In this document: one piece after another, positions 1 through 64,000 of the stretch
Layout of the letters: each line of letters starts with the position of its first letter
How positions within the stretch are numbered: position 1 is the stretch's first letter
The notes under the pieces: model-generated
Told to the model about the DNA's origin: nothing
The model's database searches: none
What the model saw: only the letters and a program-made list of their open reading frames with translations
Translations under genes and position numbers: made by a program
NCBI GenBank assembly: GCA_963771355.1
Contig: CAVYTA010000007.1
Coordinates: 748,586 to 812,585, forward strand
Direction: 5' to 3'
From: an uncultured Candidatus Rokubacteria bacterium
GTDB lineage: Bacteria; Methylomirabilota; Methylomirabilia; Rokubacteriales; CSP1-6
Length of the DNA: 64,000 nucleotides

Positions 1-2740
<2,740 letters not shown>

Positions 2741-2751
2741 CGGGGGGGCCC

Positions 2752-2973
2752 ATGGCGGACAGTCTGGTCCAGCGGCTGGAGCAGCTCGAGCAGTCCATCA
2801 AGCGCGCGGCGGAGGTGATCGCGCGCCTTCGCCTCGAGCGCGACGCGCTCAAGGCCAGGATCGACGGGTTCGAGACGGAGCGGGCCGAGCTGCGCACGCT
2901 GAAGCAGGAGCGCAAGGACGTGTTGACGCAGGTCGATGCGATCCTCCGGGAGCTGGACAAGATCGAGCTGTAG
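2752..2973 (+). CDS. Short coiled-coil protein, ZapB-like
   Basis: Heptad-rich 73 aa ORF between pheT and zapA. Confidence 0.65.
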   Translation: MADSLVQRLEQLEQSIKRAAEVIARLRLERDALKARIDGFETERAELRTLKQERKDVLTQVDAILRELDKIEL

Positions 2974-2982
2974 GAGGGTCTG

Positions 2983-3279
2983 ATGGCCGAGCCCAGGCGG
3001 GTGGACGTCGAGGTTCTCGGGCAGCGCTATGCCATCCGGAGTGACGCGCCGCCGGACTATGTGAAGCAGCTGGTGTCGTACGTCGAGAAGCGGGTGAAGG
3101 AGATCCGGGGTGACACCCCCGGGCAGGATCCGACCAAGCTGCTGGTCCTGACCGCGCTCGACATCACCGACGAGCTCTTCCGTCTCCGCGAGGAGCATGG
3201 CCAGGGTGATGTGGACGTCACCGCGCGGCTGGGGCAGCTCATCAAGCTGCTCGACTCCGTGGCCCCGCCCACGCGCTGA
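2983..3279 (+). CDS. zapA: Cell division protein ZapA
   Basis: VDVEVLGQRYAI...LTALDITDEL pattern; pheT-zapA-6S-rny context; GGAGG RBS. Confidence 0.88.
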   Translation: MAEPRRVDVEVLGQRYAIRSDAPPDYVKQLVSYVEKRVKEIRGDTPGQDPTKLLVLTALDITDELFRLREEHGQGDVDVTARLGQLIKLLDSVAPPTR

Positions 3280-3383
3280 GCGGCACGCGAGGGGCCCGGG
3301 GGGGGACCGCGGGGGACGGGTGGCGCGTCGCGTCCAAGGCCGCGATCTCGGCTAGCGACTTAGGGGGGCTAGCGACTTAGGGC

Positions 3384-3413
3384 TTGACGGTAGGCGGGGC
3401 GGGAGGGTACACA
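3384..3413 (+). promoter_or_regulatory. Sigma70-type promoter for 6S RNA
   Basis: TTGACG (3384-3389), 18 nt spacer, TACACA (3408-3413). Confidence 0.5.
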
Positions 3414-3415
3414 GA

Positions 3416-3596
3416 GACAGCCCTGCGCTGTGCGTGATGTCGGGGGGAAGTTTCAACCTCGTTTACACGCAGGACGCCGTGCAAGAGGGTGGTGCGCATG
3501 CCCCTCGTTGAGGGGAAGCCTGAAGCCCTCCTTTTGGCGCCCACCTGGTACATACCAGGTTCGAAACACCGTCGGCACACGGCAGAGGTGGGGCAC
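3416..3596 (+). ncRNA. ssrS: 6S RNA (ends approximate)
   Basis: ~180 nt non-coding stretch after zapA with complementary ends (CCCTGCGCTGTGCG / GCACACGGCAGAGG) and internal hairpin ACCTGGTA-CA-TACCAGGT; canonical zapA-ssrS position. Confidence 0.75.
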
Positions 3597-3668
3597 GCTA
3601 CGCTCTCCGATCGGCCCATTCGGGCCGATCGTGCCGTCCTTCAGGAGACCGGCCGCGGCGCCGTTACA

Positions 3669-3698
3669 TTGACTTTGCGCCTCGGCAGGCAGTATACT
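3669..3698 (+). promoter_or_regulatory. Sigma70-type promoter upstream of rny
   Basis: TTGACT (3669-3674), 18 nt spacer, TATACT (3693-3698). Confidence 0.6.
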
Positions 3699-3778
3699 TC
3701 TCCAAATTTCGCGGCTATTTGCCGCGCGTGTCACTGAGAATACACAATCCGTCCGGGGTTCCCCGGAAGGAGAGACCG

Positions 3779-5377
3779 ATGGATTTGATGCTGCTCCTCC
3801 TCCCTCTCGTTGCCATCCTCGCGTTCCTCGTCGGGTACCTCGGGCAGAAGATCACCACCGTCCGCACCATCGGCGATGCCGAGTCGCGCGCCCGTCGCAT
3901 CGTGGAGGACGCCAAGCGCCACGTGGACCAGGCCGCCCGCGACGCGGAGGCCAAGGCGCGAGAAGCCGAGGCCCGGATTCGCGCGTCCGAGCTCGAGGTC
4001 AAGGAGTCCGCCCTGCGTGGCCGGGCCGAGCTGGAGCAGGAAACCCGGTCCCGGCAGAAGGAGATCCAGGAGATCGAGCGCCGGGTGGCCCAGCAGGAAG
4101 AGCAGCTGGGCCGCCGGATGGACCTCCTCGACCGGCGGGATCATGATTTCCAGAATCGGGAGAAGAGCCTGGGGGACCGGGAGCGGCGCCTCACCGAGAC
4201 GGAAGCCCGGCTGGCCAACGCGCTCGACGAGCACCGGCGCAAGCTCGAGTCCATCGCCGGCCTGACCGCGGAGGAGGCCCGGCGCCAGCTCATGGCCCAG
4301 GTGGAGGTCGAGATCCGACGCGAGGCCCAGCTCCTGGGCATGCGGCTCGAGGAGGAGGCGCGCGAGACCGCCCACGTCAAGGCCAAGGAGGTGCTCGCCA
4401 CCACCATCCAGCGCCTCGCCCCCGAGTACACGGTGGAGACCGCGGTGTCCATCGTGGACCTCCCCTCCGACGACATGAAGGGGCGCATCATCGGACGCGA
4501 GGGCCGCAACATCCGGGCGCTGGAGCTCCACACCGGCGTGGACCTCATCGTGGACGATACCCCGGAAGCAGTCCTCATCTCCGCCTATGATCCCTACCGC
4601 CGCGAGATCGCGCGGCTGGCCCTCCAGAAGCTCGTCGCCGACGGCCGCATCCACCCGGCGCGCATCGAGGAAGTGGTGGAGAAGGTCAAGAAGGACATGG
4701 AGGAGCACCTCAAGGAGGAGGGCGAGAAGGCCTGCTTCGAGGTGGGCGTGCATGGTCTCCACCCCGAGCTGGTGAAGCTCGTCGGCCGGATGAAGTTCCG
4801 CACCTCCTACGGCCAGAATTGCCTCCAGCACTCCAAGGAAGTGGCGTGGCTGGCCGGGATGATGGCGGCCGAGATCGGCGCCGACGTCAAGCTCGCCAAG
4901 CGCATGGGGCTGCTCCACGACATCGGCAAGGCGCTGACCCACGAGCAGGAGGGGAGCCATCCCGAGCTGTCGCTCATGGTGCTGACCAAGTACAACGAGT
5001 CGCCCCAGGTCATCAACGCGGCCCTGTGCGGCCACGAGAACGTGGAGCCGGAGACCATCGAAGCGACCTTGACCGAGGCCGCCGACGGCATCTCCGCGGC
5101 GCGCCCGGGCGCCCGCCGTGACGTGCTGGAGAGCTACATCAAGCGCCTGGCCAAGCTGGAAGAGATCGCCATGTCCTACAAGGGCGTGGAGATGTGCTAC
5201 GCGATCCAGGCGGGGCGCGAGCTGCGCATCATGACCAAGTCCGAGCAGATCTCCGACCTCGACGCGCATCAGCTCGCCAAGGACATCTCCAAGCGCATCG
5301 AGGCCGAGATGCAGTACCCCGGCCACATCAAGGTGGTGGTCATCCGCGAGACGCGCGCGGTGGAAGTGGCGAAGTAA
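3779..5377 (+). CDS. rny: Ribonuclease Y
   Basis: N-terminal TM helix, coiled coil, KH domain ([13 protein letters not shown]), HD motif (LLHDIGK); AAGGAG RBS before ATG 3779. Confidence 0.97.
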
Positions 5378-5380
5378 GCG

Positions 5381-6178
5381 GTGACGAAGCCTCTGACCGT
5401 TCTCTGCGTGGGGGATGTCTTCGGCGATCCCGGTCGCCGCGCGGTGCACACCCTCCTGCCCAAGCTCCGCAAGCAGTACGAGGTGGATCTGGCGGTGGTG
5501 AACGTCGAGAACGCCGCCGCCGGCTACGGGGTGACGCCCGAGATCGCGCGCGCCTTCCTCTCCGACGGCGTGGACGTGATGACCTCCGGGAACCATACCT
5601 GGGACCGGAAGGAGATCATCGAGTACATCGTGAAGGAGAACCTCCTCCTCCGTCCCGCCAACTATCCGCTGGGGACACCCGGCGCGGGCTCGGTGGTGGT
5701 GAAGGCGGGGCCGCACAAGGTCGGAGTCCTGAACGTGATGGGCCGGGTATTCTTCCCCCAGCATCTGGACTGCCCCTTCCGCAAGGCCGACGAGGAAGTG
5801 GCGCGCCTGCGCCAGGACACGCCGATCATCGTGGTGGACGCCCACTGCGAGGCGACGTCGGAGTCGCAGGCGCTCGGGTGGTATCTCGACGGGCGGGTGA
5901 GCGCGGTGGTGGGCACCCATCGCCACGTGCAGACCGCGGACGAGCGCGTGCTCACGCAGGGGACGGCCTACATCACGGATCTCGGCATGACCGGGCCGGT
6001 GGATTCGGTGATCGGCGTGGACCCGGAGCTGGCCATCGGCCGGTTCCTCACCCAGATGCCCAATCGCTTCGTGCCCGCCAAGGGGCCCGTCGCGCTGCAC
6101 GGCGTGGTCATCCGCATCGATCCGGAAACCGGCAAGGCCCTCGGGATCGAACGCCTCCGGGTCCCCGCTCCCGCCTAG
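5381..6178 (+). CDS. ymdB: YmdB-like metallophosphoesterase (TIGR00282)
   Basis: GDVFG, NVENAA, TSGNH, DAHCEATSE, GTHRHVQTAD and DLGMTG motifs; follows rny. Confidence 0.93.
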   Translation: MTKPLTVLCVGDVFGDPGRRAVHTLLPKLRKQYEVDLAVVNVENAAAGYGVTPEIARAFLSDGVDVMTSGNHTWDRKEIIEYIVKENLLLRPANYPLGTPGAGSVVVKAGPHKVGVLNVMGRVFFPQHLDCPFRKADEEVARLRQDTPIIVVDAHCEATSESQALGWYLDGRVSAVVGTHRHVQTADERVLTQGTAYITDLGMTGPVDSVIGVDPELAIGRFLTQMPNRFVPAKGPVALHGVVIRIDPETGKALGIERLRVPAPA

Positions 6179-6190
6179 CCCCCGCCGCCC

Positions 6191-7042
6191 TTGATTCTCG
6201 ACGGCAAGGCGGTCGCGGCGAAGGTCCTGGCCGAGGTCAAGGCCGGCGCCGCGGCCTACCGGGATCGAACTGGTGCGCCCCCCACCCTCGCGGTCGTCCT
6301 CGTGGGCGAGGATCCCGCCTCCGCGCTCTACGTCCGCAGCAAGAAGAAGGACGCGGAAGAGGTGGGCATCGCCTCGCGCGACTTCCTCTACCCCGGCGGG
6401 TGCTCCCAGTCGGAGCTGCTCGCGACGATCAAGTCGATCAACGCGGATCGCGGCATCCACGGCGTCCTCGTCCAGCTCCCCCTGCCCAAGGGGCTCAACG
6501 AGGACGAGATCATCGCCGCCATCGCCCCCGAGAAGGATGCCGACGGCCTCCACCCGATGAGCCTCGGCCATCTGCTCGCGGGCAAGCCGACCATGGTCCC
6601 GTGCACGCCCGCCGGCTGTCTCGAGATCCTCGACCACTACGGCATCCCGCTCGAGGGCGCGGAAGCGGTGGTGGTGGGCCGCTCGCGACTGGTGGGCAAG
6701 CCGCTCGTCCAGCTCCTCGTGGCCCGCCACGCCACCGTGACCACCTGCCACACGCGCACGCGGGATCTCGCCGCGCACTGCCGGCGCGCCGACATCCTCT
6801 GCGTGGCCGCCGGCCGAGCCCGCATGATCACCGGCGACATGGTGAAGGACGGGGTGGTGGTCATCGACGTGGGGACTAATCGGTTGGAGACGGGGAAGTT
6901 GGCGGGCGACGTGGACTTTGCCTCCGTGAGCCCCAAGGCGCGCGCCATCACGCCCGTGCCGGGCGGGGTCGGCCCCATGACGCGTGCCATGCTCATGCGC
7001 AACACCCTCCGCGCCGCCCAGCGGCAGGCCGGCCTCGTATGA
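6191..7042 (+). CDS. folD: Methylenetetrahydrofolate dehydrogenase/cyclohydrolase
   Basis: LVQLPLP, KDADGLHP, PCTPAG and TPVPGGVGPMT motifs. Confidence 0.97.
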   Translation: MILDGKAVAAKVLAEVKAGAAAYRDRTGAPPTLAVVLVGEDPASALYVRSKKKDAEEVGIASRDFLYPGGCSQSELLATIKSINADRGIHGVLVQLPLPKGLNEDEIIAAIAPEKDADGLHPMSLGHLLAGKPTMVPCTPAGCLEILDHYGIPLEGAEAVVVGRSRLVGKPLVQLLVARHATVTTCHTRTRDLAAHCRRADILCVAAGRARMITGDMVKDGVVVIDVGTNRLETGKLAGDVDFASVSPKARAITPVPGGVGPMTRAMLMRNTLRAAQRQAGLV

Positions 7043-8397
7043 GCGAGCGGCCGGTGTGGTCGGTCTCCGAGCTGACGGCACGGATCAAGTCGCAGCTCGA
7101 GGTGGGATTTCCCACCGTCTGGGTGGAGGGGGAGATCAGCAATCTCCGCACGCCCGGCTCGGGGCATGCCTATTTCACCCTGAAGGACGAGATGGCTCAG
7201 CTCCGCGCGGTGCTGTTCCGGGGCCGGGGCCGGCGGGTGCGCTTCGATCTGGAGGACGGCATGCAGGTGCTCGCCTTCGGCGGCCTCGACGTCTACGCCG
7301 CGCGAGGGGAGTACCAGTTGGTGGTGGAGCTGCTCGAGCCCAAGGGGCTGGGGGCGCTACAGGCCGCGTTCGAGCAGCTCAAGCGCCGGCTCGAGGCGGA
7401 CGGCCTCTTCGATGGGGCCCGCAAGCGCCCGCTGCCCGCCTACCCGCGCACCATCGCCATCGTGACCTCTCCCACCGGCGCCGCCATCCGCGACATGCTC
7501 AACATCATCGGCCGGCGCTTCGGCGATCTGCGGGTGCTCATCCTCCCCGTGCGGGTGCAGGGAGACGAGGCGCCGCTGGAGATCGTGGCGGCGCTCACCG
7601 CCATCGGCGGGATGCCCGAGGTGGACGTCGTCATCGTGGGCCGCGGCGGCGGCTCCATCGAGGATCTGTGGGCCTTCAATGACGAGCGGGTGGCGCGCGC
7701 CATCTTCGCCTGCCCGTACCCGGTGATCTCCGCGGTGGGGCACGAGACGGACTTCACCATCGCCGACTTCGTGGCCGACCTCCGCGCGCCCACGCCGTCC
7801 GGCGCCGCCGAGCTGGTGGTGCGCGAGAAGCTCGAGGTGATCCGGGCGGTGACCGAGCTCTACGGGCGCCTGTGCCTCGGCATGGCCCGGCAGATGGACC
7901 AGCGGCGCGAGCGCGTCGGCGGGCTGGCGCGCCGCCGCGTGCTCACCGAGCCCGGCCGCGTGCTCCGAGAGTGGACGCGGCGGCTGGACGACGGGGCCGC
8001 GCGCCTGCATGCCGCCGTCCACCACCATCACCGGGCGCTGGGCCATCGCGCGGAGCTCGCCACAAACGCCTTGAGTTCCCAGCACCCGTTGGCTAGGATT
8101 TCCAACGGCACCGCGGTGCTCGCCCAGCTCCGCGGCCGGCTTGCCGCGTCTGCTTCCCATCGCGCCAAGGTCTCGCGGCATCGGTTCAGCGCCGCGGTGG
8201 GGCGTCTCCAGACGCTCTCACCGCTCGCGGTGCTGGGGCGCGGGTACAGCCTGACGCGTCTCCTGCCGTCGGGCACGGTGGTGCGGAGCGCGGCGCAGGT
8301 GCGCGTGGGCGACGCGATCGAGGTCCTGCTGGCGGAAGGCGCGCTGGGCGCGCGCGTGACGGACGTGAAGGAGCGAGATGACCGACATCAAGTTTGA
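7039..8397 (+). CDS. xseA: Exodeoxyribonuclease VII large subunit
   Basis: VEGEISN, GHAYFTLKD, RGGGSIEDLWAFNDE, GHETDFTIADFVAD. Confidence 0.97.
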   Translation: MSERPVWSVSELTARIKSQLEVGFPTVWVEGEISNLRTPGSGHAYFTLKDEMAQLRAVLFRGRGRRVRFDLEDGMQVLAFGGLDVYAARGEYQLVVELLEPKGLGALQAAFEQLKRRLEADGLFDGARKRPLPAYPRTIAIVTSPTGAAIRDMLNIIGRRFGDLRVLILPVRVQGDEAPLEIVAALTAIGGMPEVDVVIVGRGGGSIEDLWAFNDERVARAIFACPYPVISAVGHETDFTIADFVADLRAPTPSGAAELVVREKLEVIRAVTELYGRLCLGMARQMDQRRERVGGLARRRVLTEPGRVLREWTRRLDDGAARLHAAVHHHHRALGHRAELATNALSSQHPLARISNGTAVLAQLRGRLAASASHRAKVSRHRFSAAVGRLQTLSPLAVLGRGYSLTRLLPSGTVVRSAAQVRVGDAIEVLLAEGALGARVTDVKERDDRHQV

Positions 8398-8617
8398 GGA
8401 CGCGCTGGCGCGGCTCGAGCAGATCGTGGACACGCTCGAAGCCGGCAACCTGCCCCTCGAGGAGTCGCTGAAGGCCTTCGAGGAAGGGGTGGGGCTCGCC
8501 CGCCGCTGCTCGAAGTACCTCGAGGAAGCGGAGAAGCGCATCGAGCTCCTCACCAAGGACGAGGGCGGGCTGCTCCGCGCGGAGCCCTTCACGTGGGACG
8601 AGGACAAACAGGGGTGA
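8378..8617 (+). CDS. xseB: Exodeoxyribonuclease VII small subunit
   Basis: FEDALARLEQIV...LEESLKAFEEG. Confidence 0.95.
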   Translation: MTDIKFEDALARLEQIVDTLEAGNLPLEESLKAFEEGVGLARRCSKYLEEAEKRIELLTKDEGGLLRAEPFTWDEDKQG

Positions 8618-9507
8618 GCTTCGATTTCGAGGCCTACATGAAGGACCGGGCGCGCGCGGTGGACGCGGCGCTCGAGCGCGTCCTGCCCCCCGAGAGCCGC
8701 GCGCCCGCCACCCTTCACCGCGCCATGCGCTACAGCATCTTCGCGGGGGGGAAGCGGCTGCGCCCGGTGCTGGTGATCGCGGGGGCGGAGGCGGTGGGCG
8801 GCCGGATGGAGCCGGTGCTGCCGGCGGCCTGCGCGCTGGAGATGATCCACACCTATTCGCTCATCCACGACGACCTGCCCGCGATGGACAACGACGACTA
8901 TCGCCGCGGCCGCCCCACCAGCCACAAGGTGTTCGGCGAGGCCATGGCCATCCTGGCCGGTGACGGCCTGCTCACGCACGCCTTCCGCCTGCTCGCCGAC
9001 TGCTGGCAGCCGGGCATGGACGGCGCCGTCCTCCGCGACGTGGTGGTGGATCTGGCCGACGCCGCGGGCACCGATGGCATGGTGGCGGGGCAGGTGGCCG
9101 ATCTGGAGGCGGAGGGGCAACGGGTCGGCGCCGACATGCTGGACTACATCCACCTGCACAAGACGGCGGCGCTGATCCGCGCGTCCATCACGGTGGGGGC
9201 CCGGCTGTCCGGCGCCGGCGGCGAGGCCCTCCGCGCGCTGGCGGTGGCGGGTCAGGCGCTGGGGCTCGCCTTTCAGATCGTGGACGACATGCTCGACGTC
9301 ACCGCCACCAGCGCCCAGCTCGGCAAGACCGCCGGCAAGGATCAGGCGCAGCAGAAGGCCACCTATCCGGCCGTCCACGGGCTACCCGCCTCACGAGCCC
9401 GCGCCGAGGCGCTCACCGGCGAGGCGCTCGACGCGCTGGCGCCGCTGGGCCTGCCCGCCGAACCCCTCCGTGCGCTCGCGCGCTTCATCCTCGAGAGAAA
9501 GGCCTAG
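8614..9507 (+). CDS. ispA: Polyprenyl (farnesyl) diphosphate synthase
   Basis: GGKRLRP, LIHDDLPAMDNDDYRRG, FQIVDD; GTG start overlaps xseB stop. Confidence 0.93.
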   Translation: MSFDFEAYMKDRARAVDAALERVLPPESRAPATLHRAMRYSIFAGGKRLRPVLVIAGAEAVGGRMEPVLPAACALEMIHTYSLIHDDLPAMDNDDYRRGRPTSHKVFGEAMAILAGDGLLTHAFRLLADCWQPGMDGAVLRDVVVDLADAAGTDGMVAGQVADLEAEGQRVGADMLDYIHLHKTAALIRASITVGARLSGAGGEALRALAVAGQALGLAFQIVDDMLDVTATSAQLGKTAGKDQAQQKATYPAVHGLPASRARAEALTGEALDALAPLGLPAEPLRALARFILERKA

Positions 9508-11075
<1,568 letters not shown>

Positions 11076-11084
11076 CCCCGCGCC

Positions 11085-12605
11085 ATGGAGTATCTCGTCC
11101 CTGCCTTCTTCCTGATCGCGCTGGCCATCAATGCCCGCGCCGTCTTCAAGCTGTCCCTGGACTGGAAGGGCATGCGGACCACCGTCCGCTTCGTCCGCGA
11201 GGCGTATGCCCGCCTCGCTTCCCTCCCCACCGAGGAGGTCCTGGAGCGGAACCCCGCCACGCCGGTCTTCCTGCACCTGGTGCCCGCCTACCAGGAGCCG
11301 GACATCGCGGGCACCGTCACCGCGCTCGTCTCCTCGCGCTACCCGCACGGGCATCTCCACGTGGTGGTGGTCACCAAGGAGGAGGAGGAGCGCGCCCCGC
11401 ATCCCCTCATGGGGAGCAGCACGGGGGAGCTGGTGCGCCGGCTGCGCGAGACCCTGCCGCCCTATCAGCAGAAGCGGCTCACGCACGTGACCATGCCGGT
11501 GCCCGGGCGCAAGGCGCAACAGCTCAACTGGGCGCTACGCCCGGAATTCCTGCGCGAAGTCCTCGGCGACACCTATGACCCCGCCGGCGTGTTCGTGGGG
11601 GTGAGCGACGCCGACTCGGTGCCGGATCCCGACACCTACCGCTGGATCGCCGGGCGGGAGCTCGCGGGGCAGGGGGCGCTCGCCTACCAGGGCATCCCGC
11701 TCTCCCTCGCCAACCATGCCCGGCTCGACATCCGCGGCCGGATCTGCGCCATCCAGCAGTCCTCCATCTTCATCCGTGTCTCCATCGCCCGGCTCATCAA
11801 CGAGGTGAAGCGCGTGCGGCTCTTCGCCGTCTTCGCCGCGCGGTGGCCCCGGCTCGGGGCGGCGCTGCGGCCCGCCTTCGAGCTCTTCTTCCGGCGCGCG
11901 CAGATCTGCCTCGGCCACAATCAGTTCGTCCGCCTGGACACACTCCAGGCGCTGGGGGGCTTTCCCACCTCGGGCGCCACCGAGGATTCCACCCTCGGCT
12001 ATGCGCTGGGCGCGCGCGGCATCCTCATCGAGGCCATGCCCATGGTGGAGCTGACCGATCTGCCGGAGACCTCCGAGAAGGTGATCCGCCAGAACGCGCG
12101 CTGGTATCTGGGGGTGCTGGACGATATCGCCTTCCTGCGCGAGCGCTGGCGCGAGCGGAAGAGCGCCTTCAACTTCGCCCAGCTCACGCGTCACCTCGGC
12201 AACAAGGTCATCGAGTGGCCCCTCGCGGCGCTGGTGTATCCCTTCACCGGCTGGCTGGGCTGGTACCTCGCCTATCAGTACCGCGCCGAGCATCCCGTGT
12301 TCTTCTACTTCGGTATCGGCGCGCCCACCGTATCCCTGGCCCTCACGGTGTGGGTGGGCGGCATCGTCACGCAGAATTCCATCGAGGCGCTGCGCCCGTA
12401 TCTGCCGCACGCGGTGGATCTTCAGCGCAAGAGCTGGAAGGAGAAGTTCCTCGGCACCTTCCGCTGCCAGACCTACTGGCTGCTCGCCACGCGCGCGGCC
12501 TGGCGCGTGCTCTGGAGCCTATGGCGCACGGGAGTCTACGAGGCGGCGAAGACCGATCGGGTGATCGCGCGCCGGACGACCGGCCACCTAAAGCGCTCCG
12601 TGTAG
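11085..12605 (+). CDS. Membrane glycosyltransferase family 2
   Basis: LVPAYQE, DAD, TED and QNARW (QxxRW) motifs with TM helices. Confidence 0.8.
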   Translation: MEYLVPAFFLIALAINARAVFKLSLDWKGMRTTVRFVREAYARLASLPTEEVLERNPATPVFLHLVPAYQEPDIAGTVTALVSSRYPHGHLHVVVVTKEEEERAPHPLMGSSTGELVRRLRETLPPYQQKRLTHVTMPVPGRKAQQLNWALRPEFLREVLGDTYDPAGVFVGVSDADSVPDPDTYRWIAGRELAGQGALAYQGIPLSLANHARLDIRGRICAIQQSSIFIRVSIARLINEVKRVRLFAVFAARWPRLGAALRPAFELFFRRAQICLGHNQFVRLDTLQALGGFPTSGATEDSTLGYALGARGILIEAMPMVELTDLPETSEKVIRQNARWYLGVLDDIAFLRERWRERKSAFNFAQLTRHLGNKVIEWPLAALVYPFTGWLGWYLAYQYRAEHPVFFYFGIGAPTVSLALTVWVGGIVTQNSIEALRPYLPHAVDLQRKSWKEKFLGTFRCQTYWLLATRAAWRVLWSLWRTGVYEAAKTDRVIARRTTGHLKRSV

Positions 12606-12746
12606 TTTTTACCGGCCCCGCGGGGGCCGGTAGGCATTAAGGGTCCTCGCGCCCCCTAGATTCTCCTCCTGTAAGTAGCCGTTCCGAGGCGGTTCTCCGG
12701 TTCGACCTTGGGCATGGCCCATGCACCTCTCCGGGAGAGAGGAGGG

Positions 12747-13232
12747 ATGACCATGCGCATCCGAGTGCTACTCAGTCTCGTCGGGATCGGGAGCGCGCTC
12801 GTCATGACCCCGGGCGTCATGGCCCAGCCGCTGGAGACCACGACGCCGCCCGCGAAGCGCGAGCCGCCGCCGCCCGCCATCCCGGACCGCGATCTCCGTC
12901 CCACGCCGCCACCCGTGCCCCATACCCCGGGCTTCCTGAATCCGCTCACCCGGAATACCAGGAACGGCCGCGTCGGCATCGCAGGCTGGACAGCGCCCAA
13001 TCCGCCGGTGGGGGCTCGCGGCGCCGCCGATCCCGAGAGCTCGGGCGTGTTCGGCTTCGGGCTCGCCGCGGAGTGGGGGCGCTCCATCCCGCCGCGCGAC
13101 GTGACCCCGCCCGACGCCGGCTCGCGAGCCGGGAGCCCGCAGGCGAGCCGCCCACCGGATCGCGTCGCGCACGAGCGCGACGGCGGGGGCATGGACGGCG
13201 GAGGGGTTGACGACAGGACCAGCGTCCGGTAG
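12747..13232 (+). CDS. Hypothetical Pro-rich secreted protein
   Basis: GGAGG RBS and signal-peptide-like N-terminus. Confidence 0.5.
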   Translation: MTMRIRVLLSLVGIGSALVMTPGVMAQPLETTTPPAKREPPPPAIPDRDLRPTPPPVPHTPGFLNPLTRNTRNGRVGIAGWTAPNPPVGARGAADPESSGVFGFGLAAEWGRSIPPRDVTPPDAGSRAGSPQASRPPDRVAHERDGGGMDGGGVDDRTSVR

Positions 13233-13235
13233 AGT
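13207..13235 (+). promoter_or_regulatory. Promoter of tRNA-Met
   Basis: TTGACG, 17 nt spacer, TAGAGT, 12 nt before the tRNA. Confidence 0.55.
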
Positions 13236-13247
13236 GTGATTCGTCAC

Positions 13248-13311
<64 letters not shown>

Positions 13312-13324
<13 letters not shown>

Positions 13325-13401
13325 ACAAACACAAGGGGTTCGGCGCTCTCGCCGAGCCCCTTTTGTGTCTCAGTTGGCCGACTTGTCCCGAAACTTGTCC
13401 C
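13312..13401 (+). repeat. att junction 1: tRNA 3' end plus conserved arm
   Basis: GCCCCCGCAACCA-ACAAACACAAGGGG hairpin, then ACTTGTCCC twice; recurs at ~17.7, 28.0, 33.4 and 50.7 kb. Confidence 0.85.
13329..13368 (+). terminator. Terminator-like hairpin within the att arm
   Basis: AAGGGGTTCGGCG-CTCT-CGCCGAGCCCCTTTT. Confidence 0.6.
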
Positions 13402-13406
13402 TTCGC

Positions 13407-13540
13407 GGGGCGACCATGGCGCTGAGCGCCGGGTTCACGGCGCCGATCGTTGATGGCGGCCCTTGGCATGGAAGACGGAACGGACGATGCGGAGGTATGC
13501 GGCAGTGACGGATCAGACTCTCCGGGCGGCGGCGGAGCGT
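13407..13540 (+). pseudogene. Tyrosine recombinase C-terminal remnant
   Basis: Across frameshifts reads GATMALSAGFTAPIV..WKTERTMRRYAAVTDQTLRAAAE, resembling box II with the catalytic Tyr. Confidence 0.6.
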
Positions 13541-13872
13541 CAGGCACGCGCGCCCGAGCCGCCGACCCTCGGCCAAAGTCGAGACGCGAAACTCGCGGAG
13601 GACGTGCGCCCGGTCGGCGTTGGCGGCGGCGAAGAGTGTGTGGGGATCGGCCTCGGAGAGGGCCTCGCCCGAGTCGAAGCCGTGCATGAGGGCGAACGCG
13701 CCAAGCCGGAGGGTGAACCCATCGTCCAGGGCCCGCACCCGTCCGGCCCAGTCGTCGAAGCAGCGAGTTACTTCAGGCTGGTGAAGCATCCAATCGACGA
13801 CGTCTCCATGCAGCCCCGAGCGGTCAGTGTCGAAGAAGAGGTCGGCGGGCTGGGGTGTCGCCTCGTCCTCCA

Positions 13873-14187
13873 TCACCGTTTCCCCCCGCGCGTCGCGCCC
13901 GGCGCGATCTGCCCCGAACCCGTCCGATTCCCCTTGGTGTCGTAGAGGTCGATCCGCCCGCCCTTGTCGATGGTCCCGTAGCCCGTCCGGTTGCTGGACT
14001 TGTCGTAGAAATCCACGCGCTCGCCCTTTTTGTCGATGATGGCGGAGCCCGTCCTGTTGCTGGATTTGTCGAAGAGGTCAACGCGGGTCTCGGCGGGGCG
14101 CTCGTCGGCGAGGGCGGGGGCGGCGAGCGCAACGAGACCGAGCATCAGGCTCCCGGCGAGCGCGAGTCCCTGCCGTCCGTCAGTCAT
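13873..14187 (-). CDS. Small secreted protein with three internal repeats
   Basis: Signal peptide, then RVDLFDKSSNRTG / RVDFYDKSSNRTG / RIDLYDTKGNRTG. Confidence 0.7.
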   Translation of the reverse strand: MTDGRQGLALAGSLMLGLVALAAPALADERPAETRVDLFDKSSNRTGSAIIDKKGERVDFYDKSSNRTGYGTIDKGGRIDLYDTKGNRTGSGQIAPGATRGGKR

Positions 14188-14441
14188 CTTGTGCCCTCCT
14201 GAGAGCATTATAGTCCCCGGCCAGCGTGGCCCGGCAGACGCGCCGGGCGTGATCAGATGGTCTCAAGGATCCTGCGCCCGAGCTTGCGATCTCTACCGGA
14301 CGATGGAACCCTTGACACAGGGTATATGTTCGTCGTGCTGAGGCGACCTTTGGAGGCCCGCGGTTTGGCTCACAGCTTTGGCTCACAGCTTAGATGGTAT
14401 TGGGGGGCCCGACTCATTCGGGGCGGTAGCGGAGCGGCAGC

Positions 14442-15182
14442 ATGCGCATGATGGCTATCTTGCTCTCCACGCTCTTCTTGCTCGCTGTCACGCATGCCGG
14501 CCCCCCCGCCGCACAGGACCGGCATTCGGCGCAGCGCGCGCGCATGGTGGCAGAAATCGCCGCAATGGCGCGCGAGACCGGCAGCGCTACCGGACGGCCG
14601 AGTTTCAGCCAGGCGGTGATGACAGTAATGGGAAGAGTCCCGCGCCATCGGTTCGTGCCTCCGCTCCAGCAGACTTTCGCTTACGAGAACCGAGCGCTCC
14701 CCATCGCTGAAGGGCAGACGATCTCGCAACCTTTCCTTGTCGCGCTGATGACGGACCTGCTTGATCCGAAGCCAAGCGACACCGTGCTGGAAGTCGGCAC
14801 CGGCTCGGGCTATCAGGCCGCGGTCCTCGCGGAACTTGTGGCGAAGGTCTACACCATCGAGATCGTCGAGCCGCTCGGCAGGCGAGCGATGCAGCTCCTC
14901 GATGAGCTCGGCTATCGTAATGTCGAGGTGCGCATCGGCGACGGCTACAATGGCTGGCCCGAAGCGGCGCCTTTCGATTCAATCGTTGTCACAGCGGCTC
15001 CGGCGGAGATCCCGACCCCACTGATCGACCAGCTCAAGCGCGGCGGGCGAATGGTGATCCCGGGCGGAGCCTCTGACATGCAGTATCTTCTGCTCGTGGA
15101 AAAACGGCCGGATGGCACTACCACAACGAGGCGTACGCTCCCGGTGAGGTTCGTGCCCTTCACGAGAGATCGTGCGAAATAG
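14442..15182 (+). CDS. pcm: Protein-L-isoaspartate O-methyltransferase
   Basis: VPRHRFV, GQTISQP, VLEVGTGSGYQAA, APFDSIVVTAA, PVRFVP. Confidence 0.93.
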   Translation: MRMMAILLSTLFLLAVTHAGPPAAQDRHSAQRARMVAEIAAMARETGSATGRPSFSQAVMTVMGRVPRHRFVPPLQQTFAYENRALPIAEGQTISQPFLVALMTDLLDPKPSDTVLEVGTGSGYQAAVLAELVAKVYTIEIVEPLGRRAMQLLDELGYRNVEVRIGDGYNGWPEAAPFDSIVVTAAPAEIPTPLIDQLKRGGRMVIPGGASDMQYLLLVEKRPDGTTTTRRTLPVRFVPFTRDRAK

Positions 15183-15507
15183 GGCCTTAAAGCCGATGAC
15201 CTGCCCCCGGAGTTCGGTCACTCCCGTTGAGAGTCCGGCTGGCCCGACCCAGTCTAGAGTGCACCGCCAGATGTACCCACGGTGGTGAAGTGTAGCGGCT
15301 AGCTTCGAACCGTACGGGGATAGCCAGCTGAGTTGCATCTGGCAGGGGTTGGGCATCTCCCGTCCTCTGCCTGCGGGACGCGGATCCCATCGGTGGGCGG
15401 TTCGACCCGGCGCCGACCACTGCTTCCAAGGGCGTGGGCATCTCGCCGGTGGTCCTGCTACTAACGAGAATGCCCACCACGCCTTGCTCGTTCCTCGCCA
15501 TGCGAGT

Positions 15508-16999
15508 CTAATTGTGGAAGGAACTGCCGAGCGGCGTCAAGCGCCATGTGAGCCAGCCGAGATGGGTGACGGGGTCCCCTGGCGGGTACGGATCGAGGGC
15601 GCGGTTGAAGTGGCCCATCAGCTCCTGTGTGTTCGGTGTGAACCACACCAGCGCCAGCAGAATCACGAGCATGGTCCCGAGGACCGCGAGGGGCTCGGGG
15701 TTCCAGCCAAGATCGATGGCAATGGGGGCCAGGGCCGCACGCTGCGCGATATCCACATAGTAGGGCGGCGGATCGAGACCGACTCCGTTGAGGCCGCTCA
15801 TCCCTCTCAGCATGCTGAGGGCCGCGGCGAAGCTCGTCGCGCGGAAGAAGACCCAGCCCACGACGACGGCGAGGAAGGTGACCAGCCAGGCCACGGCGCC
15901 CGAGGAGGGTCGAGCGCCCCAGGTCGTGGCCGAGGGCGCGCCGCAGCTCGCGCCAGCCATGGTTCACCACAGGTAGACGCCGTGCAGCGCCCCCCAGACA
16001 ACGAAGGTCCAGCCGGCGCCGTGCCAGAGGCCGCCGAGCAGCATGGTGGCCATCAGGTTGACGTACCGGCGCGCCCGCCCTTGCGATTGCCGCCCAGCGG
16101 CATGTACAGATAGTCGCGCAGGAAGCGCGACAGCGTCATGTGCCAGCGGCGCCAGAACTCGATGATGTTGTGCGCCTTGTAGGGCGAGTCGAAGTTCAGC
16201 GGCAGGCGATGCCGAACATGCGGGACGAGGCCGAGCGCCATGTCCGAGTAGCCGGAGAAATCGAAGTAGATCTGGAGCGTGTAGGCCAGCGCGCCGACCC
16301 AGGCCTACGAGCAGCATCGGCGCGCCGCTGTGCGGCGGCCTCGAACAGCGGTCGTGCGAACGTGGCCAAGCGTGTCGGCGATCACCGCCTTCTTGAACAG
16401 GCCGAAGACGAAGATCGTGAGGCCGGCCGCGAATTGTCCGCGTTCGAGCCGGTACGTCGCCGGGTCGCTCGAACTGCGGCATCATCTCGCGGTGATGCAG
16501 GATCGGGCCCGCGATCAGGTGCGGGAAGAAGGTGACGAAGAGCCCGTAGTGGACGAAGCTGTACTCGCGCGCCTCGCCGCGATAGCTCGACCAGGAAGGC
16601 GATCTGCGTGAAGGTGAAGAACGAGATGCCCGAGGGGCAGGAGAGATCGACGCGGGCGCCCATTCCTTGCCCAGCAGGAGCCCCAGGTTCTCGAGCAGGA
16701 AGTTCCAGTACTTGTAGTAGCCGAGCAGGAGCAGGTTGCCGGCGATGGCGAGGATCAGCAGGAACGTCGCGGCTGTGCCCGCGCCGGGCCGGCCGCGTGC
16801 GCGATAACCGGCCGCCGTAGTTGAACAGATGGAAAGAGCAGCAGGGGCACGTAGACCGGATTCCACCAGCCGTAGAAGAAGAGCGAGGCCATCGTCAGCC
16901 AGGGGGCGGCGAGACGAGGTGGAATCGGCCGAGCGAGAAGAAGCCGGGGAACGCGATCGGCAGGAACAGGAAGACGAACACGAACGAATTGAAGAGCAT
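15508..16999 (-). pseudogene. MBOAT O-acyltransferase (AlgI/DltB-like), frameshifted and 3'-truncated
   Basis: [55 protein letters not shown] and LGGLWHGA in shifting frames. Confidence 0.85.
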
Positions 17000-17277
17000 A
17001 TTCAGCCTTGTATGACGGGATCCTACTCAGGTGTTGCGTATGAGCGATCAGCCGACGTCGCGCTCGGAGAGCAGGTTGGTTTCATCGAGCAGTAAGGCGA
17101 GCTTGCGCCCCGCCGGGTCGGTGGCGTTGCCGGAGAAGCGGAGGGACAGTGTCCTCTCGCCTTCTTCCCGCCCGGAAGACGATCCGCTCGCGGTGATGCG
17201 CAGTCAGGGGGACTCGCCATGGTTGTCGCGCCGGCGGTGACACGCGGGACTTTGTTGACCGGAGCCGTGCCGACAGG

Positions 17278-17685
17278 AGGATAGGTAGCATGAACGCCTC
17301 CGGCGGCGGTGGCCCCGTCTGTGGGCGCCGTCCCCGTGACATAAGGTGCCAGACCCGAACGCTGGCCGCCCCAGGAGCCGACGGCACAGCGCACATTAGC
17401 GGCCTGCTCGCGGGTCGAACGAGCCGACCCGAGTGAGCGGCATGCTATGCCAGACACACCGCCGCCGTCAACCGGCCACGGACCGGCCGGAGCCGCGGTG
17501 ATGGCGCCTCGTGGGGCGTCCGCCGCGCCCCCGAGCAGATCGGATCAGGACTTAGTGGCATGCGGTTTTCGAGGTGGCGGTGCGCGTAAAGCTGCTGAGA
17601 CATTTGGTGAAAACGTGGCCGTGACGAAACACGGGATTCAAATTCGAATCTCGAACTTGAACTCGAGGGACCTGTCGCCTGCAAG
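17278..17685 (-). mobile_element. Internally deleted, non-autonomous IS91/ISCR-like element
   Basis: 17278-17551 matches the transposase-downstream end of the elements at 25876 and 48464, up to the tnp stop; ~17594-17685 matches their upstream end; no transposase. Confidence 0.8.
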
Positions 17686-17755
17686 TGGTTGCTGGCCCCC
17701 GAAACTAAAAGAACACAAGGGGTTAGCGATTACGTCGCTAGCCCCTTCGTGTTTT
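17686..17755 (+). repeat. att junction 2 (degenerate palindromic core plus arm hairpin)
   Basis: TGGTTGCTGG-CC-CCCGAAACTA, then ACACAAGGGG...CCCCTTCGTGT. Confidence 0.7.
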
Positions 17756-17829
17756 CTGCTTCCATCTTGCTGTCCGGGAGGGGTTCATAACCCAAAGGTC
17801 GGTCCACCTGAGCCTAGGAAAATACAAGG

Positions 17830-18080
17830 TCTCGTTGCCACCGAGGACGGTGTCCGGGGTCACGATCAACCAGAGCCTGTCTCCAGAAGAAGCGTAGCGG
17901 CCCGGGCCGTCGCGGCCGGATCACAGTTCGTGCTGCTGGCGGTGCGGCGGGGGCGGCGGGCGCGGTGGTCGGTGGTGGTCGGGTGGACGGCCAGCTGGTT
18001 GCGCAAGGCGAGATCCTCGAGAGCGAGCTGGCGATGGCCGCCGCCCAAGAAGGGGAGTAGCCGAACGAGGGATTGCAGAT
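17830..18080 (-). pseudogene. N-terminal remnant of an rve-type transposase/integrase
   Basis: HRQLALEDLALRNQLAV and IVTPDTVL..WQR fragments. Confidence 0.5.
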
Positions 18081-18095
18081 AGTCGCGAAAGGCGT

Positions 18096-21000
18096 CAGGA
18101 TGCCGGCAGGTCTTGAAAGCCTTGTAGTGCTCTTTCCGCCTCATTCGTCCAGAACGGCATTTCCAGGGTTCGGTCAGCCTCGCCGCCTTGACGAGATGCT
18201 CCGGGCCTGCTCGCTTATTCTCATACGGCCGTATCCCTCGCCGATGCCGAGATGGCAGTGGGCTCCCAGGGGAGCCATCCCGAGTTCTGATGCGAGCTCC
18301 ATGCCTTTGGGTAATGTCCTTCGGCCGTCTCGGGATCCTGGCGTGCGAATGGATCTCCCCGAAAAGCCAGTGGGTCCATGCGACAGAGCCCGACTGGTTG
18401 TAATCCATGGCGGTCTGCAGTGCGAGATGAGCGACGCTGGTCGCCCGTTCGAGCTGGCCGGCGTGCAAATAAGCGTCGCTCAAGTGCACGACCCGCATGG
18501 TTTGATCGACCATTAGGTCCATGCCGCCGGCGGCGTCGACGGCCTCTTCAGGATCGCGATCGCGTCGGCTGCGCGCTTACTTAGCGTCTAGGCTCGACCG
18601 AGATAACCCGCGACTGTGACTCGCGCCATGTGAAGAACTCCCCTCTCGGACAACTGAAAGCGCGTTGCAGAGTCGAGATCGCCATGGCGAGATCGCCTTT
18701 GCGAAGATGCACGATTCCGAGTGCCATGTAGGCATAGATCCGGCTGACGAGGTCGTCGACTCGCTTCCGCGATGCAGACCCCTTCGTTCCCACGCATAGT
18801 GGCGGGTCCGAACTCGCCAAGCTCTGCAAGTGACCACGAAAGCCATGTGCGAGCCGATACGGATGGCAAATTGGCCATTCCCAGGAAATTCGTGCGATCG
18901 GCATCGGTCGCGTCGACGACCCAGTTCAGCAGCTCGATCGCCTGCGGTAATCGCCCCTCGCATGTCGCGCGCGGCCTGCGAACGAGTTTGCCAGTACCTC
19001 GGCCGGCGTCTCGCCAACCGGCTGCGCCGTAACCGAAGCCTGTTCGGCGGCGCCGATGGCGCGATCCTGTTGGCCGATCGACCAGAAGTAGAGGGCCTTG
19101 AATGTAAAGACGCGCGCCAGGCGAGCCTGGTCGTTCAGTGTGGTGGCGATCGCTTCCGCTTCGTGCAGCAACTCGAAACTGCGCTGAAACTCGCCAAGCG
19201 GGACAGCGAAGTCCGCAAACTGAAACGCAGATCGATCGCCTGCTGCATGACCGCGCCGCTTTGTGGCAGACGGTCGATCGCCGCCAGCGCCTCCGTAAAC
19301 CTCGCGACGGCTTCGCGATGGGCGGACTTCGCCGCCGCCTTCGCGCCGGCCTGATAACAATATGAAACGGCTTTGTCCCACATCTCGCCGCGCAGGGCGT
19401 GATGCGACAGGCGTTCGATATGCTCCGAGGCGGTCCCAGTAGAGTTCTCGGTGGCCTCCAGGATTCGCGCATGCAAGGCCCGCCGGCGTTCGTGCAGCAG
19501 GCTTCCATACGCGACCTCGTGGGTCAACGCATGCTTGAACGTGTACTCCGGCTCGGGGAAAAGCGCCGTCTGGTACAGGAACTCGGCGGATTGAAGATGA
19601 GTCAGTCCCTGCCGCAGTGCCTCGTCAGTCAGGCCGGCGATCGCGTGCAGCAGCTGAAACGGAACGCTCGTGCCAATGACCGTTGCGGCCTGAAGCAACT
19701 GCTTGTGCGCGGGCGAAAGGCGATCGATACGCGCGGCGATGACCGGCTGTACGGTCGAGGGCACCTGAATGGAGGTGAGCGGCCCGGTGAGGCGATAGGC
19801 GCCGGGCACGCCGACGAGCGCTCCCAATTCCGCGAACGCACTGACGCTCTCTTCGAGAAGAACGGGTTACCCCCGGTCCGCTCCGCCAGCAGTTGCTTCA
19901 GCGGCTGAAGCGCCGCGTCATCTCCCAGAAGGGCATCGAGAAGGTGTCGGCGCTGTCGGGCTCGAGTGGATCGATCCGTAGCCGGGTATAGTACGGCCTG
20001 GAGTCCCAGCTCATGCATACTCGGGGCGATAGGTCACGAGCAGCAGCATGCGGGCCGGCGGGAGGTCTCGACGAAGCCCTTGAGGACCGCTTGAGTTTCG
20101 AATCGATACGTGAAGGTCCTCGAACACGACCAGTAGCGGCTGAACCTCGCTTTCCCGCAGGAGCAGCCGTTTCACGGCGTCAAGAGTTCTCTCCCGGCGT
20201 TATTGCGGGTCGAGCTTCTCCCACTCCGTATCGCTGAACGGCGTGTCAAGCAACGCAAGGAGCGCCGCGACGGAAGAATTCAGCGATTCGTCCAGGGCGA
20301 AGAGCTTGTCGTGACCTTCTCCCGAATGGCGCGATGATCGTCGCGTTCCTGGATCTCGAAGTAGGTCTTGAGCAGGTCGATCACGGGAAGGTACGCGGTC
20401 GCTTTCCCGTAGGAATGGATCCGCTTTCGAGATGAGCCAGGATTCGCGCGACAGGGAACGCGCAAATTCGTAAAACACGCGCGATTTTCCGACGCCGGGC
20501 TCGCCGACTAGGGCGACGATCTGGCCATGGCCTGCCGCGGCCTGCTGCCACGCCATGCGCAGCTGGTCGAGCTCGGCATTGCGTCCCACGAATCGGGTCA
20601 GGCCCCGGCTCGCCGCAGCTTGCAGCCGCGTGCGCGCCGCCTGTGCGCCGATGAGCTCGTAGGCTTCGACGGCCTCGCTCAGGCCCTTTACGTGGATTTG
20701 CCGAGCGCTTGACCTGGACATACCCCTCGACCAGGCGCAGCGTAGAGCTGCTGATGAGAGTCGATCCCGGCATCGCCGTCTGTTCCATCCGCGCCGCGAG
20801 ATGGGTGCTCTGCCCCACAACCGTATAGTCCATCCGCAGGTCGTTGCCGATCGTGCAGACCACGACTTCGCCAGAATCCAATCCCACCCTGATCTGGATC
20901 GGCACGCCGTGTGTGCGTGAATCTCTGCGCGTAGCGCTTCACCGCCTCCTGCATCCTCAGCGCGGCGTAGCACGCGCGAATGCCGTGGTCCTCGTGGGCG

Positions 21001-21438
21001 AGGGGAGCTCCGAAAAGCGCCATGATGCCGTCGCCCAACACCTGGTTGACCGTGCCCTCATAGCGATGGACGGATTCCATCATCCGCTCCAGGACAGGGT
21101 TGAGAATATTACGCGCTTCCTCCGGGTCCCGGTCGGCGATGAAGTTCCATCGACCCCTTGATATCGGCGAACAGCACGGTAATCTGCTTGCGCTCGCCCT
21201 CCAGGGCGGCTTTGGACGTGAAAATCGTCTCGGTGAGCCGCTGCCGGGTGTAGCGTTCCGATACGGGCCGCGTGCCGGGCAATTCCTGCGTCAACGGCCC
21301 ACCGCAGACGTGGCAGGTGTCGTTGGCGGCAACATTGACCGTTCTGCAGGCCGGACAGCGGATCTCGAGGCGCGTGCCACATTCCCCGCAGAGTTTTCCG
21401 CCAGGTGGGTTTTCGTGCCGACAGTGCTGCGACCGCAT
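18096..21438 (-). pseudogene. Double zinc ribbon + adenylate/guanylate cyclase + AAA ATPase + TPR protein, frameshifted
   Basis: CxxC pairs, GERKQITVLFADIKGS, GDGIMALFGAP, GEPGVGKSR, ERTGGNPFF, YTFKHALTHEVAY; 3' end approximate. Confidence 0.85.
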
Positions 21439-21759
21439 GCTGCTCACTCTCTGATGAACTCCGTCGTCGTCGGGCGAGTCTCCCTCGTGTGCAGCGTGGC
21501 GTTGACGGCGTCCAACCAGCCGCGGAGCTCCTTCACCGACTTGCGGGAGGAAGGCACGTGAGTGATCAGGTCACTCTAACTCTCCCATGTGCTCAACTAG
21601 GATCGCCTGAACGAGACGTTTGCCCCGATCGGGCAACTCCCGTCCCGAGGAGCTCCCGCCCCAAGGGCCTGCTGTATGGGACGGCAGCTAGACTACTTGC
21701 CTTGAACGAACACGTCAATCCGATTGTCATGTCAGCGGTAGGCGCGGCGGTGACCGATG

Positions 21760-23442
21760 TCAGCCCGCCGCGGTCCGGGCGAGCTCCCTTCGCAGCATCG
21801 CTCTCACCGAGTCGGACTGCGCGCGCAGACTGCGGACCGCCCGGCGCAAGGACGGCGACGCCGCGGTGATCAACTCGCTCCAGGTGTCCTCCAGTACGGC
21901 CGAGAGCTTCTCGAGGTCCACGCGGGTGGTGCGGACGAGACAGGACATCACCTCTCCGAGGTGACCGTAGAGCATGGCGTGCGTCAAGCGCAGGCCGCCG
22001 CTCTCGTATGACGGCATGTGCCGCCAGGTCTCCGGCGCCAGGCGTAGGTCGTGCGCCCTGGCAACGGGTCGAATCCGGGCGGGATCGAGGATCGTGGCGT
22101 CGAGGTCCCGCAGAACGATCCGCGAGGGCATCCCGTCCCGCAGGACGATGTAGACGTTCTGGAAGATGCGGCTCGAGCGCCATGCCCCAGCGGGTATAGA
22201 AGTCGACTGGCCCGCGCATGAGAACGCGACAATAGGCGCGGAAGAACTCGCACGCGAGGCCGGGGCGGCCAAGGTCCGGCAGCCCGCGCGCCCTGCGCGG
22301 CCCGACCCACAGATTCAACGCCGGGATCACGACGTCCCCGGCGCGCTGCGGGACGGGGTGAGCGGACGATCGCCGCGCAGACCGTGTGCCCATGCGAGGC
22401 GCACCGTGGGCCATCGAGGCCACGTCGTACTGGAAATCGAGGGAGTCCTCTCCGCTGGCCGCAAGCAACAGCCGGGCAAGGGCGGACACGGTTGGCGCGT
22501 TGGGCGGTCGAAGAGGATAGAGGAGTCGGACCTCGCTGGTCAGGGTCGCGTCGATCGGAAGCTTCACGTCGAACCCCGTCGCAACGATCCGACACGTGCG
22601 CTGCGACGCCAGGGGAACGGCCTCCTCAAGCTCGCGTCGAGGAGCACGATCTCTCGCTGCCGGAGCAACTGGGTCACGATGGGTGAGAGCTCGAGCTGCC
22701 ACGGATGCACCGGGATCACGACGCTCGCGCCACGCGGCCAGGCCAGGTCGGCCCAGTTTCGGAAGCACGCGCGTTGATCATCGAAATCGATGGAGTCGAA
22801 GCGACCGTGCCGGACCGCGATCAAAGGTATATCGATCGTCTCCCGCGACAGGTTCGAGCATCGAACTACCTGCTTGAGGGAGGGCCCGATGCGCAGCCCG
22901 GGGAACGGATGGTAGTGGTGGCCGAGGTAGACAGGCTCGATCGCCTTCGCCCCCTTGGCGAGGCGTCGACCGAGCAAGCGGTTCAGCACGAGGTTGGCGA
23001 AGCTATTGTCGAAGTTGGCGACCAGCCGATCGAAGTGTCTGGCGAGCTCTGACCTTCGCAGTGACCGACGAAGCGCGCGCAGAAACGCCCGCGGCGTGCG
23101 AATGATGCAGCGCCTCCCGCTGTGGAGAGTCCACGGTGGGCCCATTAGCTCGAGCCGCCGAAAGGGAAGTGGCCCGCTCACGGGCGCCCGGAGCATCGGC
23201 GCCCGACCGACATCGAGTGACCATCGCCCGGCGACGTCTTTCCTGAGCGTCGACGACGGGATGTAGCCTTCCCGATGGATCGATTGGAGCAGCCGGGAGA
23301 CCGCGAGCAGCAAGGCGTCGTGGTGGACTTGGGCGAAGGCGGCGCGGCTGATCCGCTGGGCACGGGCCCATCGCCTGACCTCGGCGAGGGTCAAGCCCGG
23401 AGCGGGGCGTGGCTTAGGTCGATTCGAAGACGTTGCGGCCAA
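21760..23442 (-). CDS. IucA/IucC-family (NIS synthetase-like) amide ligase, frameshifted
   Basis: IPVHPWQ, PLASQRT, VKLPIDATLTSEVRLL and ALEPHL.QNVYIVLRDGMPSRIVLRDLD across frames. Confidence 0.75.
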
Positions 23443-24162
23443 GATCCTCGAGCGTGATCGCGTTGAAGTCGCTTAGTCGCTCCTGCATGAGCCGCGTCAT
23501 CTCCGGGGCCTCGCTCGGTCCGCGCGAAATCCTCGATCAGGTTTGCCGTGTAGGCGATGTGACGAGTCTCGTCGGCTGCCAGGACATCGAGGATGCGAGT
23601 CAGCCGCTCCCGCCGCTCGGGGGCGCAGTGAGCCAGGAGCACGGGGCGCTGGAGCCGTTGGTGCATCAGTGTCCGAATCTCGGCGACGTTCATCTGAATG
23701 AGGTCGTCCACTGTGATCGGATGGGCGAACGGCGAGTCGGGGTGAGGATCGCGCCGGCTCTGACGATTGTAACCAGGCGAAAGCGTGGTGAGCTGGGCGT
23801 GGAACTCCTCGTTGACGGCGCCGGGAAACGCGAGGTCGAGCAGCGCAGTAGGCCCGTGAATGGCGAGACTCGTCGATCGCGTGCTGTCGGACCTGCGCCG
23901 CGACGCTCTCGTCTGGCGTCGACACTCCAAGGTCCCAGAGCTGTCCCGCGCCCTCGCCCTCTCGCTGAGCGTTCATCATAAGCGACGTGGCCATCCAGTA
24001 CGGGTTGACGGCAACGGCCCGGTAGATGTCGCTGTAGCGCCTGGTCCCGAACACGGGCGCCGACTTCCGGCATGCGGTGGTCAAAGCCTGGCGGTAATGC
24101 GGCCGAGCCTCACCGTTGAGGCGACCCAGGGCTTCCACGGTGAGCCCGGCAACGATGTTCAT
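23414..24162 (-). CDS. Ferritin-like di-iron domain protein, frameshifted
   Basis: Paired E...ExxH motifs: REGEG...DESRH and AEIR...DETRH. Confidence 0.7.
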
Positions 24163-24214
24163 GGGTCTGGCTCCCCCGCTGCCGGCGGCCCCGTACGCCG
24201 GGGTCGCGTCCGAT

Positions 24215-24465
24215 CTAAGGCGCGCTGACCAAAGCTTTCGTCTTGAACGGCGCGTTCAGCGAGATGAACTTGATCTCGATGTCGTCGCAGTCGGTCTTGA
24301 GCTCAAGCTTTCCGTTCTTCGCGCTACCCACGATCTTGGCTACTTGGAAGGTCTTTTGCAGCTCGGCGACGGCATTTTTGACCTTCAGTTCCGAGTCTTA
24401 CCGCCCACCTTCCTCCTCCGTGTGCCGGCCTTGCGTTTCCGGGTGGCCTTCCGCGCCTTTGCCAT
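24215..24465 (-). CDS. Small ~83 aa protein with basic N-terminus (1-nt indel near 24400)
   Basis: GGAG RBS; MAKARKATRKRKAGTRRRKVGG, then in next frame DSELKVKNAVAELQKTFQVAKIVGSAKNGKLELKTDCDDIEIKFISLNAPFKTKALVSAP*. Confidence 0.6.
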
Positions 24466-24594
24466 TGTCGTCTCCATGTCCCAGAAATCACTGCCCCGGT
24501 GCGACTACGGCAGCGTAAGGCACACTCAACATGCCGAAGTCAAGAAGTCAAGTGTTTGTTTGCCGACCTCGCCCCGAAGCTGCAGGACCGCGGA

Positions 24595-25690
24595 CTATGG
24601 GCGCCAGACCGATCGTTGAGCCACCGACTTTGTCCTGGATGCGCTCGCTTCCGAGTGGACCCATTCGAGCTTCGGAATCGGATCCCATCTGCTGGCGAAC
24701 CCCAGCAGGTATCGTTCGCTTTTACCCTTCGCCAAGTTCAAGTCTGTAACTTGGAGCAGCGCGCCTCGTCTGGCGGACTCCTCCGCCCATGTCATATAGA
24801 ACAGCCGCCGGTGCAGCGCACCTTGGGCCAGCTGCGATGCGGAAACCGCTTCCGGACCGGACTTGGCATCTGATAGGCGACCCCCGTATTAAAAACCAAT
24901 GGCACCTGATTCCTTGGAACCAGGGAAAGCCCCTGCTTCAGAGTTCTACTGGCATCACCTTTGATAATCCGAATTGGCGTGCGTCGCCGGATTGACAGCG
25001 CTTCGTCAAACAAGTCTTCGGTTCGCGGGTAGTGAAATGCACGCATCCACGCCACACTGTCTTCCTCAAGCGAGACGGGGTGAAGCTCTAAACCAATTCG
25101 TTGCCCGATGACCGGCGCTGGATTTATCTGTGGGAACGCGCGTCGCGACCCCGGACGCCCTCGCGATGCAAGATCGTCCACCTCGGCAAACAGACGACAT
25201 CGGGATTCGACGTCGCCCCCTTTTCCCCCAGACCGGAGTACTCGTAGCAATAGAGGTCCAGGCAGAGGTTGAGACCAAGACTCGGTCCGACTTCCACAAG
25301 AGCGATCGGTTTCGAGACGCGCTGTGCCGCAAACAGGAGTCCGGGATACAGCCCCACGCATCGACGGAAGTCATTGACCTGAGCCGGACGCTGGAGCAGC
25401 GCCGTAAGCTCATCTTCGTGTTCGAGCAGCGAACGACGCAGACTGATAAACGAGCGCCACTCCGAATCCGACGGAATCTGGAAGCGGTGCCTGCGGCTGA
25501 GGTAAGCCATAGCAGCGAAGAGAATGCGGCTTGTCTGCTCCTGAGCGATAGTGGCGGCGGAAGTGCGGGCTACGATAGGCATCAGAACGGCGTCGTCTGC
25601 GATGCGTTGCCGAAGCGTCTCCCAAGGTTCTCCCAATGGCCAAAACTTCAACAATGACTCGCGGGCCAGGCGTATTGAATTCACCTGCAC
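24595..25690 (-). pseudogene. DUF2332-like protein, frameshifted
   Basis: QVNDFRRC, LVEVGPSLGLNLCLD.Y.YEY, RIGLELHPVSL, IKGDA. Confidence 0.65.
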
Positions 25691-25875
25691 GCCCGGACGA
25701 ATGTTAATCCTAGCAGCACCGTTCGCTCGGAAAGGCTGTCCGTATCGCTTTCATACAGTGAGCCACCGGTAGCGGGAAGGTGAAGTCGGGCGGGCCAGCG
25801 GGGCACGGAACATGGTAGCCACTTTCGGATTCGCGTTAGCTTTCTGGCAACCCAGCCTTGCGTGCTCCCTCGACG

Positions 25876-27968
25876 AGGATAGGCAACATCAACGCCCTCC
25901 GGCGGCGGGCGCCCCGCGCGTGGCCCCCGTCACCGTGACATAACCGCCCAGACTCGGACGCCGGCCGCCCCAGGAGCCGATGGCACAGCGCACATTAGCG
26001 GCCTCCTCGCCGATCGGCGAGCCGACCCGGGTGAGCGGCATGCTAGGCCAGACACACCGCCGCCGTCAATCGGCCGGGACCGGCCGGATCAGCACGGATG
26101 TCACCTCGCGGCGCCGGCACGCGGCGTCCGCCGCGCCCCCGAGCCGATCCGATCAGGACGCGGCGGCGCCGGACTCGGGTGGGGCGGGGCCGGGACTCTG
26201 CCCTGAGGGGCCGATCCCCAGGTGCGCGAGGATCTTCCGGATGACGGCGGGATCGTGCAGCGTGGCGATCAGGCGCAGCCGGCCCCCACAATGGGGACAC
26301 GCCAGAACATCAATGGCGAACGCCCGGTGCATCAGCGCCGCCCAGCTCCAGGCGCGCGGACTGCGGTCTTCACCCCCGTGTCCTCCGGACCTGCGGCCCG
26401 CGGCGCCGTCAAGGCCGTGGGCTCGGGCACCACGCGTCCGTACGCGACCACGCGCGCGCGCCAGCGGGCACGCGCGGCCAACAGGCCATGGCAGATCAGC
26501 AGGTTCGTTTCCGGCCGCGGCGTCATCGCCGCCAGACCGCTCCAGCAACTCCAGCGGCTCGAACACCAGCTCGCGCGTGCCGTCGTGCCACGCCGTCTTC
26601 AGCTCCAGCGCGATGCGGCCGTCGCTCCGCAGCCGCAGGCGCTCCTGCGCGAAGGGCGGACGCAAGATATATCTGCACAGCCGCTCCAGCCCCGCCCGAT
26701 CGTTCGCCGACACCCACACGTTGGCGTGCAGATCGAAGCCCTCCAGGTGCGCCTGCCGCGGCCCGCGCGACGTCACGGTCGCCGTGTCGCGCGCGTCGCC
26801 GAGCCGCCGCACCCGCGCCCCCGCGCGGGGGCCCAGCGCCACCCGCCCCTGCACCGAGGCGCCCGACGATCCCCGCCAGCACGGGGGACTCGTCCGCGAG
26901 CCGATCCGCCGGCCCCGTCGCGTCGTCGGCCGGGCTCCAGGCCGCGGCGCACCAGCAGCCGTTGCACCCGGTGGCGGATCGTCGCCAGCGCCGCCGCGAC
27001 CTCGGCGTCGCTCGGCCCCGGCGCCGGATGAAACACCAGCGCGCCCCCGGGCGCTTCGGTGAACACCCCGTCCAGCACGAGGGTGTGAAAATGCACGTTC
27101 GCGTTCAACGCCGCCGCCCGCGCGCTGCATCGCCGTGACCATGCCGGTCTGCCCACCGGCGATGCCGCGCGCGCGCGCGCCGCGCCGGTACACGTCGAGC
27201 AGCACGCGCGTGTACACCCGCAGCACCGCGCGGCTCAGCCCGTGATTCCACGCCATCTGGTAGCGCAGCCGATACGGCACCGTCAGCACCCACTGCCGCA
27301 CCGGCACCCACGGCAGCACCGCGTCCACCAGATGCGCCGCGCGCTCCGTCATCCGCCGGCCCCCGCAGCTCGGACACCACCCCCGCCCTTTGCACGAAAA
27401 CGGCACCAGGTGCTCGCGCGCGCAGCCCTCGCACCGAAACCGCGCCACGCCGGCCTCGAACACGCCGCACGGCAGGAACTCCCGGAACTCGCGCTCGACG
27501 AACTGCGGCAGGCCCGCGCCGTCGCCGGCCTCCGCCACCGCGCCCAGGAAGGCCTCCAGATGCTCGGCGATGACCTGATGGAGCACGGTGTGCTCGGCGT
27601 CTCGCGGGGCCGGTAGACCGCTCGCGGGAAGGCCATGGCCCCCAGGTGCGGTCAGGGCGCCGACCGGGACAATGCTGAGAGATTGATACACCGAATAGGG
27701 GGGGGATGGCGGCGGCCGAACCGCTGCCGGCGGTGCGTTTACGGTCCGGAACGGTGGGGAGGGCAACCTCGCGCGCGGCGACACGTGGTGTGACCCGGGG
27801 AGGGCGGTGGTCTGGGTGTCCATGGTCTGGCTGGAGCTGGATGGTCCTCCTCGCCTCCAGAGCACATCGAGACTTCTGGGGGAGCCGAGGGAGTGCGCAG
27901 GGAACGTCACGGACGGATTTAGATCGGGATCTCGAGAGCAGAAGCTCAGCGACCTGTTCGCCGGCAAG
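25876..27968 (-). mobile_element. IS91/ISCR-like element, copy 1
   Basis: oriIS-like end (minus strand GTTGATGTTGCCTATCCT) at 25876; upstream region shared with copy 2 runs to the att palindrome; ter boundary uncertain. Confidence 0.85.
26153..27636 (-). CDS. IS91/ISCR-family HUH transposase, frameshifted
   Basis: Zn-binding CEGC...[21 protein letters not shown] motif HFH, LERLCRYILRP. Confidence 0.9.
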
Positions 27969-28067
27969 TGGTTGCGGGCCCCCGCAACCAACAAACACAA
28001 GGGGTTCGGCGCTCTCGCCGAGCCCCTTTCGTGTCTCAGTTAGCCGACTTGTCCCGAAACTTGTCCC
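27969..28067 (+). repeat. att junction 3 (perfect palindromic core plus arm)
   Basis: TGGTTGCGGG-CC-CCCGCAACCA, then an arm nearly identical to 13325-13401. Confidence 0.9.
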
Positions 28068-28100
28068 TCGCCGAAGCCTCTCTCGGCCCTACAACACCCA

Positions 28101-28188
28101 CGGGGGCGACCATAGCGTCGGGTTCACGGCGCCGATCGTGATGGCGGATGGAAGACGGAACGGATGATGCGGAGGTTTGCGGCAGTGA
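28101..28188 (+). pseudogene. Second tyrosine recombinase C-terminal remnant
   Basis: Similar to 13407-13510 (GFTAPIVMA..WKTERMMRRFAAV). Confidence 0.55.
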
Positions 28189-28573
28189 TTGGCAACGGCT
28201 GCGACTTCGGAGACTCCGACTGTTACAGGTTTTGACCAGCAACGGGCGAGGATTGTAGGGCGGCTTGCGTGATGGACAATACCTTCGCCTTCGCCTAGAG
28301 TTGCCTCAATGCGAAAGCTGGCGTTAGCCGGGGCCTTCGCTTGCCTTATCCATACGGCCTCCTCGGCGTTAGAGATTCAACCCTTTCCGCCAGCCCTCGC
28401 TGATCCCCACTTCCTGACGAGTCACAGCAGCAAGGTTTCACCGACAAAACAGTGCTGAAGGAAGCAAGACTCGACATTCTCGGCAGCACCTTCGAGGCCG
28501 AGTACCGCGTGTACAAGAACGATCCTTTTGTGGAGATTGTTCTTTCGAGCACTGGTAAAGACTACAAGAGCGA

Positions 28574-29560
28574 GTGATGGATCGCCGCGCGTTCCTGGCT
28601 GGTGCTGCCGCGCTGCTTGTTGCGCCGCTCGTCGGCGAGGCGCAGCAGGCGGGGAAGATGTGGCGGATCGGCTATCTAGACCAGGGATCGGCGGCCGGTG
28701 GCAGCCTTTATGTGGACGGACTCAGGCAAGGCTTGCGAGAGCTCGGTTGGGTTGAGGGCCAGAACATCGCCGTTGAAGTTCGGTTCGCCGAGGGGAGAAC
28801 CGACCAGCTCCCCGCGCTCGCGGCCGAGCTCGTCCGCCTCAAGGTGGACCTCATCGTCACCTCGACCACGCCAGCGGCCCTAGCTGCCAAGCAAGCCACT
28901 ACGACGATACCCATCGTCATTGGGTTTGCTGCCGATCCGGTTGGGAGTGGAATCGTCGCCAGCCTTGCGCGCCCCGGAGGAAACATCACTGGGTGGACGC
29001 ACTCGGGTCTTGAGTTGAGGGCCAAATATTTGGAGTTGCTCAAGGAAGCCGTTCCCGAGGCCACTCGCTTCGGTGTCCTTTGGAACCCTGCTAACCAGGT
29101 ACATCAACCGTCGTTGAAGGTCATCGAAGACGCCGCTCAGCGACTCAAGGTGGAGTTGCACCTAGCTGGCGTACAAGAACCCAAAGAGATCGAGCGCGCC
29201 GTCTCGGCGCTGGTGAAGAGGGGCGTACAGGCCCTCGTAGTGTTCCCAGATGGGATGTTTCAAGCTCAGACACCGCTCATCATCGCCGTTGCCGCCCGGA
29301 ACCGGCTCCCTACGATGTACGGCCTCAGGGAGTATGCGGAGGTCGGAGGTCTGATGGTCTACGGGGCCAATGTGGCCGAGATGCACCGGCAGCTCGGCGC
29401 GTCCTTAGTGGACAAGATTCTTCGCGGTGCCAAGCCCGCAAACCTTCCCGTCGCGCAACCGATGAAGTTTGACCTGGTGATCAACCTCAAGACCGCGAAG
29501 GCCCTCGGCCTCAAGATCCCTCAGTCGCTCTTACTGCGGGCAGATCAGGTGATCGAGTGA
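28574..29560 (+). CDS. ABC transporter substrate-binding protein
   Basis: MDRRAFL leader, GLRELGWVEGQN, SLARPGGNITG, LVINLKTAKALGL. Confidence 0.9.
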   Translation: MMDRRAFLAGAAALLVAPLVGEAQQAGKMWRIGYLDQGSAAGGSLYVDGLRQGLRELGWVEGQNIAVEVRFAEGRTDQLPALAAELVRLKVDLIVTSTTPAALAAKQATTTIPIVIGFAADPVGSGIVASLARPGGNITGWTHSGLELRAKYLELLKEAVPEATRFGVLWNPANQVHQPSLKVIEDAAQRLKVELHLAGVQEPKEIERAVSALVKRGVQALVVFPDGMFQAQTPLIIAVAARNRLPTMYGLREYAEVGGLMVYGANVAEMHRQLGASLVDKILRGAKPANLPVAQPMKFDLVINLKTAKALGLKIPQSLLLRADQVIE

Positions 29561-30555
29561 TGATGGAGCGGCGGGCGTTCGTTGCTGGTGCAGTCGCCCT
29601 CCTCGCCGCGCCGCTCGCCGCCGAGGCCCAGTCGGCGGAGAAGGTGTACCGGATCGGCTATCTCTCCATCGGCTCGGGCACGGGCGCCGTCTACACTCGT
29701 CCCCTGGAGGGGTTCCGGCAACGGCTGCGTGAGCTCGGGTGGGTCGAGGGCCGGAACATCGCCATCGAATTTCGCTATGCCGAGGGCCGTGCCGACCGGC
29801 TGCCGGGCCTCGCCGACGAGCTGGTCCGCCTCAAGGTCGACATCATCACGGCCGTGCCGACGCCCGCTGCCTTGGCCGCCAGGAATGCCACGAACACGAT
29901 CCCCATCGTCGGAATGAGTCTTACCGAACCGGTCGCGGTCGGGCTCGTGGCGAGCCTCGCGCGCCCAGGCGGCAACGTCACGGGGGTCTCCTACACCTTC
30001 GGCACGGAGCTTTTCGGCAAGCAGCTCGAGCTGCTCCGGGACGTCGCTCCCAAGGTGCGCCGTGTGGCCGTCCTCGCGAGCCCGACCGGGATCCCCGCCT
30101 ATCCGCAAATGTTGGACGCCTCCAGGGCCGCGGCCAGGTCGCTAGGACTGGAGCTTCAGCTCCTCGAGGTCCGCGAGCCCTCCGACTTCGACAGCGCCTT
30201 CGCGGCGATGGCCAAGGAGCGCGTGGGATCACTCCTCGTCATGGGGCACCCGCTGTTTTTCATCCACCGGACGCGGCTCGCCGATCTCGCGGCAAGGAAC
30301 CGGCTCCCGTCGATGTCCACGCAGGAGCAATGGGTGGAGGCGGGGGGCCTCATGTCGTACGGGCCGAACTTCGTCGATCTGTACCGGCGCGGCGCGACCT
30401 ACGTGGACCGGATTCTCAAGGGCGCCAAGCCCGGCGACCTGCCCATCGAGCAGCCAACCAATTTGTCGCTGGTGCTCAACCTCAAGACCGCCAAGGCGCT
30501 CGGCCTGACGATTCCGCCGTCGCTCCTAGCCCGGGCGGATCAGGTGATCGAGTAG
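29557..30555 (+). CDS. ABC transporter substrate-binding protein (paralog)
   Basis: Same motifs as the preceding gene; overlapping start/stop. Confidence 0.9.
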   Translation: MMMERRAFVAGAVALLAAPLAAEAQSAEKVYRIGYLSIGSGTGAVYTRPLEGFRQRLRELGWVEGRNIAIEFRYAEGRADRLPGLADELVRLKVDIITAVPTPAALAARNATNTIPIVGMSLTEPVAVGLVASLARPGGNVTGVSYTFGTELFGKQLELLRDVAPKVRRVAVLASPTGIPAYPQMLDASRAAARSLGLELQLLEVREPSDFDSAFAAMAKERVGSLLVMGHPLFFIHRTRLADLAARNRLPSMSTQEQWVEAGGLMSYGPNFVDLYRRGATYVDRILKGAKPGDLPIEQPTNLSLVLNLKTAKALGLTIPPSLLARADQVIE

Positions 30556-30572
30556 AAACGAAGGAGGCGACC

Positions 30573-30767
30573 ATGGACAATCCAATGTTCGCAAGGGTCG
30601 TGATCGGCATAGGCACGGTCCTCGTCCTTATCGCACTGTTCGCTGACCCCTTGGGCTTGGGGGGTCGGTCTGGTTTCGGGTGGAAGCAGGGGCTTGGGTT
30701 GGTCATCGGCGCCGTGGTCATTCTGGCGGGACTCTATCTGCGGCGCCGGGGGAAGGCGCCTATGTAG
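30573..30767 (+). CDS. Small two-TM membrane protein
   Basis: AAGGAGG RBS; two hydrophobic helices. Confidence 0.65.
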   Translation: MDNPMFARVVIGIGTVLVLIALFADPLGLGGRSGFGWKQGLGLVIGAVVILAGLYLRRRGKAPM

Positions 30768-30995
30768 GAACTAGCCACCCGCGGAGTACGCTGAGGGCAC
30801 CAGGTGCGAGCCGAGGCACCTGGCACTTGCCCGAAGGCGATGAGCCGTCCATGGCCGAGGCTCTTGTGGCGTTCGTCGGCTAGTTTGCGCCCTCGACCGC
30901 GTATGCGCGGAAGTTGGCGCCCTTGTCGCGCGGAGGCACTAACTCCTTGGCCCCTACTGCCTGCCCCTTGACAGTCTGTAGCCGATAGAGTACAA

Positions 30996-31199
30996 ATGAC
31001 CCCGATAGAGACTATGGCGATGCGACTAAAGACGCTTCGAAAAGCGCGCGGCATGAGTCAGGAGGCGCTGGCGGAGCGCGCGGGCATCAGCCGCACGTAT
31101 CTGGCTCGGCTGGAGACGGCCCGACAAGATCCGACGCTCTCAACGCTCGAGAAGCTGGCGAAGGCACTGAAGGTGCCCATCGAGAAGCTGCTGAAGTGA
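30996..31199 (+). CDS. XRE-family HTH regulator
   Basis: LRKARGMSQEALAERAGISRTYLARLE...PTLSTLEKLAKAL. Confidence 0.9.
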   Translation: MTPIETMAMRLKTLRKARGMSQEALAERAGISRTYLARLETARQDPTLSTLEKLAKALKVPIEKLLK

Positions 31200-31525
31200 T
31201 CCCCGACGCCCGCGAGCTTCACCGTATCATCACTGCCAGCGTGCGCGAGTTGCCGCCCGGCTCGAGGCGCAGGCCGGCGTGGTGGACGACGCCCAGCTCG
31301 AGCGGCTCATCTTCCGCGCCGCCGCGCCCATCGTCCATAGCGGCGAATATGATTCGACGCAACGTACGCGCAGTATTCCATGCCGTCAGACCAATGCAGT
31401 ACTGCGGTACAATCCTGCCGTGGTCGCTCGCCGCCCAATTCAAATGACGCCTGTGGTCCTCCGGAATTCGGGTTTCCCAGGGTTTGGGATCTAGACTGCT
31501 GTCTTTTGGAACGAAAGGACTTGCG

Positions 31526-32377
31526 ATGATAGAGGCCTTGCGCGGCATCGTCATGGTTCCCGGCGGATGGCCAGGCAGTCGCGCCTCCGCGTCTGTCCTT
31601 GCTCTCTTGTTTCTTCTTGCCGCGTCTCCCGCGAATGCCGGGTTGAAAATTCGACCGGTGTTCTTGGGGGGTGCTCCGCCCGCTGACTCGAAGATGGTTG
31701 GTGGTGGCAATCTCGAGGAGATCTTCAAGGTTGCCGCCGAGTCCTGGGAAAACGTCTTCAAGACTGGCGGCGGAAACTGGGATGTCACGATTGAGTACGA
31801 GTGGAGCCCCAAATACCCAACGTGGGGAAAGGAGGAGCTCATTGCCCAAGGCGGGAATCCAGTACGCATGACGCGGTCTCGTATCACCTTCAACAACAAT
31901 CCGCCCGCGCCAGGCTTTTACGCCGATCCGACCCCACGCGACAGTACGGAGTACAAAAAGTTCACGTCGTACTTGATAGAGGATGTCCTGCTGAATCGTG
32001 CTCGCATTTTCAGCGAGGCGACCGGAGACGCCGAAGGCAGGATAGACCTCTTGACGATCGCCACCCACGAGATCGGCCACGCACTAGGGCTTGACTTCGA
32101 TTACGTTGGCTATGATTGTCGGCCTATCCCAGATGTTCCTGGTTGTTTTGTCACCGTCACGCCTCCCAGACCGTACGCCGGGTTTCTGATTGGAATCGAC
32201 ACTTCGGGTCACCTCGAGCTTGGCTACTACGCTCAGAATGATGCGGGCCCTCTGATGGTTAGGGACCCGCACCCTGGAGAGCGGCAGCTTATCAGCGCTC
32301 TCGATGCGCTCCTGATTGCGCAGCTCAGCTCGTTCGACAAGCCGAACCTTAACCCGGCGTTGCCACCTCCGTGGTGA
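31526..32377 (+). CDS. Secreted zinc metallopeptidase-like protein
   Basis: Signal peptide; DLLTIATHEIGHALGL motif. Confidence 0.65.
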   Translation: MIEALRGIVMVPGGWPGSRASASVLALLFLLAASPANAGLKIRPVFLGGAPPADSKMVGGGNLEEIFKVAAESWENVFKTGGGNWDVTIEYEWSPKYPTWGKEELIAQGGNPVRMTRSRITFNNNPPAPGFYADPTPRDSTEYKKFTSYLIEDVLLNRARIFSEATGDAEGRIDLLTIATHEIGHALGLDFDYVGYDCRPIPDVPGCFVTVTPPRPYAGFLIGIDTSGHLELGYYAQNDAGPLMVRDPHPGERQLISALDALLIAQLSSFDKPNLNPALPPPW

Positions 32378-32723
32378 TGGGTTTTGTGAACACGCTCGTG
32401 TCCGGGTATCAGCTACCTGTGTGTTCAAGGGACTACGGGTCGCCAGGATCTAGGCGGCTAGTGCCAGGCAGACCCAGCTTCGAGACTAGGTAGCTACCGA
32501 AGCAGGTCAATCCAGAAAATGTCCGGTTGCGTGTAGCATTCAGCATATCCAGCCCCCGCAACCAGAGCAAACAGGGCCTTGGAGGATCGTCAGCCTCCAA
32601 GATCCTTCGTGCCGTTCGGTTAGTGTCCTCTCCTTCTTCTGCTATGATCCCGAGGCGGGCACCACCGCCGGCAACTGTCCACGAGCGGAGTTCATCGCGG
32701 AAGACCAGTTCGCAGGGGGAGAC

Positions 32724-33401
32724 ATGACGATACCGATGGCAGGCTCTCGACCGCCACTGCAACCGGGGGAGACAGCGCCGGACTTTTCGCTGCCACTCGT
32801 GTCGGAAGCAGGAACGGTGTCGCTCCAGGACTACCTCGGGCGAACGCCAGTCCTCCTCGTGCTCTTGCGGTACATTTGGTGACCGTTCTGCCGCCGGCAC
32901 ATCGCCCAGTTGGGCGGTACGCGCGCGAAGCTCGAAGCCCTCGGGATCGAAGCGCTTGGAATTACCGAAGACAGCGCTGAGCCGGTACGACGCTATTACC
33001 GGATCAGGCCGTCGAAGCTGCGATTGGCGACTGATGCGGAGCGGGTGGTTCATCGTAACTATGGCCTGCCGATGCCGCTGTACGCGGGTGCCTATACGGA
33101 GCTCCGGGAGACCACGCTGATCAATCCCACCGGTGAGCTGCCAGCGCCGATGCCGATCCCGGCCGCGATGAAACGCCTGGACGAGAAGGACGGTCTCGTC
33201 GCGTTGCCCGAGGCCAAGGCCGTGATGGATGCTTTCGCGAAACGAGAATACGCGATGCATGTGGGCCACTTTCTCGTGGATCGATCGGGCGTGGTGCGCT
33301 GGACCTGGGTGGAGAGCCCATCGACCGAGGATATCTCCCAGTACGGTCGCTTCCCCACCGATGACGAGATCCTGGCGGCAGTCCGCTCCGCGGGGTGCTG
33401 A
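32724..33401 (+). CDS. AhpC/TSA-family redoxin with in-frame TGA (probable selenocysteine, UxxC)
   Basis: LQPGETAPDFSLP...LLRYIW-TGA(32880-32882)-PFCRRH; frame stays open to FLVDRSGVVRW. Confidence 0.8.
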
Positions 33402-33430
33402 ACTGCCAAGGACCTCCCGTTGCTGGTCGA

Positions 33431-33548
33431 GCCCCCGCAACCAACAAACACAAGGGGTTCGGCGCTCTCGCCGAGCCCCTTTCGTGTTTCAGCTAGCCGA
33501 CTTGTCCCAAAACTTGTCCCACGCCGAAGCCGTTCCTGGCCCTACAAC
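33431..33548 (+). repeat. att junction 4 (tRNA 3' end plus arm, no left palindrome half)
   Basis: GCCCCCGCAACCAACAAACACAAGGGG...ACTTGTCCC twice...GGCCCTACAAC. Confidence 0.88.
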
Positions 33549-34254
33549 CGCCTGACATTCGACTGTTCCCTGGCCACCAGATTTCGGTTGTGTGCCCCCG
33601 GGGGAGTACCCCTCGTTCAACATCATGTTGGAATTTGCGAACTTCGGCGCGAGGCTCGGGGTGCTTCAGTTCGTTGAGAGAGTGAGGATGCCCGACAAGG
33701 TGAGCCCGCTGTTCGAGTGGTTTTCCCCAGGCCCTCCGAAGTATCGCCACGGTGTTACGGCGCCCCTCCTGCTGCTCCTGCCGGCGGTTTGAATTCCCTC
33801 TCCAGCCGGCGACGCTCGTATTCGGAATACTCCTTGCTGCCGCCGACATAGACACAGTGGCAATTGTCGGGATCTGCATATATGTACACGACGTTGCCGT
33901 CCTTGGTTCGGCTCACGAGCCGATGCGGCGGTATCGACCGAAGATCCTCCTGCAGCTCAGTGGTATCCGTGGGACGCATGTGAAACCCCGCCGCTACGAG
34001 CATTTGCTCCGTATCTCGCTGGATCGCCGCGCATGCCGCACCGAGAAGCATCGGCACGGCAAGGAGCAGGGCTTCGGGCAAGGGCGTGAGGTGCTGTTGC
34101 AACTTGCCCTTGACCGGACTTGCTGTTCCCGGACGGTTCGAGGTCGTCAAGCAGTTACCTCCTCCACGGCCGCTTCCCATCTGACGCCAGCTAGGTCCGT
34201 TGGCTCTTGTCACACTAATCGGTGTGGAGCCGATGAAGGCTGAGCCATTGGTCT

Positions 34255-34490
34255 GGAATGCACGATGATCGCAGCAGCCGTCCAACGTGACGTTGATGGA
34301 ATACCGAAGGGGTCGCATGGCGTCAGCGTAGCGCCGATCGGCCAAAGACGATGGGCACGGGCGCGAGCAAGAGGTCGGCGAAGAGCATCTGGCTGTCCGT
34401 GACCCAGGCGGAGTCATAGCCAAGCGACTCGACGTACGGGTAGAAGTCGATCTCGTCGATGTCGGCCATCACGCAGACACTCAGGCGCAT
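34255..34490 (-). pseudogene. Two abutting 5' gene fragments: LLM-class oxidoreductase and DHFR/RibD-C family
   Basis: MRLSVCV...LGYDSAWVTDSQML (from 34490) and MRPLRYSINVTLDGCCDH (from 34318), each ending abruptly. Confidence 0.55.
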
Positions 34491-34648
34491 AGCGGGTACG
34501 ATACCTCAATCACGAATCCGGTTTCTTCCCCACGCGAGCTTATCAGACCTCTGCCGGGGAAGGATCTGCCGCATACGCCTAAAGTCCGATTGACCGCCGA
34601 AACAGACGCTTTCTACGATGTCGTCACACCCTTGAACAAGGAGGCCAT

Positions 34649-34945
34649 ATGAAGTGGAATGTCCGTCTTCAGGTCGGCATCTTGACGTTCGCGCTCACTG
34701 CGCCGGGCATTTTAGTCATGCCCATCGCTGGATACGCGCAAACCCAGTCGAAGGAGCGGCGGGACGACCGGCAGGATGATCGGAAGGGGTCGCGGGACAC
34801 CAAGCAGGAGGGCCGCCAGGACGCACGTACCGAAAAGGCGGCATGTAAGAAGGGGGATGAGAAGAGTCGGGCGGAGTGCCGGCAGGACAAGCGGGGCACC
34901 AAGCAAGACGCGCGTGAGGGAGCCAGGGAGATCAAGAAAGACTAG
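34649..34945 (+). CDS. Small secreted charged protein
   Basis: AAGGAGG RBS, signal peptide, RQD/KQE repeats, one Cys pair. Confidence 0.65.
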   Translation: MKWNVRLQVGILTFALTAPGILVMPIAGYAQTQSKERRDDRQDDRKGSRDTKQEGRQDARTEKAACKKGDEKSRAECRQDKRGTKQDAREGAREIKKD

Positions 34946-34952
34946 CCGTCGA

Positions 34953-35101
34953 CCGCGGACCGTCTCCGGCGACGATCTCGCGAAGGCGATCGCTGACCTT
35001 GGCGATCGGGTGACCCGCCAAACCGGCAGCCATGTTCGGCTGACCACTCTCGAACGCGGCGAGCGCCACAGCACGATACCGCGTCACGCGGCCCTCAGGT
35101 G
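34953..35101 (+). pseudogene. HicA toxin fragment
   Basis: PRTVSGDDLAKAIADLG.RVTRQTGSHVRLTT...TIPRH; lacks start and C-terminus. Confidence 0.65.
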
Positions 35102-35482
35102 CGCGGTTGGGCGAGGCGGTCACGCACCGCGGCGGCCATCTGCGCCACCGTGGCCGCTTCTAGGATCACGGCCAGTGAGAGTTCCAGGCTCCACGTGGCC
35201 AGCACCTGCGATGCGATGCGCATGGCGGCGAGGGAGTCCCCCCAGGTCGAGGAACTGATCGTCGATGCCCACTGAGTCCAGATCGAGCACCGACGCCCAG
35301 AGGTCGGCGAGCCACCGCTCCAGCTCGTCGCGCGGCGGCGCGTACTGCGTGTCGAGGGGATAGGCAACCAGGTCGAGGAACTGATCGTCGATGTCCACTG
35401 AGTCCAGATCGAGCACCGACGCCCAGAGGTCGCCGAGCCACCGCTCCAGCTCGTCGCGCGGCGGCGCGTACTGCGTGTCGAG
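35095..35482 (-). pseudogene. NRPS-type carrier (PCP) domain 3' fragment, partly duplicated
   Basis: YAPPRDELERWLADLWASVL..VGIDDQFLDLGG(D)SLAAMRI; starts at the oriIS repeat. Confidence 0.75.
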
Positions 35483-35616
35483 AGGATAGGCAACATGAAC
35501 GCCCTCCGGCGGCGGGCGCCCCTGGCTTGGGTTCCCGTCACCGTGCTTGGGTCCCGTCCCCGTGACACAACCTGCCGGACTCGGACGCCAGCCGCCCCAG
35601 GAGCCGCCGGCACAGC
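35483..35616 (-). repeat. oriIS-end repeat R5 (diverged, internal ~20 bp duplication)
   Basis: AGGATAGGCAACATGAACGCC...CCAGGAGCCGCCGGCACAGC. Confidence 0.9.
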
Positions 35617-35711
35617 TGGGCAGTCGCGCTGGCGGCGACAGATGCTAGGCTGGCTGCTCAGAGGTCAGCGCGCGCGCGGCAGCGTCGCGAGCGCGGGGAG
35701 GACGTGCCGGC

Positions 35712-36889
35712 ATGAGCAACCTGCCCCCGGGATTGAAGCCGAGACCGCGACCGTCGATCTCCGCCCGCGCCCTCGACGAGAAGCTCCCGCCGCCGCTGCG
35801 CGCCTATCTCGAGCGCGCCGAGGCCGCGGTGGCCGAGCCCTTTCGCGGGATCACCGCCGGCGGCGCCGTGGTCCCCGGCCTGTTCCCGCTGCAGCGCACG
35901 GGCGTGTCGACGGCACCGATCCGCGAGGCCGCGGCGGCGTGGCTCGCCGCGCTGAGCCCGTCCCAGCGCGCGCGCGCCGCCTTCCCGGTGGACTCCGACG
36001 CCTGGCGGCGCTGGAGCAACATCCACCCCTTCATCATGCGCCACGGCGTCTCGCTCGACGAGCATGACCGAGCCGCAGCGCGAGCGGCGCTGGCCCTGCT
36101 GCAGCGCCACCTGAGCGCGGCCGGCTTCGAGACGCCCGCGACGTCATGCGGCTCAACGAGACGATCCGCGAGATCACCGGCCGCGACGACGAGTACGGCG
36201 AGTGGCTCTACTGGCTCAGCCTGTTCGGCAGCCGTCCGCAGACCGAGCCGTGGGGCTGGCAGCTCGACGGCCACCACCTCATCGTCAACTGCTTCGTCCT
36301 CGGCGACCAGGTCGTGATCACGCCGGTGTTCATGGGCTCGGAGCCGGTGGTCGCCGACGAGTGGCCTGTACGCGGGCACGCGCGTCATGCAGCGAGGAGC
36401 GCGACGGCCTGGCGCTGATGCGCGCCTCGACGCCGAGCAGCAGGCGGCGCGCGATCGCTCGGCGCACGGAGCTGCCCGGCGAGGTCGTTCACCGCCGCCT
36501 TCCGCGACAACTTCGAGCTGCGCTACGAGGGCATCCGCTACGAGCGAGCTCGCCGCCGGCCAGCAGCGACCAGCTGCTCGCGCTCATCGAGATCTACGTC
36601 GGCCGCATCGCGCCCGGGCACGCCGAGGTCAGGCTGGACGAGGTGCGCGGCACCTCGCCGAGACCTACTTCGCCTGGATGGGCGGCACGGCGACGACAGC
36701 GTCTTCTACTACCGCGTGCACAGCCCGGTCATCCTCATCGAGTTCGACCACCAGGGCGGCATCGCGTTCGACAACAACACGCCGTCGCGCAACCACATCC
36801 ACACCATCGTGCGCACGCCGAACGGCAACGACTACGGGAAGGACCTGCTGCGGCAGCACTACGCGCTGCACCACCGGCGTTCGGCCTAG
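35712..36889 (+). pseudogene. DUF3500-like protein, frameshifted
   Basis: [58 protein letters not shown]. Confidence 0.75.
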
Positions 36890-36904
36890 CGAGCGACGCT
36901 GCGG

Positions 36905-39900
36905 TCAGCTCGATCGCGGCCGCGTCGCCTCGGAGTCCAGCGTCGCGAGCTCCGCCTCGGCCTGCGACAGCCAGTGGCGCATGTCCATCTCGCGCAGCAT
37001 CGCGTGCGCGGTGCTCAGGTGTTGCTGGGCCGCCTCGGTGCGCCCCTGCCGCCGGGCCAGGACGCCCCGCGCCAGTTCGGCACGGGCGAGGAGGGGGCGG
37101 AGTCCGAGCTCCTGCGCGATCGACGAGGCGGCTACGAGGTGGGCGTCGACGCTCTCCAGCTCACCGAGCAGGAGCAGGGCCCGTGTCTCATTGCCTCGCT
37201 CGCCGCGCTGGCGAGCCAGCTCGAGGCCGCGGGCGATGTGGTGCTGGGCCGTGGTCGCCGCGCCGTGGACCATGTAGCCTTCGGCGATAAAGACGTGCAT
37301 GCGTGTCTCGTCGGATCGCCGCCCTCCCGCGTCGATCCTGTCGAGCGCGTGCCGAGCAAGGGGATGCCCTCGTCGGCCCTCCCCAACGCGCAGTGGCAGT
37401 GCGCGAGCACCGCCCCCGCGGCGAGCGACATGGCAGCCAGGCCAGCCGCCGCTCTCATGCCCTCCAGCGCGGCTTCGACGGTGGCGATCGCGGAGGGGTA
37501 GTGGCCTCGCCGCGCGAGGATGAGGCCTTGCCCGAGTCGAGCGGCGAGCACGGTCGGAGGATGGTCGATGGACTCGGCGAGCCGGATGGCCTCGTGAACC
37601 GTCTCGAATGCACCGTCGAAGTCGCCTAGCTCCGCTCGACACGCGGCGAGTTCGTTCCGCGCGAACGATGCGGGGTAGAGCGTACGTCCGAGCCGCTGCC
37701 GCTCCAGGTCGCCCTGGAGCAGGGAGATCACGCCCGCGAAGAGATCGATGGCTTTCCGGGCGTCGCCCGCGCTCTGCAGCACTATGCCCAGGTTCACGCC
37801 AGCATGGATCCGGTGCTCCCGCAACCCCTTTGACTGCGCCAGCGCCAGGGCCCGCTCGCCGGTCTCCCGCGCGCGGGGCAGCTCACCGGAGAACCAGAGC
37901 GCGTTCGTCTGGTTTGCCAGCACCCGCACCAGGCGCTCCTCGTTGCCGAGCCGCTCGGCGAGGCTGCGCGCGATCTCCATGTGCTGCGCGAACGCGTCGC
38001 GCTCGTTCAGGGAGAAGAGGGCCGCGCCGATCAGGCACCGCACCTCGATGGTATGGGCGACGGTGTCCGGGGTCTGTGGCAGCCGTCCGAACGCGTCGAT
38101 GGCGGTCTCGAAGTACGCCTTCTGGACCTGGGGCGGCGCCGACCGGTCACCGGCCCGGATGCCAGCGCGGGTACCGTAGAGGGCGGCCTTGTCCCAGTGC
38201 TCCCCGCGCACGGCATGGTGGCGAGCCGCTCGACGTGCTCGGCCAGCCGGTCGGCATGCAGTCGCTCGATGGCCGCCACGATCCGGGCGTGGAGCTCCCG
38301 CGGCGCTCACGGAGCACGCTCCCGTAGGCGACCTCGTGCGTCAGGGCGTGCTTGAACGTGTACTCCGCCTCCGGGAACAAGCGCGTCTCGTAGAGGAACT
38401 CGGCGGCCTGCAGCCGCGCGAGCCCTCGGCGGAGAGCGTCGTCCGACACGTCCGCGATGGCGGCCAGCAGCGTCGAGCGGGACGTCCTTGCCGATCACGG
38501 CGGCCGACTGGAGCAGGCGCTTGTCCTCGGGCGACAGCCGGTCGATGCGCGCGGCGAGGATCGCCTGGACGGTGGCCGGGACCTGGATCGCCCGGCAACG
38601 GTCGCGCCAGGCGATAGGCGCCGCGCTCGCCCGACCAGCGCCCTCGTCTCGACCAGCGTCCGCACGCTCTCCTCCAGGAAGAACGGATTGCCCTCCGTCC
38701 GCTCGATCAAGCAGCGCGCTTCAGCGGGCCGAGGCTCGCATCCTCGCCGAGCAGCGCGTCGAGCAGCTCCTCCGCGCTCTCGGGCGGCAGCGGGTCGAGC
38801 CGGAGCTGCGGGTAGTACGGTCTTGCTGCCCCAGCGGTGCTCGTACTCCGGCCGGTAGTTCACCAGCAGCAGGAGCCGCGCCGCCGGGAGGCTCTCGACC
38901 AGGCGTCGAGGCAGCGCCTGCGTCTCGGAGTCGATCCAGTGCAGGTCCTCGAAGACCAGCAGCAGCGGCTGCACCTGGCTCTCCCGCAGCAGGAGCCGCT
39001 TGAGCGCGTCGAGCGTCCGCTGGCGGCGCTGGGCGGGGTCGAGCGCCGCGCCACCGGGATCGTCGACCGGCACGTCCAGGAGCGCGAGGAGCGCGGGCAG
39101 CGCCGGCTCCAGGGCCGGTCGAGCGTCAGGAGCTTGCCCGTCACCTTCTCGCGGATCTCGCGCGCGTCGTCGCGGTCGCTCGATCCGGAAGTAGCCCTTG
39201 AGCAGCTCGATCACCGGCAGGTAGCACGTGGCCTTGCCGTACGAGACCGCGCCCGCCTCGAGCACGAGCCAGCCGTGCGATGCGGTGGGAGTGGATGAGC
39301 TCCCAGACCAGGCGCGACTTGCCCGACCCCCGGCTCGCCGACGACCGCGACGACCTGGCCGTGCCCGTCGCCGCGCCTGGTCGAGCGCGCGGTCGCAGCT
39401 GCGTCGAGCTCGCGCGTCGCGCCCGACGAACCGGGTCAGGCCGCGGGCCGCCGCGGCCTGCAGGCGCGTGCGCGCCGCGCCCGCCCCGGTCAGCTCGTAG
39501 ACCTCGACGGGCTCGGCCAGCCCCTTGACCGGCACCGGCCCGAGCGGCTCTCACCTCGACGTAGCCCTCGGCCAGCGCCAGGGTCGTCGGCGGTCAGAGC
39601 GATCGCGCCGGGCATCGGCAGCTGCTCCATGCGGGCGGCCAGGTGGGTGGTCTGGCCGACGGCGGTGTAGTCCATGTGCAGGTCGCTGCCGATCGCGCGC
39701 ACGACCACCTCGCCGGTGTTCAGCCCGACCCGGATCTGCGACCGTCGACGCCGTGCTCGCGGCGCGACCGCCTCGGCGTAGCGCGCGACCGCCTCCTGCA
39801 TGCCAGGGCGGCGTAGCAGGCGCGCACGGCGTGGTCCTCGTGGGCGAGCGGCGCGCCGAAGAGCGCCATGATGCCGTCGCCCATCACCTGGTTCACGGTG

Positions 39901-40283
39901 CCCTCGTAGCGGTGGACGGCGTCCATCATGAGCTCGAGGACGGGATCGAGGAGCGTGCGGCGTCCTCGGGGTCGCGGTCGGCGAGCAGCTCCATCGAGCC
40001 CTCGAGGTCGGCGAACAGGACGGTGACCTGCTTGCGCTCGCCCTCGAGCGCGGCCTTCGAGGTGAGGATCCGCTCGGCGAGGTGCCGGGCGTGTAGGTCG
40101 CGGGGCGCGGCGCGCGGCGGCAGCCGCGGCCACCGGGTGCGCACACGCCGAGCAGAACTTCGCCGCGGGGGCGAGCGGCGCGCCGCAGCTCGCGCACCGG
40201 GCCTCCAGGGGCGCGGCGCACTCGTGGCAGAACCTGGCTCCGGGCGGCGTGGCCGTCCGACATCGCGGGCACTGGATGGTCAT
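36905..40283 (-). pseudogene. Second zinc ribbon-cyclase-AAA-TPR protein, frameshifted
   Basis: MTIQCPRC, GERKQVTVLFADL, GDGIMALFGAP, LVFEDLHWID, TEGNPFFLEE, YTFKHALTHEVAY. Confidence 0.85.
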
Positions 40284-40411
40284 GTGAGCGGCTCGATGTT
40301 TGGGTTAGCCGATAATGCGGCCGCCGTCAATTCGCCGAGCCCGCCGGCGCCGCGGGGGTCGGCGACGGCGGCCAGGTCTCCTGCCGGGTAGCACCCGGTG
40401 GCCCTCGCGCG

Positions 40412-40766
40412 CTAGCCGCGTTGCGGGGTTGGCGCCGCCGGCCTGGGGCGGGCGCTGCGGGTCACCGTCACCTCGGAGCCCTTCACCTGGCTGCCGCAGT
40501 CCGGGCACTCGTAGCGCAGTCGCACCTCGTGGCCGCAGGGCGCGTGGACGAGGCGTGCGCGCTTGTCGACGTGGCGGGTGCCCCACTGGGCCAGCGCGCC
40601 AACCACCGTTCCCAGCTCGCGGCCGCGCTCGGTCAGTGTGTACTCCGCACGCGGCGGCCGGTCCGAGTAGAGCCGGCGCGACACCAGCCCCTGCTCCTCC
40701 ATCCACTTGAGGCGGTCGGAGAGGATGTTGGGCGCGATCCCGGTGAGCGAGTCGAGCAGGTCCTGG
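40412..40766 (-). pseudogene. HxlR-family regulator, 5'-truncated at repeat R4
   Basis: QDLLDSLTGIAPNILSDRLK...PPRAEYTLTERGREL; N-terminal helix missing. Confidence 0.8.
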
Positions 40767-40770
40767 CAGG

Positions 40771-40895
40771 AGGATAGGCAACATCAACGCCCTCCGGCGG
40801 CGGGCACCCGGGGGTCCGCACGGCGTGGGTCCCGTCCCCGTGACATAACCTGCCAGACCCGGACGCTGGCCGCCCCAGGAGCCGACGGCACCAGC
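40771..40895 (-). repeat. oriIS-end repeat R4
   Basis: AGGATAGGCAACATCAACGCC...CCAGGAGCCGACGGCACCAGC. Confidence 0.9.
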
Positions 40896-40905
40896 GGGGC
40901 CCTCG

Positions 40906-41172
40906 TTAGTCCTTCTTGTGCTTCAGGACCATGCCATCCTCCGCGACGTGCACCTCGTACTTTTTGTTGTCGCGGACGTACTCAACCTCGTACACCTTCT
41001 TTCCCTTTTGGGTCTCGCGCTCGATTTCCTTGATACTGGCCCCCTTCGTTTCCTTCTCAATCGTCGCCCGGACTGGGGCCGGCACCTGATCAATCGTCAC
41101 CTTGTCGCCCGCGAACACTACCGAGGGCAGTACCACCGACGCCGCCAGAATCAGCACCCCGAACTTGCGCAT
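40906..41172 (-). CDS. PepSY-like secreted protein
   Basis: GGAGG RBS, signal peptide, VPAPVRATIEKE...YEVEY...EVHVAEDG. Confidence 0.75.
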   Translation of the reverse strand: MRKFGVLILAASVVLPSVVFAGDKVTIDQVPAPVRATIEKETKGASIKEIERETQKGKKVYEVEYVRDNKKYEVHVAEDGMVLKHKKD

Positions 41173-41624
41173 ATGTTCTGTTCCTCCTGCGGCCGATGAT
41201 CGCCCAGATTCGATAGCCGCACAAGGGCGAGATCCAGCCGGCTGCCAGTTTGGTTCCAAGCAAGAGTGCATCCCCGCCTCGTTTTCCAGCAATCCTGGGA
41301 CTTCACCTGCCAGTCTGCTACCTGCTACCAAACTGCTACCCAAAGGCCCCCGTCAGCCCTCCCGCAGGGTTACGCCCCGGCCGCGGATTCCAGACCCTCC
41401 TCTCGCGGGAATGCTTCGTCGCGGCGGCTCGTCGAAGGATAGTCCCGAACGCGCCGGCCGGTTGACGGCGGCGATGTGTCCGGCATAGCATGTCCCTCAC
41501 TCGGCGGCTCGCTCGACGTGTGAAAAGGCCGTTGGAGTCCAAGATGATCCGCCTCGACACGCGCGCACGGGCGTCCGCGCTCGTACTACTCCTGTGTTCA
41601 TGCGTCACACCGAAGGAGACTTCT

Positions 41625-42299
41625 ATGGCAGCACAGACCGCCAATCTCTATCTCGAGGATCTCGACGACGCAAGCAAAACGAGGCAGCTCCCGAATAGCG
41701 ATCTCGCTGCGCTTCGCACCGTCGCAGACTGGATCAAGAGTTTCGTGACCAAGCCTCACAAGGATCTCGGCCGCGATGGGCCCGTGTGCCCCTTCGTGCC
41801 TGAAGCCATGCAGCGGAAGACTCTTTGGCTCGCTTCCGAACACATCGCTGGCCGCAGTGTGGCAGATGTGGTCCAGCTCGTAAACGGATACAAGACGCAG
41901 CTCCTGCAACAACCCTTTCATGGGGAGGGCGTTAATTACAACTCAATCGTCGTTGTTTTCACCGATCTGTCGGCGGATCGTACAAAAGGTCTCTTCGACG
42001 ACGTCCTGAAGCAACTTGCAGTTCCATCATATGTGGAGGATGGGCTGGTGATGGGAGGGTTCTACGAGAGCAACGAGGCAACTGCGATATACAATCGAAG
42101 CTTTCGACCATTCACGCCGCCCGTGCCGTTTCTGCTCATGAGGCATGCGGTCATCAGCGACTGGAAGTTCTTCTTGGACAACGACGACTGGCTCAACCGT
42201 TGGGCGCATCGCTATAGAGAGTCCGGAGTCCGGGCTCTCGCTGAGGAACTACGCCGCTTGCCATGGCGCGCGGGGGGCGACGAATCCCACAACAAATGA
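41625..42299 (+). CDS. DUF6875-like hypothetical protein
   Basis: AAGGAG RBS; PHKDLGRDGPVCPFVP and FRPFTPPVPFLLMRH. Confidence 0.6.
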   Translation: MAAQTANLYLEDLDDASKTRQLPNSDLAALRTVADWIKSFVTKPHKDLGRDGPVCPFVPEAMQRKTLWLASEHIAGRSVADVVQLVNGYKTQLLQQPFHGEGVNYNSIVVVFTDLSADRTKGLFDDVLKQLAVPSYVEDGLVMGGFYESNEATAIYNRSFRPFTPPVPFLLMRHAVISDWKFFLDNDDWLNRWAHRYRESGVRALAEELRRLPWRAGGDESHNK

Positions 42300-42569
42300 G
42301 CTCGGTACAACGAGTGTTCGGCGTGGTGGTCGGGCGCATTCGAGGCCACGTCGTCGAGAGTTTGTGGGCACGCTGGCCGCCGACGAGGTTCGGAAGCGGT
42401 ACCTCGATCGGTACGTTGGCCACGTTTTTCCTGCTGGTGCACGGAACCCGATCAGGTACCTGAACCTTCGCAAGAAGCCCGCTAAGCGCACGCTGCGCGC
42501 TAGAGCGGATCGCTAGCTCGCATGCATCCGCCCCAGCCGCCCGAGGTCGCGCTGGGGGCCCTCTTCAAG

Positions 42570-42627
42570 AGGATAGGCAACATCAACGCCCCCCGGCGGC
42601 GGGCACCCCACGCGTGGTCCCCGTCCC
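42570..42627 (-). repeat. oriIS-end repeat R3 (58 bp, shortened)
   Basis: AGGATAGGCAACATCAACGCC...GTGGTCCCCGTCCC. Confidence 0.88.
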
Positions 42628-45119
42628 ACCGGCGCCACGAAGCGCCTGGCGCGCTGTCGCCAGGAACTCCGGTTCGGTGGTGCTCGATTGCAGGAGGCGG
42701 CGGTAGATCGCTTCCGCAGCGAGGCGGTCGCCGCGCGCGACCAGGCACTGCACCGCGCCCACCAGTGCGCGGGGCTCGGCCGGTGAGCCCGGGGTCAGGT
42801 ACGCCGAGGTCAAATACATGTCGAGCGCGTCTTCATGTTGACCCGCGCCGCGGAGTATCTCTGCGACGCGGTACGCCGCCTCGCCGCTCGTCTCCCGGTC
42901 TTGGGTTCGCGCGAGACCGTTCGCAGGTAGGAGCTTTCGGTAAACGGCCACGGCCTCGTTCAACGCGCGCAGAGCGGTCAGGGAACTGCCGGCGCCGAGC
43001 AGCGCCAGCCGCGCCCATCTCGAGCCTTCTGCGACATATGCTGCCGTCATGTACCACTCGACCGCGTCCGCGTGCAGTCCCTCGGCGTTCAAGGTTCGAC
43101 CGAGGCGGTACGCAGCCTCCGCCGCAACCTCGCCATCGGTCTGGGCGACCACGCCGTAGCAGGAGGGGTGGCATCCGGTCCACTTCCCCGAAGTCCTCGA
43201 GAAGCCGAGCGTGCGAGAGCAGGCTCTGCGTTGATCGCTCGATGCGAGGATAGTCCCGGAGCACCCGGTCGTAGGCGGCGAGCGCCTCCCGGCGGCGGCC
43301 GCCCGTCTCGTCCATCTGGGCGAGCAGGAGCAACGCGCGCGGTGCGGCGTCGCCGCCAGCAGCCGCCGCCTGCTCGAGCTGGGCACGAGCCTGAACCGTC
43401 GCGCCCGTTCGGAACAGGGCCTCGGCGAACTCCACCTGCTCGCTCCGACCCATCGGCGTACCGGGGTAACGCGCGACCAGCTTTTCATAGGCCCGGCGTG
43501 CGATCGGCCATTGTCCGGTGGAAGCCGACGCTGCGGCCACCCGGGCCAGAAGCACGGGAGCCGCTGGATAGGAGGGAAAGTCATCGACGAGCCGGCCAGC
43601 CAGCGCGTCCACGCTCACGTCGGACCAGCCGCGGTTCGCTGCTGCGAGCAGCACGAAGCCGTGAAGCAGGTACGGGGTGCGCTCGCGTTCTTGCCCCAGC
43701 AAGCGGGTGGTGAACGACTCGAGAGGCTCGGTACCACTCGCCCGGACGCCTCCACCAGCGCCGTGGCCCCACGACGCATTACGCGGCGGTTCGTCCAGAC
43801 CCCCTTCGGCTCCCGGCACCGCGAGCGCCGCGCTCAGTCTCGCACTCGCGTCGATGACCAGAGGCTCGCTCGACTGAACCAGCACGTCGAGCTCGCGCAC
43901 CGCTTCATCCTCGTGGTCTCGGCGGAGCGCGAGAACGGATCGGCTCAATCTCGCGATCCCAGCGTGCAGCGTCGATGGATACTGCGCGATGAGCCGGTGG
44001 AACAGGGCGTGAGCCGCCACCGTGTCGCCCCCCTGGCTTGCCACCTCCGCGGCGAGCACGCACGCGAGGGGAGCGCGAGCATCGGCCGGAAACTTGTCGG
44101 CGACCCCGGTCCACGATCGTCGGGCGCGGGCGCGATCACCAAGCCGAAACTCTGCCCAACCCAGTGCCATGGCGGCGCCAGGGGTTTCCGGTGCCTTTTC
44201 GTGCCTCGACAGAAATTCCCGGTAGCGAGCGGCGGCCTGGCCGTACGAACGCATTCCATACGCGGCGTCGGCGGCGACGAGGAGAGCCGCTGACCGCACA
44301 GCCTCCGGCACACCGCCGCGGAGCAACATCTCGGCCCCGCTTTGAGCCTGGCGGAAGTTGCCTGTCGCGAGGTCCGCCTGGGCCTGGCTCAGTAATGTCT
44401 TCCTTGCCGCCAGAGCACCGGCCGCAGGGGAGGTAACGCCGTCTCCTCCTGTCGCCGTCGCGCCGTCATTACCGCCGCCGGGCGCACCGGCACCCGCACC
44501 ACCGCCTCCGGCACTCCCCGGCGCCGGGCCCGAGCTACCGGCGGCGCCGCTACTAGCGCCAGAGCCACCGCCACTGCCGGACCCGCCCGCACTACCCGAG
44601 CCCCCGCCCGCGCCGGAGCCACCGCCACTGCCGGCGCTGCTGCCCCCCGCACCACTGCCGCCACCCGAGGCACCGCCGCCGCCCGAGCCACCGCCGCCGC
44701 CCGAGCCACCGCCGCCGCCCGAGCCACCGCCGCCGCCCGAGCCGCCACCGCCGCCCGCCACCGCCACCGCCCGAACCACCGCCACCGCCCGAGCCACCGC
44801 CACCGCCCGAGCCACCGCCACCGCCCGAGCCACCGCCACCGCCCGAGCCACCGCCACCGCCCGAGCCACCGCCACCGCCCGAGCCGCCTCCCCCGCCTCC
44901 GCCACCCCCGCCGCCGCCTCCGCCACCCCCGCCGCCGCCTCCGCCACCCCCGCCGCCTTTGGCGATAAGGACGTGTCCGTGCGTGTCGCTGGTATCGCTC
45001 GGCGCCAGTCTGACCGTCGAATCGTCCTTCGGGGCAGCGGTGACGCGGGGAGCCGCTATCGGGATGGTCAAGCCGATCGCGAAGAGCGCCGCAAGGATGG
45101 CGCGGTAGATGGAGACCAT
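42628..45119 (-). CDS. Secreted TPR protein with long Gly/Ser linker, frameshifted, 3' end runs into R3
   Basis: Signal peptide MVSIYRAILAALFAIG, (GGGGGS)n, then TPR-like helices (AYEKLVARYP, AYDRVLRDYP). Confidence 0.7.
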
Positions 45120-45395
45120 CGGGGCAACTGGCTGCACTCGTTGTGCCCGTGACCTCGGCGATCTGCGCTGCGCAAACTCGGGCGGCCGGGCCAGGGAACC
45201 CTGGCGGGCTGCGGCATGCCCCCGGGCGAGAGTGATCACCCCGCGTTCCTTCCTCGACGCGTTCTGACTTCGACTTATACTGCTTCGCGCCGGCCGCACC
45301 GTCAAGGCCCCCCTTTGGCCTCGGGGGCAGCGACACCTGAGCCCACGGGCTGAAAAGCTAGAGGAACCCGAGCGCGCCCAGCGCCACCCTCCTTG

Positions 45396-45509
45396 AGGAT
45401 AGGCAACATCAACGCCCTCCGGCGGCGGGCACCCTACGCGTGGCCCCCGTCCCCGTGACCTAACCGCCCAGACTCAGACGCCAGCCGCCCCAGGAGCCGC
45501 TGTCACAGC
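45396..45509 (-). repeat. oriIS-end repeat R2
   Basis: 114 bp; 3 substitutions versus 48464-48577 by eye. Confidence 0.93.
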
Positions 45510-46074
45510 GACCTTCTTGCCGCCCGAGAGTGGAGGCCGTCAAAAGCCGCCAGCGTTGCCGGGCTACCGGCCACATTTCGTTGTCGACGGCACGACTGAC
45601 TATCTCGGCGTCATCTTCACCAAAGCGGGTGCGGCGCCAGAATTCGGGAAAGCCGTCCGCGCGACAGCTCAGTGCGTATACGACGGCGTCGACTACTCAC
45701 GCCGGTTGCCCGGGACCCGGTTCAACGTCGTCGAGGGTACCCGCGTCGTCGCGCACGGCGTTGTTCTCCGATTGTTCTCCCACGATAGCGAGCGCGCACC
45801 CCTGCCGACGACGCCAGACCTTTTCCGCGAGGAGCTTCGACTTTACGTGACTCTTGCTCGGCAGCTTGGCCGAAATCGAAGAGGTCCACGGTCAACCGGC
45901 GAGTGTCGTTCTCGAGCGCTGGATCTCGCGCGAAGAATCGGCGCGCCGCTTCGATCGGGCTGTGCGGCGCGGCGGAATATCTGCAACCGTTCCTGTGCTG
46001 CCACTCCCTCAGGCAAGCAGCAAAGGAATCACGCTCAACGCCTCGTCTCGTACCTGGTCAGGACGGAATCACGC

Positions 46075-46638
46075 TCAACGCCTCGTCTCGTACCTGGTCA
46101 GGACCACGCCGCCGGGAAACGTCCGCGTCTCCACCAGGTTCAGGTTCACCCAGCTATCCAGCGCGGTGAAGAACGGTGTGCCGCCGCCCACCAGCACCGG
46201 ATGGGTCACGATCTCGTACTCGTCGATCAGCCCGGCCCGCATGGCCGCCCCAGCGAGCGCTGCGCCACCAACCCTCATCGGCTCGCCGTCCTCGGCCTTG
46301 AGCCGGGTGATCTCCGCGACCGCGTCGCCGGTGACCAGGCGAGTGTTCCAGTCGACCTTGTCGACCGTCGAGGAGAACACCACCTTCGGCGTATCCCGCC
46401 AGTTCCGCGCAAACTCGATCTGCGCCGGGGTGGCACCCGGCTGCTGGTCGCCGGTCGGCCAGTAGGAACTCATGGTTTCCCACAGCTTGCGCCCGTACAA
46501 CAACAGGCCGATCGCTAGCTCCTGGTCGAGCCACCACTGAAACAGCTCGTCGCTCGGCCCGCTCCAGCCGAGGTCGTCGCCGGGCGCGGCGACGTAGCCG
46601 TCCAGGGTCAGGTTCATGCCGTAGATCAGTTTCCGCAT
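46075..46638 (-). CDS. Dihydrofolate reductase (RibD C-terminal) family protein
   Basis: MNLTLDGY, LLYGRKLWE, PKVVFSST, GLIDEY, PVLVGGGTPFF. Confidence 0.9.
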   Translation of the reverse strand: MRKLIYGMNLTLDGYVAAPGDDLGWSGPSDELFQWWLDQELAIGLLLYGRKLWETMSSYWPTGDQQPGATPAQIEFARNWRDTPKVVFSSTVDKVDWNTRLVTGDAVAEITRLKAEDGEPMRVGGAALAGAAMRAGLIDEYEIVTHPVLVGGGTPFFTALDSWVNLNLVETRTFPGGVVLTRYETRR

Positions 46639-46964
46639 GGCGCCATGCCTTTCTGTCAGTCGGTTTCGGGAGTCTAGACCGGCTCGGCGCAGACAACTGA
46701 TCAATGCGCGATCTGCTTTACAACTTTCACGGGCTCGAATGCCGCTTCACCCATCCCGATGGCACCGTCGTCGATGTCGCTCTGACCACGCTTCGCCGTG
46801 GTGAACTTGTTGTCGTCGATTTCGCGGCTGCGGTGCCGATCGATGCAGGATTCCTCGCTGAGTTCTGTAGAACACGCCCCGGAGGCAAGCTGCCCCGTCT
46901 CGACTTCGCGGGCGCGTTACGACAGCTCGACGCTCTGGGAGCCCAAGGGGAGCTCGCCGTCCAG

Positions 46965-47077
46965 AGGATAGGCAACATCAACGCCCTCTGGCGGCGGGCA
47001 CCCCACGCGTGGCCCCCGTCCCGTGACCTAACCGCCCAGACTCGGACGCCAGCCGCCCCAGGAGCCGCTGTCACAGC
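46965..47077 (-). repeat. oriIS-end repeat R1
   Basis: Identical to 48464-48577 except one C in a homopolymer. Confidence 0.95.
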
Positions 47078-47458
47078 GTCCTCGCCGACCGCTCGCAGTT
47101 CTTCAAGGATCTCAGCGCCCCGTTCTACGGCGCCAACCGGCCGGGGGCCAAGGTCTCACAAGGGCTGCGCGACTCCTTCTGGCTCCAGGGGATGCAGGCC
47201 GGGTTCAAGGGCGTCATCGATTGCATCAAGGCCTTCTCGGAGACGAACTTCACCGAGGACCTCAAGAAGATCGACGTGCCGACCCTGATCCTGCACGGCG
47301 ACGACGACCAGATCGTGCCAATCGGCGCCTCGGCCCTCCTTTCCGCCAAGCTGGTCAAGGCGAACATGCTGAAGGTCTACCCGGGCCTGCCCCACGGTAT
47401 GTGCTCGACCCACAAGGACCAGGTCAACGCGGATCTTCTGGCCTTCCTGAAGGGGTAG
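47078..47458 (+). pseudogene. Non-heme chloroperoxidase (alpha/beta hydrolase), 3' half only
   Basis: [19 protein letters not shown]...[17 protein letters not shown]...HGMCST; starts mid-gene at the R1 boundary. Confidence 0.88.
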
Positions 47459-47553
47459 CTGGCACCATGATCTGGGGCATGTCGGGACCCCCGACGACGA
47501 CGTCCGTCCGCTCATCTTCCTGATGTCCGACGAGGACGTCACCCTCTCGCGGC

Positions 47554-48441
47554 TCAGAAGCGAAATGTCAGTCCCGTCGCGATGGTCTGCACGTCCTTGG
47601 CGTTGGTACCGTACTCGAGAAACAGGTCCCAGTGCCGGAACAACGTGACGGACCCGCCGATCGTGGCGTTCAGGGGATGAGTCGGCGCCTGCCGGGCCTC
47701 GAAGCTGACCTTCCCGACGTTCGGCACGGTCACGGTCGCGCTCGCCGTGCTCTCGGTACCCCAGTACATCCCGCCGAGCCAGAGGCGGACCGGGGCGTAC
47801 AGGACCTTGCCGTTCCACCCGACCCGGATGGTCCCCACGAGCGCCTTGAAGCGATCGTCGAACCCGATATCGGTCTGCGTGTAGTTCACGTCGCCAAGAA
47901 CGAAGAACTGGCGGTACCCTCCCGCCAGGGTGACCCCGGCCCCTCCCACGAAGCCCTCCAGCTGACTCTTGCCCGACACATCGAAGGTCAGCGAGCCGGG
48001 CAGCGGGCCCGGCCGCGGCACCGTCACGGTGCCCCGCGTGGTGGTGTTGTTGATCACGGCGCCGACGAGGGCATAGACGTCGAGGAAGGGCAGCAGCCAC
48101 GCATCGAACCGCAGCGCCGCCACGCTGGTGTGGCTGCGGGACCCGAGGCTCACGAACCGGCTCACGTCACGAAGGGGTGCGCCATTGAGGCCCAGCCGCA
48201 CATCGGAGACGTCGACATCCCGCTCGATGTAGTAGTAGACGGCGGAAAGCCCGAGCGGCAAGGGGAGCTCGTACCCGCGCTTCACGGCCTCGCCCGCGAA
48301 GAACGGGAGCGCGTGCGGCCATTGCCCTTCGTCCGTGGCTGCGATGGCGCCGGCGGCCGAGCGAGGCGGGTCCGCCGCCGCGGTGGGAGTTACGACGACC
48401 AGCACGAGAAGGAGCACGATCGGGACGGGCGAGACGCGCAT
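47554..48441 (-). CDS. Putative outer-membrane beta-barrel protein
   Basis: Signal peptide, amphipathic beta strands, C-terminal Phe (LTFRF); starts 22 bp after the element end. Confidence 0.65.
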   Translation of the reverse strand: MRVSPVPIVLLLVLVVVTPTAAADPPRSAAGAIAATDEGQWPHALPFFAGEAVKRGYELPLPLGLSAVYYYIERDVDVSDVRLGLNGAPLRDVSRFVSLGSRSHTSVAALRFDAWLLPFLDVYALVGAVINNTTTRGTVTVPRPGPLPGSLTFDVSGKSQLEGFVGGAGVTLAGGYRQFFVLGDVNYTQTDIGFDDRFKALVGTIRVGWNGKVLYAPVRLWLGGMYWGTESTASATVTVPNVGKVSFEARQAPTHPLNATIGGSVTLFRHWDLFLEYGTNAKDVQTIATGLTFRF

Positions 48442-48628
48442 GCCGGGGTCATCATTTCACGAGAGGATAGGCAACATCAACGCCCTCTGGCGGCGGGCAC
48501 CCCACGCGTGGCCCCCGTCCCCGTGACCTAACCGCCCAGACTCGGACGCCAGCCGCCCCAGGAGCCGCTGTCACAGCGCACATTAGCGGCCTCCTTGCCG
48601 ATCGAGCGAGCCGACCCGGGTGAGCGAC

Positions 48629-48658
48629 ATGCTAGGCCAGACAGACGGCCGCCGTCAA
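48629..48658 (-). promoter_or_regulatory. Outward-facing promoter in the element, directed toward oriIS
   Basis: Minus strand TTGACG, 18 nt, TAGCAT; conserved at 26040-26069, 17442-17471 and inverted at 41462-41491. Confidence 0.65.
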
Positions 48659-48744
48659 TCGACCGGTGGACCGGCCGAATCAGCACGAATGCCACCTCGC
48701 GGCGCCAGCACGACGGCGTCCGCCGCGCCCCCGAGCCGATCCGA

Positions 48745-50224
48745 TCAGGACGCGGCGGCGTCGGACTCGGGAGGGGCGGGGCCGGGACTCTGCCCCGAGT
48801 GGCCGAGGGCGAGGTGCGCGAGGATCTTCCGGATGACCGCGGGATCGTGCAGCGTGGCGATCAGGCGTAGGCGGCCTACACAATGGGCACACGCCAGCAC
48901 GTCGATGCCGAACGCCCGGTGCATCAGGGCCGCCCAGCTCCAGGCGCGCGGACTGGCGGTCTTCACCCCCGTGCCGTCCGGACCTGCGGCCAGCGGCGCC
49001 GTCGAGGCCGTGGGCTCGGGCACGGGCCGTCCATAGACGACCACTCGCGCGCGCCAGCGTGCGCGCGAGGCCAACACGCCATGGCAAATCAGCAAGTTGG
49101 TTTCGGGCCGCGGCGTCATCGCCGCCAACCGCTCCAGGAACTCCAGCGGCTCGAAGACCAACTCTCGTGTCCCGTCGTGCCACGCCCTCTTGAGCTCCAG
49201 CGCGACGCGGCCGTCGCCCCGCAGCCGCAGGCGCTCCTGCGCGAAGGGCGGACGCAAGACGTATCGACACAAACGCTCCACCCCCGCCCGATCGTTCGCC
49301 GGCACCCACACGTTGGCGTGCAGGTCGAAGCCCTCCAGGTGCGCCTGCCGCGGCCCGCGCGACGGCACGGCCGCCGTGTCGCGCGCCTCGCCGAGCCGCC
49401 GCACCCGCGCCCCCGCGCGCGAGCCCAGCGCCACCCGCCCCTGAACCGAGGCCCCGACGATCCCCGCCATTATGGGGGACTCGTCCGCGAGGGGATCTGC
49501 CGGCCCCGTCGCGTCGTCGCCGGGCTCCAGGCCCCGGCGCACGAGCAGCCGTTGCACCCGCTGGCGGATCGTCGCCAGCGCTGCCGCGACCTCGGCGTCG
49601 CTCGGTGCCGGCGCCGGCTGAAACGCCAGCGCGCCCCCGGGCGCTTCGGTGAACACTCCGTCCAGCACGAGGGTGTGAAAGTGCAGGTTCACGTTCAACC
49701 CGCTGCCTGCGCGCTGCATCACGGTGACGCTGCCGGTGCGTCCACCCGGCACGCCGCACTCCCGGGCGCCGCGCGCGTACACGTCGAGCAGCACGCGTGT
49801 GTACACCCGCAGCACCGCGCGGCTCAGTCCGTGATTCCACGCCATCTGGTACCGGAGCCGATACGGCACCGTCAGGACCCACTGCCGCACCGGCACCCAC
49901 GGCAACACCGCGTCCACCAGATGCGCGGCGCGCTCCGTCATCCGCCGGCCACCGCAACTGGGGACACCACCCCCGCCCTTTACACGAAAACGGCACCAAA
50001 TGCTCGCGCGCGCAGCCCTCGCACCGAAACCGCGCCACGCCGTGTTCCAACACGCCGCACGTCAGAAACTCCCGGAACTCGCGCTCGACGAACTGCGGCA
50101 GGCCCGCGCCGTCGCCGGTCTCCGCCACCGCGCGCAGGAAGACCTCCAGGTGCTCGGCGATGACCTGGTGGAGCACGGTGTGCTCGGCGTCGCGGGGCCG
50201 GTAGACCGCTCGCTGGAGGGCCAT
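48745..50224 (-). CDS. IS91/ISCR-family HUH transposase (one frameshift near 49960)
   Basis: Zn-binding Cys cluster, [11 protein letters not shown] (HUH), [11 protein letters not shown] (single-Tyr ISCR type), C-terminal CxxC. Confidence 0.92.
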
Positions 50225-50649
50225 GGCCCCCAGGTGGGGTGACGCCGCCGACCGGGACAATGCTGAGAGAGTGATACACCGATCAGGGTGGGGATGGCGG
50301 CGGCCGAACCGCTGCCGGCGGTGCGTCTACGTTCCGGAACGGTCGGGAGGGCAGCCTCGCGCGCGCGGCGATCGCGTGGTGTGACCCGGGGAGGGCGGTG
50401 GTCTGTATGTCCATGGCGTCTGGCCGGAGCTGGATGGTCCTCCCCGCCTCAGAGCACATCGAACTCTGGGGTAGCCGAGGCAGTGCGCAGGGAACGTCGA
50501 GCGGCACATGTTCGGTGGCGTGCTGTTGTCGAGCTGGCGTGGACCGCACAGGTTCTGAGACATTTGGTGAACACGTGGTCGTGACTGAAACACGACGGAT
50601 TTAGATCGGGATCTCGAAGCAGAAGCTCAGCGACCTGTTCGCCGGCAAG

Positions 50650-50740
50650 TGGTTGCGGGCCCCGCAACCGACAAACACAAGGGGTCGGCGCTTCCGCCGA
50701 GCCCCATGTGTCGGCTAGCCGACTTGTCCCGAAACTTGTC
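50650..50740 (+). repeat. att junction 5
   Basis: TGGTTGCGGG-C-CCCGCAACCG, then ACAAACACAAGGGG hairpin and ACTTGTC twice. Confidence 0.85.
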
Positions 50741-51014
50741 TCCCTTCGCCACGATCTCCCACGGCTTTGACGGGCCCCCCACTCCTTAGGCGATAGTGGG
50801 AAGGGGGGCCTGGCGCTCGTCGATCGCGTGGTGTGACCCGGGGAGGGTCTGCGAGTCCGTGGCTCCCTCATGCGCCAAGACGCACCGGATCGTGAAAGTG
50901 AAAGTAGAGCCTTGCCCACCTAGCTCTTCACCCAGATTCGGTCCGAGGGCTCGGGCATGCATCTGGACGCGCTGCCCCTCAGGCGTGGCGCCTCGACATC
51001 GCGCGGGGTGATTC

Positions 51015-51992
51015 CTACTTCTTCGGGGGCGTCGTGTCCGCCGGCTGCCAGCTGCGATCGGGATTGAACAGCTTCATCGCTCCCGCCACCCGCGCCGTCG
51101 CCTCGCCGAGATCCTTCTGAAACACCTTGCCGTCATGGCTCACGATGAAGGTCATGACGCCGGAGTCCCCGTACTGGGCGGGATAGGCGACCAGGCCGAA
51201 TCCGCCGATCATGTGCCCGCGCGCCACGTAGTCGTACGCCCCGCCCGGAGCGTCCGGACCCTGGCCGGTGAGAATCCGGTAGAGGTAGCCGTGGTAGGGG
51301 CGCGGGCCGTCGGTGGCCTTCCCGGCATATCCCTGCGCGCGGGCCTGGGCCACCAGCTCACCGAGGGGACTGGGCGCGTCGGCAGGCTTCGTCGGCCAGT
51401 AGAGACCGTCGCGCTTGCCCGCGGTGCTGATCAACTTCTGCGCGTACTCGTAGACGCCGTTGCGGCCGACGCCGAGCCCGAAGTACTCCCGCTGCGCGTC
51501 GACGTACGCCAGGCACACCTGGATCGCGTTCAGCTCGTCGCGGCCGACGCGCCGGTTGAGAATCTCCTCGCGTCCGGCCTCGGTGTCGAAGCGCCAGCCA
51601 TCGCCATCGGGCACGAGAGGAATCGGGAGAGGGAAGTCGTCGGAGCCCACGAAGAGGAGGATCTTTCCCCCTCCCGGCTCGAGCCTGTGGGCTTCGTCGT
51701 ACTTCTCCACGAAGCGCCGCCAGACCCGGCGGTCCGAGACGTCATCGCCCGACGACACGATGTCGCGCCCCTCCGGCCCCAGCATCTTCAGCATGATGGG
51801 GCGGTCGCCGGCGCGCATCGCCTCCACGAAGGCCTTGAACGCTTCCTCCGGCGATCCGAAGAGCTTGGCCCCGCGCGCCTCCGACTCGGCGATGGGCATC
51901 GCGCCCCCGAGACCGAGCCAGGCCACGGTCGCCGTGGCCACCATGAGCCTGAAAGCCCAGCCGCGCCGTCGCCCCCGCCCTCGCGCCATCAC
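51015..51992 (-). CDS. DUF2950 family protein
   Basis: GREEILNRRVGRDEL, KRDGLYW, PYHGYLYRIL, YGDSGVMTFIV. Confidence 0.85.
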   Translation of the reverse strand: MMARGRGRRRGWAFRLMVATATVAWLGLGGAMPIAESEARGAKLFGSPEEAFKAFVEAMRAGDRPIMLKMLGPEGRDIVSSGDDVSDRRVWRRFVEKYDEAHRLEPGGGKILLFVGSDDFPLPIPLVPDGDGWRFDTEAGREEILNRRVGRDELNAIQVCLAYVDAQREYFGLGVGRNGVYEYAQKLISTAGKRDGLYWPTKPADAPSPLGELVAQARAQGYAGKATDGPRPYHGYLYRILTGQGPDAPGGAYDYVARGHMIGGFGLVAYPAQYGDSGVMTFIVSHDGKVFQKDLGEATARVAGAMKLFNPDRSWQPADTTPPKK

Positions 51993-53419
51993 CTTCTCCC
52001 TCCTCGACCGCCGCCGCCGCCACGCGATCCACCACCACCCGAGCGGGAGCCGCCGCCGCCCGAACGGGACCCGCCGCCCGAACTCGAGGCGCCCATGCTC
52101 TGCCCGCCGCCGCCGCGCGACGACGCCCCGAGGCTGGACTCGCCGCGCTGGCTGGAAGCCCGCGCGTCGCCACCGCGATCCATGCCCTGGAAAGCCCCGC
52201 CTCCGCTGCCGCCGCCGCGGTCCCCCCCGCCCTGCCGGCTGACATCAGAGGTGGACGGCCCGCCGCCGCGGTCGCCCCCGCCCGGCCGGCTGACATCAGA
52301 GGTGGACGGCCCGCCGCCGCGGCCCGTGTCGCCTCGACCCCCGCGGTCGGCGGTCTGCGCGCCCTCGGATCCGCGACCCCGGAAGTCCTCGCGCCCCTGA
52401 GAGCCCGCCGGTCCCTGCTTGTTGTACTTCTGCTGTGTCCCGGAGTCGCGGTACTGGGCGCCCTTGCGGTGCTCGGGGTTGTGCTGGAAGCTTTGCCTGT
52501 CGCCGCCTTGGACGTTGGTGCGCTGGGTTTGCCGATCACCGCGATTCACGGTCTGGTTGAAGTTGTTGTTCTTGTTGACGTCGATGTCGACGTCGCCGCC
52601 CCCCCAGTTACACCCGCCCCACATCGCGGCGCCCACCGCCATGCCCACGCCGAACGTGATGGCCGCCCCCGCGACGTAGCCCGGCGGGTAGTAGGCATAG
52701 GGCGGATACGCCGGATAGGGCCACGCCCCGTACACCACGGCCGGGTTGTACGTCGGCACGTAAACGGTCTGAGGATTGGCCTGTTCAATTATGATGGTTT
52801 GCTGGGTGGGGGCCGGCGCGGGCGCGCCCGAGGGCGCGGGGGGCGCCGGTGGCGGGGACGTCGCCGGGGCTGCGGGCTCGACCCTCACCGTCTGCTCGGG
52901 GGTGCTCTTGAGGTTCCCGGCGCTCTGCGCCTTCGCGCGCAGGCGCTGCACGGCATCCATCAGCTCCTTGCGCTGGTCGAGGAAGGAATCGCCGAGCTTC
53001 TGCGTCCAGTCCAGCTTCTCGTCCATCATGCTCAGCGCTTGCGGCACGCTGACGATGAACTTCACGCTGTCGTCCCAGTCCTGCTTCTGCAGCGCCTCGT
53101 TCAGGGCCTGGTCCTTGAGCTTCGGGTTCGCCTTCATGAAGCGCGCGGCCTGGACGACCTCCAGCGGATACGTGGACGCCATGAGGATCTGCGCCAGCAG
53201 GCTGTCGGAGTAGAGCGCGACGGGCGCCGCGATCTGCTCGAGCTCTTCGGGGGTGAACGGCTTCGGGGCGCTTTGCTGAGCCTGCCCGCTCGGCTGGGCC
53301 TGGGTGCTCGGCGGTGGAGCCTGCGAGAAGACTGGCAGGGGGCCGAGGAGCAGGACGAGGAGCCATCCCGCCAGCACCTTCGCGGCGCGGCGTTCCAGCA
53401 TATGGACCATCCAGATCAT
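51989..53419 (-). CDS. DUF3300 family protein (start approximate)
   Basis: LEQIAAPVALYSDSLLAQILMASTYP, WDDSVK, VYVPTYNPAVVYG; Gly-rich tail; usual partner of DUF2950. Confidence 0.85.
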   Translation of the reverse strand: MIWMVHMLERRAAKVLAGWLLVLLLGPLPVFSQAPPPSTQAQPSGQAQQSAPKPFTPEELEQIAAPVALYSDSLLAQILMASTYPLEVVQAARFMKANPKLKDQALNEALQKQDWDDSVKFIVSVPQALSMMDEKLDWTQKLGDSFLDQRKELMDAVQRLRAKAQSAGNLKSTPEQTVRVEPAAPATSPPPAPPAPSGAPAPAPTQQTIIIEQANPQTVYVPTYNPAVVYGAWPYPAYPPYAYYPPGYVAGAAITFGVGMAVGAAMWGGCNWGGGDVDIDVNKNNNFNQTVNRGDRQTQRTNVQGGDRQSFQHNPEHRKGAQYRDSGTQQKYNKQGPAGSQGREDFRGRGSEGAQTADRGGRGDTGRGGGPSTSDVSRPGGGDRGGGPSTSDVSRQGGGDRGGGSGGGAFQGMDRGGDARASSQRGESSLGASSRGGGGQSMGASSSGGGSRSGGGGSRSGGGGSRGGGGGRGGRR

Positions 53420-53685
53420 TTCAGGCTCCGCGCAGGGTGAATGTTGTGGGGTACATGCCGCTCGCGATGCTCTCGCACCCGGACGCCGAGGGGATATCGG
53501 ACCTTGGTCGTACTTGTGGCAACGACGGACTTCGCCCCCTCTGGGCGGGGTGCCGCTCGGGCGGGTGCGAGGGCATCGTGAAGAGACCGTATTCCATGTG
53601 ACCCGGTGACCCTCCCGTCGCGCGCGGTGCCCCGCGCGGGGCGAGCATACCACGCGCCTTGACCGTCCCTCGGACGCTCGCTAGC

Positions 53686-53865
53686 ATGGGGAGCCATAAG
53701 CCAGATCCAATCGATCAGCGCGGGGACGTTTGCCACGGCCGACATGGCTCGCGCCGTGCGCTTCTACGAGGCGGTCGGCTTCTCGTGGCCTACGGGGCCG
53801 AGACGGCGGCCTTCACGTCATTCCGCATCGGGACAGGCTTTCTGAACCTTGCGCGGACCTCATGA
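53686..53865 (+). pseudogene. VOC/glyoxalase fragment
   Basis: ISAGTFATADMARAVRFYEAVGF...FTSFRIG.GFLNL, truncated. Confidence 0.5.
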
Positions 53866-53915
53866 GACCAAGGTCCAATGGTCGGAATCTACACTCGCGC
53901 CATACCTTGGAAGCC

Positions 53916-54260
53916 ATGAAGCCATTCCGCGCGGTCGTCCTCGTGATTTGCCTGTGCAGCGTCTCGCTCGCCGGGTGCACTTACTACGGGGTGCCGGCCA
54001 CCCCCAGCGAGCCGGTCTATGACCGCGCCTGGAGCGCGGCGGTGGGTGGCGCCCAGGACGTGGGCGTTCAGGTGACCTCGGCGGACCCCGCCACCGGGAT
54101 GATTCGCGGCACCAAGGATGGGGTCGGCGTCACGGTCCTCGTCGTGCGCCAAGCCGACGGCGGCGCGCGCGTCCAGCTCGACTCCGCCGGGCCGACGCCG
54201 CGCGACCCGGACCTGCACTCCCGCTTCGTGCAAGCCTACAACCGTCGCATGGGCCGTTGA
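53916..54260 (+). CDS. Lipoprotein
   Basis: Lipobox LAGC after a hydrophobic leader. Confidence 0.65.
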   Translation: MKPFRAVVLVICLCSVSLAGCTYYGVPATPSEPVYDRAWSAAVGGAQDVGVQVTSADPATGMIRGTKDGVGVTVLVVRQADGGARVQLDSAGPTPRDPDLHSRFVQAYNRRMGR

Positions 54261-54420
54261 CGCCTCCAAACGACTTCGCCGTGGTGATCCCGCGGCGGGC
54301 GGGTGGTCGACCCCGCGCGGGGCCTCGACGCGGCGCTGGACGGCCCAAGTCCGATCCGGCGCTCCTGTTCATGTCGATCGTCGTGGTGACGGCGCGGGCG
54401 GACTCGACGCTGCTGGGCCT

Positions 54421-55509
54421 CTAGCCGGCCAGGCGCCGGGCGCGCGCGGTCCAGATGCGGCCGTCCAGCCAGTAGTGGCCGAGCAGGCCGGCGGTCAGGA
54501 AGGGCTCGAGGATGTCGAGCCCGGAACCCGTGCACAGCGCCCAGGACGCGAGGCCGATTGCCGGCCACAGCGCGAAGCGCGCGAGCTGGCGGGCTTCCCC
54601 GCCGATCCCCCGATCACCGGAGGCCTCGGCCCGGCGCGCCACGGCGTAGGTGAAGTAGAGGTACTGCGCCTCGTGGTGGATAGCGAGGACCAGGACGAAC
54701 GACGCGGTCCCGGCGCCGAGCACGTAGGCGCCCGCGAAGCCCAGCGCGTTGGCCACGACCAGCCAGCGCTCGCCGGGGTGGACGGCGACGCCCGCGTGGC
54801 CACCCGGAGGCCCGATGGACCCCTGCGGTCCGCCGGCGGGCGCCGCGATGCGCCCGACGGTCCAGCCCAGGTAGGCGACGATGCCGGCCGCCGCCACGCT
54901 CGCGAGCCAGCTCAGGACCTCGGGGGCGAGCGAGAGACCGTAAAACTCCTCGCCCTCGTGCGCTGGGGCGATGCTCGCATAGTAGGCGACGGCCGCGATC
55001 ATGGGGAGATAGAAGGCCGCCTGGAGCAACCAGCGGTGCGCCGCCGACACCGGCCCTCCCGCGTGTCGCTGATAGTGCCGCGCGATGCCCAGGTTCTGCC
55101 GACCGCGATGCCAGGCGCCCAGGCAGAGCACCGTGGTCGTCACGAGCCGCGAGCCGTCGTTCAGCACCAGGAGATAGGTGGCCGCCAGGATCGCGAGCGG
55201 GATGGCGAGCACGTCGACCGGCATCCGGCGCCACAGCCGCCGCCGGACGATGGCCTCGTAGGTGGCGCCGAGGTGAAGCTCCCCCAGGAGCACGTCGGCC
55301 GCGCTCAGCTCCCGATCGCCGCGCCAGTGGAGCACCAGCGCCAGCAGGATCAGGAGGACGCCGCTCCCCGCCGAGACGACCCAGAAGTCCGCGCGCTCCG
55401 AGAGGAGCCACGCGCCGGGCCCGCTCACGGCCTCTGGCGCCGCCGCGCCCCCCGGCCGGCGTCCGGTTACTCGCCCTCGGAACATAGGCCCTCGCGGAGC
55501 ACGGGTCAT
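54421..55509 (-). CDS. Multi-pass membrane protein
   Basis: Several TM helices with His motifs (HLGATY, HHEAQY, GHYWLDGRIW). Confidence 0.6.
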   Translation of the reverse strand: MTRAPRGPMFRGRVTGRRPGGAAAPEAVSGPGAWLLSERADFWVVSAGSGVLLILLALVLHWRGDRELSAADVLLGELHLGATYEAIVRRRLWRRMPVDVLAIPLAILAATYLLVLNDGSRLVTTTVLCLGAWHRGRQNLGIARHYQRHAGGPVSAAHRWLLQAAFYLPMIAAVAYYASIAPAHEGEEFYGLSLAPEVLSWLASVAAAGIVAYLGWTVGRIAAPAGGPQGSIGPPGGHAGVAVHPGERWLVVANALGFAGAYVLGAGTASFVLVLAIHHEAQYLYFTYAVARRAEASGDRGIGGEARQLARFALWPAIGLASWALCTGSGLDILEPFLTAGLLGHYWLDGRIWTARARRLAG

Positions 55510-55752
55510 CGTGCGCCAATCCCCGGCGCGCGGTCAAGCGACGGGAAGAGAGGGGCGCGGGTCTCGCTCGACCTGGTCCGGAGTGACGGGCATGTTCTCG
55601 CCGGTGCCGATCCACGACGACATGGCATCGCCCATCCCCTGTTTCTGGAAGCCCTGGATCAGGTCGGACAGGCCCCCGTAGCCTTCCGAGCCGGCCGGAG
55701 CCCTCGCACCCAAGTCACGCGATCTCCGTGGCGAGCCGCCATCCGAGTGTCT

Positions 55753-58209
<2,457 letters not shown>

Positions 58210-58268
58210 GTCCTGTCTTACCCGTTGCGGCGTGAAGGCCGAAGGTGCGCTCTGGTCAGCGCCGCAAA

Positions 58269-59054
58269 TCAGTGGCCGAGCGCCTTGCGCAGGTCCTCAC
58301 CCTGGGACTTCCACCACTGATGCAGGATCGTGATGTCGGTACCAACGGAGAAGTGCCGGACGCCCATGTCGAGGAAGTACTTCGCCTGATCCGCGGTGGC
58401 GATCTCGGCGCGGGGCGGCACGCCCATCTTGATGGCCGTCTCGAACACGCGGCGCTCCACCACTCGTAGCTCGGGCGAATAGCGCTCGCCGGCTCGTCCG
58501 ATGCCCATCGAGTAGTCGGAGCCGCCCCACTGCACCATGTCGACACCTTTGACGGCCAGGACGTCCTCGAGCGTGTCGACCGTGCCCGGTTTCTCGATCA
58601 TGATGGCCACGACGATGTCGCGCAGGGCCTGGACGTACTCCTTGGTGCCGCCATACCCCATGTAGGTGAACCGACGGGTGGCCACGCCGTAGGTTCCTTT
58701 GTCCTCCGGGGTCTCCGCGCGAACGATGCGTACGCACTCCTGCACGTCGGCGGCGGAGCGACAGTCGGCGAAGAGGATGCTGTGGAAGCCGGACCCGATC
58801 GCTCGTGATGCGAGAAAGCCCCGCGGCTCCTGGTCGACCTTGAGCTGCATCGACATGTTGTAGAGGTCCCCGGCTCGAGCGAGGTTGTCGAGGTCGTGCA
58901 GGTCGAAGGGGCCGTACTCGCCGACGAATTCGACGTAGTCGTAGAGGCCGGTGTGCCCGATGGCTTCGACGACGGACGGCCACGTGGTGTGGATGTGGGT
59001 GGAGAGCGTGGGCTTATTGGCTTTGAGGAGGTCGCGCAGCTTGTTGGGTCTCAT
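58269..59054 (-). CDS. HpcH/HpaI aldolase family protein
   Basis: YDYVEFVGEY, VAIMIEK, GVDMVQWGGSDYS. Confidence 0.8.
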   Translation of the reverse strand: MRPNKLRDLLKANKPTLSTHIHTTWPSVVEAIGHTGLYDYVEFVGEYGPFDLHDLDNLARAGDLYNMSMQLKVDQEPRGFLASRAIGSGFHSILFADCRSAADVQECVRIVRAETPEDKGTYGVATRRFTYMGYGGTKEYVQALRDIVVAIMIEKPGTVDTLEDVLAVKGVDMVQWGGSDYSMGIGRAGERYSPELRVVERRVFETAIKMGVPPRAEIATADQAKYFLDMGVRHFSVGTDITILHQWWKSQGEDLRKALGH

Positions 59055-59064
59055 GTCGTCTCTC

Positions 59065-59883
59065 CTATCGTTTCCATCCCAGCCAGTCACAGACGGCCCG
59101 GCCCATGACCAGCTCGAGGTCGCGGCCCTTCAGCCAGGGCAGCTCTTCCGTGAACAGCGTCACGCACTGACGCCACGGGCAGGGCATGCGCGTGATGTCG
59201 GTGCCCCAGAACCAGCGCGCGGGGCCGAAGGCGTCGTAGAGCCGCCGCAGGTTGTCGTGGATGTCGCGAAACGGATAGGGCTGATCGGAGTAGCTCGGCG
59301 CGCCGGTCGCCTTCATCGCGACGTTGGGGTATTTCGCGAGCGCGACCACCTCCCCGAGATTCGCCCACCGCTCGCTCGGGGGCGCGTCCCCCCTCGGGCG
59401 ACCGAGGTGATCGAGGATCAGCTTGAGGTTCGGATGCCGCTGGGCGATCTCGGCGACCTTCGGCAGGAAGTTCGCCGCCATCATCGCGATGGGCAGGCCG
59501 GCCCGCTCCGCGGCCGGCCACAGCCAGTCGACGGTGCCGTCCGTCGGCCACTTGCTCTGCTCCGGCCCGATGAAGGTGAAGCGGCAGCCGAGCATTCCCG
59601 GGCGCTGCTTCCACGTGTCGACCAGCGCGCGGCTCTCGGGCTTGTCGAGGGGGAAGTTGCCGAGGATCGCGAACCGGTCGGGATGGGCGCGCACGGCCTC
59701 CATGCAGAGCTCGTTCGCGTTCGGATCCCACGGCGTGTGCGGCGTGAGGATGGCGGCATCGACACCGCCGGCGTCCATCTCCTTCAGGGCATCTTCTTTG
59801 AGATAGGCGGGGATCTGCCGGTGCCACGGGCTGGTGGGGTTGCCCGCATTCCAGAGATGAATCTGCGCGTCGACGATCAACAT
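59065..59883 (-). CDS. Amidohydrolase_2 family protein
   Basis: IVDAQIHLW, LILDHLG, PNVAMK, FGPARWFWGTD. Confidence 0.85.
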   Translation of the reverse strand: MLIVDAQIHLWNAGNPTSPWHRQIPAYLKEDALKEMDAGGVDAAILTPHTPWDPNANELCMEAVRAHPDRFAILGNFPLDKPESRALVDTWKQRPGMLGCRFTFIGPEQSKWPTDGTVDWLWPAAERAGLPIAMMAANFLPKVAEIAQRHPNLKLILDHLGRPRGDAPPSERWANLGEVVALAKYPNVAMKATGAPSYSDQPYPFRDIHDNLRRLYDAFGPARWFWGTDITRMPCPWRQCVTLFTEELPWLKGRDLELVMGRAVCDWLGWKR

Positions 59884-59897
59884 GGTCAACTCCTTGG

Positions 59898-62420
59898 TCA
59901 TCCCAGAGCGCTCAGTAATGCGCGCTGTCGGCTCAGACGCGTCGGGCGCTCCTGAGCGAACCGGTGCACCCCGGCAAAGATCGAGTCCGGATCCAGGTGC
60001 GCCTCGGCGATCACGTCTGCCTCGGTGCCGCCGGTTAGCCACACGTTGTCCTGGTCGGCGGTGAGGGAATACTCATCGGTCAGAGAGCCGACGTTGCGCA
60101 GCGGCCACATGCGGCGCGTTCCGCTCATCACGAACATGAGATCCTGGCTGGCCTCGGGCGGCAGCACGTCGTTCCGATAGGCTTCGGGTTGGCGGTCGAA
60201 CAGTTCTTCGCTGATCGCCGCGATGACCTTCACATTGATGCCGGCACTCGTCAGCCGTGGCAGCACGCTCACGAGATTGAACGTCGAACTCGATCCCTGG
60301 GCAACGACGTAGCCGTGTCGTGGCTGGCCCGGCGCGAAGTCGCGGATGACGTAGAGACCCTTGGCGGCGGCCCGCAGGTCGGAGTCGGCGAACGTGTTGC
60401 GGTCGGCCACGCGGAAGTCCGGGCGTGCGACCTCGATGACGATGACGCCAACCTTTTTCTCGCGCGCGGCGATCTCGGCGGCGGCGAAGTAGCCGGGGGC
60501 CACGTCGTTGTAGTCCCAGAAGCTCAGGTTGATGACCTGGTCACGCGGGAACAGCTTCCACACCTGGGGAGCGAAGATCCCGAAGTGTGTGCGCGCGTCG
60601 GCGGCGGTCTCCGGGCCGGAGTGCCCGGCGAGGATGTGCAGGACGCCGGTGCGAAACTTACTGTCCTGGTTCTGCTGGCTCCACACGCGCGCGGGCAGGT
60701 ACATCAGCGGCGTGAAGGCGCCGTAGGTGCCGCTGAACGCCCACACCCCGGCAAACTGGTCGGGGTCCAGCGACGCGCTCTGGCCGACCAGGCCGATGGC
60801 GCTCGACACGTTGCCCGCTTCCTCGATCGCGGCCTTGAGCCGCGTCCCCAGCGGGTTGGTTTCGGGATCGTAGTGGCCCCAGATGCTGCCGTGCTCGAGG
60901 TTGATCGATTCCGAGAGGTCGGCCGCCAAGGTCAGCACGCGATTGTCGGTAACGTGGTTCGCCCATTTGACGATCTCGGACACGGCGCGTCGGGCGCCCG
61001 CCGTCTCGCCCGCCTTGCGGAACAGCGCGATCTTGAGCTGCTTCTCCTTGCCCGAGATCGAATTCCTCACAGTGAGCGTCTGCGGCTCTTCGGGAAGATT
61101 GGCGACCTTGAGACGGTCGTCGAGGAAGGGGTCGTGCTTCATGTCGACGCGGAGCGGGATCTCGGCCGGCACCGAGTCGCCGATCTCGACCAGACGATCG
61201 GCCAGCCAATCCCCGAGGCCATCGCGCTCGAGGACTGACATGACGACGTCGATGTTGGTCTTGAACTGGATGAGCCGCTCGCGCGGGTCGGTGACCGGTC
61301 CGTTGCTGATCCCCTGGAACTCGACACCGTAGCGTGCCTCGAACGTGCGCGCCAGGGCGACGAAATATTCCGAGTTCATCTTCATCCCGTACGGATGGCT
61401 CGGGTAGCCCACCACCTGGTCGCCCGCCCCGGGGATCTTGCCGTTCACCGCGCCGGGCCAGTATCCCTTGGTGGTCGTGCCGATCACGATCATCGGACGG
61501 CGATCCGCCGGATCCCAGGCCTCCATGGTCCGGAGCGCGCCCACGATCTGGTCGTAGTCGTGACCATCCGGCAGTGTGAGCACGTTCCAGCCGTACGAAG
61601 TCCATTGGTCGACCAGGCGGTAGCCGGAGAACTTGCTGGCCACAACGCCGCCGATCAGCGAATCGTCGATGCCGGCGTTGTTGTCGGACAGGAAGATCCG
61701 GAGCCGCTTGCCGACCTGCAGCGCGATCGCCTGGGTCTTGAGCTCCTGGGCGTGTCCCTCGGTCATGGCGAACTCGCCCTCGAGCGCGATGACCTTCGGG
61801 GTTCCCATGGGGGCGCCGATGATGTCCCAGAACGCCGCCTTTCCCGCGGCCGTAGCGATTCCGACGCCCGAGGGGCCCCCGTTGACGTCGTTGGTGAGAT
61901 CGGTGGACTCGATGTGCCCGGACAGCGCCCGGATGCCGCGCCCCTTCGCCTGGGCGAACAGCGGATGGTCCGACAGCCCCTGGTCCGCGAGCAAGGTCCT
62001 CAGCGCGCCGGCGCCGCGACGGAATCCCAGCGCGTCGACCGGCAGCATGGCGACGTCTGGTGCCACGTGATAGCGGGGATCGCCCGTCGCGTGATGCTTC
62101 CGGTACAGCGCCTGCCCCAGGATCATCCACAGCGCGTAGCAGGTGGGCGCGCAGTGTCCCGCCGCCAGCATGAACTTGTCGCCGTACGGATGCTTGGGGC
62201 GTCGGTAGTCATAGCGGAGCCCGCCCAGCTCGGGCCCGGCCAGATGCGCCGCTACGTTGAATGGCGTGTAGGCGAGCGGGCCGCCGAAATGCCCGGTCTG
62301 GGCATAATTGCCGAGCAGGGTGAGAGCCATGCAGGTCATGTAGCCGATGTCTTCCAGGCGGCGCCGGTCGTAGGGAAGCCCTGGTGCCATGTCCGACCGT
62401 GGCGACGTGTGAACACTCAT
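59898..62420 (-). CDS. Divergent single-chain transketolase-like enzyme
   Basis: GHFGGPL, DKFMLAAGH, LSGHIE, ADLSES, HSG...DARTH; GGAG RBS. Confidence 0.75.
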   Translation of the reverse strand: MSVHTSPRSDMAPGLPYDRRRLEDIGYMTCMALTLLGNYAQTGHFGGPLAYTPFNVAAHLAGPELGGLRYDYRRPKHPYGDKFMLAAGHCAPTCYALWMILGQALYRKHHATGDPRYHVAPDVAMLPVDALGFRRGAGALRTLLADQGLSDHPLFAQAKGRGIRALSGHIESTDLTNDVNGGPSGVGIATAAGKAAFWDIIGAPMGTPKVIALEGEFAMTEGHAQELKTQAIALQVGKRLRIFLSDNNAGIDDSLIGGVVASKFSGYRLVDQWTSYGWNVLTLPDGHDYDQIVGALRTMEAWDPADRRPMIVIGTTTKGYWPGAVNGKIPGAGDQVVGYPSHPYGMKMNSEYFVALARTFEARYGVEFQGISNGPVTDPRERLIQFKTNIDVVMSVLERDGLGDWLADRLVEIGDSVPAEIPLRVDMKHDPFLDDRLKVANLPEEPQTLTVRNSISGKEKQLKIALFRKAGETAGARRAVSEIVKWANHVTDNRVLTLAADLSESINLEHGSIWGHYDPETNPLGTRLKAAIEEAGNVSSAIGLVGQSASLDPDQFAGVWAFSGTYGAFTPLMYLPARVWSQQNQDSKFRTGVLHILAGHSGPETAADARTHFGIFAPQVWKLFPRDQVINLSFWDYNDVAPGYFAAAEIAAREKKVGVIVIEVARPDFRVADRNTFADSDLRAAAKGLYVIRDFAPGQPRHGYVVAQGSSSTFNLVSVLPRLTSAGINVKVIAAISEELFDRQPEAYRNDVLPPEASQDLMFVMSGTRRMWPLRNVGSLTDEYSLTADQDNVWLTGGTEADVIAEAHLDPDSIFAGVHRFAQERPTRLSRQRALLSALG

Positions 62421-62465
62421 CGAAGTCTCCTGTTCTCCCAGGCAGATCTGAATATTGTGATGGCG

Positions 62466-63506
62466 CTAAGGCTCGACGCGCTCGATCTTCACGCTCCGAC
62501 CCGTGCGCGCGGACTCGATCATCGCCAGCGTGACCTCCACGACACGCAGCCCGTCCAGGCCGGTCGCGGCGGGCTGGCCGCCGGTGGCGGCCGCGCGCTG
62601 GAAGTCCTCGATCTCGGCCACGTAGTTCGGCAGCAACGCTTCCGGGTAGTCGGCGGTCTCGTTGACAGTGTCGCTCGTGATCTCGAAGTGGCCGGTGCGC
62701 GCTTCCCACATCGAGTGGTGTCCGGCGATGAGCCCGGTGATCCCGTACACGCGGAAATCGTTGCGCGAATCGGGAAGAAGGCGGCTCGCGACCACCTGGC
62801 CGAGCGTGCCGTTGTCGAAGCGCAACGTGAGGCAGGCGAGCTGCTCGAGCGGGCGCGCGACCGTCTGGCCGTCGGTGACCGCGGTGATCTCGTCCACCTC
62901 GGCGCCGAGCACGAAGCGCAGCAAGTCGACCGAGTGCACGCCGGTGCCCATCATCGTGGACGCGCCCCCGATCAGCTCCGGCGTGTCCCACCACTGCGTG
63001 AGCGGCGTACGCGGCGGTGAGCCGTCGCGGCCGCGCACGCCGAAGGCCCACTGCGCCTGGGCGAGCACGATGCGCCCCAGCGCGCCGGCGGCGACGAGCT
63101 CGCGGGCCCGTCTATAGGCCGGGTGCTGGCGCAAGTTGAAGGCCACGCCGAGCGTGACGGCCGCGCGGCGGCACGCGTGGACCATTCGCACGGCGTCGGC
63201 GATCGTCGTGGCCATCGGCTTCTCGCACAGCACGTGCTTTCCGGCTGCCGCCGCCTGGCCGACGTGCTCGGCGTGCAGGGCGTTCGGCGAGGCCACGAAG
63301 ACACCGTCGACCCGCGAGTCCTTGAGGAGGTCGCCGAGCTGACTGTACGCCGCGCGCACGTCATGCTTCTGCGCGAACGCCTCCGCGCGATCCTGATCGC
63401 GGCTGTACACTGCGACGAGGTCGCCGCCGTCGGCCGCGGCGATCGCGGGCGCGATCTTGATGTCGGGATGTTTGCCGGTGCTGACGATGCCCCATCCGAA
63501 CGCCAT
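62466..63506 (-). CDS. Gfo/Idh/MocA oxidoreductase
   Basis: WGIVSTG, VASPNALH, GKHVLCEKPMA. Confidence 0.92.
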   Translation of the reverse strand: MAFGWGIVSTGKHPDIKIAPAIAAADGGDLVAVYSRDQDRAEAFAQKHDVRAAYSQLGDLLKDSRVDGVFVASPNALHAEHVGQAAAAGKHVLCEKPMATTIADAVRMVHACRRAAVTLGVAFNLRQHPAYRRARELVAAGALGRIVLAQAQWAFGVRGRDGSPPRTPLTQWWDTPELIGGASTMMGTGVHSVDLLRFVLGAEVDEITAVTDGQTVARPLEQLACLTLRFDNGTLGQVVASRLLPDSRNDFRVYGITGLIAGHHSMWEARTGHFEITSDTVNETADYPEALLPNYVAEIEDFQRAAATGGQPAATGLDGLRVVEVTLAMIESARTGRSVKIERVEP

Positions 63507-63521
63507 GGATCCTCCTCGCGA

Positions 63522-64000
63522 TCAGGCCGGCCGGTTCGCCTTGAGGAACGTGCGCACGTGCCGCACCGCGAGCGGGATCTTCTCCTTCGTGTCCTTCCAG
63601 GGGTAGAAGGTCATCTCGGCCTTCGGGGACAGCATCGCCGACTCGAGGGCGGGCTCGTAGGGGTGCGAAGGGGTCTCGTCCGGCATGACCAGTACGGGCG
63701 CCGGGCAGCCCTGGACGACGTCGCGCGGCACGCTGAACACGAAGTCGGCGTTCCTGACGTACATCCGGGTCAGGAACTTGTCGATCATGTCCATCGTGAG
63801 GTCAGGCCGCTGCTTGACCAGCGTCGGCCCCCAGGTCTGCAGGCTGTTGTCGTACATGGGGTTCGATTCCTTGCGGAAGCCGACGGGCTGCGACACGACG
63901 GCGGCGACGATGCGCTCCGGCGCGCGCTCGACCAGCTTCCAGATGAACGGCCCCCCGATGCAGTAGCCGATCACCATGAAGCGCTGGATGCCCAGGTGAT
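63522..64000 (-). CDS. Alpha/beta hydrolase, 3' part
   Basis: GYCIGG nucleophile elbow; runs off the window end. Confidence 0.75.
   Translation of the reverse strand, partial: HLGIQRFMVIGYCIGGPFIWKLVERAPERIVAAVVSQPVGFRKESNPMYDNSLQTWGPTLVKQRPDLTMDMIDKFLTRMYVRNADFVFSVPRDVVQGCPAPVLVMPDETPSHPYEPALESAMLSPKAEMTFYPWKDTKEKIPLAVRHVRTFLKANRPA

Follow-up and report, generated by a model that had tools for sequence, protein, structure and literature searches.

A stack of decayed islands behind a tRNA-fMet gene in Candidatus Rokubacteria, with ISCR-like elements that likely end at the attachment joint of a large serine recombinase

Why do IS91-like elements in the genome of an uncultured Candidatus Rokubacteria bacterium end repeatedly at one palindrome, and why is half of that palindrome the end of a tRNA gene? 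We analyzed a 64,000-nucleotide stretch of this genome (the window), in which foreign DNA is piled up over 42 kb behind the tRNA-Met(cat) gene at 13248..13324 (+), the target of the stack, and in which the variable region extends to ~55710. The tRNA is of the initiator type: it has a C1:A72 mismatch, and its anticodon stem contains three G-C pairs, both of which we take to be initiator-tRNA features. In G114, which belongs to the same genus, the region between the same tRNA and the LeuRS gene is also long and variable, and comparable stacks are present in G114, G113, G064, and G092.

The tRNA 3' end followed by a hairpin arm recurs at 13312, 27978, 33431, and 50659 and, in degenerate form, at ~17696, the five places that an earlier note on this DNA had listed. 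The arm copies are not identical, because their identities run from 86/88 to 40/54 aligned bases, and the direct repeats ascribed to the arm in that note hold for only some copies: the ACTTGTCCC pair is intact at 13381, 28047, and 33500 but altered at 50720 and missing at 17696. For the same arm at 27990, the hairpin has a folding z of -3.1. Repeats similar to ACTTGTCCC flank a tyrosine-integrase remnant at C5:997690, and the hairpin arm to the right of the palindrome resembles what follows the tRNA in relatives; it appears to belong with the tyrosine-integrase remnants. The arms and related features are as follows.

13280..15192 (+): tRNA 3' half, arm, stub, and cargo; 99% repeat at C5:997822-999733
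13325..13401 (+): arm 1, hairpin and ACTTGTCCC direct repeats; probably of tyrosine-integrase type
13392..13522 (+): tyrosine-integrase C-terminal stub; tblastn 58-89% to residues 318-360 of the C6 integrase
17781..17801 (+): piece of the tRNA (positions 30-50), possibly an eroded long att core
27991..28196 (+): arm 3 and second tyrosine-integrase stub (stub after the arm, at 28084)
32544..32564 (+): 21-nt tRNA 3' end, flanked left and right by arms of other kinds; putative joint of a third integrase system
33428..33520 (+): eroded tRNA 3' end and arm 4, without palindrome
50671..50748 (+): arm 5

The tRNA 3'-end copy at 32544-32564, the fragment at 17781-17801, and the integrase stubs at 13392 and 28084 add to what had been noticed before; for the first of these, a similar left arm occurs in G064, G092, and G114, and a similar right arm follows the tRNA in G109.

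Three of the arms were said to be preceded directly by an IS91-like element. This is the case before 27969 and 50650, where both transposase genes are frameshifted, but only a transposase-free remnant lies before 17686.

17277..17551 (+): ISCR-like remnant with an internal deletion; origin end and 3' UTR present, transposase missing; joins the left arm
25875..26152 (+): ISCR-like copy 2, its origin end with 3' UTR; left flank unbroken in G114, G064, and G148
26153..27636 (-): ISCR-like HUH transposase copy 2, frameshifted, start predicted; Pfam Zn_Tnp_IS91 and Y2_Tnp; 91% nucleotide identity to copy 3
48745..50224 (-): HUH transposase of ISCR-like copy 3; start predicted; one frameshift that may be an assembly error

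The transposase lies on the minus strand and reads toward the origin end. An intact open frame for a transposase of this clade is present in G130. It has the Zn domain of ISCR/IS91-like enzymes (Pfam Zn_Tnp_IS91, with Y2_Tnp), an H87-F-H89 motif, and the catalytic-Tyr motif RYVLRP, and its single Tyr presumably marks the ISCR branch. The closest named relative is ISVsa3 (39%), which we take to be the same element as ISCR2. The 398-aa partial frame stays below the curated cut-offs of NF052416 (ISCR clade Ia; 238 of 925 bits) and NF033538 (IS91; 35 of 125 bits). The origin-to-palindrome joint is not among the joints listed in the contigs of four runs (n = 7), and contigs cannot show absence.

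To the left of the palindrome, the elements end in a shared left (P) arm.

17555..17757 (+): left (P) arm, then palindrome (17686-17707) and arm 2, both degenerate
27912..27990 (+): left (P) arm with the exact palindrome at 27969-27990; putative attR-like joint of a tRNA-fMet LSR
50481..50670 (+): left (P) arm and palindrome one C short; the minus strand codes for an 18-residue LSR-type tail

Of the three palindromes described earlier, only that at 27969 is exact; the one at 17686 has 3 mismatches, and the one at 50650 lacks a C that is seen in the contigs of other runs (loose ends at 50663). A search allowing up to 3 mismatches gave 2 matches, against 0.01 expected by chance. The site combines a P arm, a 2-bp core, and the 3' side of the target, with P and P' forming an imperfect inverted repeat, as at attR of tRNA-targeting LSR islands. 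We read the palindrome as the likely attR joint, made up of left arm, CC, and tRNA 3' end, of a tRNA-fMet-targeting large serine recombinase (LSR), and as neither terIS nor attP: the earlier reading as a recombination site stands, with attR-like in place of attP-like and probably a serine integrase as the partner. The hairpin arm is ruled out as the right arm of an LSR attP, the LSR arm being another sequence. In G082, a joined form is centered on GG.

The 18-residue tail coded by the left arm stops at the same codon in 41/47 distinct copies. Its coding bias is mild, and its variant codons (24 synonymous, 44 non-synonymous) count against the reading we prefer. An integrase C terminus on the plus strand of the left arm was rejected, since the LSR frame is on the opposite strand. 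The copies also confirm that CTTG directly follows the CCA on the minus strand. As an IS91-type cleavage tetranucleotide, however, this CTTG was rejected: it lies 12 nt inside the shared sequence on the transposase-sense strand, opposite to that of the tetranucleotide cut by IS91, and is better taken as an incidental part of the LSR tail. The left arm is also found where there is no transposase (G000 C7:702605 and C6), which speaks against an ISCR docked on an LSR arm, and 7/10 palindrome loci (G000 and G148 left out) have no transposase within 1.5 kb.

We found that the fusion of transposase and att arm recurs well beyond this locus. The transposase 5' motif had 123 metagenome matches, of which 68 reach the core, 29 diverge earlier, and 26 stop at a contig end. 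Thus, 68/97 informative matches of the close clade, from related and not independent samples, run from the transposase 5' region into the att arm, with 40 distinct right flanks, and the link is seen in three or more genus-level groups of the family (G114, G093, and G083). The earlier note had held that homologous transposases mostly lacking att linkage would undo its proposal; by that measure the proposal is sustained for the close clade, but more distant transposase copies are linked in 0/11 cases. The clade motif also lies without an att arm at 4/8 genome loci, and 29/97 informative copies end before the arm, at 16 different points, which counts against our preferred reading. No single palindrome with a fixed tetranucleotide cut upstream of the gene, as in a strict IS91 terIS, was found in copies with 16 end points and 68 runs into the att core. 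The CC is kept in 59/59 joints with enough flank, and after it come sequences like a tRNA 3' end (32), a reverse tRNA T arm (22), an LSR arm (2), or other sequence (3). The kept CC alone does not distinguish an LSR crossover from an HUH cut, and the 22 reverse-T-arm flanks are not accounted for by the model set out below. No tRNA-Met was found near the clade junctions in 44 metagenome loci or in 40 genome loci, but the loci are short and this count carries little weight.

Candidate partner recombinases are found in relatives. G114 has a 568-aa protein with Resolvase, Recombinase, and Zn-ribbon parts, whose end, QVVAGAGFEPATFGL, lies within a tRNA-fMet 3' fragment, and further LSRs read into the same tRNA end in G003, G075, and G019. 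The LSR arm left behind the tRNA forms an imperfect inverted repeat with the left arm in the window. In G114 and G113, a tRNA end with the LSR (or its stub) stands opposite an IS 5' part with left arm and palindrome, over spans of 23.6 kb and ~20.6 kb; attL-to-attR brackets, possibly around an ISCR unit, are seen in both, and none in the window. Three attR-like joints lie in the window, but attL, an LSR arm behind the tRNA, and an LSR are all missing from it, which counts against our preferred reading. As stated before, no intact integrase is present there, and no integrase family matches were found in it; a check run for an intact LSR in the genome gave zero Resolvase or Recombinase matches, with only a weak remnant at tRNA-Glu. 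Since the LSR gene overlapping attL is present in relatives and absent from the window and the genome, the window units are at most non-autonomous relics. The composite proposed earlier, an HUH element joined to a tRNA-fMet recombination site whose integrase is missing, holds in outline, and 68/97 clade matches reach the site.

The signal of cargo capture lies at the origin ends, in an array that the earlier picture of capture did not include. The window has 8 co-oriented origin ends, five of them at 35482-47078.

35482..35616 (+): short origin end, break at CACAGC; 126-bp tandem duplication on the left
40770..40893 (+): short origin end; HxlR gene cut on the left
42569..45509 (+): origin-flanked cassette with 59-bp origin stub, TPR-repeat gene, and short origin end 45395-45510
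46964..47078 (+): short origin end; mid-gene joint to an alpha/beta-hydrolase fragment
48463..48744 (+): copy 3, complete origin end with 3' UTR; fixed break at 48576-48578
48658-48629 (-): predicted outward sigma70-like promoter in the copy 3 origin end
48566-48593: weak dif-like 28-mer in the copy 3 origin end

As in an oriIS, the origin end is sharp and lies downstream of the transposase gene. A second fixed break is found ~112 nt inside the origin ends, 23/27 truncated copies breaking no more than 3 nt after CACAG, and loose contig ends of other runs fall at 48462-3 and 48576-8. The cassette at 42626-45509 is present at 97.9% in G113 and, in pieces, at 86-99% in G114, with different left and right flanks in all three genomes. 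At the origin flanks, where a tetranucleotide target of CTTG/GTTC type would lie, 61% of 31 ends have C at position -5 and all have G at -2, and CTTG stands at 1/8 window ends; a hairpin in the origin end was no better than in shuffled sequences in 3/3 copies. Simple MITE insertions were rejected as an account of the short ends: at 2/2 tested junctions the right flank holds one half of a gene, and the left flank does not hold the other. For a third junction, no homologue of the left flank was found in 158 relatives. A host dif candidate is single-copy in 68/70 genomes with a match (159 searched); read in the 11-6-11 layout of dif, the site at the break matches host dif at 6-9/11 positions in one arm and 4-6/11 in the other, and its partners score 2.5 against a background of 2.6.

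The reading that we favor, with a probability of roughly 0.6, is of a pile of decayed islands at tRNA-fMet, a hotspot that tyrosine integrases have used as well, in which an ISCR element is docked by its terminator side on an LSR att arm. An LSR acting in trans or since lost would have delivered the element and made the palindromic joints, and the origin ends of the element would have gathered the cargo. Circles with the P arm would recombine, across the 2-bp CC core, with the tRNA end or a similar sequence, so that left arm-CC-CCCGCAACCA comes to lie beside whatever followed the tRNA, here a tyrosine-integrase arm. New tyrosine-integrase islands would enter at the tRNA and shift older joints downstream, and the LSR end of each island would be deleted later. 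Cargo beside an origin end would be excised, its far end being linked to the fixed break, and would insert anew at an origin, giving same-direction arrays that the outward promoter could transcribe. More tentatively, and with doubt, this may amount to a two-enzyme, integron-like gene collector, in which the ISCR clade would turn cargo between the origin end and the ~112-nt site into cassettes stacked at the outward promoter, a captured serine-integrase att arm would replace terIS and direct delivery to tRNA-fMet, and either the HUH enzyme or host XerCD, acting on the dif-like site, would make the ~112-nt cut.

The joints could instead have been multiplied by the transposase. One-ended rolling-circle transposition would copy a pre-formed attR (origin, transposase, left arm, palindrome, arm) and paste the block elsewhere in the stack, the LSR having made the joint once or a few times. 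The same arm family after all three window joints, the stub shared by 27978 and the tRNA-proximal arm, the lack of attL in the window, and, in G113, a module of left arm, palindrome, and arm that lies inverted at 3 kb from the tRNA all fit such copying, as does failure of IS91 termination in 1-14% of events, a range given in the available part of PMC13181058. However, the 40 distinct flanks start right after the core, and one internally deleted variant carries many of them, so repeated recombination at the core is needed; moreover, for the target that origin 25875 cut, no right half is found in the genome near the element, and the unit of arm, stub, and cargo is mobile alone (the 99% copy on C5). 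We consider copying unlikely. It is less probable still that transposase and site were never coupled, the ISCR having landed once beside attR and been passed on by descent, with the short origin ends as deletion debris in an island graveyard. Both transposases are frameshifted, distant copies lack att linkage, the left arm is often without the IS, and integrase-less stacked serine islands are known, as the consulted sections of PMC3146451 report; random decay is nevertheless not expected to give a fixed break in 23/27 truncated ends or a cassette that lies at three places, each with its own left and right flank, and the link is kept across the genera-level groups and 40 flanks.

We hold it very improbable that no integrase was needed, the palindrome being the element's own terIS hairpin, as the earlier note had alternatively proposed, or the left arm serving the HUH enzyme as a base-pairing guide to tRNA-fMet-like ends. 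Homology among the copies does stop at the palindrome, which folds as a hairpin with a z of -2.3, both arms have changed together in a G093 copy, and in IS91 a terIS palindrome adjoins the cut site, according to PMC13181058. However, 24/59 joints have an integrase half-site in place of the palindrome, the same palindrome lies at LSR tails in distant phyla, and CTTG is on the transposase-sense strand, while IS91 cuts the other (bottom) strand in the same source. The terIS proposal is further weakened by shared sequence running 12 nt past CAAG/CTTG and by right flanks that are integrase half-sites, not random targets. A concatenation of strain variants of the tRNA locus by the assembler is close to negligible: many single-base frameshifts suggest an error-prone long-read assembly, but the cargo blocks are unrelated, transposase copies are 91% and arms 74-98% alike, and the stacks of the four relatives are similar, tRNA and LeuRS also bracketing a variable region in G114.

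The logic of docking in the reading we favor is already known from GIsul2/CR2-sul2. There, in the sections of PMC9376610 available to us, the terminator-side boundary of the ISCR/CR element is an att site (attLR, 119 bp upstream of rcr2), and the element is moved by the island integrase. As in that system, the ISCR terminator side coincides with a likely att site here, and the transposase is nearest to ISVsa3/ISCR2; unlike it, the target is tRNA-fMet and not guaA, the partner is probably an LSR with a 2-bp core and not the GIsul2 integrase, the genome has no integrase, the arm lies 90-420 nt upstream of the gene, and the case is known from sequence alone. The Dehalococcoides ssrA islands, as presented in the consulted text of PMC3146451, stand in tandem behind a small RNA gene, with a CcrB-like serine integrase, DsiB, whose 3' end overlaps attL and whose tail changes on integration, and with many integrase-less members thought to move by accretion; by comparison with that text, our stack differs in its tRNA-fMet target, in the HUH element at the attR end, and in the interleaved tyrosine-integrase joints.

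For ISCR1/ISCR28, the accessible portions of PMC13393415 and PMC12772301 describe genes by the origin end, an outward promoter within it, a gene sandwiched between two sequential origin ends, and, for ISCR28, adjoining attC recombination sites. Measured against those portions, the present array differs in having up to five short origin ends in a row with one break position, non-resistance cargo, and an LSR arm, not an integron segment, as docking site. The Zn-domain HUH transposase, unlike ends, and origin downstream of the gene are shared with IS91, IS801, and IS1294 as the consulted part of PMC13181058 describes them; unlike that group so described, the elements here have no single terIS cut site, only C-N-N-G at the origin flanks, and a score far below the cut-off of the NCBIfam IS91 model. 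We did not find a serine-integrase partner or fixed-end cassettes described in the literature consulted; the ISCR28 paper and the supplements of the cited papers may already cover fixed-length origin remnants.

According to the same available sections of PMC9376610, the movement of ISCR/CR elements and their origin-side gene pick-up are still debated, and the fixed break near +112 is a base-precise candidate for the missing capture step. The LSR of G114, with putative attP and attB at the universal tRNA-fMet end, might serve as a tool for integration. This locus is an environmental case in which the ISCR terminator side appears to have been replaced by the recombination site of an enzyme class other than that of GIsul2, which suggests that att docking may be a general habit of ISCR elements.

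The source genome is 5.5 Mb in 8 contigs with a GC content of 70%, and in the window its core genes run up to a tRNA gene:

13248-13324: tRNA-Met, the one such gene in the window

Since the backbone starts again only from about 55714, with LeuRS, as it also does in the same-genus genome G114, the variable region spans about 42 kb and exceeds the stretch originally noted. In G114, C9:723796-724305 repeats part of the 3' end of LeuRS at 95%, which suggests that another element integrated at the LeuRS gene. The element is present in sequencing runs of soil and rhizosphere metagenomes, and the left arm of the window's palindromes also occurs in Candidatus Rokubacteria and Methylomirabilota MAGs (L170, L178, L180, L190, and L193). 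Among the cargo, the MBOAT and IucA/IucC genes (15960-17000 and 21593-23442) carry many frameshifts, from decay or read errors. The adenylate cyclase/AAA/TPR genes at 19368-21251 and 38184-40092 are 72% alike, and a third relative adjoins an origin end on contig C6.

The two long copies of the HUH element share 91% identity, and both match Zn_Tnp_IS91 and Y2_Tnp. The closest named protein is that of ISVsa3 (39%), and the top NCBIfam model is ISCR clade Ia, with a score under its cut-off; unlike strict IS91 elements, this one has no fixed terIS and is not a member of that group. One base at 49960 is absent from all four sequencing runs compared, and the copy 3 frameshift may therefore reflect an error of assembly. 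The five tRNA ends with their arms, the palindromes, and the minus-strand CTTG described in the earlier note are all present, although details needed correction. CTTG, read there as an IS91-type cleavage site, is a His-Leu codon pair in the left-arm tail.

When the left arm is read from its GG strand, a short tail follows VVAGARNH; 41 of 47 distinct left arms share the position of its stop codon, and the synonymous bias is only mild. At locus L185, a frame upstream of this tail resembles the C terminus of a large serine recombinase (LSR). We found LSRs reading into the tRNA-fMet end in three relatives (G003, G075, and G019), and a 568-aa protein of G114 with Resolvase, Recombinase, and Zn-ribbon domains does the same. 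Downstream sequence is available at 28 tRNA loci, and no fewer than 6 of them, including that of the unpublished genome G148, carry an arm judged by eye to be of LSR type; most of the others have a hairpin, frequently plus short repeats. Among 182 relatives from the order, 9 contain the palindrome (G148 among them; control, 0), and the genome collection has it in 29 stretches from several phyla. From the anatomy of serine integrase sites, we infer that left arm-CC-CCCGCAACCA is attR-like, comprising P arm, 2-bp core, and tRNA 3' side, because LSRs of relatives read into the tRNA-fMet end and the LSR arm and the window's left arm form an imperfect inverted repeat. In DsiB islands, the integrase likewise overlaps att (PMC3146451). 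No LSR was found in the source genome, and the window units are not autonomous LSR islands. A weak LSR remnant lies at tRNA-Glu(ttc) (C7:699054-699686), and 3.7 kb beyond it is a palindromic joint without an IS (C7:702605-702790).

A metagenome scan with the 21-nt motif directly upstream of the transposase gave at least 123 matches at at least 121 loci. Among the 123 matches listed, 68 run to the att core, with 40 distinct right flanks, 29 diverge before it (18 distinct), and 26 stop at a contig end. Also among the matches listed, 66 reach the core with sufficient left flank, and 59 of these show the transposase 5' end; CC is kept in all 59 core joints with sufficient right flank, followed by sequence resembling a tRNA 3' end (32), a reversed T-arm (22), an LSR arm (2), or something else (3). 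In the genomes, the transposase 5' end is in view at 20 loci, one with too little flank; the core is present at 4 of 8 loci with the clade motif and at 0 of 11 without it (G148 among the 11). In G114, a tRNA fragment and LSR at one end and the IS 5' part, left arm, palindrome, and the window's arm family at the other bracket 23.6 kb; G113 has the same bracket with an LSR stub. The proposed tie between the HUH element and a tRNA-linked site thus recurs and is specific to one clade; the relatedness of the metagenome samples counts against it.

Such diversity among the right flanks suggests that the core has recombined repeatedly. The absence of an attL in the window and the reverse T-arm-like flanks speak against this. 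These reversed half-sites, with non-tRNA inner bases, are joined to left arm-CC in 22 of the 59 metagenome joints (among the matches listed; examples are L046, L058, and L098) and also at C6:11199 and C3:7390 in the source genome; they are too tRNA-like for chance.

The hairpin arm probably belongs with tyrosine integrases. Tyrosine-integrase stubs follow it at 13392 and 28084, and its ACTTG(T/C)CCC repeats are also found on C5, flanking a tyrosine-integrase remnant together with a tRNA half of 44 nt. There, 997822-999733 is a 99% copy of 13280-15192 (tRNA 3' half, arm, stub, and methyltransferase cargo); it sits in an island behind tRNA-Glu(ctc) with an attP-like layout. Outside the window, the source genome has 11 tyrosine-integrase matches. 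An open tyrosine integrase frame at C6:2777-3930, followed by a tRNA-Glu fragment, is 84-93% like the window stubs at its C terminus. The joint at 32544 is of a third type; given the LSR-type joint, the tyrosine-integrase arms and stubs, and this joint, the tRNA locus probably serves three or more integrase systems as a hotspot.

The window holds eight origin ends in one orientation, five of them short, lying between 35482 and 47078 ahead of the full copy, and G113 and G114 have comparable rows. Sufficient flank is available for 41 distinct origin copies: 14 are full-length (one judged by eye), 23 stop within 3 nt after CACAG (one match doubtful), and 4 end otherwise. In a wider set that includes 2 full-like rows, the next base is C in 24 of 27, then G in 13 of 27. 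Other sequencing runs have loose contig ends at the origin end and at the CACAG break. At the two junctions tested, the break runs into the middle of a gene across 1-4 nt common to both partners; neither junction has the rest of that gene on its left side. The TPR cassette (42569-45509), flanked by short origin ends, recurs in the source genome, G113, and G114 with three left and three right flanks, all different. PMC12772301 describes ISCR28 similarly, with a gene between two sequential origin ends. The full origin end has a predicted outward sigma70-like promoter, as reported for ISCR1 (PMC13393415).

Three further features were observed among these ends. At 35242-35494, a carrier-protein fragment has a tandem duplication of 126 bp, and the first of the two copies closes with 13 origin-end-like bases. 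The last part of a short origin end plus a PepSY-like gene, at 40853-41461, match C6:1494052-1494660 (98.7%), part of another origin-bearing island, behind tRNA-Gly. The TPR cassette gene has a long 9/18-bp repeat tract (44500-44960), which on the minus strand encodes a Gly/Ser-rich segment of low complexity and differs in length in G114.

A dif-like site, alongside a second HUH cut, is a lead as to what cuts at the break. The one host dif candidate (C6:993563) is matched in 70 of 159 family genomes, single-copy in 68; it is conserved across the family, with a variable spacer. In two full copies, a 28-mer across the break matches at 15 of 22 positions, a score reached by 3 of 1,500 random windows in a post hoc test, and the break falls on its arm/spacer border. 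One arm is poor, and the partner sequences at the break are not dif-like.

The mechanism favoured here with moderate confidence, an ISCR-like element docked on the att arm of an LSR, would work like CR2-sul2 in GIsul2, in which an att site makes up the terminator-side boundary of ISCR2 and the island integrase moves the CR2-sul2 unit (PMC9376610). In the open-access literature searched, we found no ISCR joined to the att arm of a serine integrase and no origin cassette of fixed length. None of the conclusions depends solely on G148, G149, or G008. The observation is real, its component parts are each known separately, and everything at the locus is decayed. Recurrent LSR docking and a base-precise origin break are its specific, testable features.

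What the first reader, a model, noticed from the sequence alone, without database searches (positions are those of the whole stretch)
35483..48577. Polarised array of oriIS-end repeats separating captured DNA fragments next to an IS91/ISCR-like HUH transposase
Seen: downstream of the transposase (48745-50224, minus) the element's terminal ~114 bp (R0, 48464-48577) recurs five times in the same orientation, at 46965, 45396, 42570 (short), 40771 and 35483. Unrelated 1.4-5.2 kb inserts lie between the copies. Several inserts are cut mid-gene at a repeat edge: chloroperoxidase 3' half, HxlR without its N-terminus, TPR gene without its stop, PCP domain. Identity to R0 falls with distance: R1 has 1 indel, R2 has 3 substitutions, R4 and R5 have many changes plus insertions. 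Known: IS91/ISCR elements mobilise DNA by rolling-circle transposition, normally capturing DNA beyond terIS. Inference: a CRISPR/integron-like capture array in which new fragments are added at the transposase-proximal ori end with duplication of the repeat. I do not recognise this as a described system.
Basis: partly seen in the sequence, partly recalled or inferred. Interest (0 to 1): 0.92.

Follow-up and report, generated by a model that had tools for sequence, protein, structure and literature searches.

The report
Stacked solo origin-ends of IS91 transposon
The repeat is the "origin" end of a rolling-circle jumping gene of the IS91/ISCR family; six copies facing the same way sit between unrelated DNA pieces that each copy likely dragged along, which is known behaviour for this family seen here in an unusually orderly stack.

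Summary
Observation confirmed. A ~115-nt repeat (R) occurs at 48464, 46965, 45396, 42570 (58 nt), 40771 and 35483, all on the + strand, next to a Y2-HUH transposase.

R is the oriIS end of an IS91/ISCR-family IS (IS1, 48464-~50671). Its outer 23 nt match the ISVsa3/ISCR2 terminus in register.

In the 10 genomes sampled, 32 of 42 R 3' ends switch to unrelated DNA within 3 nt of the same point (...CACAG). Solo R is therefore a discrete miniature ori element, like the IS801 right-end miniatures produced by one-ended transposition.

Three [R + right-hand DNA] units recur elsewhere at 98-99% identity, starting at or inside R and lying in different contexts. That fits ori-primed mobilisation.

Similar same-strand arrays occur in two congeners. 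The identity gradient is real but partly reflects different R subfamilies. Two other arrays show no gradient.

Both transposase copies are frameshifted, and the cargo is mostly broken genes. The region lies in a variable island at an initiator-type tRNA-Met gene.

Verdict: a dense, mostly fossil product of known IS91 biology, not a demonstrated CRISPR/integron-like system. Polar accretion at the ori junction is not excluded. This scan has noted similar arrays in other genomes.

The parts
13248..13324 (+). tRNA-Met (CAT), initiator-type by a C1:A72 mismatch read from the sequence. It marks the left edge of the variable island that holds the array.
   Evidence: ARAGORN and Rfam tRNA at 64.3 bits. 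Synteny with G006 is lost after 12573 and resumes at 55714. G002 is syntenic at 94% over 1-12500.
17277..17745 (+). Internally deleted, non-autonomous IS derivative: R plus ~175 nt of interior joined to ~190 nt of the ter region.
   Evidence: blastn: 17277-17551 matches 48463-48751 and 17555-17745 matches 50515-50705.
25875..28065 (+). Second IS copy (IS2), 91% identical to IS1. It has several 1-2-nt indels inside the transposase gene and carries the same tRNA-derived tail.
   Evidence: Indel list. Pfam finds only a partial Y2_Tnp match (positions 81-157 of 183) in its 628-codon open frame.
35242..35493 (+). 126-bp tandem duplication spanning the left junction of R5. It includes the first 11 nt of R5.
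   Evidence: the repeat finder D6, 98%; sequence.
35483..35617 (+). R5, a solo ori end of the subfamily that has the 21-nt insertion. Left flank ...GTCGAG.
   Evidence: 94% to C7:709504, 86% to R0.
35618..40770 (.). Cargo 5: DUF3500 gene (+, broken after ~80 profile positions) and a zinc-ribbon/adenylate cyclase/AAA_16/TPR gene (-, spread over at least 3 frames).
   Evidence: Pfam. The cyclase family has many paralogues at 72-86% identity.
40771..40892 (+). R4, a solo ori end of intermediate subfamily. Left flank ...GGCAGG.
40893..42569 (.). Cargo 4: PepSY-like gene (40906-41343, -); an inverted fragment of IS interior (41454-41531); DUF6875 gene (41490-42299, +).
   Evidence: Pfam. Inverted repeats I1 and I17. 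A 98.7% copy of 40853-41461 lies at C6:1494052-1494660, with the same right end.
42570..42627 (+). R3, an ori end truncated after 58 nt by a ~120-bp deletion. Left flank ...TTCAAG.
   Evidence: G002 and G006 carry the full R plus 65 bp at the homologous place.
42628..45395 (-). Cargo 3: TPR-repeat gene with an 18-bp-period Gly/Ser-rich repeat. It is frameshifted here and lacks its stop.
   Evidence: Pfam. 97.9% identical to G002:C15:14137-17027 and 95-99% to G006:C9. One long open frame in both relatives: 981 and 1053 codons.
45396..45510 (+). R2, solo ori end. Left flank ...TCCTTG.
   Evidence: The same left junction in G002 and G006 carries R of a different subtype.
45511..46964 (.). Cargo 2: ORF with no family match (+); exact 40-bp tandem duplication (46025-46104); RibD_C gene (46075-46704, -); short DUF6896-like ORF that runs into R1.
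   Evidence: Pfam; the repeat finder D8.
46965..47078 (+). R1, solo ori end, identical to R0 except for a 1-nt deletion. Left flank ...GTCCAG.
47079..48463 (.). Cargo 1: the 3' ~40% of an alpha/beta-hydrolase (chloroperoxidase-like) gene, starting at the R1 edge (+); then a complete 295-aa ORF with no family match (47554-48441, -).
   Evidence: Pfam. Alignment with intact homologues in G017 and G053. The hydrolase and the 295-aa ORF map to different contigs in G001 and G004.
48464..48578 (+). R0, the oriIS end of IS1. Left flank ...CACGAG.
   Evidence: Both IS copies and the deleted derivative begin here. The terminal 23 nt match the ISVsa3 terminus in register at 17 of 23 positions.
48745..50260 (-). 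IS91/ISCR-family transposase gene of IS1: Zn-binding domain plus Y2 HUH domain, interrupted by a 1-nt indel near 49963.
   Evidence: Pfam; frame analysis. 39% identity over 99% of its length to ISVsa3-family transposases on plasmids.
50480..50671 (+). terIS region, ending in a perfect 8-bp hairpin (50651-50669). The 3' arm of the hairpin is identical to the 3' end of the tRNA-Met.
   Evidence: The region is shared by five copies in this genome. Three copies end here: C3, C7:702788 and G006:C22. Fold z = -2.03; 4 of 200 shuffles fold as well.
50660..50740 (+). Tail: a copy of the last 11 nt of the tRNA-Met plus ~80 nt of its downstream DNA, carried behind the ter hairpin. Likely captured by read-through of terIS.
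   Evidence: 13314-13406 matches 50660-50749 at 84%. IS2 carries ~210 nt of the same region, and a solo copy lies at 33428-33548.

Best explanation
The repeat is the oriIS (origin) end of an IS91/ISCR-family rolling-circle insertion sequence. The array is most likely a stack of one-ended transposition products: miniature ori ends, each predicted to have mobilised the DNA on its IS-interior side.

Shown:
- IS1 runs from R0 (ori, 281 nt beyond the transposase stop) to a hairpin terminator at ~50671.
- Solo R copies end at one fixed point (...CACAG, plus 0-2 nt).
- R is preceded by a biased flank: G at -1, a purine at -2.
- Three [R + right-hand DNA] units recur elsewhere at 98-99% identity. They start at or inside R, and their surroundings differ.

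Inferred:
- The transposase nicks at the flank|R junction. Replication displaces the strand rightwards.
- Stopping early at the internal CACAG site gives 113-116-nt solo origins. Running past it drags adjacent DNA until a tetranucleotide-like stop.
- Each product re-inserts 3' of a target tetranucleotide in one orientation.
- Insertions cluster head-to-tail because the junction beside a resident origin, and the end of every unit, are themselves target-like sites.
- Recombination between R copies and small deletions then reshuffle the stack.

The stack is now largely fossil. Both transposase genes are frameshifted, and most cargo genes are broken.
For: Family and ends:
- Y2_Tnp and Zn_Tnp_IS91 domains. 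39% identity over 99% of the length to ISVsa3/ISCR2 transposases.
- The terminal 23 nt of R match the ISVsa3 ori terminus in register at 17 of 23 positions. The distance from the transposase stop to the end is 281 nt here and 235 nt in ISVsa3.
- IS1, IS2 and the deleted derivative all begin at the R left edge.
- A ter hairpin is present.

Discrete solo element:
- Of 42 R 3' ends in G000 plus loci from 9 relatives, 10 continue into IS interior. The other 32 (29 distinct) change to unrelated DNA within 0-3 nt of the same point.

Target bias:
- Among 34 distinct left flanks, G at -1 in 33 and a purine at -2 in 28. In transposase orientation these read 5'-C(T/C)NN.
- The window flanks read CTCG, CTGG, CAAG, CTTG, CCTG and CTCG. 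Three of these tetranucleotides (CTTG, CTCG, CTGG) are in the IS91 insertion-site table of PMC13181058 (passages read).

Units that move:
- TPR unit [R + 65 bp + gene]: 97.9% identical to G002 against 94% for the syntenic core, and 95-99% to G006 against 77-84%. The three left flanks differ. The R on its right is of a different subtype in each genome.
- Unit C7:709502-711374: 99.1% identical to G002:C15:103470-105340, starting at R, with both flanks different.
- [R4 3' part + PepSY gene]: 98.7% copy on C6 with the same right end.

Tandems and recurrence:
- Tandems show insertion exactly at R boundaries: R-R in G006 L041 and own C3; 20-nt and 34-nt stubs followed by a full R.
- Same-strand arrays recur: 9 of 9 R on C7:709-797 kb, 8 of 8 in G006:C9:877-891 kb, and 4 of 5 in G002:C15:92-104 kb.

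Precedent (passages read, PMC3189936):
- IS801 yields 229-, 360- and 679-nt right-end miniatures that end at a consensus tetranucleotide, in more than 26% of events.
- IS801 can also mobilise adjacent gene fragments.

Precedent (PMC13181058):
- 82 bp of oriIS plus the adjacent tetranucleotide suffice for transposition.
- Termination fails in 1-10% of events.
Against: - No empty site was found. For the solo R copies whose flanks were compared (18 after leaving out the two members of an R-R tandem), the only left-right pairings were each copy's own locus, among the whole G000 genome and the fetched loci. Simple insertion of a solo R is therefore not directly shown.
- Neither transposase copy is intact. 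Within the genus, only fragments were found with this query. No activity can be claimed.
- Signs of recombination or illegitimate joining are plentiful: a chimeric R (G2_16914); different R subtypes at one shared junction; an inverted IS fragment at 41454-41531; a 126-bp duplication across the R5 junction; and cargo 1, whose two genes are not neighbours in relatives.
- Bardaji et al. concluded that most natural IS801 fragments arise by reorganisation rather than one-ended transposition.
- R as a whole is not predicted to fold better than shuffled sequence (z +0.6 to +1.2).
- The flank consensus is degenerate. The invariant G could belong to the element rather than the target.
- Read-level support for the assembly of the array could not be obtained.
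Confidence: 0.6

Rival explanations
1. Polar, integron-like accretion. The transposase cleaves the junction beside the resident origin R0. It would insert each incoming [R + cargo] strand exactly there. The array would then grow at the transposase-proximal end and record the order of capture.
For: - Identity to R0 falls with distance: 99, 97, 95, 83, 76%.
- In all three arrays examined, the IS or its remnant lies at the same end (downstream in the rolling-circle direction): the window, G002 L065 and G006 L040.
- R-R and stub-R tandems show joining exactly at an R left edge.
- The tetranucleotide beside oriIS is the enzyme's own cleavage site (PMC13181058, passages).
Against: - R4 and R5 belong to other subfamilies whose closer relatives lie elsewhere, so the gradient is not simple in-place ageing.
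- The G006 array runs MITE-type, IS2-like, R5-type, R0-type, R0-type, MITE-type. The G002 array runs 95, 83, 90, 95% to one reference. Neither shows a gradient.
- Tandems are equally explained by insertion at the end of a resident unit.
- No strain pair differing by a proximal unit was found.
- The cargo is mostly pseudogenes, so there is no sign of selection for a collecting function.
Confidence: 0.18
2. Pure decay and recombination. Several full IS copies inserted in one orientation. The present pattern then came only from homologous recombination between R copies, illegitimate deletions and duplications. No [R + cargo] unit ever transposed.
For: - A chimeric R, and different R subtypes at one shared junction.
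- Microhomology at the R1-hydrolase joint and at the R3 deletion.
- An inverted IS fragment and tandem duplications.
- Pervasive pseudogenes.
- The conclusion of PMC3189936 for natural IS801 fragments.
Against: - Random deletions would not give 32 of 42 R 3' ends breaking within 3 nt of one another in 10 genomes.
- Two units begin exactly at the R left edge in two genomes with unrelated left flanks.
- The [R4 + PepSY] copies share a right end that is not at an R.
Confidence: 0.15
3. The structure is made by a tRNA-targeting integrase stacking islands in tandem at tRNA-Met. The repeats would be att-type sites rather than transposon ends.
For: - The island starts at tRNA-Met.
- Partial tRNA copies (positions 29-77 and 33-77) bound islands in G006, and one lies at C5:997822 in G000.
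- Copies of the tRNA 3' end plus its downstream DNA recur at 27978, 33428 and 50660.
Against: - R shares no sequence with the tRNA.
- R heads the IS copies and matches the ISVsa3 terminus.
- No integrase domain was found among the 94 ORFs scanned from 13.3-35.5 kb or the 30 ORFs chosen from 29.5-53.7 kb.
- R copies also occur far from any tRNA, on C3 and C6.
- At most this explains why the region is variable. It does not explain the array.
Confidence: 0.03
4. Assembly artefact: dispersed repeat copies wrongly chained together.
For: - The genome is in 8 contigs with 2.16% contamination.
- Read laying was not possible.
Against: - The R - TPR gene - R arrangement is independently present in two other assemblies.
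- The inserts are unique sequence of 1.4-5.2 kb between repeats of only 115 nt.
Confidence: 0.02

Closest known systems
IS801 right-end 'miniature' fragments and one-ended transposition (IS91 family; Bardaji et al. 2011, PMC3189936, passages read)
   Same: - Fragments that keep only the ori (right) end and stop at a fixed internal tetranucleotide.
- They arise from premature termination of rolling-circle transposition.
- The same element can also carry adjacent gene fragments.
- The fragments lie near rearrangement joints.
   Different: - Here the miniature is shorter: 113-116 nt against 229, 360 and 679 nt.
- It outnumbers IS-attached ends (32 against 10 in the sample).
- It is stacked head-to-tail, with different cargo between copies, in three genomes of one genus.
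- Nothing was shown experimentally here.
ISCR elements, especially ISCR2/ISVsa3 and ISCR1 complex class 1 integrons
   Same: - Closest named transposases: 39% identity over 99% of the length.
- oriIS lies 200-300 nt beyond the transposase stop and has a similar terminal motif.
- Variable DNA abuts the ori side (PMC6218425, passages).
   Different: - ISCR arrays described in the papers listed are amplifications of one unit with full ISCR copies. I saw those papers as search listings only.
- Here the repeats are solo ori ends, the cargo differs from unit to unit, and no resistance genes are involved.
- The host is a high-G+C soil bacterium.
IS91 itself (one-ended transposition; PMC13181058, passages read)
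   Same: - Distinct ori and ter ends.
- A subterminal palindrome at ter.
- No target duplication.
- Insertion next to a tetranucleotide (CTTG, GTTC, and rarely CTCG, CTGG, CTGT).
- 82 bp of oriIS plus the tetranucleotide suffice for transposition.
   Different: - The flank consensus here is looser: 5'-C(T/C)NN in transposase orientation.
- There is no orf121.
- The ter hairpin shares 13 nt with the 3' end of tRNA-Met.
Helitrons (eukaryotic rolling-circle transposons; PMC4778049, search listing and abstract only)
   Same: - A Y2 HUH enzyme.
- Gene-fragment capture by read-through of a hairpin terminator.
- Abundant non-autonomous copies.
   Different: - Helitrons carry a fused helicase, have other end motifs and insert at AT.
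- The resemblance is one of mechanism, not of family.
Integron cassette arrays
   Same: Same-orientation repeats separate unrelated DNA segments next to a recombinase-type gene.
   Different: - No tyrosine integrase, attI/attC sites or cassette promoter.
- The segments are often gene fragments or pseudogenes in either orientation.
- The repeats are transposon ends.

Membership tests
IS91/ISCR family insertion sequences | Transposase with the Y2 HUH catalytic domain (Pfam Y2_Tnp) | tested here: met
   48745-49941 (-): E 5.5e-21, 75.8 bits, profile positions 1-179 of 183. This locus and IS2 are the only two Y2_Tnp loci in the genome.
IS91/ISCR family insertion sequences | N-terminal zinc-binding domain (Zn_Tnp_IS91) | tested here: met
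   49942-50260 (-): E 3e-10. In IS1 it is out of frame with the catalytic domain because of a 1-nt indel. It is continuous in IS2.
IS91/ISCR family insertion sequences | oriIS end downstream of the transposase 3' end, with a conserved terminal motif | tested here: met
   The R left edge lies 281 nt beyond the stop. The terminal 23 nt match the end of ISVsa3 at 17 of 23 positions in register. The ISVsa3 end was defined from three plasmid copies that diverge at one point 235 nt beyond the stop.
IS91/ISCR family insertion sequences | terIS end with a subterminal palindrome; no terminal inverted repeats | tested here: met
   An 8-bp perfect hairpin at 50651-50669; z = -2.03. Three copies end just after it. 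No inverted repeat between the two IS ends appears among the 25 pairs.
IS91/ISCR family insertion sequences | Insertion beside a specific tetranucleotide, without target-site duplication | tested here: inconclusive
   Among 34 distinct left flanks, G at -1 in 33, a purine at -2 in 28, and C or A at -4 in 24. No duplicated flank was seen by eye at IS1 or IS2. The consensus is degenerate and the G may belong to the element.
IS91/ISCR family insertion sequences | One-ended transposition: ori alone mobilises itself and adjacent DNA | not testable with these tools
   Indirect only: 32 of 42 R 3' ends break at one point, and three [R + cargo] units recur.
Integron-like or CRISPR-like capture array | A dedicated integrase or adaptation module beside the array | tested here: not met
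   No Pfam recombinase, integrase or Cas domain was found in the 94 ORFs scanned from 13.3-35.5 kb or the 30 ORFs chosen from 29.5-53.7 kb. The only mobility genes found are the two broken IS91-type transposases.
Integron-like or CRISPR-like capture array | Ordered addition at one end (proximal = newest) | tested here: inconclusive
   The window shows a gradient, but across different R subfamilies. Arrays in G006 and G002 show none. No strain pair differing by one unit was available.
Integron-like or CRISPR-like capture array | Units are functional cassettes or spacers of defined kind | tested here: not met
   The units are 1.4-5.2 kb. They hold genes on either strand, a 3' gene fragment, frameshifted genes and an IS fragment.
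MITE (miniature inverted-repeat transposable element) | Terminal inverted repeats and target-site duplication | tested here: not met
   R has different ends (AGGATAGG... and ...CACAGC) and no flanking direct repeat. It is a one-ended miniature, not a MITE.

The most novel reading that the evidence does not exclude
IS91-type transposases turn the junction beside a resident origin into a landing pad. Incoming ori-primed strands, each carrying whatever DNA lay behind a solo origin, are joined exactly there. This builds polar, integrase-free cassette arrays: a bacterial counterpart of Helitron capture with integron-like order. In this lineage it is seeded at the initiator tRNA gene, whose 3' end the element's terminator hairpin copies.
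Probability: 0.2. Interest if true: 0.7.

Novelty: new variant of a known kind. Interest (0 to 1): 0.4.

Why it matters
IS91/ISCR elements are blamed for moving resistance and virulence genes, yet natural traces of one-ended transposition are rare and disputed.

This locus and its relatives give many solo origins with a common stop point. They also give several origin-plus-cargo units that changed place between genomes whose conserved flanking block is 94% or 77-84% identical. That is a natural data set for asking how these elements stop, what they carry and where they land.

If the landing site proves to be the origin junction itself, it would explain why such ends pile up head-to-tail in islands of unrelated bacteria.

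As it stands, the finding is a well-preserved example of known biology, not a new system.

Tried and rejected
The run index lists 14 of 24 runs, from 6 studies, holding at least half of the sampled words of 45300-48700. Nothing was laid, so this is not used as evidence.

2. Empty-site search. I compared 350-nt flanks of the solo R copies against the G000 genome and all fetched loci. Apart from the two members of an R-R tandem, whose neighbour is itself an R, the only left-right pairings were each copy's own locus. This is inconclusive, because only parts of the relatives were on hand.

3. Donor loci. The hydrolase fragment has no second copy in G000. Its nearest homologue is 89% identical, in G002:C19. 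No locus with an R inserted in an intact hydrolase gene was found.

4. I first thought R1 and R2 extend ~20 nt into IS interior. For R1 this is wrong: those bases are hydrolase gene. For R2 it is unresolved.

5. I considered a [R5 + cyclase gene] unit shared with C6:1495797-1498045. I dropped it because the gene is inverted relative to R between the two loci.

6. HxlR next to R2: no Pfam match.

7. Folding R as ssDNA gives nothing better than shuffles. Only the small terminal palindrome of R0-type copies and the ter hairpin stand out.

8. An integrase was sought in the island and not found.

9. R as an independent target site rather than the IS end. I rejected this because all 10 IS-interior starts are preceded by at least the 3' part of R, and the R terminus matches the ISVsa3 end.

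10. Four literature searches found no paper describing head-to-tail arrays of orphan oriIS ends with differing cargo. The library lacks most subscription journals, and no supplements were read.

11. The scan's notes hold no look-alike of R by sequence.

Full report
**What is there**

A ~115-nt sequence (R) lies at 48464, 46965, 45396, 42570, 40771 and 35483, always on the + strand. Identities to R0 are 99, 97, 95 (first 58-60 nt only), 83 and 76%. E-values in the 5.5-Mb genome run from 2e-58 to 8.5e-21. The left edges are sharp and begin AGGATAGGCAAC.

Immediately right of R0 lies an IS91-type transposase gene on the minus strand. Y2_Tnp matches 48745-49941 (E 5.5e-21), and Zn_Tnp_IS91 matches 49942-50260 in another frame.

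**The element**

A blastn of 48300-51000 against the genome shows three things:
- a second copy (IS2) at window 25875-28065, 91% identical over 2 kb;
- an internally deleted 470-bp derivative at 17277-17745 that keeps R, ~175 nt of interior and ~190 nt of the other end;
- several end fragments.

All three begin exactly at the R left edge. R is therefore the terminal segment of the IS on the side 281 nt beyond the transposase stop.

The opposite end is a region shared by five copies. It finishes in an 8-bp perfect hairpin at 50651-50669 (z = -2.03). Three copies stop just after it: C3, C7:702788 and G006:C22.

The transposase is 39% identical over 99% of its length to ISVsa3 (ISCR2)-family transposases on plasmids. 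I defined the ISVsa3 end from three plasmid copies that diverge at one point 235 nt past the stop. Its last 23 nt match the outer 23 nt of R in register at 17 positions.

Membership in the IS91/ISCR family is met on the transposase domains, on ori position and motif, and on the ter palindrome.

**State of the transposase**

The genome has only two Y2_Tnp loci.
- IS1 carries a 1-nt indel near 49963 that splits the zinc-binding motif from the catalytic domain.
- IS2 carries at least five frame-changing indels relative to IS1.
- With the IS1 protein as query, only G006 among 7 congeners gave matches, and both were fragments.

An assembly error at the single IS1 indel cannot be excluded.

**Solo R is a discrete element**

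I collected R 3' ends from G000 and from loci of nine relatives.
- Of 56 pattern matches, 14 were unrelated sequence and 42 were R ends.
- 10 of the 42 continue into IS interior (...CACAGCGCACATTAGCGG...).
- 32 (29 distinct after removing shared units) change to unrelated DNA within 0-3 nt after CACAG. One unit, R4, changes at CAC.

Random deletion would not do this.

This matches what Bardaji et al. showed for IS801. Right-end fragments of 229, 360 and 679 nt, each ending at a consensus tetranucleotide, arise by one-ended transposition in more than 26% of events. IS801 can also carry pieces of an adjacent gene (PMC3189936, passages read).

For IS91, 82 bp of oriIS plus the adjacent tetranucleotide suffice for transposition. 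Termination fails in 1-10% of events (PMC13181058, passages read).

**Flanks**

Among 34 distinct left flanks, position -1 is G in 33, -2 is a purine in 28, and -4 is C or A in 24.

Read in transposase orientation, the window's six flanks are CTCG, CTGG, CAAG, CTTG, CCTG and CTCG. Three of these tetranucleotides (CTTG, CTCG, CTGG) are in the IS91 insertion-site table. The consensus is loose, and the invariant G may belong to the element.

**Do R and the DNA to its right travel together?**

Three cases say yes.

(i) The TPR unit.
- In G002 and G006 a full R, 65 bp and one long open TPR frame (981 and 1053 codons) match window 42626-45509.
- Identity is 97.9% to G002 and 95-99% to G006.
- The conserved block left of the island is only 94% (G002) and 77-84% (G006) identical.
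- The three left flanks differ.
- The R that follows the unit is R0-type in G000, R5-type in G006 and chimeric in G002.
- So the left R is linked to the cargo and the right R is not.
- The window copy has since lost ~120 bp (half of R3, the 65 bp and the gene's stop) and gained a frameshift.

(ii) The unit at C7:709502-711374.
- It is 99.1% identical to G002:C15:103470-105340.
- It starts at R, and both flanks are unrelated.
- Relative to the conserved block, units (i) and (ii) lie on opposite sides in the two genomes.

(iii) Window 40853-41461, the 3' part of R4 plus the PepSY gene.
- It has a 98.7% copy at C6:1494052-1494660.
- The copy ends at the same base, and that base is not at an R.

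The direction, with cargo on the IS-interior side of the origin, is the direction of rolling-circle read-through.

**Junction details**

- The hydrolase fragment after R1 begins at about codon 171-175 of intact homologues in G017 and G053. The joint shows a 3-nt microhomology.
- No second copy of the hydrolase exists in G000. The nearest homologue is 89% identical, in G002.
- R-R tandems, in which the first R ends at CACAG, occur in G006 and on own C3.
- Stubs of 20 and 34 nt precede full R copies. A 126-bp duplication spans the R5 junction.
- Cargo 1 is itself composite. Its two genes lie on different contigs in G001 and G004.
- An inverted IS fragment sits at 41454-41531.

Recombination and illegitimate joining have clearly also acted on this region.

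**The gradient**

An alignment and tree of 20 R copies gives three groups:
- R0-type: R0-R3, two G006 copies and two G002 copies, with IS2 nearby;
- R5-type, with a 21-nt insertion: R5, C7:709504, C6:1495797 and two G006 copies;
- a third type: the deleted derivative, C3 and G006 890754.

R4 is intermediate. R5 is 94% identical to C7:709504 but only 86% to R0. The fall in identity along the array therefore partly reflects different source subfamilies.

The G006 array mixes types without order. The G002 array reads 95, 83, 90 and 95% against one reference. Both may have been rearranged since they formed.

**Polarity and recurrence**

- All 9 R pieces on C7 between 709 and 797 kb are on the + strand. 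The other 14 in the genome are mixed.
- G006:C9:877-891 kb has 8 of 8 on one strand. G002:C15:92-104 kb has 4 of 5.
- In all three arrays the IS or its remnant sits at the end that is downstream in the rolling-circle direction.

That regularity, together with the tandems, is what keeps the polar-accretion reading alive. The tetranucleotide beside a resident origin is the enzyme's own cleavage site and could serve as the acceptor. I could not test this.

**Context**

- The array lies in a variable island. Synteny with G006 stops at 12573 and resumes at 55714.
- An initiator-type tRNA-Met gene sits at 13248-13324.
- No integrase was found.
- Genes across the island are often broken.

The ter hairpin's 3' arm and the following bases (13 nt) are identical to the tRNA's 3' end. 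IS1, IS2 and the deleted derivative carry 70-210 nt of the tRNA's downstream DNA behind the hairpin, and a solo copy lies at 33428-33548. I read these as nested read-through captures at the ter side. That reading is inferred, not shown.

**What stays open**

- Read support for the assembly, and any search for circles, could not be obtained.
- No empty site for a solo R was found in the data on hand.
- No enzyme activity can be inferred.
- Four literature searches found no description of such arrays. The library is incomplete and I read passages only.
- The scan's own notes list similar head-to-tail stacks of orphan IS91 ori ends in at least six other genomes. These are unchecked AI notes, not evidence. 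They suggest the architecture is common.
- No claim here rests on the unpublished genome G016.

**Verdict**

The finding is a real, dense and comparatively informative example of IS91-family one-ended transposition products. I class it as a new variant of a known kind, with modest interest.

Noticed in passing
window 50651-50671, 13312-13324; tails at 50660-50740, 27978-28188, 33428-33548, 17634-17752: The IS terminator hairpin (GGTTGCGG...CCGCAACC) shares 13 nt with the 3' end of the initiator-type tRNA-Met. Three IS copies carry 70-210 nt of the tRNA's downstream DNA behind it, and one solo copy of that tail lies at 33428. Either nested read-through captures from an ancestor sitting at the tRNA, or the tRNA end acting as a pseudo-terminator or target.
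   Followed up: partly
window 13280-15192 and G000:C5:997822-999733: A 1.9-kb segment is duplicated at 99% on contig C5. It runs from tRNA-Met position 33 through the PCMT methyltransferase gene. On C5 only the 3' half of the tRNA is present, like an att remnant of an integrated island. G006 has similar partial tRNA copies at C9:775897 and 718282.
   Followed up: partly
window 12573-55714: About 43 kb with no synteny to G006 and lower G+C (60-66% over 14-35 kb). It is full of split or truncated genes: an MBOAT fragment; a second cyclase/AAA_16 gene at 20203-21570 spread over frames; IucA/IucC pieces; DUF2332 over two frames (24795-25750); an AhpC fragment.
   Followed up: partly
In my Pfam scan the IucA_IucC and DUF2332 matches are each spread over two overlapping ORFs in different frames. 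The copy in this genome may therefore be frameshifted.
   Followed up: no
window 33729-34254: A ~420-540-bp repeat unrelated to R, with copies at 88-95% in G002 (C14, C15) and G006 (C9, twice). No Pfam match in its ORFs. Possibly another small mobile element.
   Followed up: no
window 35242-35493 and 46025-46104: Two recent tandem duplications. One is 126 bp (98%) and spans the R5 left junction, including the first 11 nt of R5. The other is an exact 40-bp duplication inside cargo 2.
   Followed up: partly
window 44498-44993: An 18-bp-period repeat (11-12 copies) encoding a Gly/Ser-rich low-complexity stretch near the N-terminus of the TPR gene. This part is the least conserved between G000 and G006 (86-90%).
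   Followed up: no
window 3417-3598: 6S (SsrS) RNA gene, Rfam 82.2 bits.
   Followed up: no
G000:C7:709469-709502; L068 (G006:C22) about 11719-11739; L038/L040 just after the R of the TPR unit: Short stubs of the R start (20-34 nt, or R positions 8-24) sit directly before or after full R copies, as if initiation or termination at the origin had misfired repeatedly.
   Followed up: partly
L065 17321-18048 (G002:C15:105320-106047): In G002 the 1.7-kb cargo of the C7:709504-type unit is followed by the 5' part of a transposase gene and the ter region. That gives an ori-cargo-ter composite. The G000 copy stops 20 nt into that remnant, at ...GCAGCTCGG.
   Followed up: partly

Follow-up and report, generated by a model that had tools for sequence, protein, structure and literature searches.

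Partial copies of an IS91/ISCR-type rolling-circle element in a Candidatus Rokubacteria genome retain the outer origin end (oriIS) and break off at a fixed inner point, directly after the motif CACAG, where they are joined to host DNA that mostly presents a G before and a C after the join. With a probability of roughly 0.45, we posit from the sequence patterns that this CACAG^C inside oriIS might act as a second, terminator-like strand-transfer site of the transposase that creates cassettes. The window analyzed here, a stretch of 64,000 nucleotides, is present as a whole or in part in 24 public runs from 11 studies.

The repeats of the window are oriIS ends of an IS91/ISCR-type rolling-circle element. 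Eight copies, all in the same orientation, begin with the word GAGGATAGG(C/T)A.CAT (starts at 17277, 25875, 35482, 40770, 42569, 45395, 46964 and 48463), and two of these run on into opposite-strand genes matching Zn_Tnp_IS91 and Y2_Tnp (Pfam), with both PF14319 and PF04986 above the Pfam cut-off for the genes adjoining full copies. The transposase displays an HFH motif and, within RYVLR, a single tyrosine, the latter being the ISCR pattern, and a 398-aa piece shows 36–39% identity to the ISCR1 and ISCR2/ISVsa3 transposases over 95–99% of the length. The repeat is called oriIS because its outer end lies about 280 nt past the transposase stop in both full window copies and is similar to the origin end of ISCR2. 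Consistent with a fixed oriIS end, profile position 1 is the start in 169 of 249 dereplicated profile hits and, as in the IS91/ISCR family, this end lies downstream of the transposase gene, with no terminal inverted repeats or target duplication. No consensus beyond A/G at −1 was found in 134 independent left flanks for a tetranucleotide target at oriIS, such as those of IS91, IS801 and IS1294; hence, the element is not IS91 proper and fits the ISCR side. In the terIS region, homology declines at more than one point, around 27908 and 28065–28068, and no clear site emerges. Named records carrying a matching origin end are mostly titled as Ca. Rokubacteria or Methylomirabilota, and no relative was found in the viral contigs searched. 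The bottom strand is the functional intermediate of IS91 (PMC13181058), and by analogy the plus strand of the window would be the transferred strand. The window carries the following features:

17277..17750, + strand: internally deleted element, directly preceded by a degenerate solo-end-like motif ending in ACAG
25875..28068, + strand: full-length element A, far end approximate
26153–28000, − strand: element A transposase, in pieces
35242..35493, + strand: 126-nt tandem that combines 113 nt of R5-upstream DNA with an origin head of 13 nt
35482..35616, + strand: R5, solo oriIS end of 135 nt with an internal duplication, stops at CACAG^C
40770..40895, + strand: R4, solo oriIS end, CACCAG^C variant
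42569..42627, + strand: R3, short solo oriIS end, a secondary deletion by comparison with loci L187 and L194
42628..45394, strand unspecified: passenger with a TPR-protein gene
45395..45509, + strand: R2, solo oriIS end of 115 nt, stops at CACAG^C
45510..46963: passenger after R2, an 88-codon open frame and then a RibD_C gene (46075–46704, − strand)
46964..47077, + strand: R1, solo oriIS end of 114 nt, stops at CACAG^C
47078..47458, + strand: alpha/beta-hydrolase gene, 5′-truncated, begins at the R1 junction
48463..50737, + strand: full-length element B, oriIS at 48463, far end approximate
48560..48595, + strand: proposed stem-loop in element B, break between 48576 and 48577
48745–49941 (Y2_Tnp) and 48680–50260 (Zn_Tnp_IS91), − strand: element B transposase, two frames

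A first-pass annotation of this DNA had observed that four of five solo repeats stop at CACAGC or CACCAGC. Its coordinates are correct, with the terminal C at 35616, 40895, 45509 and 47077, and the proportion can be raised to five of five: the copy at 42569 formerly had the full solo length, suffered a later deletion, and ends at CACAG in two other genomes (L187 and L194). We extended the sample to 164 copies that carry the origin without being full length, drawn from this genome, its relatives and metagenomes (the 249 dereplicated hits being their parent set). The search pattern, which yielded 130 metagenome and 26 genome loci, with further copies from relatives, was anchored on the outer 22 nt of the origin and is hence unable to bias the inner end; locus L393 was left out and no claim is based on the unpublished genomes G030 and G116. 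Within a span of only 6 nt (profile positions 113–118), 78 of the 164 stop at CACAG^C as compared to about 4% expected if the ends were uniform, with the proviso that kin are not independent; 92 stop at positions 111–122 and the other 72 are scattered over 28–175. The same inner end is also seen in diverged origin variants. The fixed inner boundary of the partial copies is confirmed, far beyond chance, and the solos, as IS801-type miniatures do, combine an intact origin end with a fixed internal end.

The DNA that follows the break obeys a short joining rule. The base at +1 after CACAG is a C in 74 of 96 independent junctions, with +2 onward at background. This base is mostly not inherited from the element, given that full copies have T at +1 in 10 of 34 cases and never G, whereas among the 96 solos T occurs 3 times and G 13 times; likewise, among the GCCACAG variants, T is found at +1 in 7 of 12 full copies versus 1 of 41 solos (Fisher p 4e-5). 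In a small, hand-curated set of 15 intact homologues with identities of 74–96%, after removal of 11 self-match rows (100%), a G precedes the join at −1 in 14 of 15 (10 of 10 at 83% identity or more), two of the three hold-out rows agreeing and one disagreeing. GG precedes the join in 10 of 14, and the A which the element has at −2 is found in 0 of 15. Looser limits add two agreeing cases and one disagreeing case at 68–70% identity. Among 11 intact homologues of the hydrolase gene, the sequence at the position of the R1 junction is ..G^C/A/T, with GG^C in 9 of them. Both partners thus share G^C and nothing longer, as a result of which the exact cut (CACA^, CACAG^ or CACAGC^) is not fixable, with CACAG^ fitting best. 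In three loci, CACA or CACAG is joined directly to the origin that follows. In L204 (~8916–9021), the insert of a solo begins within the transposase gene itself, at GG^C.

The word AATGATTGTGGACAG might have pointed to an ACAG^C target, but this argument was dropped, as the word may belong to the terminus of a different insertion sequence. It is inverted-repeat-like and abuts the origin in many unrelated loci (L004, L039, L060, L118, L119, L121, L130 and L339), and a related motif flanks, in inverted orientation, a segment of about 700 nt in L193 (4440–5162).

The sharp boundary and the G^C context on both partners lend support to the earlier suggestion that an element with an HUH transposase has a second, defined point of breakage or joining. 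We propose that the solos represent the first ~114 nt of oriIS, detached after CACAG and fused to host DNA at G^C, likely by the element's own HUH transposase. This enzyme would nick the plus strand after CACAG and, on the upstream side of an origin junction already present, nick the host DNA at (G)G^C, following which the CACAG 3′-OH would be joined to the host 5′ end. The predicted product is an origin head with a passenger unit, bounded downstream by the ordinary origin junction. Moving as a circle, it would gain access to other origins through recombination within the 114-nt repeat or through an exchange performed by the transposase at the origin nick, with one-directional arrays building up in front of the full element. 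The host end would be chosen by two to three bases and not by stem restoration. In the tandem at 35242–35493, an origin head of 13 nt is linked to a position lying 113 nt further upstream, which is the geometry expected for a newborn unit. However, this pattern is seen in 1 of 58 origin pairs (35242–35493 alone), which counts against the strand-transfer reading, as do the frameshifts of both window transposases (elements A and B) in the assembly and the finding that none of 23 units has a native homologue spanning both passenger ends.

The left junctions bear on the main rival to this reading, in which the CACAG 3′ end is that of a nascent strand rather than a nick: origin-primed synthesis would stall at transposase bound to the GCACA repeats, and either the transposase or a template switch over 2 bases would then connect the strand with a host 5′ end. 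In 145 independent left flanks, the origin head is duplicated as GA in 31 (about 10 expected), as GAGGAT in 8 and as GAGGATAG in 2, and further duplications measure 13, 20, 69, 112 and 113 nt; an ISCR2/ISVsa3 copy (L256 2522–2721, LC807807.1) shows a 99-nt tandem duplication of its origin end. The short duplications suggest abortive initiation and rejoining. Their many lengths fit a polymerase-made 3′ end equally well and in this respect count against strand transfer. The same holds for the reciprocal product: no origin-less version joined at G^C was found among 42 distinct right-arm copies. A stalled strand would also be in keeping with the invariant bases being loop bases (see below). Nevertheless, a stall alone would produce neither an edge sharp to 1–2 nt nor the GG^C bias of the host, and template switching should prefer longer homology, while −2 matches in 0 of 15. 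On balance, we see the stalled strand as a serious though rather doubtful explanation. In one locus (L002), three origin-head duplications stand in a row.

The solos are not simple mini-insertions because their flanks are non-contiguous: an intact homologue of the left flank continues into the right flank in 0 of 12 cases, and the native upstream sequence equals the left flank in 0 of 16 rows. A codon-frame test of contiguity places 2 of 8 in frame, these 8 being the only informative junctions. Several groups, including that of R2, display one left flank with differing passengers. Further, the 2.8-kb TPR unit before R2 is found at 95–98% in two further genomes, where other solos and passengers adjoin it on either side, the inner part of R4 with 567 nt of its passenger recurs on contig C6 at 98.8%, and crossovers are visible inside solos. 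This recurrence with changed neighbors indicates that units of solo and passenger move and reshuffle. The R4 passenger also contains an inverted fragment of the element's inner region (41454–41520), where the C6 copy of the passenger stops. In the R2 passenger, the RibD_C gene carries a short direct repeat, about 39 nt in length, at its 3′ end (46026–46104).

Crossovers of this kind would be expected if the 114-nt piece transposed alone as an IS801-type miniature and inter-repeat recombination later swapped its flanks, with loss of contiguity. Such transposition has been shown for IS801 with pieces of 229, 360 and 679 nt (PMC3189936). However, the single target and contiguous flanks of those miniatures are not seen here, as the above counts of 0 of 12 and 0 of 16 indicate, and ordinary origin junctions and inner-junction targets are preceded by different bases (p 1e-5). 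We therefore hold independent transposition of the miniature to be improbable. G-richness was not seen to the left of the ordinary origin junctions (35 of 103 after removal of origin-head duplications); thus, a single target cut does not yield both junction types as its two halves, which counts against the strand-transfer reading.

A G^C core might alternatively reflect another recombinase (host, serine or IS110 type) acting at the break point, as these enzymes typically act on sites that have a central dinucleotide in common and an IS110 element lies within the origin head in L327. Yet, the inner junctions lack a second element or a symmetric site, and the direct joins to the first base of the origin point to the element's own enzyme, which makes the involvement of an outside recombinase highly improbable. 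The L327 insertion (~5395–6880; IS110 family by Pfam) has subterminal inverted repeats and is situated inside the oriIS head, and ends matching it are present in many genomes of the family; oriIS may be the target of this element.

The break had further been placed in the loop of a hairpin, AGGAG-CCGCT...AGCGG-C-CTCCT. Its position between the two arms stands (48560–48569 and 48585–48595 in element B), but the stem itself finds no folding or covariation support. The arms pair at 10/10 only in the 48463 copy, with 9/10 at 25875 and 7/10 at 17277, and on both strands the stem folds no better than shuffles (z −0.6 to +1.6). Across 28 full copies, 82% of the cells are paired, with one compensatory pair and two inner pairs kept in 29% and 61%, and covariation shows no excess over shuffles. 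A stable, covarying subterminal hairpin of the IS200/IS605 kind was not found. Hairpin recognition in the manner of IS200/IS605 TnpA is not supported, and the enzyme is of the IS91/ISCR type; a weak stem at the break point is possible. The invariant bases are mostly in the loop, forming a GCACA-N-GCACA-T-like direct repeat that rather suggests a protein site.

The companion proposal, that the hairpin is recognized and the insert end chosen for restoring its stem, draws on the starts of the R1 and R2 inserts, whose best match to the right arm is 10/10 and 9/10, respectively. This likeness is present (each about p 0.02–0.03 alone); what was claimed for R4 and R5 is no better than shuffles. We compared the left arm with the first 20–25 nt of the inserts, dropping rows that stopped off the motif, had an origin-like insert or offered <130 nt of flank. 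For the 69 of 96 junctions used in a first test, the energies were no better than those of dinucleotide shuffles or downstream windows. A second test drew on 82 of the 96 and 41 new ones as a hold-out set; its 119 non-window junctions (41 new) likewise gave duplex and folding energies no better than the controls on either strand (p 0.62–0.98). Thus, a choice of insert end guided by pairing with the left arm is not supported, nor was IS200/IS605-like target choice by base pairing with element sequence found; a guide of 2–4 bases by pairing is possible.

Complementarity against matched shuffles in the larger sample is accordingly null, apart from a very small excess of right-arm likeness, about +0.1 match in 10. 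The 119 junctions average 7.09 matches of 10 versus 6.97 and 7.00 in the controls (p 0.08 and 0.048, uncorrected) and the hold-out set 7.10 versus 6.84 and 6.98 (p 0.01 and 0.046, uncorrected), as against p 0.4 and 0.2 (uncorrected) in the old set. Matches of at least 9/10 occur in 5 of 119 (4.2%) as compared to 3.4% in shuffles, a distribution in whose tail R1 and R2 lie. The R1 look-alike was rejected as a restored stem: it is conserved hydrolase coding sequence, with the same bases in 11 intact homologues. The R2 insert, including its 88-codon frame, has no homologue by protein search, in 151 genomes or in Pfam, and hence a 10-nt internal deletion sparing the right arm is possible for R2 alone. 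Homologues of the R5 insert begin >100 nt from the junction. Despite the hold-out excess and the 82% pairing, stem-guided choice is largely refuted and, in our estimation, extremely improbable.

The far side of the elements displays a palindrome ending in a tRNA-3′-end-like word, a hairpin and CTTGTCC direct repeats (27967–28068, 50648–50737, 17683–17750 and also 13309–13429 and 33428–33548), which together resemble the attachment site of an integrative element, as is reported for CR2 in GIsul2 (PMC9376610). Internally deleted mini-elements, in which an origin piece of 22–160 nt is joined directly to the far side, are found in L028, L029, L044, L056, L091 and L155.

Among known systems, IS200/IS605 TnpA has in common with the window element HUH chemistry on single strands. 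However, it belongs to another enzyme family, and the window element has no supported hairpin or base-paired guide. Closer precedents come from IS801, for which early termination at fixed positions inside the element has been shown in vivo and whose right-end miniatures, like the solos, have an intact origin end and fixed internal end points and derive from full elements (PMC3189936). While those miniatures insert in one target site and end at target-like tetranucleotides, the solos are ~114 nt long and show non-contiguous flanks, no origin tetranucleotide and G^C at the inner joint. In ISCR28, the capture of armA as a "sandwich" (Yuan et al. 2024, via the description in PMC12772301) places the gene between two sequential origins and, comparably to the solos, leaves a remnant with an extra oriIS upstream of the gene; that second-hand description mentions no fixed inner break point or joining rule. 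Gene capture by ISCR1 and ISCR2/ISVsa3 is usually explained by read-through past terIS (PMC13181058), whereas in the window element DNA would be added at the origin side via an internal site. Circular IS91 intermediates with passengers have also been reported (PMC5737581).

A literature search that covered few subscription papers, and the ISCR28 work only through PMC12772301, returned no description of one internal site combined with non-contiguous flanks and a G^C rule for the host, and the term "delori" was not found in print. Within that range, IS801 early termination and ISCR28 two-origin capture are known, while the single internal oriIS site, the G^C host rule and the non-contiguous flanks appear new. 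Transposition has been demonstrated for no more than four members of the IS91 family (PMC13181058), and ISCR gene capture is still argued from sequence models. In this context, a fixed internal site with a host rule of two to three bases offers a precise and cheap biochemical test and explains the build-up of DNA on the origin side. If true, the strand-transfer site would give such elements a defined way to acquire genes. As a more tentative extension, which we presently rate as unlikely, ISCR-type transposases might use a dedicated second oriIS site to cut (G)G^C-bounded, origin-tagged cassettes from host DNA and stack them in arrays, in integron-like fashion with one HUH enzyme and no terIS; such a process may underlie origin-flanked captures in other ISCR elements.
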